Positions 1 through 64,000 of a stretch of 64,000 nt of DNA are shown here, one piece after another. The translations under genes were made by a program, and so were the position numbers. Position 1 is the stretch's first letter. Each line of letters begins with the position of its first letter. The stretch is from Eledone cirrhosa (lineage: Eukaryota): positions 323,144,001-323,208,000 of the forward strand of contig OZ024742.1 of assembly GCA_964016885.1 (NCBI GenBank). Reading direction: 5' to 3'. The notes beneath the pieces were generated by a model, which saw only the letters and a list, made by a program, of their open reading frames with translations, had not been told where the DNA came from and made no database searches.

Positions 1-49
1 CCTGCCTTTCATTTTTAGAGAGGACCCTTTAGCGGCCAATAGCGGCCAA

Positions 50-1035
50 AACATTTAAGGCATACTACCAGCGGAGAACCATGCAGCAGCTGATAAAGGG
101 CACAGATGGGCCTGACAAGCCCACGATCAGGGAATGGTGGAAATTGTACAACATCAAGCACGGCTTAGACAACATCAAGGCATCTTGGAAAGAAGTGAAG
201 CAGTCTGCCATGAACTTGGCCTGGAAGAAATTATGGCCAGCATGTGTGAATGACTTCCAAGGCTTTGCTGAGGACATTGGTGCGATAAAAAAAGATATTG
301 TAAATCTCTGCCATAGAGCTGGCTTGGATGGTGTTAATGATGATGATGTGCAAGACCTTTTGGAAAGCCACGCTGAACCACTCTCCAATGATGAACTCAT
401 AGAACTAGACAAAGCGATACAGGAGACAGAAAAAGAAGAAGAGGAGGAAGAAGAACTTGTGCGTGGCTTGGACATAGAAACTCTAAGAGAATGTCTCGGG
501 AGTATCGAAACAATCTTAGAAACCCTGAAGGAGCGTGACCTCAACCCTGCTAGGAGCAGCAAAGTGGCTCAAGACATTGAGAAAAGCGTCAAGATTTACC
601 AAGAAATGTATGAAGCCAAAAGAAACACCGTCAAACAGTCCTCCATCTACTCTTTCTTCAAGCCAATCACACCTGCCAACCGTGCTAGAGCTGGCCCTTC
701 AACATCCACTGCAGTCAACGAGTTTGTTGGTTTTGAGCCTCCCACATCACCCTCATCTTCCCCTACCAACTCAGCCCAAGATGAGTAAGGGCTGAAACCC
801 ATACTGTCCCTTAGCCTCAGGAGGGACAAATGAAGAGGCACATCATCTGATGGACTACGCGGCATGTGTAAGGTACAGTAAATAAAATAAAACAATTTCT
901 TTTCTGTAGGGATGACTTTTTCGATGTGCTGGAACGCATCCCTATCAATTTTATGTTATAATGGGTTCTTTATACGGTAATTCGATATACGGTAAGGGTT
1001 TCAGGAACGCATATGTACCATATATCGAGGACTCA

Positions 1036-1038
<3 letters not shown>
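50..1038 (+). mobile_element. Tigger/pogo-family DNA transposon, 3' part with right TIR
   Basis: The frame upstream of ORF 81 reads TFKAYYQRRT, a pogo DDE-region motif. The element ends ...tatatcgaggactcactg|TA at 1038 (TIR reads CAGTGAGTCCTCGATAT on the minus strand) next to a TA tract. The 5' part is missing. Confidence 0.85.
81..788 (+). pseudogene. C-terminal half of a Tigger-like (TIGD1-type) transposase
   Basis: Motifs ASWKEVKQSAMNLAWKKLWP, DVQDLLESHAEPLSNDELIEL, an acidic tract and a C-terminal PIP-box-like KQSSIYSFFK. An in-frame stop lies upstream, so it is N-terminally truncated. Confidence 0.8.
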
Positions 1039-1069
<31 letters not shown>

Positions 1070-1070
1070 G

Positions 1071-1103
<33 letters not shown>

Positions 1104-1129
1104 ATAATATATGTATTATGTATATATAT

Positions 1130-1540
1130 GATCTTTGGCACTACGCAGTAATACAGAAAACCCGCCTTGCCTAAGTACAAAGCGAAACCTACAGTCAGTA
1201 GGCACCTCTTAATCAAATATACATCCCTCTCCCACCACCCCTTTCTCTGTAAAGTTATGTTGGTACCACAACATCCAGTCCTAAATAAATGAGGTCATGT
1301 AGGTGTCACAACAAAAAAAAACACAGTCCACGCTGTAATGTGGCCGTGTAGGTAACACAGTAAAAACCTCCCAGTCCACACTGTAAACGTGGTTGGTGTT
1401 AGGAAGGGCATCCAGCCGTAGAAAACCTGCCGGACAGTCCCATACAAGCGAGACGACCAATCTTGCCTCAAGTCGGACAATTCCCGTCTAAACACATGCT
1501 AGCATGGAAGATGGACGTTAAACGATGATGATGATGATGA
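1130..1540 (+). mobile_element. 3' end/3'UTR fragment of RTE LINE (long-UTR subfamily B) with (GAT)n tail
   Basis: Matches 22980-23445 and 21865-22285. Ends ggacgttaaac(gat)n. Confidence 0.8.
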
Positions 1541-2279
1541 TATATATATATATATATATATGTGATGCATATATAGAGATAGATAGAGACAGACAGACAG
1601 ATAGATAGACAAACATAGATAGATAGATAGAGAAGGAGAGAGAGAGAAACAATTGACTTCTGATATGAATGAAAGTATTTTAGAACATTCATTCACTTTA
1701 CCTCACCTCACTTCACCCTACCCTACTTCATCCCTACTCCATCCTTTGCCTTACATTTGTGTTCCATGTATTCTAAAAAAAGTTTTAACTGTTTGATAGA
1801 GTGTAGCATTCATGTGACAGACAAAAAGGCTGTACTGTTATTATAATATAGACTGAATGTTTTCTGGAATTCTTTACCAGTATTTTACCACTTACACCTT
1901 GTTACTATGATATGGTGGTTCTTTATGCCAGAAAAGAACAAATAAATAAATGCAATCTAGCTGCTAAAATGTTAAGATGCTCACTTTATAATGATGATGT
2001 TCTGGATTTGGTCCAACTTTGTGGTATCTTGGACAAGTATCTTTTACCATAGCCTTGGTTCAACCCAAGACTTGTATATTGAGTGCTACAGATGATCTGT
2101 ACTTCAAAGGACCAAATTTGTTACACATTGTTATGCTGACTTATGTCAAGAATAAACATCTCTGGGGAATGCATCAAAGTCCGAGGTCGTTAATGTAAGC
2201 TACGGCGAAGTTGAATTTCAAGACACCATACTCAGCATCGATTCTGTCCTGGCTGGGGCTCGGCTGACCTCAAAGGACT

Positions 2280-2600
2280 TGTAGCGGTTGTCTCCCTTGT
2301 TGTGACTCACAACCCCAATAGATGAACAACATCTAGACGGGAAGTAGAACCCTTTCTGTAACTTCCGGCAGAGCCCTATAAAACGAATAGCCTTCGGCTC
2401 TCTCCCTCTCATTTGCCCTTCCGGCGCCTGGCCAGGCGTCTCGCGTTTGCCTGGCAATCAAAACGGTAACTACTAACTTTGCTTCATTCTTTCATCTATT
2501 TCATTGACATGTTAACTATACTGTTAGATTGTTAATTAAATATTATACACACAAACCATGTCTCATTGTTATGTTCATACAACCCAGTATCTTCGCTATA
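2280..2600 (+). repeat. 5' LTR (321 bp)
   Basis: Near-identical to 3919-4245. I see three substitutions and one 6-bp indel. Confidence 0.92.
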
Positions 2601-2601
2601 T

Positions 2602-2633
2602 TGGTAACCCTGACGTGATACGAACACGCAGCC
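2602..2633 (+). other. Primer-binding site complementary to the tRNA-Trp 3' end, extended through the T-arm
   Basis: tggtaaccctgacgtgatacgaacacgcagcc versus the reverse complement of eukaryotic tRNA-Trp, recalled as TGGTGACCCCGACGTGATTCGAACACGCAGCC. Confidence 0.85.
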
Positions 2634-3918
2634 GTTCATCGCTATAAGTGGTCACCCCGAACAAAAAAAAAAAAAATAGCAGATTCTGGAGTTGTATGAG
2701 TAACATTACGAATACACAGCAAATTTATTGACAAACTATGAAAATACTCAGTAAAAGAAACGAACACACCACGCACATGTGAAATTTTCGCACAGACAGA
2801 CTTTTTCTCTCACGCATCAACTAACTGTCGCATTTCACGATATATATATATGTTTCTCGTTTCTTACAACGAACACTTTCAAAAGAAAAAAAAAAAAGAA
2901 ATTTGATATTCTTTAAAAAACATTTCAACAGGAACATTTATTTTCGATGAACCATTGCCTTTTTTTTCATCGTTTTCTTCATCGTTCAAGTTTTTTTTTC
3001 CAAAGTTCACACCAATAATTATGCTAAGTGAAGCCTTTCTTTTTCATCATTGTCACTTTCACACTTGTACTATCATTTTCTCGCGCGTTAGAAATATTAT
3101 TTTTTCAACCTAGCTTAACCTTGTGTTGGCACGTGTGGGCAGCACAAATTCTCGACTCACAGAGATATCTCGACTCACAGAGATAGCCGCACGCCAGAGA
3201 TAACGTTTCTCGCCAAGGATTCTTCAGCCTTAAGCTATATTCTCCTATTTGCCGGTTTAAAAATTTACCACGTAAATTTGCCGTTGAAAACTGCGCATTT
3301 ATTCAGAATGCTTATTTCTTTGGTCGCTGGCCTCTTGACCCTTCCAGGTCAACGCATTCTCAACAACGACCATCAACTTCGGCTGTTATTTCTAGCACTT
3401 TTGCGCAACTCATTTTTTTCCAAAAATTTTTTTTTTGTTTTTACTGTGAATTTAAACACCGAATACGCTCACTCAGCGAGACAACAACAGCAACACAGCT
3501 TCACCAACAACCAAAACCAGCAGAACAAGCCAGAGAATTTATTTTTGCAGCATTCTTCCTGTAAGAAAATCCATTCGGAGGTTGGAAATTTCACGATATA
3601 CCACAGAACAGAAACCACCTGCATTCATTCTCTGGAACACACTTTCTTTCCTGCTGTCATGTGATTGCACACCTGTGAACTATATTTTGTACATTTAAAC
3701 TTTGAGCCCTTCTCTTACTTTATTACATTGTATCTTTGGGTGATGGATAGATAGATGTCCAGTCGTTCTCTGGCCAAGAGCGGTTGGCTACCTTGATATC
3801 TATCATTGATTTTTGCAAACATTCTTTTGTCGTAATTTTCATGCCTGTTACAACATTCTCGCCAACTTGCTACATATTTCATTCGATTTTTATATTCTAA
3901 AATTCTGGCGGGAGGTTA

Positions 3919-4245
3919 TGTAGCGGTTGTCTCCCTTGTTGTGACTCACAACCCCAATAGATGAACAACATCTAGACGGGAAGTAGAACCCTTTCTGTAA
4001 CTTCCGGCAGAGCCCTATAAAACGAATAGCCTTCGGCTCTCTCCCTCTCATTTGCCCTTCCGGCGCCTGGCCTTCGCCAGGCGTCTCGCGTTTGCCTGGC
4101 AATCAAAACGGTAACTACTAACTTTGCTTCATTCTTTCATCTATTTCATTGGCATGTCAACTATACTGTTAGATTGTTAATTAAATATTATACACACAAA
4201 CCATGTCTCATTGTTACGTTCATACAACCCAGTATCTTCGCTATA
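3919..4245 (+). repeat. 3' LTR (327 bp)
   Basis: Direct repeat of 2280-2600, followed by TSD GACT. Confidence 0.92.
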
Positions 4246-6110
4246 GACTCTATCAGCATTCTTGGCTCTTCAATACTCCTGAAAGTCATATGTGAGTGCC
4301 TGGAGTGTAAGCATGTAGATCTGACAAGGACGATGGAAAGATTGACCCTCATTGACACACACTCAGTGCTCTTCCTCCTGAGGAACTGTTTCGCTCTCCC
4401 CAAATTCCTCATCATGCTACTCGGTGTGCCTTTCCACCATCTAGTAGATTGACTCATCGAACTCGATGTCACAATTCGATGCTGTGCTGAACTGATCTGA
4501 AATATTTGCTTCGACAGCACTGGCTGGCAATGAAACTCCCTGTGAGATTTGGCAGCTTTGACCTCTTGACTGGCTACCTCCAGCCTATCTCTTCTCAATC
4601 TCCTCCAACCACACCTTTATCAATGATATCCTCCGCAAGATGATAGAACCTGACATGGCCCGGGCAAGAGAGTCAGCTCTGGCTGATTGAACCAATGAAG
4701 GTCTTGCCGTCTTCCAATGTATTAATGTCCAATGTATCTGGGACAACATCCAGTGCAAGTCCACCTTCAGGTACATCGAGTCTTCTTTGAAGCAACACTG
4801 TCTTGCCTGCCTACGCTCTGCCTCACAACCAAACAGTAGCACTTGGCTCAACTCGGTACATTCCTCATCAACTGATACTCTTTTAATAAGGAGCGCACTC
4901 GCATTGGAATGGCACAGCACCTCAGCCACCATGTGTGTCAGCCCCGCAAATGCCGTATTGGAACAGTGGTCAACGAGTTCAGTCTGCATCCATTATCTTG
5001 TCACCTTGGTACAGCCCATCAGAAGGAGCCTCAACACAGCCAGTTTCCCATCACAATTGAAGCTGGCTGGCCTTGACTGTGGTGATGGCAAATGCCTTGA
5101 TGGATTAGCCCTCTTCCCTTTCAAGGGTAACAAATCCCTAATTTGGGACATGACATGCAGTGATTCGTTCTCTGCCTCAAAACCTTGATGCTTTGGCCAT
5201 AAACCCGGGTTGTGCTGCCTGTAATGCAGAAGAGAGGAAGATAGTTAAATACTGGGGCTTGATCAACTGTTTCCTCTTTGCACCAGTCTCCATTGAGAAA
5301 ACTCGCATCCTTGGTCCCCGCACTGCTGATTTCCTCCATAAAATCAGAAAGATGGTTGCTGCTTTAGCAGGTAACTCTGGCCATTCTCCGTAGTAATGCC
5401 TTTGCCATTTTGTTTGTGGGGTATAGCTGAGGCACTACTCAGACAGGGATGTAGCATCTGTCTCTCCCCTTCTCCCTTTCTTTCATTGCTTGATCCTTAT
5501 CCTTTTTTCTTTTTCTTCTTTTCATTTTTGTTCCCTTTAATAGTGTGTTTTGTTTTTATTACATACTGCTGAATTATTTTTATGCAATTATATCTTCGAA
5601 ATAAAAGCCCTTTACTTAAAAACCTTAGCTTAAAAAACAACCAACAACATATTATTATGGGATGTAAGCTAACCCTATCAGTTCTATATCATATCAGGTC
5701 TGTCCTAAACACATATATCAGTGTATCAGTGTAAGTAACAGGCAGATAGCTTATGAGATATTTTACCTTCCTTAACATATGGTTAGATCAGCTCATTTGA
5801 TTAGCAGCACTTAATACTGTTTTCTTTTGCTTGTGAGGCCTTTGTTAATCAAATACAATGTGTGTATGACAGTGGTGGCAGTGGTGATGGAGGTGATTGT
5901 GGTGTTGGTGGTGGTTGTGGTGTTGTAGATGACTGGTAATAAAGATGGTGGGTGGTGAATGGTGGGTGTTGTTTACTGGCTATCTGTGGAGGTGGGTGAT
6001 GGTTTTTGGTGGTGGTGGTGGTGGTGGTGGTAATGGTTGTTGATGTGTTGTCTGTGTTCCTATGTGTTTATGTGTATGTGTGTGTTTGTGTGCTTGTGTG
6101 CGTATATATA

Positions 6111-6145
<35 letters not shown>

Positions 6146-6455
6146 GGAGGCACATGGCTTAGTGGTTAGAGCATTGGCCTTGCAATCGAAACGTTGTGAG
6201 TTCAATTCTCAGACCGGGTGATGTGTTGTTTCCTTGAGCAAGACACTTTATTTCACATTGCTCCAGTTTACTCAGCTGTAGAAATGAGATGATAGGGAGT
6301 GGGGTCCCTATCATTCCACTGCAAAGTGGTCGTGTAGGTACCACGGCAAAAACCACCCAGCACTCACTGTAAATGAGGTTGGTGTTAGGAAGGGCATCCA
6401 GCTGTAGAAATCAAGCCAGAATCAGTTCCCGTCCCACCCTTGCAAGCAGGGAAAA
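6146..6455 (+). mobile_element. tRNA-headed SINE (family 1) with RTE-derived tail, interrupted by the RTE LINE
   Basis: A box tggcttagtgg, B box gagttcaattc, central ccttgagcaagacacttt domain and tail cccgtcccacccttgcaagcagggaaaa. The rest of the tail is at 9460-9486. Confidence 0.88.
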
Positions 6456-9400
6456 TCATCATCATCATCATTTTACGTCCGCTTTTCCCTGCTTGCAAGG
6501 GTGGGACGGGTCTTATTCAGCACAGCATCTCTCCACTCGTCACGGTCTCTCGTCATCTCCACCGTGAGCTTCAATGATCTGAGGTCTGTTCTCACCACCT
6601 CCGCCCATGTTTTTCGTGGTCTACCTCTACCACGTCTTCCTTCAACTGGCATTTCCTGGCACTTCTTCACCCATCGGTCATCCTCCATGCGCATCACATG
6701 TCCATACCACCTCAGTCTCCTCTCCCGTACACTACATTCTATCCCTCTCAGACACAGTCTCTCTCTCAACACATTTATGCTGGGTCGTTCACGCACATTT
6801 ACACTGCACATCCAACGGAGCATGCTTGCCTCATTTCTCTCCAGCCGTCGCATATCCTCTGCAGTTGCTGCCCATGTCTCACTACCATGCAGCATCGCGC
6901 TCCTCACACAGGCATCATACAACCGGCCTTTCGTACGCAGGGAGAAACCCTTCTTCGTCAACAGAGGAAGCAGCTCCCTAAACTTCTTCCAACCCGTCCT
7001 TATTCTAGTTACTATGGCCTCGGAACACCCTCCTTCCATGCTAATCTGATCTCCTAGGTACCGGAAGCTATCCACCACTTCTATAGCGCCCTCTTGCATT
7101 TGAAAAATGTGTCTATCAGTGCGACTTCTACTGTCTAATTTCCATCTACTGCATACATATTTCTCCCTACCTGTTAGTTTGCCTGCTATCCCGCTACATC
7201 TCTTGTGTACCCAGGATCTGCATTGTGTGCATTTTATAGAATTTATGCCAGTTCCTTTTCTGCATATCGGACATGGCCATTTCCCTGACGGAATCAGGGT
7301 TTTGTCCTCTTTTCTACTCATCAACACTTTTGTCTTAGCTAGATTCACTCTCAGTCCTCTTGCTTCCAACTGCTGTTTCCATAGCCAGAATTTATTCTCT
7401 AGCTCCTCTACTGATTCTGCTATAAGAACCAGATCGTCAGCATAGAGAAGTTCCCATGGACGGCCAGTCTTAAACTCCTCTGTTATGGCTTGGAGGACTA
7501 TAATGAACAAGAGCGAGCTGAGGACCGAACCCTGATGTACTCCTACTTGTATCTGGAATTCCTCACTAAACTCCATTCCTACCCTGACTTTACTTAGAGT
7601 ACCTCTGTACAAAGTTTGCACTGTCCTCACAAGCCATTCCTCAACACCTAGCTTCCTTAGGGACCACCAGATGACAGATCGGGGTACCCTATCAAAGGCC
7701 TTCTCTAGGTCAACAAAGGCTAAGTATAGTGGCTTATTCTTCTCTAAGAACCTCTCTTGCATTTGTCTCACCAAGAAGAGGGCATCTGTTGTACTCTTCC
7801 CAGGCACAAAACCAAACTGCATCTCATCTAGTTTGACCCTTTCTCTAATTAGTTGTGCTAAAATCCTTTCTGCCACTTTCATAACCTGATCTATCAGTTT
7901 TATACCCCTATAATTGCTCCTCTCCAAAGCATCCCCTTTACCTTTGTAGCAATTTATGAGAATACTGCTGCACCAGTCTTTGGGTATGACACCACCATAT
8001 ATAGCCTGATTGATGATGCGTGCAACCAGTTTAGTGCCTACGTCCCCTGATGCCTTCAGCATCTCAGCAACTATTCCCGATGGTCCGGCCGCCTTACCAT
8101 TTTTCATTTCCCTAATCGCCTCTTGGACCCTATATTCGTCAATCTCAATAGCTGGTCCCTCTGTCGGATCTACCAAGGGTAATTTCTCTCTCTCCCATTC
8201 GTTCTCCACATTCATCAGTCTCTCATAATGACATTTCCAGGCCTCCTTTTTCTGATCATTTGTGACACTAAGTACACCGGCATCATCCCGGACACATTTA
8301 TCTCCAACAACATCCTGATTTGCATTGACACACTGCCTTGCAATGTGGAACACCGCACGCCTCTGATCTTCCCGTCGCAGAACATTGGCAAACCTCCTAC
8401 TCTCTGCCTCCCTGCGTGCTAAGTACACCTGACGTCTAGCTTCTCTCTTAGTGGCTGTATATTCTTCCCTACTCCCACCCTTTTTCCAAGCCTTCCATGC
8501 TAGTCTTTTGTCTCTAATAGCCTTATCTACTGTGCTGTTCCACCACCAGGTCACTCTCCGTCTGGTTGGAGCTCTGCTGCAGCCACAGGTTTCATCAGTA
8601 GCCTGCAGCAAGTTGTCACGTAAGAACTTCCAGTTATTATCTATGTCATACGCCTCTAAATCGTATTCTTTTTCGTCATATACATCTTGAAGGGCTTTCT
8701 TAAATTTGTATTTTAGTGAAAGGTCTTTTAGCTTCCAAACCTTTCTTCTCTACACCTTCCTATATGTCTCATTCCATCTCTTGCTTACTGAGATATCACT
8801 AACAACTAACCTATGCTGTGGGGTACATTCTTCCCCAGGGTATGCCTTGGCATTAGACACTATCTGCCTGTCCCGCTGCCTAACTAGCAGGAAGTCAATC
8901 TGGCTTATGTGCTCACCAGATTTGTAGGTTATTAGGTGATTGGCAGGTTTCTGGAAGTTTGTGTTGCAAATAGTCAATGTACTCGCATCACAAAATTCAA
9001 GAAGTCTCACTCCTTCTTCATTTCTTGAACCGTAACCGTGCCCACCATGTACCCCAGTGTAACCATCCTGGAGCTGTCCAACATGACCATTGAAGTCTCC
9101 TGCTAGCATAACGATGTCTCCGTCCTCTGTCATTGTGGTTGTTTGCAAAAGTTGTTCATAAAAGCAGTCTTTCTCATCTTTGCCTAGGCCTACTTGGGGA
9201 GCATAGACCGAGATGATTGTCAGTAGTCCCCTACCTACAACTAATCTAAGCTTAATTATTCGATTACTAACTCGAACTACCTCTATTGTCTTATTGATCC
9301 ATTTCTCAGCCAGGAAAATGCCTACTCCCCCTAACCCATCATCCTTACCTACCCAGAATAGCTTATAGCTAAGACGCTTGCCTACGACTAGTCTCGCAGA

Positions 9401-9460
9401 GGCACCTCTCCATCTCACCTCTTGCACGCAGCACACATCCACCTGCCTTCTCTCCAGCAT
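6456..9460 (-). mobile_element. RTE-clade LINE (subfamily A), 5'-truncated, nearly intact ORF
   Basis: APE endonuclease (VQEVRW, YAPQ, GDFNGH, QIDF, QHRLV) and RT (FVDLEKAFDRV, GVHQGSVLS, LLYADD). 3' (GAT)n tail at 6456-6470. Confidence 0.95.
6473..9460 (-). pseudogene. RTE endonuclease-reverse transcriptase polyprotein with one premature stop
   Basis: ORFs 8750-9496 and 6473-8611 are in the same frame, separated by a single TAG at 8750-8752 (KV*RRKVWKLKD, probably from TGG). Confidence 0.9.
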
Positions 9461-9509
9461 GGACGTAAAATGATGATGATGATGATATATATACATAAAT
9501 ATATATATA

Positions 9510-9865
9510 CTCCTACCTTATCCTCCCACACCAACCAACACCACCCGCTCTCTGTAACGTTGGTACCACAACATCCAGTCCAAATAAATGAGATTGAGAT
9601 CTTGTAGGTGTCAAAAAAAAAAAAAACACAGTCCACGCTGTAATGTGGCCGTGTAGGTAACACGATAAAAAGTTCCCAGTTCTACACTGTAAATGTGGTT
9701 GGTGTTAGGAAGAGCATCCATCCGTAGAAAACCTGCCAGATAATCCTATATGAGCGAGACCTACCTTGCCTCAAGTGGGACAACTCCCGTCTAACCCATG
9801 CTAGCGTGGAAGATGGACGTTAAACGAAGATGGACGTTAAACGAAGATGATGATGATGATGATGA
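9510..9865 (+). mobile_element. RTE subfamily B 3'UTR fragment with stuttered terminus
   Basis: Matches 23100-23445. gaagatggacgttaaac is repeated twice before (GAT)n. Confidence 0.75.
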
Positions 9866-9869
9866 AGTA

Positions 9870-10490
9870 AAGGAAACAGAAAATGAACAAACAAGAGAAT
9901 GCAATAACATGGAGTGTATTAGTTTCACACTTGGAGGAAGTAGAATGAGTTAGATAGTCAATGTATCAGGCATTTGCCCTTTATCAGAAATAACACAAAG
10001 GGAAATTGCAACGAAAATAACGTTAAAGAATGAAAAATACAAAAAATAAATAAAAGGTTGTTAAAATAAAGTTAGAAAGAAAAATACAAAAATAAAAATA
10101 TAAAGGAGAGGGGGGAGTGGTCTGGCGTCATGATTGGAGGGTGAGTAGACATGCAGTGGGTGGGGTGTACATTAAGATGCGCTTGCATGTGTGTGGGCAT
10201 TAAGTGTGTTGTTGGTGGAGATGTGTGTTTGTACATATGTGTGAGCATGTGTATGCTGGTATGTGTGTTTGGCGGAGATGTGTAGGTGTATGTGTATGTG
10301 CATGTGTATGTGTGTAAGTGCTGGGGAAGGTTCAAAAGTCTAGTAGGCTCCAAGATGGGTATAATCCAGATAAATTCCAGGTTGGTAAAGGAGGTTGAAA
10401 GTCATGAACGCCGAGGTAAATGGAATAGAGAGATATATCCGGGTTGAAAGGTAGAGCTATAGTGAAATGGAATAGAGAAAGGTATTATGG
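9870..10490 (-). mobile_element. Possible highly decayed Penelope-like 3' end
   Basis: The minus strand has a decayed hammerhead-like ctgataaagggcaaatgcctgatac near 9965-9989 and the peptide LEFIWIIPILEPTRLLN, weakly like a GIY-YIG C-terminus. Related to 49770-49955. Confidence 0.35.
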
Positions 10491-10557
10491 GTAGTTGCAG
10501 GGTGTGTGGGGGTGCATGTTGTGTGTGTGAGTGTGTGTGTATGTGAGAGAGAGATGA

Positions 10558-10617
<60 letters not shown>

Positions 10618-10618
<1 letters not shown>

Positions 10619-11760
10619 TAGCAGCAGGACCTGGCATTGCACGGGGTAGGAAACGTGAAATAGCAACACACATATACAAAGATTGAGGAATGTAGCTGTG
10701 TACTTTTTGAATTCCCTTATTCTCAGGGAATGATTGTTCATCTACTGGAAACGTAGAACACCAGCAGGCCCGAATCCAGTAGTAGCGGTGTCAGTGGGTT
10801 GATTGCGGAAATCCTGTATGTGAAAGGAGTAAGTAAGTGTTGTGGGGCGATGTATGTCGTAAGTCTGTTCACGAATTACACCACGGAAAGGGAACACACG
10901 TCAGTCTGAAGGAGCGACGTAGTCAATTGTGTGAAAACTAAGTAGGGATGTACGTTTAAGTAGGGATATTGAGATGATGAAATCAGCGTGGCAACCCAGC
11001 TGCAGCAGAAGGAGGTCATAGTGCAATTAGCACAAATGCTGGGCAGCACTGGTTGCACTGTGTTTACACAGCAACGAAGGTGCGACAAAAGGGGTCACCG
11101 TGGAATTAGCACAACCGCTGTTCGGCGTACTTGCGCAGGGTGTTCATACTGCGGTGTAGGGGTCTTAGTAGAAGTAGCACAGATGTGAGTTTTACGGTGT
11201 CAATAACACGGCAACGTACACAGGGCCCGAATTTGCGCGTGATGAAAGCACGAAGCGTCAACAGGGAGCCGACAAAAATTTTAAGGAACTCCTCATTTCC
11301 TCAATCCCCCGAAAATGGTCCTGCTTTAAAGTAAGTGTTGTGTCCTCTGTTAAATAAAGCAAATTTTTAACGAAATATTCTACGCTACTTACAATGTTTA
11401 AGTAGCGTTTATATTGAAAATGAAAATGTTATGTAATGCACAATGCTAATTCGTAAATTTCCTAGAAACCATTAATGGAATCGGAAAATTTAGTCCACAG
11501 CAATGCAAGGCAACTACCTAATGTGTGCTGCAAATTTCGAGGAAATCGGCTGGATTATCTTTAAGCTATGCCTCAAAATGCATAAAAAATGCGGTTTTTC
11601 GCCTAATGCGGATAGAAAACGTTAACATTTTTTTAGCCCATTGTACTTCAAGAAATATAAGTAACGCATGTGGAAAGTTTGAAAAATATCGGTCGCGTAC
11701 TTCTCGAGTTTTAGGGATTTACACAGACACACAGACAGACATCCTCTGTGTTATATATAT
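10618..11760 (-). mobile_element. Non-autonomous Helitron-like element
   Basis: The minus strand ends with hairpin ccccgtgcaatgccagg then CTAG|T at 10618. The 5' side has tatatataacacagaggatgtctgtctgtgtgtctg and the recurrent aaatttcgaggaaatcgg motif. Confidence 0.7.
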
Positions 11761-11761
11761 A

Positions 11762-11815
11762 CTAGCTGACCCGTCCGGCTGGCGCCCGGCTACCATTGGC
11801 GTGTTCTACAGCATC
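11762..11815 (-). mobile_element. Second Helitron-like 3' terminus, in tandem with the previous element
   Basis: actagctgacccgtccggctggcgcccggct: CTAG plus a GC-rich hairpin. Confidence 0.55.
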
Positions 11816-11894
11816 CATATATATATTTATATATATATATAGCTGACGTACTTAGTTTCGCTTGGATAAACAGACGATAAGCCGTCTGTGTTGT

Positions 11895-12110
11895 ATAGTA
11901 TTACTGTTGAAAATATATAGTATAGTATTACTGTTGAAAATATATAGTACAGTACAGAATTACTGTTGAAAATATATAGTATAGTATTACTGTTGAAGAT
12001 ATATAGTATAATATTACTGTTGAAAACATATAGTACAGTATTACTGTTGAAAATATATAGTATAGTACAGTATTACTGTTGAAAATAGTATATAATACAG
12101 TAATAGTGTT
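11895..12110. repeat. Minisatellite, unit of about 27-32 bp (tattactgttgaaaatatatagtatag)
   Basis: About 7 tandem copies visible. Confidence 0.9.
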
Positions 12111-12138
12111 GCAAATATGTACAGTGTACATGAATATA

Positions 12139-12204
<66 letters not shown>

Positions 12205-12211
<7 letters not shown>

Positions 12212-12984
12212 AATTAGTATATCTACTAACATATATATATAGATGCATACCTATGCCAGCAAATATATAGGTTTTGTCTTAGTAACTTTGTGGTTCAATG
12301 CATGGGGATGCAGAACAATAATATGAAAGACGTAAAATAAGAAAATTATAAAAATTAACTTACTTACTAAAATTTCACTCCAACTAATTAGTTTCTGAAA
12401 GAAACGTACGGAGAAGCCTTTCGTCATCAGGGAAGTCTATTCTCAGCTAAGTTTCCAGGCAATGCGTGGACACAGGGAACTTATACAAAAATAATTCAGT
12501 GAATGGAAAAAAGCAAAGCGTGGACTAAGTTCCAAGCCATTGAAAAAATCACTGCCTACTGCGTCGGTGGTAAATTCAAAAGAATCAATCACGTGACATC
12601 GAGGTTAATCAGTGGGGAGTGTTTTGTTAAGAAGACAGCAGCCGAACCGTTACTATGAACTATAGTAGCAGTTTTGGCCAATTTTTGCTCGACAAAATAA
12701 TTTGGAGATAATTATAAAGAATTAGTATATCTACTAACATATATATATATAGATGCATACCTATGCCAGCAAATATATAGGTTTTGTCTTAGTAACTTTG
12801 TGGTTCAATGCATGGGGATGCAGAACAATAATATGAAAGACGTAAAATAAGAAAATTATAAAAATTAACTTACTTACTAAAATTTCACTCTTCGGAAACT
12901 ATGTTTATTGCCTTTCAGAAACTAATTAGTTGGAGTGAAATTTTAGTAAGTAAGTTAATTTTTATAATTTTCTTATTTTACGTC

Positions 12985-12992
<8 letters not shown>
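12205..12992 (-). mobile_element. Penelope-like pseudo-LTR element: partial tandem plus inverted copy, within (TA)n
   Basis: 12205-12380 is repeated directly at 12715-12890. 12911-12992 is an inverted copy of about 12322-12401. Contains a hammerhead fold. Confidence 0.75.
12377..12437 (-). ncRNA. Type I hammerhead ribozyme motif
   Basis: Minus strand: gacttcc CUGAUGA c gaaagg..tctttc a GAAA ctaattag UU ggagt. Palindromic stem III, short stem I. Confidence 0.65.
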
Positions 12993-13022
<30 letters not shown>

Positions 13023-13167
13023 ATATATATATATAATTAAAAGTTGGTTAGAAGCGAAGTCAATGCAGACAGGCAGACAGATATTATAAACGCGCGACGT
13101 TATAGCTATGTATCTATCTAAAAAGACAGAGTAAGAAAGAGAGAGGAATGTTGTATTATATATATTA

Positions 13168-14175
13168 CTAGCAGCAGTACCCAGCGTTGCCTGGGTAGGT
13201 AAAATAATATCTACTTTGATGAAAAGGTGTTGATCTTAGGGACTGCTTCTCGATGACTCATCTATGGCCACACACAGGCCATGCGGGGGAGGGTGGTGAT
13301 GACCTCTATCACTGAGAAACGCGGGTGATTGACGAAGGGGCATGCTGGGGGAAGGAGGTAATGACCTCTAACACTAAGCCAAATTTCCTCACGCTACTTG
13401 ATAGGAAACCGATGAATTCCCAAATACACAACTAAAAGCTCAGACGACGTCAGTGGCCATCGTTTTACCCTTGACCATCTATAAGATGTGCAATGATAGG
13501 TTCTATCGTAGTATAAAAGTTGAACCAAATAAATTGATTTATGTGTGAGGTGGAGCCGAAGTTTCGAATTTGAACGAAATTGGTTGAAAAATGTGGGAGC
13601 TAGAGCCGAAAAGGCGGAAATTTGAGCGAAAAGGTGGTATTTTCGAATATTTAAGCGGCTGCCACGCTGTTTCTGAACAAAAAATCTAAAATGTAAAGCC
13701 ACCATATGACGTGAAATAATCAGATATAGCGTAGTGTAAAATTTGAACAAAGTAGGTTGATTAATGTGGGAGCTAGAGCCGAAAAAGTGGAAATTTGAAT
13801 CTAAAAGTGGTATTCTTCGAATATTTAAGCGGCTGCCACGCCATCCCTGCACAACAAATGCAAAATATAAAGCCATTACAGGATGTACAATGATAAATTC
13901 TATTTTGCTTTAAAATTTGAATGAAATCGGTGGCAAAATGTGGGAGCTAGAGCCAAAAATCTTATTTTTCGATACCTAAAAAAAGGTGACCCCCTATCGA
14001 TTTTTATCTGCAGAATGACCCCGGAATAAAAAAAAAAAAACGATACGCTGATATATAGAAAACACTCCCCGATGACTAATCTATGAGCCTGTAAAGTTTC
14101 ATGAAAATCGGTCATAAGATGTAGGCCCCTATAGGTAATACACAGACACACACATACTTAATTTTATATAATAAA
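13168..14175 (-). mobile_element. Non-autonomous Helitron-like element with internal tandem repeats of about 180 bp
   Basis: CTAG at 13168 with hairpin tacccagcgttgcctgggta (13178-13197). The end resembles that at 10618. aatgtgggagctagagcc occurs three times within 13560-13960. Confidence 0.75.
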
Positions 14176-14570
14176 GTACCAGTAATGTAGTCAGCTTTAT
14201 TAATAATATAGATAGAGATTGACAATATACACAGAAATTTAATCTATGATACATTAAAAAAAAAGACGATATTATATATAAACTGCAAAATATATGAATG
14301 TTTATTTAAGCGTTCGCTAGCTGGAAGTGTTGACATTTGAAAATTTTAAAGAAGTGAATCTTTAGATAAACAAAACATCTTTAATCAATAATAACGAAAT
14401 TTAGTAGACAAAAATACCCTCACTTTCTTCCTTGGAAAAAGTTACATCTATGGTGTAAATTTGGTGTTGTTTGGTGCAGCCGTTTTGCCAAAAGTTTGTT
14501 ACATACATACGGTTGTCAGCTTTATTAATATATATATATATATATACACATATATATGTATATATATATG

Positions 14571-14671
14571 CAGGGTTTCCCCAAAAAATGTATACACACT
14601 TCAACAGCAATCTAATAAATATTGCCTGTACAGGTAATCATAGTGTGTATACATTTTGGGGAGACACCCTG
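14571..14671. mobile_element. Tc1/mariner-type MITE (101 bp)
   Basis: TIRs cagggtttccccaaaaaatgtatacacact and agtgtgtatacattttggggagacaccctg. TA on the right flank. Confidence 0.85.
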
Positions 14672-14692
14672 TATATATTTATTTATATTAAT

Positions 14693-15022
14693 GGAGGCAC
14701 ATGGCTTAGTGGTTAGAGCATTGCCCTTGCAATCGAAAGGTTGTGAGTTCAATTCTCAGACCGGGTGATGTGTTGTTTCCTTGAGCAAGACACTTTATTT
14801 CACATTGCTCCAGTTTACTCAGCTGTAGAAATGAGATGATAGGGACTGGGGTACCTATCATTCCACTGCAAAGTGGTCATGGAGGTGCCACAGCAAAAAA
14901 GCACCCAGCACTCACTGTAAATGAGGTTGGTGTTAGGAAGGGCATCCAGCTGTAGAAATCAAGCCAGAATCAGTTCCCATCCAACCCTTGCAAGCAGGGA
15001 AAAGTGGACGTAAAATGAAAAA
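14693..15022 (+). mobile_element. SINE family 1, full length
   Basis: Near-identical to 6146-6455, with complete tail gggaaaagtggacgtaaaatga. Confidence 0.9.
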
Positions 15023-15024
15023 AA

Positions 15025-15560
15025 ATGAAATTAAGGTTAAAAAATGAGTCTTGTTACTCTGGAGTTTTGCCTGTTTATCACAGGTCACCAGCCATCAACC
15101 ACATGCAGGAATTTTGTTTTCTTTCGTACTTCTATTTGAGCTGTTTGTTTTATCACATACACATCATACCAACAGAAAGATCTATTTTTCTCTTGCACAA
15201 TCGAGCTTTTTAAAACGGGACTCTCAATTAAATTGTACAAAACTATTTTGCTGGTTTGAGAGCTGATGAGGGTAAAGATGTGTGTGTGTAAACTTGTCTT
15301 CTACATCGCCTTTCTTTCTTTCCTTCTTCCAGTCACTTCTGTGCGCCAACACTTCTCCTTGTCCTCCTCCTCTTTCAATCTTTTCTATATTTTGTTTGCC
15401 TGTCAGCCACCTTGTGGATTGTCTCTCTGTTGACCACTGGCCATTGGTCTCTGTCCTCTGAGGCATTTTTGCCCAATGCTGTCTTCGACAGCATTTAGAT
15501 GTTTTAACGGCTCTTCTAGCAATGAGTTTTCTCATTTTTATATGTATTCAATATATATAT
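15025..15560 (+). mobile_element. Possible decayed Penelope-like 3' end
   Basis: Frameshifted peptide weakly like the GIY-YIG C-terminus at 38 kb, then ctgatga at about 15263. Terminal 15450-15560 recurs inverted at 54710-54815. Confidence 0.35.
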
Positions 15561-15779
15561 ATATATTTATTCATCTTCATACTACTATTGGGAATTGTAG
15601 TTTGTTGTTCTTATTGTCCTAAGATAGATAGATAACTTAAGATAGCAGCAATTGACCACTAATATGCTTGTCAACACTAGAGAGAAATATACCAAATTAC
15701 CATTTCCCTTTCAAAGTTAGCACCGAGTAGTTGTTACATGATCCTTGTATTTTCTTACAATGATATATGTATGTGTGTA

Positions 15780-16075
15780 TGTGAAGGTATGTGGCTTTTA
15801 GTGATTAGGCTATTCAGCTCATGGTCATAAAGTCCTGAGCTCTGTTCACAGTGGTGACCTAGATCAAGTCCGCTTAGGTGGAAAAAATGAGATGTACCCG
15901 TAATTCAAATATCCAGCCCTGTTCGACACCTTGCTGTGCTGTATCTCCCTGAGAAGTACACTAAGAGTACATGTATTTATGGAATACTCAGCCATTATCA
16001 TGTTAAATTTATGAGCAGGCTGTCCCCTTGATCAAACAACAGGAACATACTTCATGGATACCAATGGAGGTCCAA
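15780..16075 (+). mobile_element. Older tRNA-headed SINE (related copies at 19835-20100, 29205-29490, 39780-40060, 47275-47560, 48505-48810)
   Basis: Decayed A/B-box head like family 1 and shared body ctccctgagaa...tgcacattaatttcatgagcagg. Confidence 0.6.
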
Positions 16076-16319
16076 CTTTTATCTGACTCTGAGTGTGAAT
16101 GTGTGAATAAGCAAAATAATTTTAGGTGAAATTGCTGAGTCATCATCCTTTGATAATCTGACCTTTCAGAATTATACAGTAGGGGAGATAATTGGTTAAT
16201 TATGTTTTATCTGGAGATTCTCATGCTTTTGGGATTATAGACACGATATAGAGGTGTGGGTTATTCATATAATGCTCCTACATAGCTTGGATAGTAGAAA
16301 TATAGAAATAACTTTAGCT

Positions 16320-16640
16320 GATAGACATAACTTTTGGGTTAACCTTGGGTGCTAGACATGACCTTAGGTTAACCTTGGGTGGTAGATATAACCTTTAGGT
16401 TAACTTTGGGTGGTAGACATAACCATTGGGTTAACCTTGGGTGGTAGATATAACCTTAGGTTAACCTTTGGTGGTTAGACATGACCTGGGGTTAACCTTG
16501 GGTAGTAGATATGAATTTGGATTAACCTTGAAAGGTAGACAATCTTGGGCTAACCTTGGGTGGTAGACATAACCTTGAATAGATGGCTTCTTAATCTTAG
16601 GTGATATACTGAACATTGGCTGGTAGCCTTAACCTTGAGT
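16320..16640. repeat. Minisatellite, unit of about 30 bp (gggttaaccttgggtggtagacataacctt)
   Basis: About 10 degenerate tandem copies. Confidence 0.9.
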
Positions 16641-18419
16641 AATAGACTTAATCTTTGGTTGTAGACTTGAAGCAAAATCTCTTCACAGTTTCCTACGATG
16701 TTCATTTTTCTTTTTGTCCAGAATTGTTGTTGCTGCTTTGTCTGGGAAAAGCATCCCATTAGATCATTTACACTTTATCAAAGATAAGACTCTTTTCACC
16801 TCAGTCTGCTCTCATTTCTCGGCAGAGACATACATCACATAGAGTTGCTCTAGCAAGCAGAGAGATGTAGCGTTTAGCCAAAATCTCTAGCGCTCTTGAC
16901 AGGATTGGCACCTCGATAAAAGCTAGTTCAATGCATCGTGTCAGACTACTACACATTCATGCAAACCAACATAACAAATAATTCACTTGGTTCCTTGTTG
17001 TTTTCTTATATTGTCAACAATAGCTTCAACATTCAAGTTATTTTTGTAATAAAAATTATTATCGTAGCGATGTTTGTTATTGTTCATTGGATATTGTTAA
17101 TGGCAGCTTTACTTTCAACTACTGACTATGGCAACAAATACAGCCACATATCTCAACTCACAGAGACACACACTCTCAATTCATTGACCATAAATCACAA
17201 ACATTCTCACAGCACTTATATGGGAGAGAGCAATTCATGGAATCACCTATCAAGCCAAAAACATTTTTACTACATCTGCCATGCTAAAAAAAAACGTAAA
17301 CCCAAACCATCTCTTTTGCAACATCAAAAATATACATCTCTAAAGACTTTTTAATATCAAACCAACTAAAACCACTATATATATTTTAAAATAAATCTAT
17401 CCCTTTTAAATTGTTAATTTGTAGAGTTAAACTTTTTATCATAATTGTAAATAAGAAACATTTATTAAGTTATAAGGTTTTATTTTAAAAAATGCAAGTG
17501 TCTTTTGTGGTTATAAAAACGGAAAAGGAAGGGAAAGGCAATGGATCTAGGGTCACAGAAGAATGGGAGGAGGGAGAGGGGCGCATCAGTATTTGTTAAG
17601 TTATGTTTCAAACACCAGCTTAATAATAGAGGAGTTAGTTATTTGACTATTCTTGATTATTTTCAAAATTCATTGAGCCACATAGCCAGTATATTTCAAT
17701 AGAAATAAAACCTTGAAAGAATTTATATTTATTTAAAAACCTTCCATCTTCTGGTTCACAAGAAACTTAAGGGCTACACATAGAACAAACCTGAGATTCC
17801 AGCATCAAGCCATGCCTTCCTCTAAAACAGAGATGATACCCAAAGAAAAAGAAATGTATTTAGTAACATTGTTGATAGCCTAAATGTTGACAAAAATGTT
17901 ATTTTAGGGCTACATTTTAATATATAATTAAAACGAGATGCCCCAACACCCTATACTATGCAGCCCTGGGTGGCAGCCCACTTAGCCCATAAAGCAACTA
18001 GAGAATAATTAGGACCTCAAAAGTCATATTTCACAGATATACTTTGGTATATATTTTAATATATATTTTAATGTATATTTAAAATTTGACAGACACCTCC
18101 TGGTCTATGAGACCCTAGGCTACAGCCTCCTTATCCCATGTGTAAATTTGGTACTATCCATAGGTGACATATATTGACAACTACAAACTGTGTCATACTG
18201 TCTCAACTATCTCCTGAACATTTGTAGATTGTGTTTAACTAAATTGTTATCTATGGGCAGGCTGGCTACTTTCTTGTGTTGTCTGAGAACATGTAGGCTG
18301 TATTGCTATAGTGTTGTGTGGCTATGTCAGTATATCGTTATTTATGTCAATGAACAAATTGATAACTGTGAGAAGAATCAGCAGGTTACATAGAGATTCT
18401 AGTGTACTTTGGATAAGGA

Positions 18420-19035
18420 TTTCTACAATAGGCACAAGGTCAGCAATTTTGGGAGAGAGGGTAAGTAAATTAAATTGAGCCCAGTGCATTACTGGTACTT
18501 TATTTTATCGACCCCATAAGGTTGAAAAGCAAAGTTAATCTCGGCAGGATTTGAACTCAGAACGTAAAGGGCTGTAAAGCATATTGTCTGATGCTCTACC
18601 AATACTGCCGATAATGTTTTCTAATTTAGCTACAAGGTCACACACATTTAAAGAAAGGAAATAGTTGGTTATATCAATACCCACTATTTGACTAGTACCT
18701 AATTCATTGACCCTGGAAAGATGAGATGCAATATAAATCTTAGCAGGGATTTAAACCCAGAAGATGCAATAAATTACCAGCAAGTCCAATTTTTGCCCAA
18801 AACTTCATCCTGTAAATTCATTGTTTTTCATAATAACAACAGTTCCTAATTTAGGAACAATGCTAGCAATTTGGAGAGAAGAGGATGTTGATTAAATCAA
18901 CTTCAGTACTTAACTGGTACTTTATTTTATTAATTTTGGAAAGATGAAAGTTGACCTTGGGAGGATTTGAACGTAGAACGTAAAGAGTCAAAACAAATGC
19001 TGCAAATCATTTCAACCAACCTCCGAACAATTCTG
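18420..19035 (-). mobile_element. Cluster of three decayed Nin/Deu-domain SINEs (family 2)
   Basis: ctggtactttattttatcgacccc...gatttgaactcagaa repeated at 18490, 18690 and 18910. Confidence 0.65.
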
Positions 19036-20839
19036 CAAGGCAAAGCTAACGTCAGTGGGAATAATGATTTCTAACAGAGGGATATTTTAGGTTTTACTAG
19101 TCCTTAGGGACTGGGTAGTTATGTTTTACTAATAACAACTACTTCTTATATCAATGTCTAAAGTCTATCTATGCTTATTCAATCAATGACTGCAGTCTCT
19201 ATCTTCTTAACAAAACATCTAATCACAAGTTGTGTCTATTTAACTGATATCTAGAAGCTGTCCAGTACATACATGTCTTTCATGTTGATATCTAATGGTG
19301 TCAGTTACAAGTGGTGTAGGACACATCATCATATTTGGGACCATTAGTGTGATACTTAAAAGTTGTGGTGGTTTAGTCAAAATTTACAAGATGTAGTATG
19401 AACAGAGCCTACACTAGCATCCTCGGCTAGCTATAAAATATACACCCTCTTCTTCCAATTATATGTCCTGTTCTAAATAAAATAGTTTAATAAACTTAAA
19501 GCCTAGTTTTTAACATGTTATACTCTGGCCACACTAAATAAAAAATTACTAAGCCTGAATTTTCCAATACATAGTCCACACTCACCTATGCCAAATCATG
19601 TGACAGATCATAACACCATACAATCTTCTCCACCACTTTGGATATTTCCACAATGCTGCTATGCACCAAAGGTGTTTAGTGATTTATTTATTGATCACAA
19701 GAAATTATTAAATATTTAGTTATACAAATTTGTATATAATTGTAATTTTTTAAGGTTTAGTAAAGTGTCTCTCTGAGGTCTGTGCCCTAGGCAACAGCCT
19801 AGTTAATCTTAATGGTAGTGCCAGCCCTCAGTAGGAGGTCATGTGGCTTTGTGTTTAGGATGTTCAACTCATGATCATAAGGTAGTGATTTTGATTCCTG
19901 ATGCTGCATTGTGTCCTTCAGCACGACATTCAGCTGGCAAAAATTAGTTGCAGTCTTGTCATACATTTTGTCATACTGAATCTTCCTGAAAACTATGTCA
20001 AAGGTACATTTGTCTGGGGAAGGCTAAGTCACTTGCACATTAATTTCATGAGCAGGGTGTTCTTTTGTTTAAAGAACTGGATCACTCATCACTGGAACTG
20101 ACAACACACACACACACACTTATGTAACCACACACAAGGTGTAGTTATTTGTTGGGTATCAAAAGGATTAAAAGTGGTCAAGATCACATAGAGTAAAAAT
20201 ATGGTTTGTTCATATATTTCGCAATGCCAAAATTATATAGAAGACACCAAAGTTTGAGAGAACTCTCCATTTATGTCTAAGACATGATAACCTCTTTAGT
20301 GCTGGTGCCACAATAAAACACACCCACTACACTATGTAAAGTAATTGGTGATAGAAAGTACATCCAGCAGTTGAAAACTTGCCAAACAAAGGGTCTAAGA
20401 CATAACAACTTCTTTGGTTGTGGTGATATGATAAAATGCACCTAGTACACTTTGTGAAGTGTTGGGACATATGTAAGTGAGATCCAGACGCCTGGTCCAT
20501 CTGAACAGTCAGTAGCTCTGATTAAGAATTGACTTGGTCTGTGATGATGTCCGACTCATTCCCTCATGGAAGAAGGAACATTAAATAATGATGATGACTA
20601 TGAATGGGGGCTAACAGTGAAAGGTATAAATTGTCTTAACCAATCACCATCTGACTAAAGAAACTAATGGATTAATATTATCAGTAAATGATAAAACAAA
20701 ATGCTGTTGTTTTTCTGATTAGATATCAACTGTTTGTACATTAAACCCTAACCTTAAAGAATCTAGTGATATTACATATACAGACAGGCAGCGAATTGGC
20801 AAAGCTGCTAGGGTGTTAGCTAATTGTATTTATATCTAT

Positions 20840-21140
20840 GTAAAGTTATGTTGGTGCCGCGCCATCGAGGCCGAAACAAATGAGATCGTGTAGGTGTCAC
20901 GACAAAAAACACACAGTCCACGCTGTAATGTGGCCGTGTAGGCAACACGGTAAAAACCTCCCAGACCCACACTGTAAATGTGGTTGGTGTTAGGAAGGGC
21001 ATCCAACTGTAGAAAACCTGCCAGACAGTCCTATGCGAGCAAGACAATCACTCTTGCCTCAAGTGGGACTACCCCCGTCCAAACCCATGCAAGCGTGGAA
21101 CACGGACGTTAAACGTTGATGATGATGATGATGATGATGA
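20840..21140 (+). mobile_element. RTE subfamily B 3'UTR fragment
   Basis: Near-identical to 21985-22285. Confidence 0.85.
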
Positions 21141-21319
21141 TCAGGACTCTGGATACAAATCCCACCAAGGTCAACTTTGTCTTTCATCCTTACAGGGTCA
21201 ATAAATGAGTCCCAGTTCAATACTAGAGTTGATTCTTTATTTCCTTCTCTCTCTATTTATCTCTCTCTTTATATATATGTACACAATGTTTTGGTATCAA
21301 AACATATTTATTATGTATG

Positions 21320-22286
21320 ATGAAATAGTGGACAGCTTCCGTTACCTGGGTGACAAAATCAGCAGTGGGGGAGGGTGCTCTGAAAGTACAGTAGCTAGAG
21401 TCAGAACTGGATGGAAAAAGTTCAGAGAGCTTATACCACTATTAGCCGCTAAAGGGTTCTCCCTAAAAATGAAAGGCAGGTTGTATGATGCCTGCATACG
21501 AACAGCAATGTTGCATGGCAGTGAGACCTGGGCATTGTGTGCAGAGGATATACGCAGACTAGAGAGGAACGAAGCTTGCATGCTCCGCTGGATGTGTAAT
21601 AGTAATATACGTGAACGGCAAAGCATAAACGAACTAAGGAAAAAATTAGAAATAAGAGGGATCAGATGTTGTTTACTCGAGAGAAGGCTACATTGGTATG
21701 GACACGTGATGCGCATGAAAGACGATAGCTGTATAACAAAGTGCAGGGCAATAAAGATAGACGGTAGCCACGGAATAGGCAGACCTAGAAAAACCTGGGA
21801 TGAGCTGATAAACTCCGACCTCACACACTTACACCTCTCCAAGACAATGTCACTGGACCGAGACCTTTGGCGGTACTCAGTAATAGAGAAGACCCGCCTT
21901 ACCTAAATACATAGTAAAACCTACTACAGTCAGTAGGCATCTCTAACAAAATACACCCCCGCCCCATCCACACCGCCCCCTTCTATGTAAAGTTGTGTTA
22001 GTGCCACACCATCCAGGCCGAAACAAATGAGATCGTGTAGGTGTCACGACAAAAAAACACACAGTCCACGCTGTAATGTGGCCGTGTAGGCAACACGGTA
22101 AAAACCTCCCAGACCCACACTGTAAATGTGGTTGGTGTTAGGAAGGGCATCCAACTGTAGAAAACCTGCCAGACAGTCCTATGCGAGCAAGACAATCACT
22201 CTTGCCTCAAGTGGGAAAACCCCCCGTCCAAACCCATGCAAGCGTGGAACACGGACGTTAAACGTTGATGATGATGATGATGATGA
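21320..22286 (+). mobile_element. 5'-truncated RTE LINE (subfamily B): ORF C-terminus, 3'UTR and (GAT)n
   Basis: EIVDSFRYLGD...GWKKFRELIPLL...HGSETW...GRPRKTW, homologous to the C-terminus of the 6473 ORF. Confidence 0.92.
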
Positions 22287-22696
22287 CCATGTTTCTCATT
22301 AAATAAGCTCAATGGACCTTAGTTCAGAGCATCAATGATAATTTTAATTTAAAAGATATATATATATAGAAAGAGAAAAAGTCATATATCATTTGAGAAA
22401 CACATAGTATTTTGTATACATATATAATACAAATAATACTCAGGAAAAAAATACTTACGTCAAGGTGAAAAAGTTAAATCTTCCTTACTGTTTCATAGTA
22501 AAAAAAAAACAAGAGAAAAGCAAAATCGATCTAAGCAATCTACTATCAAATACCAATTATTGATTCTGGTAGGGCCAACAGAAGACAAGGAACTAATCAT
22601 CAGAGAAAATTGTCTTTACATATGTCTCACACTGTACAAAATATATTTGTATCTGAGAGGAGTGAATCTATCTACACCGTGTATATATATATATAT

Positions 22697-23445
22697 GCAT
22701 GCTCCGTTGGATGTGTAATAGTAATATACGTGAATGGCAAAGCATAAATGAACTAAGTGAGAAATTAGGAATAAGAGGGATCAGATGCTGTTTACTTGAG
22801 AGAAGAGTACGTTGGTATGGTCACGTGATGCGCATGAAAGATGACAGCTGTATAAAAAGTGCAAGGCGATCAAAATTGATGGAAGTTACGGAATAGGTAG
22901 ACCCAGAAAAACCTGGGACGATTTGATAAATTCCGACCTTATACACTTGCACCTCTATAAGACGATGTCATTGGACTGAGATCTTTGGCGCCACGCAGTA
23001 ATACAGAAGACCCCCATTGCCTATGTACAAAGCGAAACCTACAGTCAGTAGGCACTTCTTAACCAAATATACACCCCAATCCACTACCCCTACTCCATCC
23101 GCCCATTCCCACCAACACCACCCTCTCTCTCTCTCTGTAAAGTTGGTACCACAATCTCCAGTTCAAATAAATGAGATAATGAAATCGAGATCGTGTAGGT
23201 GTCACGACAAAAAAACACACAGTCCACGCTGTAATGTGGCCGTGTAGGTAACACGGTAAAAAGTTCCCAGTCCACACTGTAAATGTGGTTGGTGTTAGGA
23301 AGGGCATCCAGCTGTAGAAAACCTGCCAGATAGTCCTATATGAGCAAGACGCAGTCACCCGACCAACCTTGCCTCAAATTAGGACAACTCCCATTTAACC
23401 CATGCTAGTGTGGAAGATGGACGTTAAACGATGATGATGATGATC
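22697..23445 (+). mobile_element. 5'-truncated RTE LINE (subfamily B)
   Basis: MLRWMCNSNIRE...RWYGHVMRM, then 3'UTR and (GAT)n. Confidence 0.9.
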
Positions 23446-23600
23446 ATCATCATCATCATCATCGTTTAACGTCCATGTTCCACGCTTGCATGGGTTTGGA
23501 TGGGAGTTTTCCCACTTGAGGCAAGAGTGGTTGTCTTGCTCGCATAGGACTGTCTGGCGGGTTTTCTACAGCTGGATGCCCTTCCTAACACCAACCACAT
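23446..23600 (-). mobile_element. RTE subfamily B 3' end, antisense and tail-to-tail with the previous element
   Basis: (atc)n gtttaacgtccatgttccacgcttgcatgggtttgg is the reverse complement of the tail at 21075-21140. Confidence 0.85.
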
Positions 23601-23783
23601 ATATATAATATTAAGGATACTATTTATAGTTATGTATATTTTAAACTATAAACAGGGAAGGTCAGTAATTTATTACTACCTTATTACCAGTAAGATAAAT
23701 AGCTCAATGTAATAACATCAGTTGTTCTACAGAGCAGTTATATAGAATTCACAAGAATCAAAGCTATGTTCAAAGCATTTATT

Positions 23784-23830
23784 CACTTACAATTGTTTCA
23801 TCCAAACCTAGGCTTGGAGTCTTCGGAGCA
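23784..23830 (-). ncRNA. Hammerhead-like motif (left-arm copy)
   Basis: Reverse complement of 24701-24747. Confidence 0.55.
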
Positions 23831-24700
23831 TTTTTCAATGTTTGTACATATAATTGACTTCCTATCCAACGCAGGAGACATACAGATACATATATATATA
23901 TTGATGTACAGTGGAGTAACATATATTATAGTATACTATATTTGTACAGCAATTCAAATTTAAAATCAAAATCAAAATTAAAATTAAAATTAAAATACAT
24001 GCGGCAGATAACACAGATAATGTAAGGGGATAGTTTGATAATCAGATCTAGTAGATAGTGTATGCGTTAGTCACACATGGAGCATGCAAGTGTGTCTCAT
24101 TTATATACGATTATTGTGTGGCAAGGTGTTACATGTAATGCAAGCACTTTAAGTGGGTAAGCAAGAGTATTATGGTGGTTGTAGTGGTAGGGTATGTTTT
24201 GTATAGTTTTTACATGTAAAAACTATACCTTCGTTTTTCTGAATGTGAAAATGGTGGTGGATGCGAAAACTATAACTTTCTTTTTCTTTTTCTTTTTCTT
24301 TTTCTTTTTCTTTTTCTTTTTCTGCACACATACTTTTTTGATCTATACAAAAAATACCCTACCACTACAACCACCATAATACTCTTGCTTACCCGCTTAA
24401 AGTGCTTGCATTACATGTAACACCTTTCCACACAATAATCGTATATAAATGAGACACACTTGCATGCACCGTGGATGACTAACGCATACACTATCTACTA
24501 GATCTGATTATCAAACTATCCCCTTACATTATCTGTGTTATCTGCCGCATGTATTTTAATTTTGATTTTGATTTTGAATTGCTGTACAAATATAGTATAG
24601 TATAATATATGTTACTCCACTGTACATCAATATATATATATGTATCTGTATGTCTCCTGCGTTGGATAGGAAGTCAATTATATGTACAAACATTGAAAAA

Positions 24701-24747
24701 TGCTCCGAAGACTCCAAGCCTAGGTTTGGATGAAACAATTGTAAGTG
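24701..24747 (+). ncRNA. Type I hammerhead-like motif with variant core CCGAAGA
   Basis: tgct CCGAAGA c tccaagcc-ta-ggtttgga t GAAA caattg UA agtg. Confidence 0.55.
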
Positions 24748-24782
24748 AATAAATGCTTTGAACATAGCTTTGATTCTTGTGA

Positions 24783-24849
<67 letters not shown>

Positions 24850-25454
24850 GACGAAGGAATGCAACAAGTAGAGAGATGTGAGCATGGAAAAACGATCATA
24901 AAAATGATGGTGTTGACGATGATGATGATGGTGGTGGTGATAATAATGATGATGATGACATATATCTTTTACTCTCTCTTTTTTTACATTGCATGACTGT
25001 CGTTCCCTTTTGTACAGTCTGCTAATCTATATTACTCTATCTGCCTGTCTCTGACCACAACCACCATAACAACCGTAACAGCCAGATAGACAGAGACTAC
25101 TACAGCAGGCTTACCTAATTAATTAAACTGTAGTTTACCAACTTATGCATCAGATCTTCAAATCTTGAGCAGCACATTTAGAATATGAAGGGTCATCAAT
25201 TTAAGAATATAACAAGTCGATGATGGTCATAGGTGGAATTCCTTTAACTTTTTTGTGTTTGGATTGTAACTTAATGTTTATTACATACATTTTTTAGATA
25301 AATATAAACACACTTTAACGCCTTTGCTACCATTTTTCTAATGAAAGACACTGCTACTGATTTTCAAATAATTTTGAAAATAATAAAGAATTTAGAAGGC
25401 AATAATTTGGCAGAGTCATTAGAGTGTCAAGTTAAATGCATGCTCCAGTATTTG

Positions 25455-25677
25455 TTATAGCCCACACGGTAAAAACCTCCCAGTCCACACTGTAAACGTG
25501 GTTGGTGTTAGGAAGGGCATCCAGCCGTAGAAAACCTGCCAGACAGTCCTATACGAGCGAGACATGGTCACTCGACATGGTCACTCGACCAATCTTGTCT
25601 CAAGTAGGACAATTCCCGTCTAAACCCATGCTAGCGTGTAAGATAGACATTAAACCATGATGATGATGATGATGATA
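25455..25677 (+). mobile_element. RTE subfamily B 3'UTR fragment
   Basis: Matches 1355-1540. (GAT)n tail. Confidence 0.75.
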
Positions 25678-25827
25678 AATCAAAATTGATGCAGTAAAAA
25701 CCTGTCAGATCAATACTCACTAGAGTACTTGATACTTGGGGTAGTAGAATGTTGTAATATGAAAGAGTCAGGACCCTGATGGCTGAGCTCAACAGCTAGT
25801 TCCAAACTGAATGTATACATACATACA

Positions 25828-25874
<47 letters not shown>

Positions 25875-26059
25875 TATATATGTAGTATATGTATATGTAG
25901 TTATGTAGTATATGTATATATGATGATTTCTTAGGAATAGAACAGTTCTAGTCATGTAGAAGTCATTTCTATAATGAAATAAAGATGCCTTGAATACCAT
26001 TTTTGACAGTGGTCACCTCTTGATATACATTGGAAGTCTACTTATTATTAATATTATAA

Positions 26060-26250
26060 AGGCGATGGATTGGCAGTATCGGTAGAGGGTCGGACGCCAT
26101 GCTTTGACGCATAGAGTTACTGCCCTTGCCATTCTGAGTTCAAATCCCGCCGAGGTTTACTTTATCTTTCATCCTTATGGGGTCGATAAAATAAAGTACC
26201 AGTAATGCACTGGGTAATTGCTAGCCTTGTGCCAAAAGTAGAAACAATTA
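26060..26250 (+). mobile_element. Nin/Deu-domain tRNA-derived SINE (family 2)
   Basis: ctgagttcaaatcccgccgagg plus ctttcatccttatggggtcgataaaataaagtaccag. Close copies at 34466, 53560 and 56443. Confidence 0.8.
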
Positions 26251-26562
26251 TTAATATTATATATTAACCCATGCTAGTGTGGAAGATAGACGTTAATCGA
26301 CGATGATGATGATTATTTTGTATTTATGTGTGTGTGTAAGAAGAAAGAGTGAAAGAAATCAGTATGTGTGTATCCTTTAAAAGACAGACAACAGCTGTAG
26401 TATATTTATTAGGTTTTGGTTTTTGTCAATGAAGGAAAGAATTCTTTCTGCCAAATCTATTGCAACTACAGAAAAATCGAACAACCATTATTAGATCTGT
26501 ATCAATCATATATATATGTGTGTGTATATATGTACATATACAAACATATATATATATATATA

Positions 26563-26904
26563 GGCATGGCTTAGTGGTTAGAGCATTGGCCTTGCAATCA
26601 AAAGGTTGTGAGTTCAATTCTCAGACCGTGTGATGTGTTGTTTCCTTGAGCAAGGCACTTTATTTCACATTGCTCCAGTTTACTCAGCTGTAGAAATGAG
26701 ATGATAGGGACTGGGGTCCCTATCATTCCACTGTAAAGTGGTCGTGGAGGTGCCACGGCAAAAAAGCACCCAGCACTCACTGTAAATGAGGTTGGTGTTA
26801 GGAAGGGCATCCAGCTGTAGAAATCAAGCCAGAATCAGTTCCCGTCCCACCCTTGCAAGCAGGGAAAAGTGGACGTAAAATGAGATGATGATGATGATGA
26901 TGAT
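26563..26904 (+). mobile_element. SINE family 1
   Basis: Near-identical to 14693-15022. (GAT)n tail. Confidence 0.9.
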
Positions 26905-27154
26905 ATACATATATATTATATAAATATATACACACAAACCCACACATATATATATATAATCATCACTTAATATCTTCATTCTATATGATTAATATTAAAT
27001 ATATATTACTATGTATGTGTATATGTATATACATGCTGATGCATATATATATATACACACACACATATATACGTATATATATCCTCCTCATCGTCATCAT
27101 TTAATATATAAATATATGTATATATATGGTAACATATATATACATATATACAAC

Positions 27155-27920
27155 CTGTCCCATGGTCGGGTCGTTGGCGACTAAACTGGCAACCCTACCA
27201 AGGTTTCTTGGTGAGGAGGGTGACTTTGGACATCCTGCAGGACTAAAAACAAAACATGTCAAAGGAGCTCTTAAGAGTCAATGGCCATCCAAAATCACCA
27301 GGAGAGATGACCCCTTAGCCTTTGTCAAGGCAGAATTCTAGGAGAAGGAAAACTCTGATATAACACCTGCAACCCTGATGGTATCCAATGATGTTGACTT
27401 GTTCTTCTTTTTGGTAAATATCATCTTGGTTAAGAGAGTGGGACTGGCTTTGTGCAGTGCCTTTGCTCACTATAAAAGCTTCACTGCACAGGCATTGCTT
27501 TATATCTGGAAATCTCTCTGCACTTGTCGTCACATGGTACCATGGGCCCAGCACTATGTGTCAATAATTGTCGCAAGTGTAGTGTTTGTACCAGAGTTTT
27601 CAAGTTGCTGGCTGGACTAAAAAGTCACACTCGTTCAGCGCATCAGTAGGGGTTCTCCTACATGGATATAAAGTAGTGGCCGTACTCGAAAACGAGTTGG
27701 CAGCCACCATATATAACGAGTGTGACTTTTTAGTCCAGCCAGCAACTTGAAAACTCTGGTACAAAGACTACACTTGTGACCATTATTGACACATAGTGCA
27801 GGGCCCATGGTACCATGTGATGACAAGTGCAGAGAGATCTCCAGATAAAAAGCAATGCCTGTGCTATGAAGCTTTTATAGTGAGCAAAGGCACTGCACAA
27901 AGCCAGTCCCACTCTCTTAA

Positions 27921-27923
<3 letters not shown>
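27155..27923 (+). mobile_element. Internally deleted RTE-like element (5'UTR joined to a 3' zinc-finger end) with inverted duplication
   Basis: ggagaaggaaaactctga is an RTE-type 5'UTR motif. C-terminus CSVCTRVFKLLAGLKSHTRSAHQ*. 27715-27923 is the reverse complement of 27427-27635. Confidence 0.65.
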
Positions 27924-27969
<46 letters not shown>

Positions 27970-30900
27970 CATACATACACAAACACACAACAATAATATA
28001 ATTATGTATATATATATATATATACATGCATACCTTGAAAGCCATAAGTACGTTACTTTTATTCCTCAGAGCATAATTTGAGAATTCTAATAATAAAAAG
28101 TAAAAAAAAAAAAAAGAGAGAGAACGACTCAAAGTTGGCAATATATGATGTAGTTATTGATCTGGTTGTTAGAACTTTGTGGAAAGATTGTAAAAAATAT
28201 TATTGTAAATGGCTAATATGCTTAGATAATTGGGTGTTAAACATGAACGACAAGATTTAGATGTCTGCTCTTGTCTCCTGACTAATGTGTCTCTGGTTTT
28301 TGACTAGTAGGCATAAAACCTGAAAATTTGATGATGCATATCAATGTGTGAGTGAAGTCATCATCATGATCGCAGTTTAACGTTCACTTTTCCATGCTGG
28401 CATGGGTTAGATGAGTTATCTTGTGAGCAATGCTAGGTCAGGTGACCATGTCTTGCTCATACAGAACTGATTTTGGTTTGTTTCTACAGCTGGATGCCCT
28501 TCCTAACACCAACCTTATTTACAGTGAATACTGGGTGCTTTTTGTCGTGTCACCAACACAACTACTTTACAGTGTGGACTGGGCGCTTTTTTGCTGTATC
28601 GCCATCATGACCACTTCAGCTTGACCCCATGGGTGATGTATGGGAGTGGGTGGGGTGCTATTTGCTGTATATATGCTTCAGTGTGCATGGTTTAGTGGTT
28701 AGCACAGTGATTTTCAGTTCGGGGACACTTGGCTCTCAGGGAAGGCATTTTAACCAAAAGTGGAATTGGGAAGGAATGTTAGTCAGGAAATGGTCCAAAC
28801 TGAGAAGAAATAGTGTACATTGTGTATGTATCAAAGGAAATACCAATGTACCTAACTCTAAGGGAGATTGTGAATTGTTAATTCACAACAAAAATGCTAC
28901 TTTACATTTAACCCTGTTTGGGAGCTTGGCTGGTCTCACTTGGAGATCCAGCTGAATCAGTTGGATACAGTTGCTTCTGACAGGATCTGCTGGAAGGAGT
29001 GTTTGAGGACTCTTACCTATGACTCTCCCAGGATTAAGTGGGCGAAGAAGAAGGGGCTATACAATTATTGAGGTTTGAAAAGCTTTCTCATGTTAATATG
29101 GTTGGTGCTTGGATGAAAAATTACTTGATGACAATTCAAAATGGGGGAAGAATTGAGGAAACCTGGGAATGCAAAGGGGAGAAATGTGATAGGGATCTCT
29201 AAGAATCACTGGGTTAGGGTGTTTGACACATGAACCTAAGATTGTGAGTTTGAATCTCTGTGGTGTGTTGCATCTTTAACCAGAACACTTTATGTCATGA
29301 TACTCCAGTTTGCTCAGCCAGAAAAAATGAGTTGTACCAGTAATTAAAAGGCTCAGCCTTGTCACACTGCATACATCTTCATGACAAGTACTTTAAGTGT
29401 ACACATGTCTGTAGAATGCTCAGCCACTTGCACATTAATTCAATTAGCAGGTTGTCCTATTGATTGATTAACTGGAATACTCCTCACCAAATCCTATGTA
29501 AGTCCATTCCATACTGTTGTTCTTAGTTTATATTTATTACAGTTTAGACAATATAGGGTAGAGATGACTTCTTAATCTTATCAAGAATATGACAGCATGT
29601 CTAGTGTTGTTGCCATCTTGTACACTTTGTAAAGTGGTTGACCATCATATAGTTAAAAGGTAGAGTAGAGAGAACTAGTTACTCTTGTAATCTTTCTAAT
29701 GTTTGTGCCATGTTAAAATCTGCCCAGTATACTCTGACCATTGCATGATGATAACGTAGGGTAGAAAGAACTATTTAGTCTTGTTCAGGACATGGCAATC
29801 TCTTCAGGGCTAATGTCACAATAATGGATAGACTCCTAAGGCAGACAGTTTTACTTAGAGACTCAGTTGAATACTTTGCTAACAACAACAGCAGCAATAA
29901 CAACTAGTCCCAATCTTGTGCACTTCCATCCTCCCTTGGTTCCAATAGCACATATTCCAGTTTATTGAGTAATAGAACAGCCGACCCATGAATTAATGTG
30001 CAGTCTATCAACTCAACTTCTTTCACAAGGCTTGGGTCAGCCTGAGGCTATGGTAAATGGCATTTACCCAAGATAACACAGTAGAATTGAACCTGGACCC
30101 TTATGATTGCTAAGTGAATGTCTTAACCATTCAGCCATGCTGTGTCCATTAATAACAATTTCTTAGATGAAAGTAAAAGAAAACTTTGGAAATTCATGAT
30201 CTGATATTTATTCAAGATCATATTTTCTTGACCAGGGCCTGACCCTTTACAGGTATGTTATGCATATTGTGTGTCCTTAACCAGGAAAGAGGAAAACTTA
30301 TTTGAGATTTTTTTTACACCACTTCCACCACCAACACTACTGCCACCACACCTCATAATCACCAACATGTGTGTATGAGGTTGTGTTTGAGAAAGAGTGT
30401 GTGTAACCTGTTATCATACAAAAAATTGTGATTTGGATGATTTAGTCTGTGTGTGGGGGGGCGTTTGTGTATGTGTGTAAGTGTGTATGGGTTCATTTGT
30501 ATGTCTGTATTTATTGTGTGTGTGTGAGGGAGAGAGAGAGAGGGGAGGGAGGGGAGAGAGAGAGAGAGAGAGAGAGAATGAATCTATAAGTCTTGTATGT
30601 TGTTAGTTCCGAAATAAAAAAAGTAAAACCCTGTCATTAGTCTAGTGTGTTTAGTTTGGTATGTTGGTAGTTCTATACTGATAATACATTGTCAGTATTT
30701 GATGATCTTCTTTTGGTATCTTAATAGCTTTCAAAGTCAAATAAACCCTGTTATTAATTGTTCCTTTTAATTTGCTATGTTGCTGCAGGTAACTCTGGAA
30801 GAATCCAAACATAGCTACTAGTTTGTCTTTCCACTTTGGTGTTCTTTTACTGGTTTCAGTCATTAGACTCTGGCCATGCTGGGGCACCACCTTAACAATG

Positions 30901-31193
30901 TTCAATAAAACCCCTCTGGATCTTTCATAAAAAAACACCTTGCTCGAGTTTGCACCTCAAAGAGGAACTTCCCAGGTGCAAACCTATGGTCAGCCATGAC
31001 TGAAGGGGGCCTGGTATATATTGCTAACTTTGTCATCAAATTTTTACTTTGGTATTCTTTTTATTCTTTTGCTCTTTTACTTGTTTCAGTTACTGGACAC
31101 CGACTAGGCTGAGACACTGCCTCAAAATGTTTAACATGACATTGATGGGCACACCAAGACTGGAGAGGCAGGTGCCATCTATGTTCTATTTAA

Positions 31194-31565
31194 CCCTTTG
31201 TTTCCATATTTCTAATGAAATACACTGCCTATGATTTTCAAATAATTTTGAAAATAATCAAGAATTTTGGGAGATTTAGTAATTAACTCTCTCATTATAA
31301 AGCTGTTTTGGAACATAATTTAACAAAGCTTCTTACACAGAATTATGTTGGAATGCTTTTAAACACTTTAACCCTTTTTGTTACCATATTTCTAATGAAA
31401 GATACTGCCTATGATTTTCAAATAAATTTGAAAGCAAAGAATTTGACAAAAGTTCTTAGATAAAATTATGATGGAAGGGTTTTAGATAAATATAAATACT
31501 TTAATATAAACAGTTTTTTAATTACAGAACCAGGGGCAGTTTCAGGAAGCTTAACATCAAAAGTG
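31194..31565. mobile_element. TTAA-flanked (piggyBac-type) MITE at 31372-31565 with a tandem partial copy upstream
   Basis: TTAA|ccctttttgttacc ... catcaaaagtg|TTAA. The left end is repeated at 31190 and 25315. Confidence 0.55.
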
Positions 31566-33174
31566 TTAAACTATTTCAGATTCAGTCCTTTGGGAAAATA
31601 CAAGTGGCAAGGGAGTTCCAGAGGGCCAATGTTGAGAGAAGAAAGGACTGGGAGTAGTGATTACTGTGATGCTGGGGAGGTGGGGGAAGACACAACATGG
31701 ATGATGAGAATAGGAGGTGAGTGTGTTAGGTGTGCCTGAATGGAGGGGGAATGAGACTGGCAATTTCCAAGAAGTAGAGATCATTGTAGTATCAGTAGAA
31801 GAAACAGGTTGGGGAGACAGCATGTCTATGGGTTAGTGGCTGAATAGTGTCAGTGAATGACTTTAACCAATTAACTGAGTGGCATTAGAGCATAGGACAA
31901 AATGCCATGTAATGTTTGTTCAGGCTCTGAGTTCAAATCTTATTGATGCCAACTTCACCTTTCATCCCTTCGAGGTTGATAAAATAAAGTACCAGTCTAT
32001 ATTGGTGAATTGGTGGAGTTGTTAAAATGTTGGATGAGATGTCCTTTGCTATTTGTTTTTGCTCTTTGCGTTCCGGGTCTTTGGGTGGTAGACTTAATCT
32101 GTCACCATCTGGTCTTTGAGTCTATTCAGTTGTAATGATTTGGCCCAGGTTACCAGTTTGAGGCTACCTTCCTCTCTTTCTCTCCTCCCATGGAGAAGGT
32201 CATAGGCACTGCCTTTCCTTCTCTGACTTAGCAATAAAAAAAAATACATTTCTTCTTTTCTAGATGAAAATAGCTTTTAAATATTATAGATGATAGGTGA
32301 AGTTTCTTGGCATGGAGTTCACAAACCATATGTGATTTCTAGTTGTATTACTATTGCTTCACTTCCATTGTTAATATCCTGCTTCAGAGGAATAAACTAA
32401 CTTCTCCCTCCTTCTCACTAGTATTGGTGGCTTTGAGAATGGTCAGGGGTATTGCCCTTCTCTCCTTGGTTAATGGTATGGTCCCCTAACTCCTGATATA
32501 GTTGTAGGAGTGCTCTATTGACATACAGTGTTTCTTGAGCATTTTAAGCCTAGCGGAGCCTTTCCCTCTCCAGGCCTTAGTACAGCAGATTTCTTCCAGA
32601 GAAAGATAGAAAGTAAGGGAGAGGAAATAAGAAAGAGATATAGAGGAAGAATCAACCCCAGTTCTAGACTGGTACTTTTTTTTATTGACCTCGAAGGGAT
32701 GAAAGGCAAAGTTGACCTCAGCAGAATTTGAACTCAGAGAGCAGAGAGGCAGAACGAATACCATAAAGGATTCTATCCGATGTTATAATGACCCTGCCAA
32801 TTTACCTATTCCTTGGTTAAACAGTAAAATAAAAAAATTATTGATTTCTAATTTAGGCACAAGGTCAGTAAATTTGACTGGTATGTTATTGTATTGACCC
32901 AGAAAGGCAAAGTTGATCTTGGCAAGATTTGAACTCAGAATATAAAGTGCCAGAACAAATACCACATTAGCATTTCATACAATGTTCTACCAATACTGAT
33001 AATCTGCCACCAGTATGATAAAAAGTATTGCAAACTATCAGCAATCAGTATTAGTGTGTTGCTAACTGTTGCTATAATATACTGTTTTAATTTTGAATGT
33101 TACTACTTTTTAAGGCCAATCACTTTTATCATCATTATTATCATTATCATCAACATCATTATTATTATTGTTAA

Positions 33175-33392
33175 GAGCAGTGGATTGGCAGAATCAGTAG
33201 AGCATCGGACAACATGCTTTGCGGCATAGAGTTACGGCTCTTTACATTCTGAGTTCAAATCCCGCCGAGGTTAGCTTTGCCTTTCATCCTTACAGGGTCG
33301 ATAAATAAAGCACTAGTAAATACTGTGGTCAATTTAATCAAATTTCCCCTCCCCTTCAAATTGCTGGCCTTGTGCCTATATAAGAAACCATT
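33175..33392 (+). mobile_element. Nin/Deu-domain SINE (family 2)
   Basis: gcctttcatccttacagggtcgataaa domain. (ATT)n tail. Confidence 0.8.
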
Positions 33393-34465
33393 ATTATTAT
33401 TATTATTTGTTTGTTTGTAAGTTGTTATTTTTCTTTATCTATGCTGCAGTTCAACCCATGAAAATATGGAAAATCAAACATGATGATGATGATGATGATG
33501 ATGGTGACAATGATTATGATGATGATGGTGATGATGCATTGTTGCGACCAACAGATAGTATCAGCAAAGGAAAGACCAATGGAAAATTGTTTCCTTGGTT
33601 CAATCGGCTCCTTTCCTTTCTTCTTTCTTTTTTTTCAGTAGTGTAGTAGTAGTAGTTGTTGCTTGATTTGAGGTCAGCCATGGTTTTTGTTGGATTATTC
33701 TTGTTACTGTTAAGTCAGAGAAGGAATGGAGAGAGGCACTGTCATGGCATTTCTGCAGAGATACTGACACTAGTAGGGTGTGGAGGAGAGGAAGACACTA
33801 CAACACCTGAGTTGAGAGACCTGAACCAGATATTTGCCACAGAGTGAACTCTGTTAAAGCCACCCAAAGTACAGGTGGGGGTGTCAAACAGATTAATTCT
33901 ACTTCCCTAGTTGGTTACATTAGGATTTGAACTCAGAACACAGAGAATTTAATAAATATCACAAAGCATCTCATTCAATGCTGTAACAATTCCACCCCTG
34001 GACTGATACTTTATTTATCATCCCAGAAATGATGAAAGGCAAAGTTGATCATAATGGGATTTGAACTCAGTACTCGTAATATTGGAATAAATACCACAAA
34101 GCATTTCATCCAATGCACTGGACAATTGATAAAACCTATGATGAAAGGCATTCTAAGCATGACCATCTCATCTGTTATTTAGATTTAATCTTAATGACCT
34201 GTCCTAGATGAAACCATATTAGCAAGGCATTCTTTCAAAAGTAAAAAATCGTACTCTGATTACTACTAAAGATACTATAAGCATTTAAATTGATAAATTC
34301 ATTTGTAGATATTTTCTACTAAATCATTACAGGATGTTAAAAGCTAATATATCAAAGATTACATTATTTAATGAGTCCTTCTTTAGCTAGATGGTAGGGT
34401 GTGATTTAAGCAAAAGTTGACTGTTGTCTAGCAGTAATGCAGTTCTTGATTTTTTAATAAAAATA

Positions 34466-34655
34466 ATTGTTTCTATTTTAGGCACAAGGCCAGCAATTAC
34501 CCAGTGCATTACTGGTACTTTATTTTATCGACCCCGTAAGGATGAAAGGCAAAGTTAACCTCGGCGGGATTTGAACTCAGAATGGAAAGGGCCGTAACTC
34601 TATCCTGCAAAGCATGGCGTCAGACCCTCTACCGATACTGCCAATTCACTGCCCT
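34466..34655 (-). mobile_element. Nin/Deu-domain SINE (family 2)
   Basis: Reverse complement of 26060-26250. Confidence 0.8.
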
Positions 34656-34713
34656 TTTAATAAAAATAATATATCGATAGCTCCAAACACACACACACAC
34701 ACATACATACATG

Positions 34714-34750
<37 letters not shown>

Positions 34751-34757
<7 letters not shown>

Positions 34758-35573
34758 TAAAGTTAGTCCTTCATCAGTGATCTTCCAACCATCATTGGTA
34801 TTTCATCGCTTTAAAGACCATATACCTCCGGTGGTGCGAGCAACGGCTAAAAAAAGTCGTTGGGACACGTAAATAAAGGGGACATGAGAGTGTAAACAAA
34901 CAAAGATGGTGAAGCAACGAAAAGTGGGGATGAAAGAGTCAAGTCCCAAATTTCCATGAATATAAGTTCGGTGAAATCGTGAATGAGAGAGAATAAAGAC
35001 GATCAAACCTGGTTGGAATGTGAGCAAGGAAGGAATTCCGTACAGGTCTAATGGGAGGAAGAAGGAATTTAGTCTGTGAAATCGTAGACGAGAGAGAGAA
35101 AACAAGCGAACCTGCCTGGCCAAGGGTGCGAAAGAAAAGAATTACGCACAGGTAAAACGGGAAGGAGAAGGAGGAGAGGTAGTAACAGAGAGTGAGTGAG
35201 TGAAGGGTGAGGAAGAGGCTAACAGAGAGAGTGACTGTTAGAGAGGGTAAAGATACAGAGAAAGAGGAAGCTGTAAGAACGAAATAGACGGGTCACAGCG
35301 GGAGAAAAAATATGTGTAAATATGAGAATAAATGTGCTGCGTGGTTGCTAATGGGTTACATATGAATAAAGTTAGTCCTTCATCAGTGATCTTCCAACCA
35401 TCATTGGTATTTCATCGCTTTAAAGACCATATACCTCCGGTTGGTGCGAGCAACGGCTAAAAAAAGTCGTTGGGACACGTAAATAAAGGGGACACGAGAG
35501 TGTAAACAAAAAAGATGGTGAAGCAACGAAAAGTGAGGAAGAAAGAGTCAAGTTCCAAATTTCCATGAATATA
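34751..35573 (-). mobile_element. Element with terminal direct repeats of about 213 bp inside (TA)n, probably Penelope-like
   Basis: 34751-34964 matches 35360-35573. No TG..CA ends, PBS or PPT. TA tracts on both sides. Confidence 0.6.
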
Positions 35574-35705
35574 TATATATATATATATATATATCAAGAT
35601 AAGCAGAACAAGTAAAATTCAACCAATTTTTCAAAATAAATCAAAATTAATATACAATTAAAATTAATCAAAATTAAAAAATATAATATAAATATTTACC
35701 TATTC

Positions 35706-35795
35706 AAATGGCCCTAACTGTACAGTTTCACGGTGCAAAACATTAAATATCACGAGGATATTAATGGAAAAGCAACGATCATCAGAGAAGCATTT
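35706..35795 (-). ncRNA. Type I hammerhead ribozyme motif with long stem II
   Basis: Minus strand: aaatgcttct CUGAUGA t cg..cattaatatc..gatatttaatg..cg t GAAA ctgtacag UU agggccattt. Stem I pairs at 9 of 10 positions, counting G-U. Confidence 0.72.
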
Positions 35796-35965
35796 TCCTG
35801 TCCTAGGGTTAAAAACCCCAGGAACGACAAAATATATGACCTCACTCCAACTAATACAGGTCTAAAAGGTCGTGAAAGTGACCCGTAAATACATTGGTGT
35901 ATAGTGAAGGCGGGAAATCGTAGACTAGAGGTCTATAATCGCTACTAAAAAAGATTTTTAGCAAC

Positions 35966-36022
<57 letters not shown>

Positions 36023-36251
36023 ATTATTATTATGTAATAAACAACATAAGGCAATTATTCCATTTACCAGTGGTTTCTTAAAAGCAAAAGGTTTTGCTTT
36101 CAATCCTCAGAACGAAAAAATCCTGGTTTGTTTATTGAATTTGGATCTTAAAAACAAAAAAAGCAAGCTATATGAAAGTGAGGCTGGAGAAGGAAGAAGG
36201 AAAGGAAAAAATAAAAACAAAATAAGACTACCCATACAACCACACATACAC

Positions 36252-36287
<36 letters not shown>

Positions 36288-36649
36288 GCATGTGTATGCG
36301 CGCACGCACGCACGCGTATACAAATATAAATATATTTCCCCCATACACATGTGTGTGCGTGCATGCGCGCAGGGTATGTTCTGTTGAAAGTGTCTCGTGA
36401 ATTTATGGCTACAGTTGTATAGATTATACTTAGAAATTGTCCACAGAATTCCCTAAACCTTCGTCAATATACTAGAACCTTTAAGAATTTAGCTTTTAAG
36501 GAATCTCCCCTTCCTCCAAATCTATCTACCCTGACTGACCCCATACTGATCTTACAGACACCTGTAAGCTAAAGAGATAGCTAATGATAAGGATTGGCTC
36601 CAATCTGAATACAGAAATCTGTCTGCCTATGTTCCTCTAAGAACAAACA

Positions 36650-36651
36650 TT

Positions 36652-36709
<58 letters not shown>

Positions 36710-36732
36710 TATCTACACACACACACGCATAC

Positions 36733-36767
<35 letters not shown>

Positions 36768-37152
36768 TGCATATATACACACACATACACACACACAAAA
36801 GCACATATACATACGCACGAAATAGTCAACGCATTCACACACTCTCACACATAAAAAAAATTTTTCAAATACAAATACATAACCGCATACATACGCATAC
36901 ATGCATAACCACGCACAAGTGTACAATCTATACACACACACAAGTGTATACAACTGTATGCACACACACACATATATGCATACATAAGCACACATATAAT
37001 TACATAAATACAAACGTACACACACTCATATATATATATACACACGTACACATACACACACATATACATACATAGCTAAACAATTATACACATACAAATA
37101 CATATATATCATAAACACGCATAACAGAACACAAACACACACACACATACAC

Positions 37153-37183
<31 letters not shown>

Positions 37184-37246
37184 TATACAATTATCAATAT
37201 ATACACACGCACATATGTACACACACACATATATACACACACACAT

Positions 37247-37313
<67 letters not shown>

Positions 37314-37400
37314 CATGCATACACACATATACACACATACACAACCACGCCCACACACATGCATACGCATACACACGTATATGCGTGTGTGTATGTAAAA
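36650..37400. repeat. Compound (CA)n/(TA)n low-complexity tract
   Basis: Directly visible. Source of many spurious ORFs. Confidence 0.9.
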
Positions 37401-37670
37401 CTCAATCTTAGATAAACCATAAGGACCTTACATATACGTATATTAGTAGTAAAGTATTAAAGCAACATAAGGCAATTATTCCATTTACCAAGGGTTTCTT
37501 AAAAGCAAAAAAAATGTTCATACAATCTTCAGGATGAGAGAAACCTGGCTTATCCACACATACACATATATACACACACACACAAATACATACATATATA
37601 AATACATACACACAGGCACACACACACATACGTATAAACATATATACATACACACATACACACACATATC

Positions 37671-37704
<34 letters not shown>

Positions 37705-37920
37705 CATACACATATATACACACAAATATACACACACATACACATAGGTATGTGGAGGGCAAGGCAAAAAGAATATATGTGGGGGCCGCATAGGAGAAGG
37801 TAAAATATAAGGGGAGGTAAGGGAGAAAAAAATATATAATAAATGTAGGTATACAAGAGTACAGAACGTAGAAACAGTAAAATAAAAACCGTAGCAGAAG
37901 TAAAGAGCGGGAGAAGGAGT

Positions 37921-38207
37921 TCAAGGCGGTTGATTTCTCATAGGAGTGTCAATCCAGTTACAGATCAGGTGCGGTCTCAGATGAGGACAGCATCTGAAGA
38001 TCTCAGTCTTTGAATTAAGGCAAGCGGAAGTGTCTCTCAAGTTTAGCAAAATCCTATACTTTTATGTGGTACACAAAGAACAATTCTTTGTGCCCCTTTG
38101 GTACTCCCTCGAATGGTCTAATATAGACCAATCCATAGGGTACGGGATGTTACTATCCTTGAGTTCCCACACCTTACTTGCGAGGGCCGTTGATGTTCGT
38201 TTATCAG

Positions 38208-38208
<1 letters not shown>
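37921..38208 (-). pseudogene. C-terminal GIY-YIG endonuclease region of a Penelope-like element (Naiad/Neptune-type)
   Basis: Manual translation: STALASKVWELKDSNIPYPMDWSIL...KNCSLCTT*KYRILL...LNSKTEIFRCCPH...*. One TAA at 38062-38064 sits where E of CxLCxxEK is expected. Confidence 0.75.
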
Positions 38209-38244
<36 letters not shown>

Positions 38245-38246
<2 letters not shown>

Positions 38247-38496
38247 TTGCAGTCGAAAGGTTGTGAGTTCAATTCTCAGACCGGGTGATGTGTTGTTTCC
38301 TTGAGCAAGACACTTTATTTCACATTGCCAAAGTGGTCGTGGAGGTGCCACGGCAAAAAAGCACCCAGTACTCACTGTAAATGAGGTTGGTGTTAGGAAG
38401 GGCATCCAGCTGTAGAAATCAAGCTAGAATCAGTTACCGTCCCACCCTTGCAAGCAGGGAAAAGTGGACGTAAAATGAAATGATGATGATGATGAT
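38245..38496 (+). mobile_element. SINE family 1, 5'-truncated with an internal deletion
   Basis: Matches 14725-15020 but lacks the hairpin segment. Confidence 0.85.
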
Positions 38497-38529
<33 letters not shown>

Positions 38530-40419
38530 CACTCAGTACACTGTAAATGCCATGATAAAATACACTCAGTACACTGTAAAGCATGGAATGTATGAACAAG
38601 ATGTAGTTCCCAATTCATCTAGTCTCAGACTGTGTCAACTCGTCCAACATATTCCACCATGGAAAGTGGGCATCTATGTGTAAAGCCATCTGAATGTAAA
38701 GCCATATGTAAGGCATTTTTTGACCCTATGACTGTTATGTCGTCATATTTCTCAGTTTCCTAGTATGAATGTACTTAAATACATTGAAATTTAAACTAAA
38801 AGGAGTTGATATAGTTGAATATTAAAGTGAAGTTAATTTGTCCCAGTGTGATTATATTTCAGTGTTGTAAAAACTATTGGAGGGATGTTGATTAATGGTG
38901 ATGACATTGATGATGTTGGTGATGTTGGCAGTTTAAATAAGTGTGTGTGCATGTATGTGGGTGACGAGGGTGGTGGGGGCTATGTTTGTAGCAGAGAGTG
39001 GGACAGAGAGAGATAGAGGTTGTGTGTATGAGAGATAGATATAGAAAGAGTGTGTGGATGTGTGGTTGTGTGCATGAAGAGCTATGATTATAGCAGAGAG
39101 AGAGAGAGAGAAATTGTCTGTGTAGTATATAAGAGATATACAGATATAGACAGAGAGAGAAAGAGTGTGTGCAAGTATGTCTGAGTGGGGAAGCTATGTT
39201 TGTAAAAGCAAACAAAATAGAGAGAGAGGGAGGAAGATTGAGAGAGGGAGAGAAAAAAAAAAGAGATAGTGGAGTGGGTGTTTGCAGTAATGAAAGAGAG
39301 AGAGAAAGAGAAAGTATGGGTGTGTGAAACGGGGGAGGAGAGAAAGAGGAGACATACAAATAGACAGAAGTAGCTAGTCAGACAGAACAAAGGCACTTTT
39401 TGTACATATGTGTGTATATATATACATATATATATATGTTTGTGTGTGTGTATATGTATGTATGTATATATGCATTTGTGTATGTATCTGTTTGTGTGCA
39501 TGTATATATGCATGATTTCTTCATCCTCATTTTACAACTGCCTTCCATGCTGGTATGGGTTGGACAGGTTGCAATGGTCCGAGACTGACAGGTCAGAAAG
39601 ACCTCATCTTTCTCATATGTTCCATATTTTGGAATACTTTCTATGGCTGGTTACCCTTCCTAGCACCAACCATTTTACTGGTTGTACAGAGTATGTTTTA
39701 TCATGGAACCAGCTCTAAAAAGGTATGTATGATGTATATATATATATGTATGTATTTGTGTATTTATATATGTGTGTATGAAAGTCAATGATTTAGTGAT
39801 AAGAGATCAATTACCTATGGCTCATTGTGTCCTTGAGCATGATACTTTATTTCACATTGCTCCAGTCCACTCAGCTAGCAAAAATTATTTGTATTTGCAA
39901 TCCAAAGAGCCAGTCATGTCACACAGTGTCATGTTGAATCTTTCTGAGATTTACATTAAGGATGATTGCATCTGTGGAATGCTCAGACACTTGCACATTA
40001 ATTTCACAAGCAAGCCATTCCATTATTGGAACAACTGGAACATCTGTCATTAGAACTGATGAAGGACCGACAACATATGTATATGTATATGTACATATAT
40101 ATGTATATGTACATATATATGTATGTGTGTAAGTATGTATGTATTTGTGTATGTATGTATTTGTGTATTTATGTATATATATGTAAGAATGTATTTGTCT
40201 ATGCCAGAATGCATGTGTGTGTATGTATATGTGCATATTTATGTATGTTCTTCTGGTTTTATTATTTCATAAATTTTCACCAATAGAGAGAGAGAGCCAA
40301 TTTTTAACATAGAAACAAGAGTCTTTCATTGTAATTTAGACAACATCAACTAGGCAAATATATATGTCTGTATGTGTTTGTGTGTGCAGGTATGGGTGTT
40401 ATTGCATGTGTGGATCTGA

Positions 40420-41790
40420 TGTTTATTGCATCCCTATCTCTTTGTGCATTAGGTATTTCATTATTATTTCCTGTTCCTGGATTGCAAAAGCACGTCCTTC
40501 AAAGTGAGAGACAATATATTGGTTGCTGGTCCAAAATATACTGTTTTGCTTATCTATATCACTCTCACTTCGAAGCTTCCTGGCAACATAGCCATGCATT
40601 ATTTTTTGCTGATAAGCATGCAGCTTTTCGTCCGTGGAGTTGTTGCAGTATTGTTGTGCAATTTCCCTAGGTGTGAGTTTTTGGTTATCATGAAGGGAGT
40701 ATTTCTCAAGGAGATCTTTCCCAACTCTCATGATGTTATCTGCTTCATGTAGACAGACTTGTTCTATAGAAGGGTTTCTCTGCTTGGTGGTTTCTGGGTG
40801 TTGTTGGAGGGATATAATGCGACACTCAAATGCTGACTGGATTGATATTAAACCTCTGCTTCACTGTTTAGGTAGAGGTGGTCTATGTCACTGATAATGT
40901 GGAAATTTTGATGCTGGTTAGAACTTTTTGGGTTTTAACATCAACAGCTCAGATCTCATCTAGTGTCCAGTCAAGTAGTCCAGATATTGGTGTCTGCAGA
41001 GGCACAACAAGCACATTGTGGACCACATATTTATTGTGTGCAATATTTTCATCTATCTTAAAGTATCTGTAGCAGTCCTCGTTAGATACCAGGTTATTTT
41101 CAGGCCCTCCGCAAAGAAACTATATGTTAGGTTTGTGTTTCTGTCCTGTGAACCACTTATGTAAACTTCATATTTCCTCAGCATAAAGGACAAGGGGTTT
41201 ACTGACAGTATAAATAGCACCATAGAGAGACTGTCTCCTTGAAATATACCCCTCTGATATTCTATTTTATCAATGACAATACAGTCCTGTTTCTCTGTAT
41301 TTAACTTCAGAATAGTGGCCCAGCAAGAAGATAGGTTCTATAAAGCTTTGATTATGGTATCCAGGATTTTAGCAAGTCAAAGGGTCTCTGGCATCCAAGA
41401 GTGAGGAACAGAATTGAATGGTTTCCTGCAATGCAGCTGTAACCAAGGTCCTCCTATGTTGCTGAACCTCTGACATCACAGTTTTGTTAATTAGGAGTTG
41501 TTCAACCCCCAACACAAAACTACTTTCTTCCCAGCTGCTTACACATCTGTGATGATATTGTTATTGTCACAGTGATCCTGGAGGAATAGGTTCAAACAAG
41601 CTGAATATATTTTATATATTAGGTTCTGACATGCAATAAGTTGGTAGTTTTTTGCCAAATTGGTCTCTTTGTTGGAGGGGGGGGGGGGGGGGGACAAACT
41701 TGTCTCTGCTAATGTCAACCAGCATGGTATATGTGTAGCTCCTTTCAGAGCTTGATGGTTGAGGTTGATAAGATACATCTGGTAGACTAC
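40420..41790 (-). mobile_element. Decayed R4/Dong-like non-LTR retrotransposon (RT region)
   Basis: Minus-strand peptides NYQLIACQNLIYKIYS, EQLLINKTVMSEV, FNSVPHSW, GIFQGDSLS-like (gtatatttcaaggagacagtctctct) and SHFEGRAFAIQEQEI. Confidence 0.7.
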
Positions 41791-42185
41791 TTCGAGACCA
41801 AAAAGGAGCTTGTGTGGGGGTCACTCAAATTGCTAGAAATGGTAGCCAAATACCCCTAAAATCACATACTAGCTTCCCATTGTACAATACAGTTCTAAAT
41901 ATGATGGATCTTAAATCTGTTTCAACGATGAGCATTCAATTGTTTGGTTAACTGAATATGTAACTGATGAAAAGTGTAAATGTTTGAGTATTCATGTATA
42001 AGTAACTGAGTATATATGGGTATGTAGTTAAGTATTCCACAGACATGTGTACCCTTAATGTAATTCCCAAGCTGAATCAACAAGATACAATATGTGTCAT
42101 GGCTGGACCTTTGAATTACAGGTACAATTCATTCTGTATTATAGTATATGTGGTTGAGTATTCAATAGATGTTGTGTACCTTTAA

Positions 42186-42451
42186 TCCTTTAACATTTAC
42201 ATTACTCTCTATCATCATCATCGTCGTTTAACGTCTATCTTCCATGCTAGCATGGGTTTAGATATATATTTACTATTATATTTTCACGGTAAAGGCTTTA
42301 ACCTCACATAATATTGAATCTGTGAGATTTTGATATTATTTATTTTGAGAATAATACCTTAACATCAGTATGAGCAGCCAGTTACAGCTGGTTTGAACAG
42401 AAAGAGGTGAGAGAATTCCATGTGGATACAGCCGGTTTAAATGTTAAAGGG
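42186..42451. mobile_element. TTAA-flanked MITE containing an antisense RTE-tail fragment
   Basis: TTAA|tcctttaacattta ... taaatgttaaaggg|TTAA. RTE tail at about 42210-42262. Confidence 0.6.
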
Positions 42452-44439
42452 TTAAAGTAATTCCAAAGTTGGATCAGCTTAACACAATATGTAGCAAAAC
42501 CAAACCTATGGATTACAGGTACAATCCAATTTCACTCACAAGGCTTGTAGTGTGTACCAAATCTAAAATATAAGTGCACTATAGATGTAATGGGTTCACA
42601 GAAAGACTGACTGAGAATAAAGATTTTGTATATAGCAGATGCACAGGAGTAGTTAGCAGCTAAAGCACCCATGAAAAACATTCTTTCAAATTTTCAGAAA
42701 GTTTCCTAGAAATAGTTGATAGCTTCTGTTAGAAGGTGACCTATATTACAGAGGAAGTAGGTGTTTAGAAAACGGCATAGCCAGAGTAACAATGGAGAGG
42801 AAAAGTTCAGGAAGATATGTAATGTGCATGGAGGATAACAGTTAGGTAAAGAATTTCCAAGCAACAAAAGTAGAATTGAACTAGTGAAAGAGGAAGACTG
42901 AGGAAAGTTTGGGAAGAAATGAAGAATGTTGTTCCTGGGAAAATGGAATGAAGTGACAAAGGACTGCAACATATAATGAAATGGTGTGCTGGAGAAGACC
43001 CATCCAACCTATGTAATCATAGAAAAATTGATGTAAAAATGATGATGATAATGATGATGATGTGGCTCATATATCTACAAATAAATAAATATTTATTTAT
43101 CTGTCTATATCAGGCATGGGCAAACTTTTTGAGCAGTGGTCACATAGGATATGGTTCATCGTAAGGCGGGTTACACTACTGAAAAATTCAAGGCAATGAT
43201 TGGTCAAGATATATGGTATAGTCCCACTTTGTTTCAGCTGGCCTTTGTCAGAAACAGGCCCCCCCATTGGTATATATCTATACCTACTCTGCAACCCATC
43301 CTGCAATGAGTACTACTCTAATCTGTGGGTTTCCTGATCTCCAAATCATGAACACTTTGTCTATCTGTCTGTCTGTCTGTTTGTCTGTTCGTCCGCCCGC
43401 CTGTCTGTCTGTCTATCTAGCTATCTATATCCAGCTATCTATGTATTTACCATCATCATCATCATTACCATTTTACGCCTATTTTCCATGCTTTCTTAGA
43501 TTAGATGGGTTGCTACATTTTGAAACTAAACTGGTCAGATGACCACATCTTGCTCATACATCCCATTTTGGCATGTTTTCTACTGGATGCCCTTCCTAAT
43601 ACCAACCATTTTACAGTGGTGTCTGTGTACATATACACATAAAATACACGCATATAACAAAATTATACTCATACATGGATACACAAATACCCTGTTAAAC
43701 TTACACAGAGAAACACACTCATACACATATACACAAACTCTTACATGTACACTCTTATAGAAATATACTCTCTCTAAATCATGCACACACATATGTATAC
43801 AAACATACACATATCTCTATGTAAACTTTTACAAAAATATTCTTATAGAAATATACTTTTTTGCAAAGACTGTACACACATGTATAATGTGTATATAAAC
43901 CTTTACAAGCACATCCTTAGAAATTTACTTTACTGAGTATTATTGCCTCATATATGCACTTCCACATACCAATATGCAATAAATGTATGAATAAACACTT
44001 ACATACACACCCGTATAAAATATACTCTGTTTGCATACATTATACACATGTACTCATATTTAAACTTTTATAAACACATCCTTATGGAAATATATGCTTT
44101 CTAAAACTTTAGACATGGACACTCATACATGTTCATACAGATGCATATACATACAAATATACAAACACTTATAAGCATTTACACTGTGAAGCATACACAC
44201 ACACAAATATACCCACTTACACACACTTGTACATGTTCACATGTACACACATACAAATACACTCACACAAACATGTATATATAACATTTTATAGACATTT
44301 AAAGAAATACATACTGGAAAACTTACGCACCCAATATATATACCCTCTACATGTTCATGCACACAAATACAAATACACAAACATGTGTTCATAAATTCTT
44401 ACAGGCACATACACACACATTGAACAAGAACAGTGACAA

Positions 44440-44666
44440 CAACAATGGTAGCAGCAGCAGCAGTAGTTTCAGTATAAGCAACATCAGGATCAGTAACAAG
44501 AGCAACAGTACTGGAGAGAGAGAGATAGATAGAGAGAGAGAGAGAGAGAGAGGGGGAGAGAGAGAGGGGGGGGGGAGAGAGAAAGTTTCTATTATAAACA
44601 AGTTCTAACAGTAGCAGCAAAAGCAGCAGCAATAGCAACAGCAGTGGTAATAGAAACAGTAGCCTG

Positions 44667-44697
<31 letters not shown>

Positions 44698-44997
44698 AGA
44701 GAGAGAGTTTCTATTATAAACAAGTTCCAATAGCAACAGCAGTGGTAATAGAAACAGTAGCCTGGAGAGAGAGAGACAAAGAGAAAGTTTCTATTATAAA
44801 TAAGTTCCAACAGTAGCAGCAGCAATAGCAACAGCAGTGGTAATAGAAACAGTAGCCTGGAGAGAGAGAGACAAAGAGAAAGTTTCTATTATAAATAAGT
44901 TCCAACAGTAGCAGCAAAAGCAGCAGCAATAGCAACAGCAGTGGTAATAGAAACAGTAGCCTGGAGAGAGAGAGAGAGAGTCTACTATAAACAAGTT
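44440..44997. repeat. Tandem repeat with units of about 80-130 bp built from (CAG/CAA) and (GA)n
   Basis: gtttctattataaa..agttcc..cagcagtggtaatagaaacagtagcctggagaga repeated four to five times. Confidence 0.9.
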
Positions 44998-45607
44998 ACA
45001 ACCACTCTAATTATGGACATCATCTGAGATGAGATCTGCTAGATTCAAAGTACCAAACAGTTGTGGTTGATGTCTGCTGCCTGTCTGTCTATCGGTCTGT
45101 CTGTCTGCATGTCTGTCTGTGTGAAGTTACTGTTTGTTTGTCTGTCTGTCTGGTTGCTTGGCTGTCAGCCTGACTGTATGTCAGTTTGCCTGTCCTGTGT
45201 GTGTGTGTGTGTGTGTGTATTTGTGCAGAGTTGCAAATAATATTTTCCAAGAAATTGTCCACAGAGTGAGTTACCTCTTTTCTGAGCAACGTCGAGTACC
45301 ACTGTTAGTGTGTGTGTGTGTGTATGTGTGTAGTTGTTGTCTGACTCTGTCTGTGTGTGTGTAGTTGCAGTTTGTTTGTCTGGCTGTCAGTTTGTCTGTG
45401 TATAGGGCTGTCTGTCTGTCTATCTATTTGTTTGTCTGCCTGTTCATATCCTGTGCACATTTTTAAGTAAGACATGAGGGGATCTTGCTAAATAATTTCA
45501 GTACCACTTTGCTAAAGTTGGCATTTAGAGCATTAACATTTCTGTATCTCTGTTTGAGAGTCTGCCTATCTATCTATCCATACATACATACATCAATCCA
45601 TCTATTA

Positions 45608-46800
45608 TCATCATCATCATCATCATTTAACATCCATTTTCCACGTTAGCATGGGTTAGTTAGGTTGTCCTGTTGTAAGACAAGTCAGATCAGACAACTG
45701 TATCATGCTCACACAGAACCGTTTCTGGCTTGGTTTTTACAGCTGGATGCCCTTCCTAACCCCAACCACATTTACAGGGTTGACTGGGAGCCTTTTATTG
45801 TAGCACCAAAAGGACCACTTTACAGTGTGGACTAGGTGATTATTGTCATGTCTCCAACATGACCATTTTACAATGTGGACTTGGCACCAAGCATCCACTT
45901 TACAGCATGGGTTGGGCATCTTTTATCATGGTACTAAAATGATCACTTTACAGTGTGTACTGGGTACTTTTGTCGTGTCACCAAAACGATCACTTTACAG
46001 TGTGAAGTGGAATCTTTTGTTGTGTTTCCAATATGACCACTTAAGAGGTTGCGCACAGTGCTTTTGTCATGTCACCAACACATCCACTTTACAGGGGGAG
46101 CTGGGTGATTATTGTCATGTTGTACTACCAACCCAACCATCTTACAGGGTATGCCAGGTGCCATCTGTCATGCCACCAACTCAACCACCTCAGAGGGTTG
46201 ACTGGGTTCCTCCTGTCATGTCCTCAACCTAACCACCTCACAGGGGTTGTGACTGGACGCCCACTCATAATGTCACCAGAACGACTACCCTACAAGGAGA
46301 GTTAGGTGATCTTTTGTCATGTTACCTAACAGAGAGGACTTGATGCTCTTTTGCCATGACAAAATGAGCACCTTACATGGTGGACTGAGAGCTTTCAGCC
46401 ACCCCAGCAGCATTGTGTAAGAGTGTGTTCAACTTTCCATACTTGTATACATGGGTTGGTCAAGAGAGGTGCATCAGATGTGGAAAGTGGAGTTATGAGT
46501 GTATGGAAGGTGGGTCTAGGGTGGGATGGGATGCATGGATGGTGATGAGTGGAATGATTAAGATGTATAGATGGATGGGGTCTATGGAAAGGGAAAAGAG
46601 GAGGAGAGGTGGTGCATATCAGAAACCACTAGATGTTGCTTCATCCTGTGCACATGGGAAGGTGGATCTTCTGTAGTATTACTTATTCCAGAGATCTTGA
46701 TCCTGTGAGAGGTGTAATTGTGTGAGGTCAGTTTTTATCACCTCATCCAAGCTTTCCTATGGCTTCTTCTTCCATAGCTACCATCAACTTTGAGCACCAT
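45608..46800 (-). mobile_element. Old RTE 3' end whose UTR carries an expanded tandem unit of about 40 bp
   Basis: (atc)n tail at 45608, ggatgcccttcctaa, repeated accactttacagtgtggactgg units and an ORF-end relic at 46700-46775. Confidence 0.6.
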
Positions 46801-46811
46801 TTATATTTGTA

Positions 46812-47143
46812 TTTGCAATCGTAAGGTTGTTAGTTCAATTCTCAGACCGTGTGTTGTTTCCTTGAGCAAGACACTTTATTTCACATTGCTCCAGTTTACT
46901 CAGCTGTAGAAATGAGATGATAGGACTGCAAAGTGGTCGTGGAGGTGCAAAAAAAAGCACCCAGCCCACACTGTAAAGTGGACGTGCAGGCGCCATGGAA
47001 AAAAAAGCCCCCAGCACTCACTGTAAATGAGGTTGGTGTTAGGAAGGGCATCCAGCTGTAGAAATCAAGCCAGAATCAGTTCCCGTCCCACCCTTGCAAG
47101 CAGGGAAAAGTGGACGTAAAATGATGATGATGATGATGATGAT
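46812..47143 (+). mobile_element. SINE family 1, 5'-truncated
   Basis: Same body and RTE-A tail. One extra internal unit. Confidence 0.85.
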
Positions 47144-49965
47144 ATATGTATGTGTGCATGTGAGTGTACACAGAGAGAGAGAGAGAAAAGATTGATAAAG
47201 TACTAGGTGACCCTAAATAATAAATGATTTATAAAGACCATATCATTAGACTATTGACAGCTGAGAGATCAGAATGTGAAGGCACATTGCTTACTTGTTA
47301 GGGTGTTGGGCTCAGGATCATAAGGTTGTTAGTTTGACCACTGGGCTGGGTAGCACTTTGTGTCCTCAAGCAAGACACTTTATTTCACATTACTCCAACC
47401 CACTCAGTTAGTGTCAAGCTATATGGGACTTTGTTTTTCTCTTCAACAATATTGGTGTAGAGACAGGAGATTGGCATGCCAGTCTTCCACAAAATACCTT
47501 GTTGAGGCTTGTGCCTTGGAGAGGAACTTTCCAGATTACAAATCACACTGAAGGGGGTCTTTGATCAGAGTTGTGTCATTTCTCTGATAGTACCTATGTG
47601 GCAGCTTTTAACTCTTTATTTCTTTTAGTTACACTTTATTTGTTTTATGTATCAAATTTCCAGTATTTGAATATTGAATTATGTTCACTAACACCTCCCT
47701 CTCATTATATATATATGTACATTCCCATGTATCTTTTAGCTCTGACATATTTTCTATTGTAAGTATAAGCCCTTGCAGCTAATAAAGAGAAGATCATGTG
47801 ATTGCTGATTGGCAGAATTGTTAAAGTGTTGGATTAAATGCTTTCTGGCGATTTGTTTTGAGTTCAAATCCTGCCAAGGTTGACTTGACCATTACAGGAT
47901 TGATAGAATAGAGTACCACTCAACAAGTGGAGTTGATTTGATTGACTTCTCCTTCCCCAAATTGCTGGCCTTGTGCTATTACTAGAAATAATTATGTTTC
48001 GTTTTAGTAGTTTCATGTGAGTTTTTTATTGAACCAGCAGGTGAACCTTTGTGTTCACGAGATGTGAGCATTAGTATATTTACTGTTGTTGTGATGGGGG
48101 AGGTGGTCGTGGTCATATTGGTTGTAGTAATAACAGTAGATGTATAGTAAAAGTGGAGGTAGTATCAGAATTGGAGTAGTAAATGTCATAATACTGGGAG
48201 CAGTTTTAGTAGCAGTGACAGTAAATGTCATAATATTGATTTCTAACATTGACACCAGGCCAACATATCTTGGAGGAGGAGGAGTACATTTGATTAAATC
48301 GACCCCAGTGTTTGGCTTTTTGCAAGCATTTAAGCCACATCTGCAGTTTGAAGATACATTCCCCACCCCAGTCTTGAAGGTCCCGAAAAGGGTCATGGTT
48401 CTGCCCTTCCACCTTGACTAAATAGGCAAAGTGAGGAGGAAGGGAACCAGGGTGTGGGTAGAGGTTCTAGGCACCTACAAATCATTTGGAAATGTATCTC
48501 AGCATGAAGGCTTGTGGCTTAGTGGTAGGATATTCAACTCATGATTATGAGGTCTATTATAGGATATTCAACTTATGATTTCCAACGGTGCATTGTATTC
48601 TTGAGCAAGACACTATATTCACTTTGCTCCAGTCAACTTGCTGTATTTAATGTGTTGTACTGTAATTCTAAGGACAGGGCTTGTCACATCCTGTCTTCTG
48701 CTGAATCTCCCTGAGAATTACGTTAAGTGTACACATGTCTATAGAGTGCCTGGCGCCATGCACATTAATTGTATGAGCAGGCTGTCCCATTGTTTGAACA
48801 ACTACAACACGTCAGAACCAACAGAAGAAATCTAACATACGTATCTCAGCACAGAGGAAGACATCATACATTGTCTTCTCCTCTCCTAGACCATCAAATA
48901 AACATCTTCTTCAACCCTTTCATTGTGTCTCATTTCCTAGACCATTTTCTTCAAATCTTTTTCTCCTTTCCAACATTTTTCCTGAAGATATCCATTTTCA
49001 ACTGTTAAAACTGAACATCAACCACATTAACCTCACCAAACTGAGATAGCCTGTGAAGGCTAAGAAACAGTCTCCCCTCCTAGACCTTATATTAAACACT
49101 TTGCCCAATCCTTTTTCAACCATTTGGAATTGCCTTCCCACCAACATTTAGCCAAAACTAAAACCTTTAACTTGCAGTTGTTAATATTGAACATCACTCA
49201 CATCAACATCACCAGTCTTAAAAGAGGGCCTGTGAATGGCATAACACAATCCTTTGTTCTTGACTTTGAATTGCAACTGTTAAAACTGAGCATCAACAAT
49301 ATAACTTAATTCCTTCCAGTTGAAGTTGAAATCTGAAATGTGTGAAAGGCAAGTAAATAATAAGACCAGTGGGTCTTAACTCATTTCACTCCATGTTTCA
49401 TCATGACACCTCAAAAATTATATGCTCTCTCTCCAATATAAAAATGTGTCTGGGATAAAAAAAAAATAATGTAAGATTTTAAGCAATTACTCCCTAAACT
49501 ATTCAAATTATGCCTCATAGAGGTTGATAAAATGCATACGAGTTTCTTGGCTACTTCTATCTTCCCTTCCCAAGATTGGCTTTGTGTTTATGTAATACAA
49601 TAATAAATATCTTCATTGGTTCAGAATGTTGTTACCTAGGTTTGTATTCTGTAAAAGGTTGAGAGCTGATAGATACCACCACAACCAGGGTAGGATGCTA
49701 GTATATTGTAGATGATATTTGCTACTGATAGGTGAACTGATGCATACAAAATTAAATGACTATAATTACGCCTCTCTCTCCTTTTTTTCAGTTTTTCTTT
49801 TTGTTTTTCCACATAATTCCTTATTCTTGCTATATCATCTGAAGAAAGATGTAGCCTGAAACATGTGTTGACTCTTTCTACTTCTCTTGAGCATTGAACT
49901 TAATATTCTCAATTTACACCATCTTTTATCTTGTTGTTTTTCTGTTCCCTTTTTCTATATATATA

Positions 49966-50301
49966 TCATCATCATCATTTTACGTCCGCTTTTCCCTGCT
50001 TGCAAGGGTGGGACAGGAACTGATTCTGGCTTGATTTCTACAGCTGGATACCCTTCCTAACACCAACCTCATTTACAGTGAGTGCTAGGTGCTTTTTTTT
50101 CCGTGGCACCTACACGACCACTTTGCAGTGGAATGATCGGGACCCCAGTCCCTATCATCTCATTTCTACAGCTGAGTAAACTGGAGCAATGTGAAATAAA
50201 GTGTCTTGCTCAAGGAAACAACACATCACTCGGTCTGAGAATTGAACTCACAACCTATCGATTGCAAGGCCAATGCTCTAACCACTAAGCCATGTGCCGC
50301 C
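49966..50301 (-). mobile_element. SINE family 1
   Basis: Reverse complement of 14693-15022. Confidence 0.9.
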
Positions 50302-50309
50302 TATATATA

Positions 50310-51127
50310 TAGTGTGTGGCACAGGTAATTCGTAAAAAATTAATGGATAATAAAAACAGTGTTTTTTATATAACAAATTAACATATTTCAATGAAATTTT
50401 TATATACAGTTAGGCACATATATAAGGTACATCGATGGTCACCACTTTCTCCAGGTGGGAGCAGAAGCTGGAGTAGGCCTTGGCGATGGCATCCCTGTCC
50501 ATGTCGGCCATGGTGTCCCTGAGGGTTGCCTTGAGAGCCTCCTTGGTGTTGCAGGGCTTGCTGGTCACCTCTGTCTCCAAGACACTCCTCACAAAATAGT
50601 TGAGAGGATTACAGTCGGGCGACTTTCAGCTTCCTTCCCTCCTTCTATGCTTCAGTGAGTAAGTGGCATTATAATTCAAGTCCTCCTTGACAATATGCAT
50701 GATTGTTAGCCTGTTGGTGCCCATTTCTTAGCCGATTTCCCTCATGCTTTTGCTAGGGTCCTCCTTGACAACCTCTGCATCATTGGCGACAAACTCGGGC
50801 ATCCTAGTGGTGCCAGAACACTTCTTATGAGTCTTGCATTCTGGCCTGAAATTGTCCTTGTTGTGTAAGGCCCCATAAAACCATGGTTTTAGGGTATTTA
50901 AACCATTCAATGATTTTCTTGGTTTTGTGGCTGGTGCAAAGGTTCTTCATAACAGCAGCTCAATGATCTTATTCTGAAGGTATGTCGATTTCTAATCACC
51001 TCGTGCATCAATGGCCAGACAGCTACTGAGGTGTAGTATGTTCTAATGGTGCTCTCAAAACCTCACTACGGTGTGTCATCATGGTACTGTTGCCACGTAA
51101 AAGTTCTAGATTTATCTGTCACATTGT
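50310..51127 (-). mobile_element. Decayed, internally deleted Tc1/mariner-superfamily transposon
   Basis: Minus strand SPDCNPLNYF...SVLE...CNTKEALKATL...SHLEKVV. HTH-like EDPSKSMREI. Degenerate TIRs at both ends. Confidence 0.7.
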
Positions 51128-51426
51128 ATAACAGAGATGAAGTTACATCATTTTATTTCCTACATATGTTTCTCTGATTATACTCACTTATGTGTCTTTG
51201 TACAAGTTATGCTCAATTACATAACCATGAATATGATATAATATGACATATAGCTTAGAGCATGTTACTACTCCAGGGAAATTTTACAAATTATTTTACT
51301 GATAGCAACACTGGTTATTATATAGACCATCCTGGCTACTCTGGCATGCACATTTACCATTAAAAAATAACAGTTAAAAGAATAATAAAGGGACATAATG
51401 ATATTCATTCATTCATTCATTCATTT

Positions 51427-51753
51427 CGTTTTTACGTCCGCTTTTTCCCTGCTTGCAAGGGTGGGACGGGAACTAATTCTGGCTTGATTTCTACAGCTGG
51501 ATGCCCTTCCTAACACCAACCTCATTTACAGTGAGTGCTGGGTGCTTTTTTGCCGTGGCACCTCCACGACCACTTTGCAGTGGAATGATATGGACCCCAG
51601 TCCCTATCATCTCATTTCTACAGCTGAGTAAACTGAAGCAATGTGAAATAAAGTGTCTTGCTCAAGGAAACAACACATCACCCGGTCTGAGAATTGAACT
51701 CACAACCTTTCGATTGCCAGGCCAATGCTCTAACCACTAAGCCATGTGCCTCC
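51427..51753 (-). mobile_element. SINE family 1
   Basis: Reverse complement of 14693-15022. Confidence 0.9.
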
Positions 51754-51803
51754 ATTATATGTATATATATACACACACACACATATATATATATATGTAT
51801 TAG

Positions 51804-52044
51804 ATAGTGAAATAGTGCGTCCGTTGTATTTTTGACTAAATAAATTAGCCTAATAATGGAGTTATAAAAACCATCAATGGAAAAATGAATGTGCATTGAT
51901 GTACATGGGACACAAACCCACATCTCTGGTTACCATGGCCATGGTAACCAGCTCATTCATTTTCCCATTCTGTAGGTTTTTATAACTCCAATTATTAGGC
52001 TAATTTATTTAGTCAAAAATACAATAGAGGCACTATTTCACTAT
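51804..52044. repeat. Inverted repeat (arms about 90 bp) with an inner perfect 26-bp palindrome
   Basis: Arms 51804-51891 and 51954-52044. ctggttaccatggccatggtaaccag at 51926-51951. Confidence 0.88.
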
Positions 52045-52106
52045 TTAATTTCAAATTCTCTGCTGTTTGTAAACAGCTAAAAAAGCTTTGTATCTTATAT
52101 ATATGT

Positions 52107-52488
52107 GAAGGCGCATGGCTTAGTGGTTAGAGCATTGGGCTTGCAATCGAAAGGTTGTGAGTTCAATTCTCGGACCCGGTGATGTGTTGTTTCCTTGAGC
52201 AAGACACTTTATTTCACATTGCTCCAGTTTACTCAACTGTAGAAATGAGATGATAGGACTGGAGTCCCTATCATTCCACTGGTCGTGGAGGTGCCACGGC
52301 ATAAAAAAGCACCCAGCACTCACTGTAAATGAGGTTGGTGTTAGGAAGGGCATCCAGCTGTAGAAATCAAGCAAGAATCAGTTCTCGTATGAGCAAGACA
52401 AGGTCAGCCAACCGGACACTGCCCACAATGGGACAACCCGTCTAACCCATGCTAGCGTGGAAGAATGGACGTAAAACGGTGATGATGA
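52107..52488 (+). mobile_element. SINE family 1 head and body with an alternative (RTE-B-like) tail
   Basis: Same A/B boxes and body. Tail gagcaagac...ctaacccatgctagcgtggaagaatggacgtaaaac. Confidence 0.85.
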
Positions 52489-53559
52489 CATATGTATATA
52501 TATATATATACATATATATATATCATCCTCATACCAATACTGATTCTATTTGTATATAATATTTCTGTCTTCTATGTGTCATGCAGGATACATCACTGCT
52601 TAAACACCTAAACACAACTTCTTGTCACATTTGGTTATAATTCATTTAGCTTTTGAATTATTTGATAACAAAACATTCTTTCATTTTACAATTATACTGT
52701 TGCTTACAACAAAGAAACTATTCTACTCTACTATAGAGTATGTATACTTATGTAGTCTCTCATCATTATCGTATTAATGTCTGCTTTCACTGCTAACAAG
52801 GGTTGGACAAGTCCATACACACCAAGTCAGAGCCACAGATCTCCCAGGCAGGCCAGGGATCTGTGTCTCACTTATGTATGGTAAGTGTTCAAGAGAGGTT
52901 GTCATGCCTTTCACACAACTGAGCGTCCTCCCAACCCGTTATTTGGAAAGATTTCTATGGCTGGGTGCCCTTCCTATCATCAACCCCTTTATAGCATATG
53001 CTAAGTGCGTTTATCATGTAAATCACCAACACTAGGGTAGTTGTCATGTCCTTGACATGACTGAAGTAGTGATGTTGAGAATAACTGTTAGGGAGTGCTA
53101 CTGGGAGGTGGGAGTGTAGATCAGGTCACATTGTATGCTGCAGGTCGGGTCTTTTTCAGCACTACATTGCGCCAGCCCTTGCAATATTTAGTCATTTTTG
53201 TTGTAAGGTTTAGCTTCGTGATAGACGTAATGCCCAGTACAAAACACTGACCTTCTCTTTTCTGGTCTACTACATTACCAATACAGGTGTTGGAGAAGGT
53301 CCTACGTTTCCATCATCTTGGGCCTCTAAGATGACTCTAGGGTGGATGTTAGGTATCCATTGATTTAAGTACTTTCAGGAAATGTGCTTTTTTTTTCCAC
53401 ACTATCTCTTCCTTTTCTCTTCAAACTAGTTACATATATCTCTTGCTAATTCATACATGCAATCCCTCTCTAATTCCTTCTTGTTTTTGCTGTCTAATGC
53501 TGTATCTGCTCTCTCATTCAATTTTCTTATCTTTCTGCATTATCTCTTTTGATATCACA

Positions 53560-53744
53560 CGGTGGATTGGCAGTATCGGTGGAGGGTCGGACGCCATTCT
53601 TTCCAGCATAGTTACGTCCCTTTACGATCTGAGTTCAAATCCCGCCGAGGTTGACTTTGCCTTTCATCCTTACGGGGTCGATAAAATAAAGTACCAGTAA
53701 TGCACTGGGTAATTGCTGGCCTTGTGCCTAAAGTAGAAACAATT
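53560..53744 (+). mobile_element. Nin/Deu-domain SINE (family 2)
   Basis: Close match to 26060-26250. Confidence 0.8.
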
Positions 53745-54191
53745 ATCTCTTTTAATATCCTGAAACAACTACATGAGAGACATAGAAGGACTGATAAAAA
53801 TAATGGTCTGTAATTTAGGCACAGCCAGTTATTTGAGAGGCAGGGTAAGTGAAATAAATCAGCCGCATTATTTGACTGCTACTTACTTTTACTGACCTCT
53901 GAATGATGAAAGGCGAAATTGACTTCAATGGGATTTGAACTCAGAACGTAAAGAGCCATAACTAAATATTGCAAAAGGATTTGTCCGATGTTCAAATGAT
54001 TCTGCTAATCCACCGTCTGAATAAATAATAATATTATCAATATTAACATCCATAGATCTATTGGCATTCCCACCATCACAATAGATACTACCTTTCGTTC
54101 ATTTTAGGATCCACACGATCTATTCAACAGACCTCTATAGTTCAATAACCATCTCTCTCACATACTCTCCCTACCTCGTTCTCTCTCTCTC

Positions 54192-54260
<69 letters not shown>

Positions 54261-54272
54261 ATACATGTATAT

Positions 54273-54609
54273 ATATTTATTAAAATAACAGATTAAACTT
54301 TAAGCAAAGAATCGCTGCTTTCACACTTAACGGGATCTTCTGAAACAAAAAAAATCAATCTGTGAACGCAGAAGTAAATATTTCGAAAAACGTTGCAACC
54401 GAAGGAAAACAGGAAGACGATACTTTGGTTCGTGAAGATGTTCCAGTTACAGCATTATGTATCGTCTTCCTGTTTTCCTTCGGTTGCAACGTTTTTCGAA
54501 ATATTTACTTCTGCGTTCACAGATCGATTTTTTTAGTTCCAGAAGATCCCATTAAGGGTGAAAGCAGCGATTCTTTGCTTAAACTTTAATTTGTTATTTT
54601 AATAAATAT
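54273..54609. repeat. Inverted repeat (arms about 150 bp, 35-bp spacer) beside (TA)n
   Basis: Arms 54273-54423 and 54459-54609. Confidence 0.9.
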
Positions 54610-54816
54610 TTGCTCTAGGGTTCTTATATATTTGATATATATTTATCCTTATCAAGCCCTCTTTGGATTTTAGTCTTCACATTTATTATTATTACTATAT
54701 ATATATATATATTGAATACATATAAAAATGAGAAAACTCATTGCTAGAACAGCTGTTAAAATAGCTAAATGCTGTCAAAGACAGCAATGGGCAAAAATAC
54801 CTCAGAAGACAGAGAA

Positions 54817-56325
54817 GTACCACAGATGCTCTCTTCTTTGTGAGGCAACTGCAGAAGTACCTAGCTAAAGGCAAACCCCTCTACTTGGCTTTTGTGGACC
54901 TGGAGAAAGTTTTTGACAGAGTCGCCTGTTCCATTATCGTGTGGGCTCTTAGTAAACTAGGAGTAGACAGGTGGTTTGTGAGGGCAGTACAAGCCATGTA
55001 TAGAGGAACAGCCAGCAAGGTCAGAATTGACAATGACTATTGCGAATAATTTAGCGTACAGGTTGGTGTCCATCAGGGCTCAGTTTTTACCCCTCTTCTG
55101 TTTAATATCGCCCTGCAGACAATAACAGAGGAGTTTAAGACTTGTTGCCCATGAAAACTCCTGTAGCAGATGATCTAACCCTTATAGCTGAATCTATGGC
55201 AGAATTAGAGAAGAAATTCCAAACCGAAAGCGTGACCGAGAATCAAAAGGTCTTAAAGTTAACTTGTCAAACCAAAGTTCTAGTATGTAGAAAAGAAAAC
55301 AGGGCCCAGAATCCCTCAGGGAAATGGCTTTGCTCAGTATGCAGAAAAGGAGTAGATAGAAATTCCAGCCTATGTCTCAAAAGCAAACTATGGGTGCATA
55401 AGAGATATAGTAGGATCTCAGGCAGGCTAGCAAAGAATGTAGGTTTTACATGTGGTCGATGCAGAGGTGCAATAAGTAGCAAGAGCCCACAGAATGCAAG
55501 CTCCTTCAAATGCCCAGAATGCTTTGTAGAAGTAGTAGAGAGTTTCTGTTACCTGGGTGACCAAACTAGCAGTGGAGGAGGGTGTTCTAAAAGCACAGGA
55601 GCCAGAGTGAGAATTGGTTGAAGAAAGTTCAGGGAGTTACTACTGCTGCTAACTACAAAAGGTTTTATCCCTCAAAATGAAGGGCAGATTGTATGATGTA
55701 TGTATACGAACAGCAATGTTCGTGAGACCTGGGTGCTGCACGCAGAAGACCTGCAAAGATTGGAAAGAAATGAAGCTTCCATGCTTCTATGGATGTGTAA
55801 TAATACATGAACGGCAAAGCATAAATGAACTGAGAGAGAAATTGGTCATAAAAGGATGAGATGCAGCGTGCAGGAGTGGAGATTGCATTGGTATTGCCAT
55901 GTGATGCATATGAAGGATGACAGTTGTATAAAAAGGTGGAGAATGCTCAAAGTTGATGGAAGCTATGGAGTAGGAAGACTTAGGATGAGGTGATAAAAGC
56001 TGACCTTACACAATTGCACCTCTCAAACAAGCTGAGGCATACATCTAGTGTGTGCCACCTACCACTCCATTACCCTTCCCATACACATCCCACGTCGTAA
56101 CATCCCATCCCTAGATCTACCTCTCCAACTCACAATCCCCATGCAGCTCCCTCAACCAAATCCCCAGTCCACACTGTAAAGTGGGTTGGTGTTAGGAAGG
56201 GCATCCAGCCATAGAAATCAAGTCAAAATCAGTTCTGTATGAGCAAAACACCACCATCTAACCTGGCTTGTCTCACAATAGGACAGCTTGTCTAACCCAT
56301 GCTAGCGTGGAAATTGGATGTTATA
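54817..56325 (+). mobile_element. Decayed RTE LINE (RT to 3' end)
   Basis: LYLAFVDLEKVFDRV, ADDLTLIAES, VESFCYLGD. Multiple stops and frameshifts. Confidence 0.9.
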
Positions 56326-56442
56326 TGGTTGGTCCAGTGTAATGTTTCACAACATAAAGAGAGGGAGTAAAAGAGAGATAGAGAGAAGAAACAAATGATG
56401 AAGTGAGAGTGTGTTCACATACACATATGCACACAGAAATAA

Positions 56443-56609
56443 TTATTGTTTCTACTTTTGGCACAAGGCCAGCAATTACCCAGTACATTACTGGTACTTT
56501 ATTTTATCGACCCCGTAAGAATGAAACAGGATTTGAACTCAGTCCGTAAAGGGATGTAACTGTGCTGCAAAGCATGGCATCCGACCCTCTACCGATACTG
56601 CCAATCCAC
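56443..56609 (-). mobile_element. Nin/Deu-domain SINE (family 2)
   Basis: Matches 34466-34655. Flanked by the direct repeat cacagaaataat (probable TSD). Confidence 0.8.
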
Positions 56610-56927
56610 ACAGAAATAATTATAGTCTAGTGAAAGAAAAATTAAATAAAAAAAGGAATGGGGAAAAGGGAGGGATACATTCTACACGCTTGGCTGAGCA
56701 GTACATCTGAGCTGCACCCCACTGATGAAATAGCAAAAGCATTATCGCAGAAAACAACCAACAATACCCACTGCATAAGTCATTCCACTTCACAGGTACC
56801 CTTCATCAGGAGAGATGCACGTCTTTCAATTTTGTGGAGGAAAACAGCAGTTTGGGGTCTGAGGACACATGAAGTCTAGATGGTACATGGCACAAATCAT
56901 TGCATACTTTAATACTATATGTATAGT

Positions 56928-57162
56928 AATTAAAAATAGAAGCTTTTGCCGCATTTCTGACTAAAGAAATTTTAGCCTGATAGTGGGGTTTAGAACTCCC
57001 TAAAAAATGGAAAAAGATGAGTATTGACGTATATGAGAGTCACATCTTTGGTTATCCAGACGTCAATACTCATCTTTTTCCATTTCTTAGAGGGTTCTAA
57101 ACCCCACTATCAGGCTAAATTTTCTTTAGTAAAAAATGTGGCGAAAGCTTCTATTTTTAATT
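56928..57162. repeat. Inverted repeat (arms about 103 bp, 29-bp spacer)
   Basis: Arms 56928-57030 and 57060-57162. Confidence 0.9.
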
Positions 57163-57724
57163 TCAAACTTGCTCGCTGTTTCAAAACATACATACTTATA
57201 TGTATAGTGTTTCAGCATGTCCAAAATTATAAATTTTTTTTAACCAAATGCAAACCTAGTGGATTTAGTTACTCATTTTTCATGTATTTATTTATTCTAA
57301 TACATATATTTATACTTTGTTTTTACTTACTTGATGGATGCACCCAGTACACTCTGTAAAGTGGTTGGTGATAGGAAAGAATTCCAGCTGTAGAAAACTT
57401 GTCAAAAAAAGGTTGGGAAGAGTTTTCAGCTGTGTGAAAGACATGTCAACTTCCCTAGTGTTCATTTACAAGATAAATGCACCCAGTACACTCTTTAAAG
57501 TGATTGGTAGTAGGAAGGGCATCCAGCTGTAGAAAATATGCCAAACAAAGGGTTGAGAGGACTCTTGAGTTGTGTCAAAGACATGATAATCTCCCTACAC
57601 AATTAAATGCATCCGTTGGATCATGGGAACGTTTTGCAAGCAAGAAGACTTCAATCCCACGTAAAGTGAGATGGTGGCCTCTTGCTCATCCGCAAGGAAA
57701 AATGAACGTTAAATAATGTTGATC

Positions 57725-57780
<56 letters not shown>

Positions 57781-57876
57781 ACATATTAATAAATGGAAAC
57801 TATATTTATTTTATTATACATACCCGGATATTGATATTCTCCGTGTATGTCAATATTTATTTATAAAACAAATCTG

Positions 57877-57942
57877 TATTTTATCTGATGAAAGCGCACC
57901 ATAATTTGCCTTGGTGGCCCTTGAAATATGTATAATAAAATA
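57877..57942 (+). ncRNA. Type I hammerhead ribozyme motif
   Basis: tattttat CUGAUGA aag-c-gcacca..tggtggc-c-ctt GAAA tatgta UA ataaaata. Perfect 8-bp stem I. Confidence 0.72.
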
Positions 57943-58330
57943 AATATGGTTTTATAAATATAGTTTCCATTTATTAATATATTGTGTATTTACTCCACTA
58001 ATCTGTTGAGTGGTTTATATCAGTTATAAAAAATGTTTAAGCTTGTTGAATCCCAACAAATTAAATATAACCTCTGCATATATATATACTTTCGCCGTTT
58101 ACTTTAGAGTTTGCATGTCATTTTTCTTTAATTTGTTTTATCCTTGTCTGTTTCTTTCTTTCTCTGTATTTTTCTCATCTTCTCCATACATTTCTTTCAT
58201 TCTTTATGCCTTCCTCTCCTATCCTCGTATTTAGTCTTAGTTTCACTAATAACCCCCCCCCCCCCTCCTTCTTTTCCCTTTGCTCCACTCTCTCTCATAG
58301 TAACAATCTTTGTCATTTTTGCTATATAAG

Positions 58331-58727
58331 ACGGTAGCGGTTTGGCAGAATTAGTAAAGCAGCGGATAAAATGACCTTAGTCTTTTTTTTTTACATTCTG
58401 AGTTCACATCCCGTCGGGTTAAACTTTGCCTTTCACCCTTCCGGGGTCGATAATACAAAGTGTCAGTAAAGTACTGGGGCGATAGAATGGACTTTCCGCT
58501 CCCGCAAATTACATGACTTATGCCTAAATTACGGTGATGGATTGGCAGAAAAGTTACAGCAGAAAACAAAATGCTTCGTGGTATTTAGTGACGGCTGTTT
58601 ATCTTCTGAGTTCAAGTCCTGCTGATGTCAACTTTGCCTTTCTTCCTCGATAAAATAAGTACTAGTCAAGTACAATTGGCTCCTCTAGCCCACCCCAAAT
58701 TGCTGACCTTGTGCCTATATCAGAAAC
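58331..58727 (+). mobile_element. Two tandem Nin/Deu-domain SINEs
   Basis: gcctttcacccttccggggtcgataa. The second copy starts at about 58532. Confidence 0.7.
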
Positions 58728-59259
58728 TCTTAATTTTACTATATCCTACTTTTTCCTCCCTCTCATGCTATTCTCCCTTTATTTCACCCCCTCATACGGT
58801 AACTCTCTCTATCCTTATAACTATATCATTCTCTTTCTCTGTACTTAATTCGCTCTGTTTTATCACTTTTCTCCCCTTCTCTCTATATCTATGTCCCTCC
58901 CTCTATTTTCATACTATAGTTGCTCTCTGCGTCTATTATCTCTATAATCACTTTCAGCGTCTATTACCTTCTTCCTGTTACTTTTCTATCGATCTAGTCT
59001 ATCTCTTAGTATTTCTATAGCTTTATTCTCCTTTCAATTGGTTTGCATTTCTTTCTCACTCACAGTATTTAGCTTTTATCTATCTTTCTCTTGCATCTCT
59101 CCTCTCTTTTTCTTTTGCTATTATCTTTTATCTCCCGCGTCTCTCCGTCTGTCTTTTACTATCTCTTTCTCTCTGACACTCATACTAGTTGACGCATCTC
59201 CTTTTTCATTTACTATTTATCTTTTTTCTCACTCTCTTTCTCCTCTCCTTCACGCTCCT

Positions 59260-59420
59260 GCTCCAATGGCTACCGTATGTCAGTCACGTGACACCGAATT
59301 CACCCATCGTCACCCCCATCCTACTACTTCCGGCCAACACTAACACCCCCATCTTGTTCTCCTGTGCGCATGCACGATTCTCCTCTCCTCTCCACTCTCT
59401 CGTGTGTAATGGCGACATGT
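59260..59420 (+). promoter_or_regulatory. Housekeeping-type promoter of the LARP1-like gene
   Basis: CpG-richer unique DNA with CCAAT 59263-59267, E-box GTCACGTGAC 59283-59292, ETS ACTTCCGG 59326-59333, NRF1-like TGCGCATGCAC 59365-59375 and YY1-like AATGGCG 59408-59414. Confidence 0.75.
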
Positions 59421-60625
59421 GCTTTTGCAGGGAGTCCACTTGTAGGAGAAGAGACGGCATTTAGCTGTTTTGTGGGCTGAGCTGAGCGGGTGTGAGTGAG
59501 CTGCAAGCTTTTTTAAAGCTGTCTAATTTTTTTTTTTCGCGACCGGGGATTTTACTTACTTGCTGATTGATTGATACAAATGGACTTTTACCCCGCAACA
59601 ATTTGTGTGCTCTGTGTCTGTCTATCTCAAGACACATCTTTGGGGGAATTTTGAGTAGAAAAGAAGATAAAAAAAGACATTTTTTCTCTCTGTCTGCCTC
59701 AGTTTTCATATCAGGAGATATAAAATAACAAAACAATAACAAGTGAGAAAAAATAGGAACCATTTCAAAAAAATTTGAAAAAACAAAAAATAAAAACTGT
59801 TATAAGACATTTGTGTGTGTACACATACAAACTCACACATATACATATACACAACACACACACACATATATAGACACCGTATATATTTAGCTCATGAAAT
59901 CTCTATATACTTATATATACATGCTTATATAGATTTAATACTTCAGAAAACGATTACTAGTGCTCGTTTGTGTGTTTATATATATTTATATATAAGCAAT
60001 AGGCATCTTTTTGAAAATTAATTTGGTGATATATGCAGAATGTTATTGAAAAATCCTAGAAAAACTATGTATATATGAACCCCCTCCCCAGAATATCTAA
60101 TTCCGTTTATTGAAAATTCCTCCAAAACCAGGATTATTATTAATATTATTGTCATTAATATTCTGATTATTTTCGTTTTAAACTCTCCTTGCTATTGCAA
60201 AGCAAGAGGAAACAAGCTTTAAATCATAAATTTTGTTGCTGCTTAAGCAAGATTTTTCTCACTACGATTACACAGGTCTGTTATGAGCCTTATTGATATA
60301 CATTTGAAATCGTATTAATTCCTTTTCTTTCTTTTTTTTTGTTAAACTTATTTTTTCTTATTACAATTCTTGCTGAAGTTAAAAGCGCTTTTATATTGTT
60401 TATATAATAATAATCATTATTGTTATAATCAGCATCATTGTCGTCGTCATTACTACTTGATCTAAAGAGCAAAATAACCTAAGCATCATCAACGTATGGT
60501 GTCTTCTGTGTGCTTTAACTACCATCCAGTCACTGGACTTTTAGTTAATTGCAAACACGTTCGGGGAGACAAACACAAAAGACAAATCTTGCTTTGATCA
60601 GTCTTTCACGAAAAAACCGTTCAAA

Positions 60626-61097
60626 ATGGCGACAAAGGTGTCTTCGCAGTCGACGGGCACCTCATCGTCAACAACACACCTCGTCTCCAGTCCGGACTGC
60701 AGCAGTACACATCGAAATAAAACAGCCGCAGAGAACCAGAGAAAATCAAAGAGCGAAACTAACGCAGCCAGTCCCACCATGGCTGGTACTTCCACCCATG
60801 CTACTACAACCATGTCCTCTCCGACCACGGTAACCTCTTCCGGACCCAATGGACACTCTGTTACTACTAATAATAACAGCAATAATAGTGGTGGACATAA
60901 TACCACCTCGACAGCTGACGATGGGAAGAGGAACTCTAAATCAGATTCTAGCAAAGGATCGAACACGCAACAAACACGTGTCGAAGTGAAGAAATTCGAT
61001 AACAAAACATATGTTGAAGCACCCCTGCCGAAGCACAATCCATGGAATAAGGGTAAAACTGGAAACAACAACAACGAGGCTAATCCCACACCGATTG
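60626..61097 (+). CDS. LARP1: La-related protein 1-like, first coding exon (157 codons, then a phase-1 intron)
   Basis: Good start context aaaATGG. Ser/Thr/Asn-rich N-terminus with YVEAPLPKHNPWNK, matching the LARP1 N-terminal motif FVEAPPPKVNPWTK as I recall it. Canonical donor TTG|GTAAGT at 61097/61098. The La module is not in the window. Confidence 0.8.
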
Positions 61098-63349
61098 GTA
61101 AGTGGAAATCAAGAATTGTGTATTATCAGTGTTTCTAGGGGTTGTCCCAATATTAAAAGGAGGGCATGGATATTAATGAAATGTTGGTCGTATCGACCGC
61201 ATGTGTCCATATGTTTCATTTGGGTCTTTACACTTCACACATACTCATTCGCTTGTGTTTAATGCGTACATTGCTTTAACACATACATTGAAATTACATT
61301 TAATGACTTCTAATTAAAATATGTTGTTTTGATCCACTTCAATTATATTAATTTTATTTAAAGATTTCTTAATTTTGAGGATTTCATCGATACGAGAGAA
61401 ATAGACACAGACTCACACACATATATGGCTTCACAGCATTAAGATTTTATATTTGATTGTAAAGAATATAATGTTAGTCTTTGTTTCAGATATGTAATTG
61501 ATCTTTGAACTTTAGAATTCTTTTTGACCTCATTCAAGTTATTTTATATCTATTATCGAACACTGGAGATTTATTCGAGAACAATAAATAGATCTAATTG
61601 TATTTCAATATTTCTGGAGTTTCACTTAAGGCGAAAATGGATGAATGACAGATCTTCCTATTTTTCAACCTTTAACAACCTAGAAGAAAAGACATGCTAT
61701 CATATAGGACACGTATGTGTTTTGCGTACGTGTTTATGTATATATGTATGAGTGTATACATACACACGACTACTTTAGCTATTTACCGTATGGTAGGTAA
61801 CTGAGCCAACAAGGAATCTCGACGTAGTCACTCGACCTCCTAGAAACACCAGCCAAATTTGCCTAAAATTATACCATACGTATTTACACATACAATATAT
61901 GCTGTATCTGGAGGAAAAAAAGACATAATTGTATTCAATCACACATTTCCTCAATATGGTTTGACCTAGGGCCAAACAACAACCGTATGGTAGCTGGGAT
62001 CTAAATCTACCAATAAATGTGTGTGTCAGGTCTATTATATAAATACGTATTTCTTTACATGTCTGAATTTATACAAATATATATATATATATGTATCTAT
62101 TTATATACATTCAATGAGAGCGGTATGTGTTTACTATTGTTATTCCATTATTAATATGTTAGTTTATCTCGGTGTACCTTTCCATAACTCCACGTATTCC
62201 GCCTCCTGTCCTCCATTTTGAATACCACGTGTTATCACATTTTGGGAGGTTCGTCTCTCGGCCATGCTTTCTTTAAACTAACTATCACTGATTAAGGATG
62301 GCACTAAGGTTTTCTTGATTATTTTAGCCTCCTTACCATCGAAATGGGACTGAATTTATATTCTATAGTGTTCGACAAGGGGTTTATTTAATTCCATAAT
62401 CGGCCTAGTTGAGGTTAAATATATGGAATTCTGTCTGCAAATTGTCGCTCTCTCTTATTGAGTTTTTTTTTCTTTTAGTAAGTCGCTCGTGATATAAATT
62501 GACATGTAGCCAAGTTATCGAGAAAATAATATATATTTATGTATTTTGATGGAGAAGTTTCTTTACACAATAATAATTCTGTTTTAAGTTTCCAAGATAT
62601 TTAAAACGATTTTCGTGTCCGTATTTGTCCTTTCTATCTAAACAAAAGTGAAATTCAGCAATTACCCGTATTCTACTTTCCCATTAAAATTTAAATTTAC
62701 TATAATAAATATATATTTTAAATTATTCAAATTTTTCCTTAATTACTTTCGTTTTTTGTTTGTTTTTTTTTCGTGATTATAGATCGATCAACCGTATTTC
62801 TATGGAAACTCTATCAAAATTAATCTCTCCATATATGTATGAGAGATATTTACGTTATAGCTATCTATATAATTTCATTGTTGATTTTGGTATAACATAA
62901 AGCTCTTGATAATTTCTTTTACACGAAGGGTCAGCCCAGGAACGCTAGATTTTTCCCCTTCTCCCCCACGATGTAATAAACTCATCCAAATCCATACATT
63001 CCACTGGCTACGTTCGTTTCATTTTATATATGAAGCGCGCGCGCATACATAGTTAGCTCTAGCTATTTCAGCCTGTTGGTTTCGTATGATATATACTAAA
63101 TTAATCTCTAAATAAATACTATTTGGGCTGTTCGTGTAAATATATATGTATATATATATATATACTAAAAACTTCTATATATATATATATATATATATGA
63201 AAGCTTTTAGTGGTGAGATTAAAAAGGGAATTAACAATCGATCGGTCTTGTAGCAATGACATTGACAGTGGATTTTCTGTTAATGTTTACTTTCCCAGTA
63301 AACATTACCAAAAAAAAAGAACCATCCTTTCTTGCCCCTTTTTTGAACG

Positions 63350-63425
63350 TAGCAGCGGCCATGGTTTTATTTATTTTTTTTTCATAATCTCTCATTGGCA
63401 ATATGGCGGCCCTGTCACGTGACTC
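63350..63425. promoter_or_regulatory. Intronic regulatory motif cluster (enhancer or alternative promoter)
   Basis: gcggccat (YY1-like), ATTGG 63394-63398, AATATGGCGGC 63400-63410 and GTCACGTGAC 63414-63423. Confidence 0.55.
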
Positions 63426-64000
63426 TGGTCTATTTCGTCCTAAACACCGTCTAAACAATTTGAAAAAGCATGCTTTTTTTTTTTTTTTTCATTTGGGGCG
63501 AAGGAGGCAGAAACACGGTGCGTGTTTATACATAAATCATGTAGTCGGAAGAAGTAATAGCTGAAACCTCTAAGTTACTACCAGCTTTTCTTCAGAAAAT
63601 ATATCTTACATTGCCCACATGTACTGAGTGCTCATTCAGTTAATGTATGTATATATATACATATATATAAATATATGTGCCCTTTTTAAACCCCCTCATA
63701 CGACACGCACGAATACAGTACACCTATCCTAAGAACTGAGAAGAAAAATTATATATATAATTTTTCTCTTTGAAGAATCTTGTGCAAGGACGAGCCATCA
63801 AGAGAGTCCTTACATGGTCGTTCGACCTGCTAGAAATAGTAATCGAATACCCATCAATACACCCTCTCCGTCATTAGTATAGTATACATTTGGACAGTAG
63901 TTATACCATGTTATCATTACAAAAGGATGATGCGACTGGAATGTAGGTTTGCGCGGTCATGGTTCACTTGGGTTTGAACAGTATCCTAACGTAAATATTT

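What the first reader, a model, noticed from the sequence alone, without database searches (positions are those of the whole stretch)
12205..57942. Sequence-diverse, non-coding hammerhead-bearing retro-elements inserted in (TA)n tracts
Seen: four loci with no obvious shared primary sequence fold into the same type I hammerhead (12377-12437 -, 23784-23830 -/24701-24747 +, 35706-35795 -, 57877-57942 +). Each has a CUGAnGA-type box, a stem II, GAAA, a loop-less palindromic or near-palindromic stem III (ctaattag, caattg, ctgtacag, tatgta) and a UH site. All sit in short non-coding blocks beside TA microsatellites. Known: Penelope-like elements carry such minimal hammerheads in their pseudo-LTRs, and these are thought to cleave as dimers. 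Inference: many distinct ribozyme-bearing families, autonomous or retrozyme-like, co-occur here with conserved structure but divergent sequence. They are probably unannotated in cephalopods.
Basis: partly seen in the sequence, partly recalled or inferred. Interest (0 to 1): 0.8.

Follow-up and report, generated by a model that had tools for sequence, protein, structure and literature searches.

The report
Penelope retroelement ends and ribozyme passengers
The four predicted hammerhead ribozymes belong to high-copy Penelope-like retrotransposons and to short non-coding repeats that likely borrow their enzyme; all of them end at two fixed points, each followed by the same small predicted hairpin, which likely marks where copying into DNA starts.

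Summary
The four folds are real: 5 descriptor hits in the window against at most 1 in 3513 shuffles. A fifth family was missed (36065-36110). Only two of the four are non-coding. B and D, and the missed E, are 5'-truncated ends of RT + GIY-YIG Penelope-like elements with Hydra-clade motifs. A and C are 523-530 nt tandem non-coding units of the retrozyme type. Such ribozymes, TA targeting and even an Octopus Hydra element are published (PMC4209133, PMC7229834, PMC8557442).
The less ordinary result lies downstream of the ribozyme. Each family has two fixed 3' end points (280 of 285 ends). Inverted insertions use one of each (63 of 66; never the same point twice). A bulged hairpin starts 6-10 nt past the end points in coding and non-coding families, in a family picked independently by Rfam, and in Hydra-like elements from marine metagenomes. 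Likely, one RT dimer primes both nicked target strands beside these hairpins. Cleavage, expression and binding are untested. The scan noted a similar TA-targeting tandem repeat in another genome (e1-7810660).

The parts
12209..12989 (-). Family A insertion: 681-nt minus arm (1.3 units of a 530-nt non-coding repeat) ending at site 2, plus a 99-nt inverted plus arm (from about 12891) ending at site 1; TA runs on both sides
12382..12430 (-). Hammerhead core A (CUGAUGA, C.A at the base of stem II, shortened loop II, 8-nt palindrome, UU site)
12293..12316 (-). Bulged hairpin 1 of A, inside the tail (second copy 12803-12826)
12687..12708 (-). Bulged hairpin 2 of A
23603..24786 (.). Family B: inverted pair of 5'-truncated 3' ends of a Hydra-type Penelope-like element; left arm ends at site 2, right arm at site 1
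23788..23826 (-). Hammerhead core B, left arm (CCGAAGA box, 6-nt palindrome, UA site)
24705..24743 (+). Hammerhead core B, right arm
23702..23735 (-). Bulged hairpin 1 of B, inside the tail
35595..35968 (-). Family C: partial unit of a 523-526 nt non-coding tandem repeat, ending at site 1, between two TA runs
35716..35785 (-). Hammerhead core C (CUGAUGA, U.U at the base of a long stem II, 8-nt palindrome, UU site)
36019..38208 (-).
36065..36110 (-). Hammerhead core E (CUGAGGA, stem III with 1-nt loop, UA site)
57779..58078 (+). Family D: 5'-truncated 3' end of a second Hydra-type element ending at site 2, with a short inverted left arm ending at site 1
57885..57934 (+). Hammerhead core D (CUGAUGA, 6-nt near-palindrome, UA site, 8-bp stem I)
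57992..58011 (+). Bulged hairpin 1 of D, inside the tail

Best explanation
These loci are truncated insertions of two coding Penelope-like retrotransposon families with Hydra-clade motifs (B, D) and of two non-coding tandem repeat families (A, C) that are likely copied by the same kind of enzyme, which likely starts beside two predicted RNA hairpins lying just past the hammerhead. Shown: element anatomy, coding links of B, D and E, tandem units of A and C, two fixed end points per family, one-of-each usage in inverted insertions, hairpin position. Inferred: a transcript holds the region past the hammerhead at its 3' side (tandem read-through, or a unit cut by paired hammerheads and closed into a circle). 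An RT-endonuclease dimer binds hairpins 1 and 2 of one RNA and nicks both strands of a (TA)n tract. Each nick primes at the AUAU/UAUA-like point 6-10 nt 5' of one hairpin. Two cDNAs of independent length are then joined into an inverted insertion with the tail on one arm only. The window copies themselves are likely dead: none has two hammerheads in the same sense.
For: Coding link: B copies run without a break into an RT-EN frame (L123/L124, 2886 nt at 91%; L159 is 95% identical to the window copy). A sister family has many 832-aa open frames with equal scores, flanked by the hammerhead on both sides. D's 3' region follows a second RT-EN about 50% identical. E follows a third. Non-coding units: 530, 523-526 and 481 nt, longest ATG frame 34-59 aa, no PLE protein match below E 0.33, arrays up to 7 hammerheads between TA runs, none joined to a frame in 17 loci. 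Compensatory changes between sister families in stems II and III. Ends: 159 at site 1, 121 at site 2, 5 elsewhere, of 285. Inverted pairs: 63 of 66 use one of each, 3 have one off-site end, none use the same site twice. Either arm can be the longer and both can exceed one unit. Hairpin: found at 18 of 20 sites tested in a fixed window, and the other two just before the window. It occurs exactly twice in the first 250 nt of 6 of 7 references, once in the seventh; chance 75 of 7000 shuffles. The family returned by Rfam Hammerhead_1 shows the same two ends (4 and 4 of 8) and hairpin 1. Three of 9 metagenome loci show both hairpins before the frame (L267, L268, L273; some read by eye), and L270 shows the one-of-each ends by eye. 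In vitro, a Poseidon element nicks and extends both strands and starts at two internal sites that bound the tail (PMC11167929).
Against: No cleavage, expression or binding data. In PMC11167929 the start site did not differ between top and bottom strand, hammerhead cleavage was not needed for insertion, and the authors saw no homology between start site and cut DNA, whereas here every end sits on a TA-like point. The drawn double hammerhead is the lowest-energy dimer for only 1 of 8 segments, and beats two folded monomers in 6 of 8, not for the window copies of A and C. Only 1 of 9 retrozyme dimers cleaved in vitro in Li et al. 2026. U4C lowers activity in vitro (PMC3088659). No long homology links A or C to any of the coding elements held, so the helper is not identified. 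The hairpin descriptor was derived from these sequences. Two of its four outer pairs never vary. Some hammerhead families in the loci gave no hairpin match at their ends, for example a 310-nt tandem family. The loci are top-scoring young copies, ends count only when followed by at least 5 TA units, and duplicates were merged by sequence, not by place.
Confidence: 0.68

Rival explanations
1. Same elements, but one priming event only: the hairpins are read as DNA by the GIY-YIG endonuclease, which resolves a fold-back or template-switch intermediate and so leaves the tail on one arm.
For: Craig et al. ascribe the tail to endonuclease resolution. PMC11167929 reports that the D. virilis endonuclease needed the tail to cut. 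Hairpin 1 lies inside the tail.
Against: Hairpin 2 lies beyond the end of every insertion and is present only in tandem or 5' copies. In vitro, both tail ends are RT start sites. Both arms vary freely in length.
Confidence: 0.17
2. A and C are pseudo-LTR fragments of coding elements not found here, amplified locally by unequal crossover as satellite DNA, not independent passengers.
For: Li et al. 2026 propose this origin for retrozymes. Only about 150 of thousands of candidate copies were inspected.
Against: Arrays are short (1-7 units), dispersed over many chromosomes, bounded by TA runs, and end at the same two fixed points, often as inverted pairs. No A, C or C' copy inspected runs into a frame.
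Confidence: 0.1
3. The hammerhead folds are inactive relics or mere protein-binding structures; mobility does not involve self-cleavage or circles, and templates are tandem read-through RNAs.
For: Mismatch at the base of stem II, U4C in B, UU sites in A and C. Cleavage was dispensable in vitro for Poseidon.
Against: Core kept and stems covary between sister families that differ elsewhere (C versus C': 372 identical of 481-523 nt). The same mismatch pattern recurs in published Hydra hammerheads. This rival is compatible with the hairpin-priming part of the best explanation.
Confidence: 0.3
4. Chance folds in AT-rich sequence.
For: No Rfam hammerhead match at these loci.
Confidence: 0.01

Closest known systems
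Hydra-clade Penelope-like elements (Craig et al. 2021, PMC8557442), including Hydra-1_Obim
   Same: Single frame RT then GIY-YIG; RW[KR], DKT, CxCx5C, CxxC and CxH motifs, no CCHH; hammerhead in the pseudo-LTR, often with an extra base after A9 and a mismatch below stem II; (TA)n targets; inverted 5'-truncated copies; tail on one end.
   Different: Unit about 4.2 kb with a 1.4-1.5 kb 3' region (published: under 3 kb); tails 60-170 nt (published 30-40); fixed U4C box in B; paired hairpins and the strict one-of-each rule are not described in the main text.
Animal non-LTR retrozymes (PMC7229834; Li et al. 2026, 10.64898/2026.07.22.740005)
   Same: Non-coding head-to-tail units, one type I hammerhead per unit, low GC, dispersed short arrays, coexisting with Penelope-like elements.
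   Different: Units 481-530 nt (PMC7229834: about 170-450; within Li's 51-972). Penelope-type rather than canonical hammerheads. Insertion ends and hairpins match the Hydra clade directly. Circular RNA not shown.
Minimal Penelope hammerheads (Cervera and de la Pena 2014, PMC4209133)
   Same: Long stem II, 4-5 bp stem I, extra base after A9, palindromic stem III, predicted dimer use, high diversity within a genome.
   Different: G10.1-C11.1, called highly conserved there, is absent in A, B, C, D and E (present in C'); palindromes are 6-8 nt.
Poseidon of Anolis in vitro (Frangieh et al. 2024, PMC11167929)
   Same: Two internal start sites downstream of the hammerhead define the tail; both strands nicked; dimer predicted.
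   Different: There the sites are adjacent, in an AC-rich stem-loop inside the frame. Here they are 60-170 nt apart, upstream of the frame, on TA-like points, each with its own hairpin.

Membership tests
Hydra-clade PLE (B, D, E) | Single frame with RT and C-terminal GIY-YIG | tested here: met
   832-aa frame with YRDD and a C-terminal endonuclease-type region; Atlas neighbours at 0.96-0.98 include RVT_1 and GIY-YIG clusters; Pfam itself gave nothing below E 0.035, GIY-YIG at 0.49 in 1 of 5
Hydra-clade PLE (B, D, E) | RWK, DKT, CxCx5C linker, CxxC and CxH, no CCHH | tested here: met
   Read from the frames against section 11 of PMC8557442: B' has RWR, DKT, CNCRANRTC, CNLC, CQH; E has RWK, DKT, CSCRKPDEC; D has RWR and the linker, its DKT region was not read
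Hydra-clade PLE (B, D, E) | Hammerhead in pseudo-LTRs on both sides of the frame | tested here: met
   B' and B, D; for E only 3' copies seen
Hydra-clade PLE (B, D, E) | (TA)n insertion, inverted truncated copies, tail | tested here: met
Hydra-clade PLE (B, D, E) | Groups with Hydra elements in an RT tree | not tested
   Published proteins were only compared by eye
Non-LTR retrozyme (A, C) | Non-coding tandem units, one type I hammerhead each | tested here: met
Non-LTR retrozyme (A, C) | Self-cleavage of the transcript | not testable with these tools
   folding only
Non-LTR retrozyme (A, C) | Expressed as circular RNA | tested here: inconclusive
   no RNA holder listed; contigs of unknown kind
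Minimal type I hammerhead | Core boxes, stems I and II, palindromic stem III, UH | tested here: met
   U4C in B
Minimal type I hammerhead | G10.1-C11.1 pair | tested here: not met
   C.A, C.U, U.U, A-U, U-A in A, B, C, D, E; met only in C'. Many published Hydra hammerheads also lack it
Rfam Hammerhead_1 (RF00163) | Model score over the cut-off | tested here: not met
   no match at these loci; another family in the genome matches (18 of 74 scored)

The most novel reading that the evidence does not exclude
Hydra-clade Penelope elements carry an undescribed pair of bulged RNA hairpins that a dimeric telomerase-like RT binds to prime both nicked target strands from one RNA (programmed twin priming). 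This would explain the tail and the inverted copies of Penelope insertions. Hammerhead cleavage plus circularisation would place these hairpins behind the element's 3' end, and 0.5-kb retrozymes need only hammerhead plus hairpin pair to be mobilised by that enzyme.
Probability: 0.4. Interest if true: 0.8.

Novelty: new variant of a known kind. Interest (0 to 1): 0.58.

Why it matters
How Penelope-like elements make tails, inverted copies and tandem units is an open question, and which enzyme moves retrozymes has rested on co-occurrence and pseudo-LTR similarity. This genome offers an apparently intact 832-aa Hydra-type enzyme in many near-identical copies, young non-coding passengers, exact predicted start points and a 16-40 nt candidate signal with a built-in compensatory test. 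That makes both questions directly testable in vitro. The hammerheads alone are ordinary.

Tried and rejected
Rfam scans gave no hammerhead at the window loci (108 rows, 150 of 156 rows shown, one HH9 at E 0.68 on another family in L170). Pfam and PDB sequence searches did not name the protein. Sequencing runs: no RNA holder listed; contigs of three runs of unknown kind told nothing on expression. Penelope fragments next to A and C copies (L013, L072 and others) are separated by TA runs and were taken as neighbours in the same tract. My first idea that B's 3' region is a decayed second endonuclease was dropped once the true frame was found upstream. One search had a TA run inside the B reference and gave false B rows; replace it. 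Arm lengths for D were unreliable (10 of 15 without bounds) and are not used. For E the filter against internal TA runs was lifted, and one E row is a probable double count. Inverted repeats at 27427-27923 and 54273-54609 carry no hammerhead or hairpin match. No tree, structure or complex prediction was run. Literature searches for the hairpin or the rule (word finds) found only PMC11167929 and PMC8557442 as relevant; subscription journals and Repbase were not searched.
Full report
Observation. The four loci read as described. A descriptor for a minimal type I hammerhead with loop-less palindromic stem III finds 5 sites in the window: A 12382-12430 (-), B 23788-23826 (-) and 24705-24743 (+), C 35716-35785 (-), D 57885-57934 (+). 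In 3513 shuffles that keep dinucleotides in 500-nt blocks the mean is 0.011 and the maximum 1; the descriptor was written after seeing the loci. Allowing an odd loop adds E at 36065-36110 (-). Rfam does not see these motifs. The window lies in a 3.0-Gb genome; the host was not established by my calls. Each locus belongs to a dispersed family: 2446, 1721, 1306, 156 and 1120 first-look candidates for A-E (40 scored each).

Two kinds of carrier. B copies continue upstream through about 1.5 kb of non-coding DNA into an RT-endonuclease frame. L159, 95% identical to the window copy, has hammerheads on both sides of a 573-aa frame. A sister family B' has many 832-aa open frames with equal scores, with the hammerhead 4.2 kb apart on both sides. 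D continues into a second such frame, about 50% identical. E continues into a third, whose last 95 codons lie in the window at 37924-38208. The proteins show the motifs that Craig et al. give for the Hydra clade. A and C are different: head-to-tail units of 530 and 523-526 nt, and 481 nt for the sister C', with ATG frames of at most 59 codons and no match to six PLE queries below E 0.33. Seventeen C and C' loci show 1-7 hammerheads between TA runs and none joined to a frame.

Is the fold under constraint? Copies within a family are too alike to say. Between sister families the stems covary: stem III CUGUACAG in C versus CCGAUCGG in C'; CAAUUG in B versus CAGCUG in B'; the second pair of stem II is A-U, U-A or C-G in three A subfamilies. 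Against activity: mismatches below stem II, U4C fixed in B and B', and alternative folds of lower energy for 7 of 8 segments. U4C is reported to lower activity in vitro yet allow viroid infectivity (PMC3088659, passage). Minimal PLE hammerheads cleave weakly and only as multimers (PMC4209133).

Ends. In 265 stored loci, 280 of 285 distinct ends before a TA run fall on two points per family, downstream of the predicted cut: A +57/+173, B +43/+180, B' +42/+208, C +122/+232, C' +88/+196, D +50/+141, E about +46/+108. Each point is a TA-like stretch inside the element. Of 66 inverted insertions, 63 have one arm at site 1 and the other at site 2, 3 have one off-site end, and none repeats a site (59 of 61 without E). 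With independent choice about half would repeat a site. Either arm may be the longer (A 13 versus 8, C' 2 versus 7, B 1 versus 4), and both can exceed one unit. Limits: young top-scoring copies, duplicates merged by sequence only, and several long loci chosen because they held inverted pairs. That the tail is often on one end only is published (PMC8557442).

Hairpin. Six to ten bases past the end points starts the motif (R)YUC-stem-loop-stem-UN-GAR(Y): a 3-4 bp stem, a 2-nt 3' bulge, then a variable upper stem. It was found at 18 of 20 sites in a fixed 12-nt window; the other two start just before that window. It occurs exactly twice in the first 250 nt in 6 of 7 references; the seventh copy has a change in hairpin 1 that the window copy lacks. 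Shuffled regions match in 75 of 7000. In 24 hand-picked examples pair 2 is U-A in 7 and C-G in 17, and pair 5 takes four forms; both were required by the descriptor, and pairs 3 and 4 never vary. Independent checks: the family returned by Rfam RF00163 ends at two points, 4 and 4 of 8, with the hairpin just after the first. Of 9 Hydra-like metagenome loci, L267, L268 and L273 show two hairpins before the frame and L266 one clear one; L270 is an inverted insertion with one end at each site; the other four lack the region or the motif (partly read by eye). By eye the motif also stands in published coral and sea cucumber Hydra consensus sequences, but not clearly in Hydra-1_Obim.

Mechanism. Established for a Poseidon element in vitro: both strands nicked and extended, two internal starts bounding the tail, predicted dimer, protein-assisted hammerhead not needed for insertion (PMC11167929). 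Inferred here: strict one-of-each usage fits one RNA held by a dimer with one subunit at each hairpin; two separate RNAs would also give same-site pairs. Hairpin 2 lies beyond every insertion end, so the template must be a tandem read-through or a circle; paired hammerheads offer a way to make the circle, as proposed in PMC4209133. A and C share ends, targets and hairpins with the coding families, which points to a Hydra-type enzyme as helper. Which family is the helper is unknown.

What is known. Hammerheads in PLEs, retrozymes in molluscs (PMC7229834), their PLE origin (Li et al. 2026) and an Octopus Hydra element with hammerhead are in print. A 2026 Octopus vulgaris repeat annotation has no occurrence of ribozyme, hammerhead or retrozyme in its main text (PMC13282606). 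The words hairpin and stem-loop do not occur in Craig's main text, and searches found no description of the hairpin pair. Papers seen: PMC8557442 passages, section 11, supplement part 2 and passages; PMC4209133 abstract, results, discussion; PMC7229834 parts 2-3 of 6; Li et al. parts 1-3 of 5; PMC11167929 parts 1-2 of 4; PMC3088659 and PMC13282606 passages. Supplements of PMC4209133, PMC11167929 (its stem-loop figures) and the preprint were not seen and may bear on novelty.

Verdict. The ribozymes and their carriers are new members of known kinds, half of them coding. The paired hairpins and the one-of-each rule are a possibly new and directly testable feature of Penelope transposition. Interest 0.58.

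Noticed in passing
window 22307-22680 (-): Decayed hammerhead-like element between TA runs: box at 22591-22603, a very long stem II region, GAAA at 22491-22494, and the bulged hairpin at 22307-22330 past a short TA run.
   Followed up: partly
G000:C2:87301571-87304700 (L237): Very young sister family C': 481-nt units, seven hammerheads in tandem, 0-1 differences among five full units, canonical G10.1-C11.1; 1864 first-look candidates.
   Followed up: yes
L075:183-803, L081, L184: Another non-coding tandem family (310-nt unit) with a short hammerhead and no match to the bulged hairpin at its ends; it may use a different Penelope clade.
   Followed up: partly
L275-L282: Family with a canonical hammerhead over the Rfam cut-off, ending at two points with the same hairpin; coding state not determined.
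   Followed up: partly
L151-L161: Many 832-aa open frames with equal scores on many chromosomes suggest a recently active family; 36862 first-look candidates for this RT type.
   Followed up: partly
window 6473-9517 (-): RTE-type non-LTR element with a 758-aa RT frame and an upstream AP endonuclease frame (family name from my own knowledge); fragments at 21205-21906 and 55139-55621.
   Followed up: no
window 33-788 (+): 251-aa frame resembling the end of a pogo/Tigger-type transposase (resemblance recalled, untested).
   Followed up: no
window 6125-6424, 14672-14971, 26537-26836, 51443-51757, 52086-52385: Dispersed 300-nt repeat with weak tRNA matches, likely a tRNA-derived SINE.
   Followed up: no
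window 27427-27923 and 54273-54609: Long inverted repeats beside TA runs without hammerhead; could be inverted insertions of other elements or MITEs.
   Followed up: partly
window 34755-34830 and 35365-35490: Two copies of a repeat with GAAA upstream of a CUGAUGA box on the minus strand, ending at a TA-like point; it does not fit a type I fold.
   Followed up: no
window 60545-61138 (+): 197-aa Ser/Thr/Asn-rich open stretch that may be a host exon.
   Followed up: no
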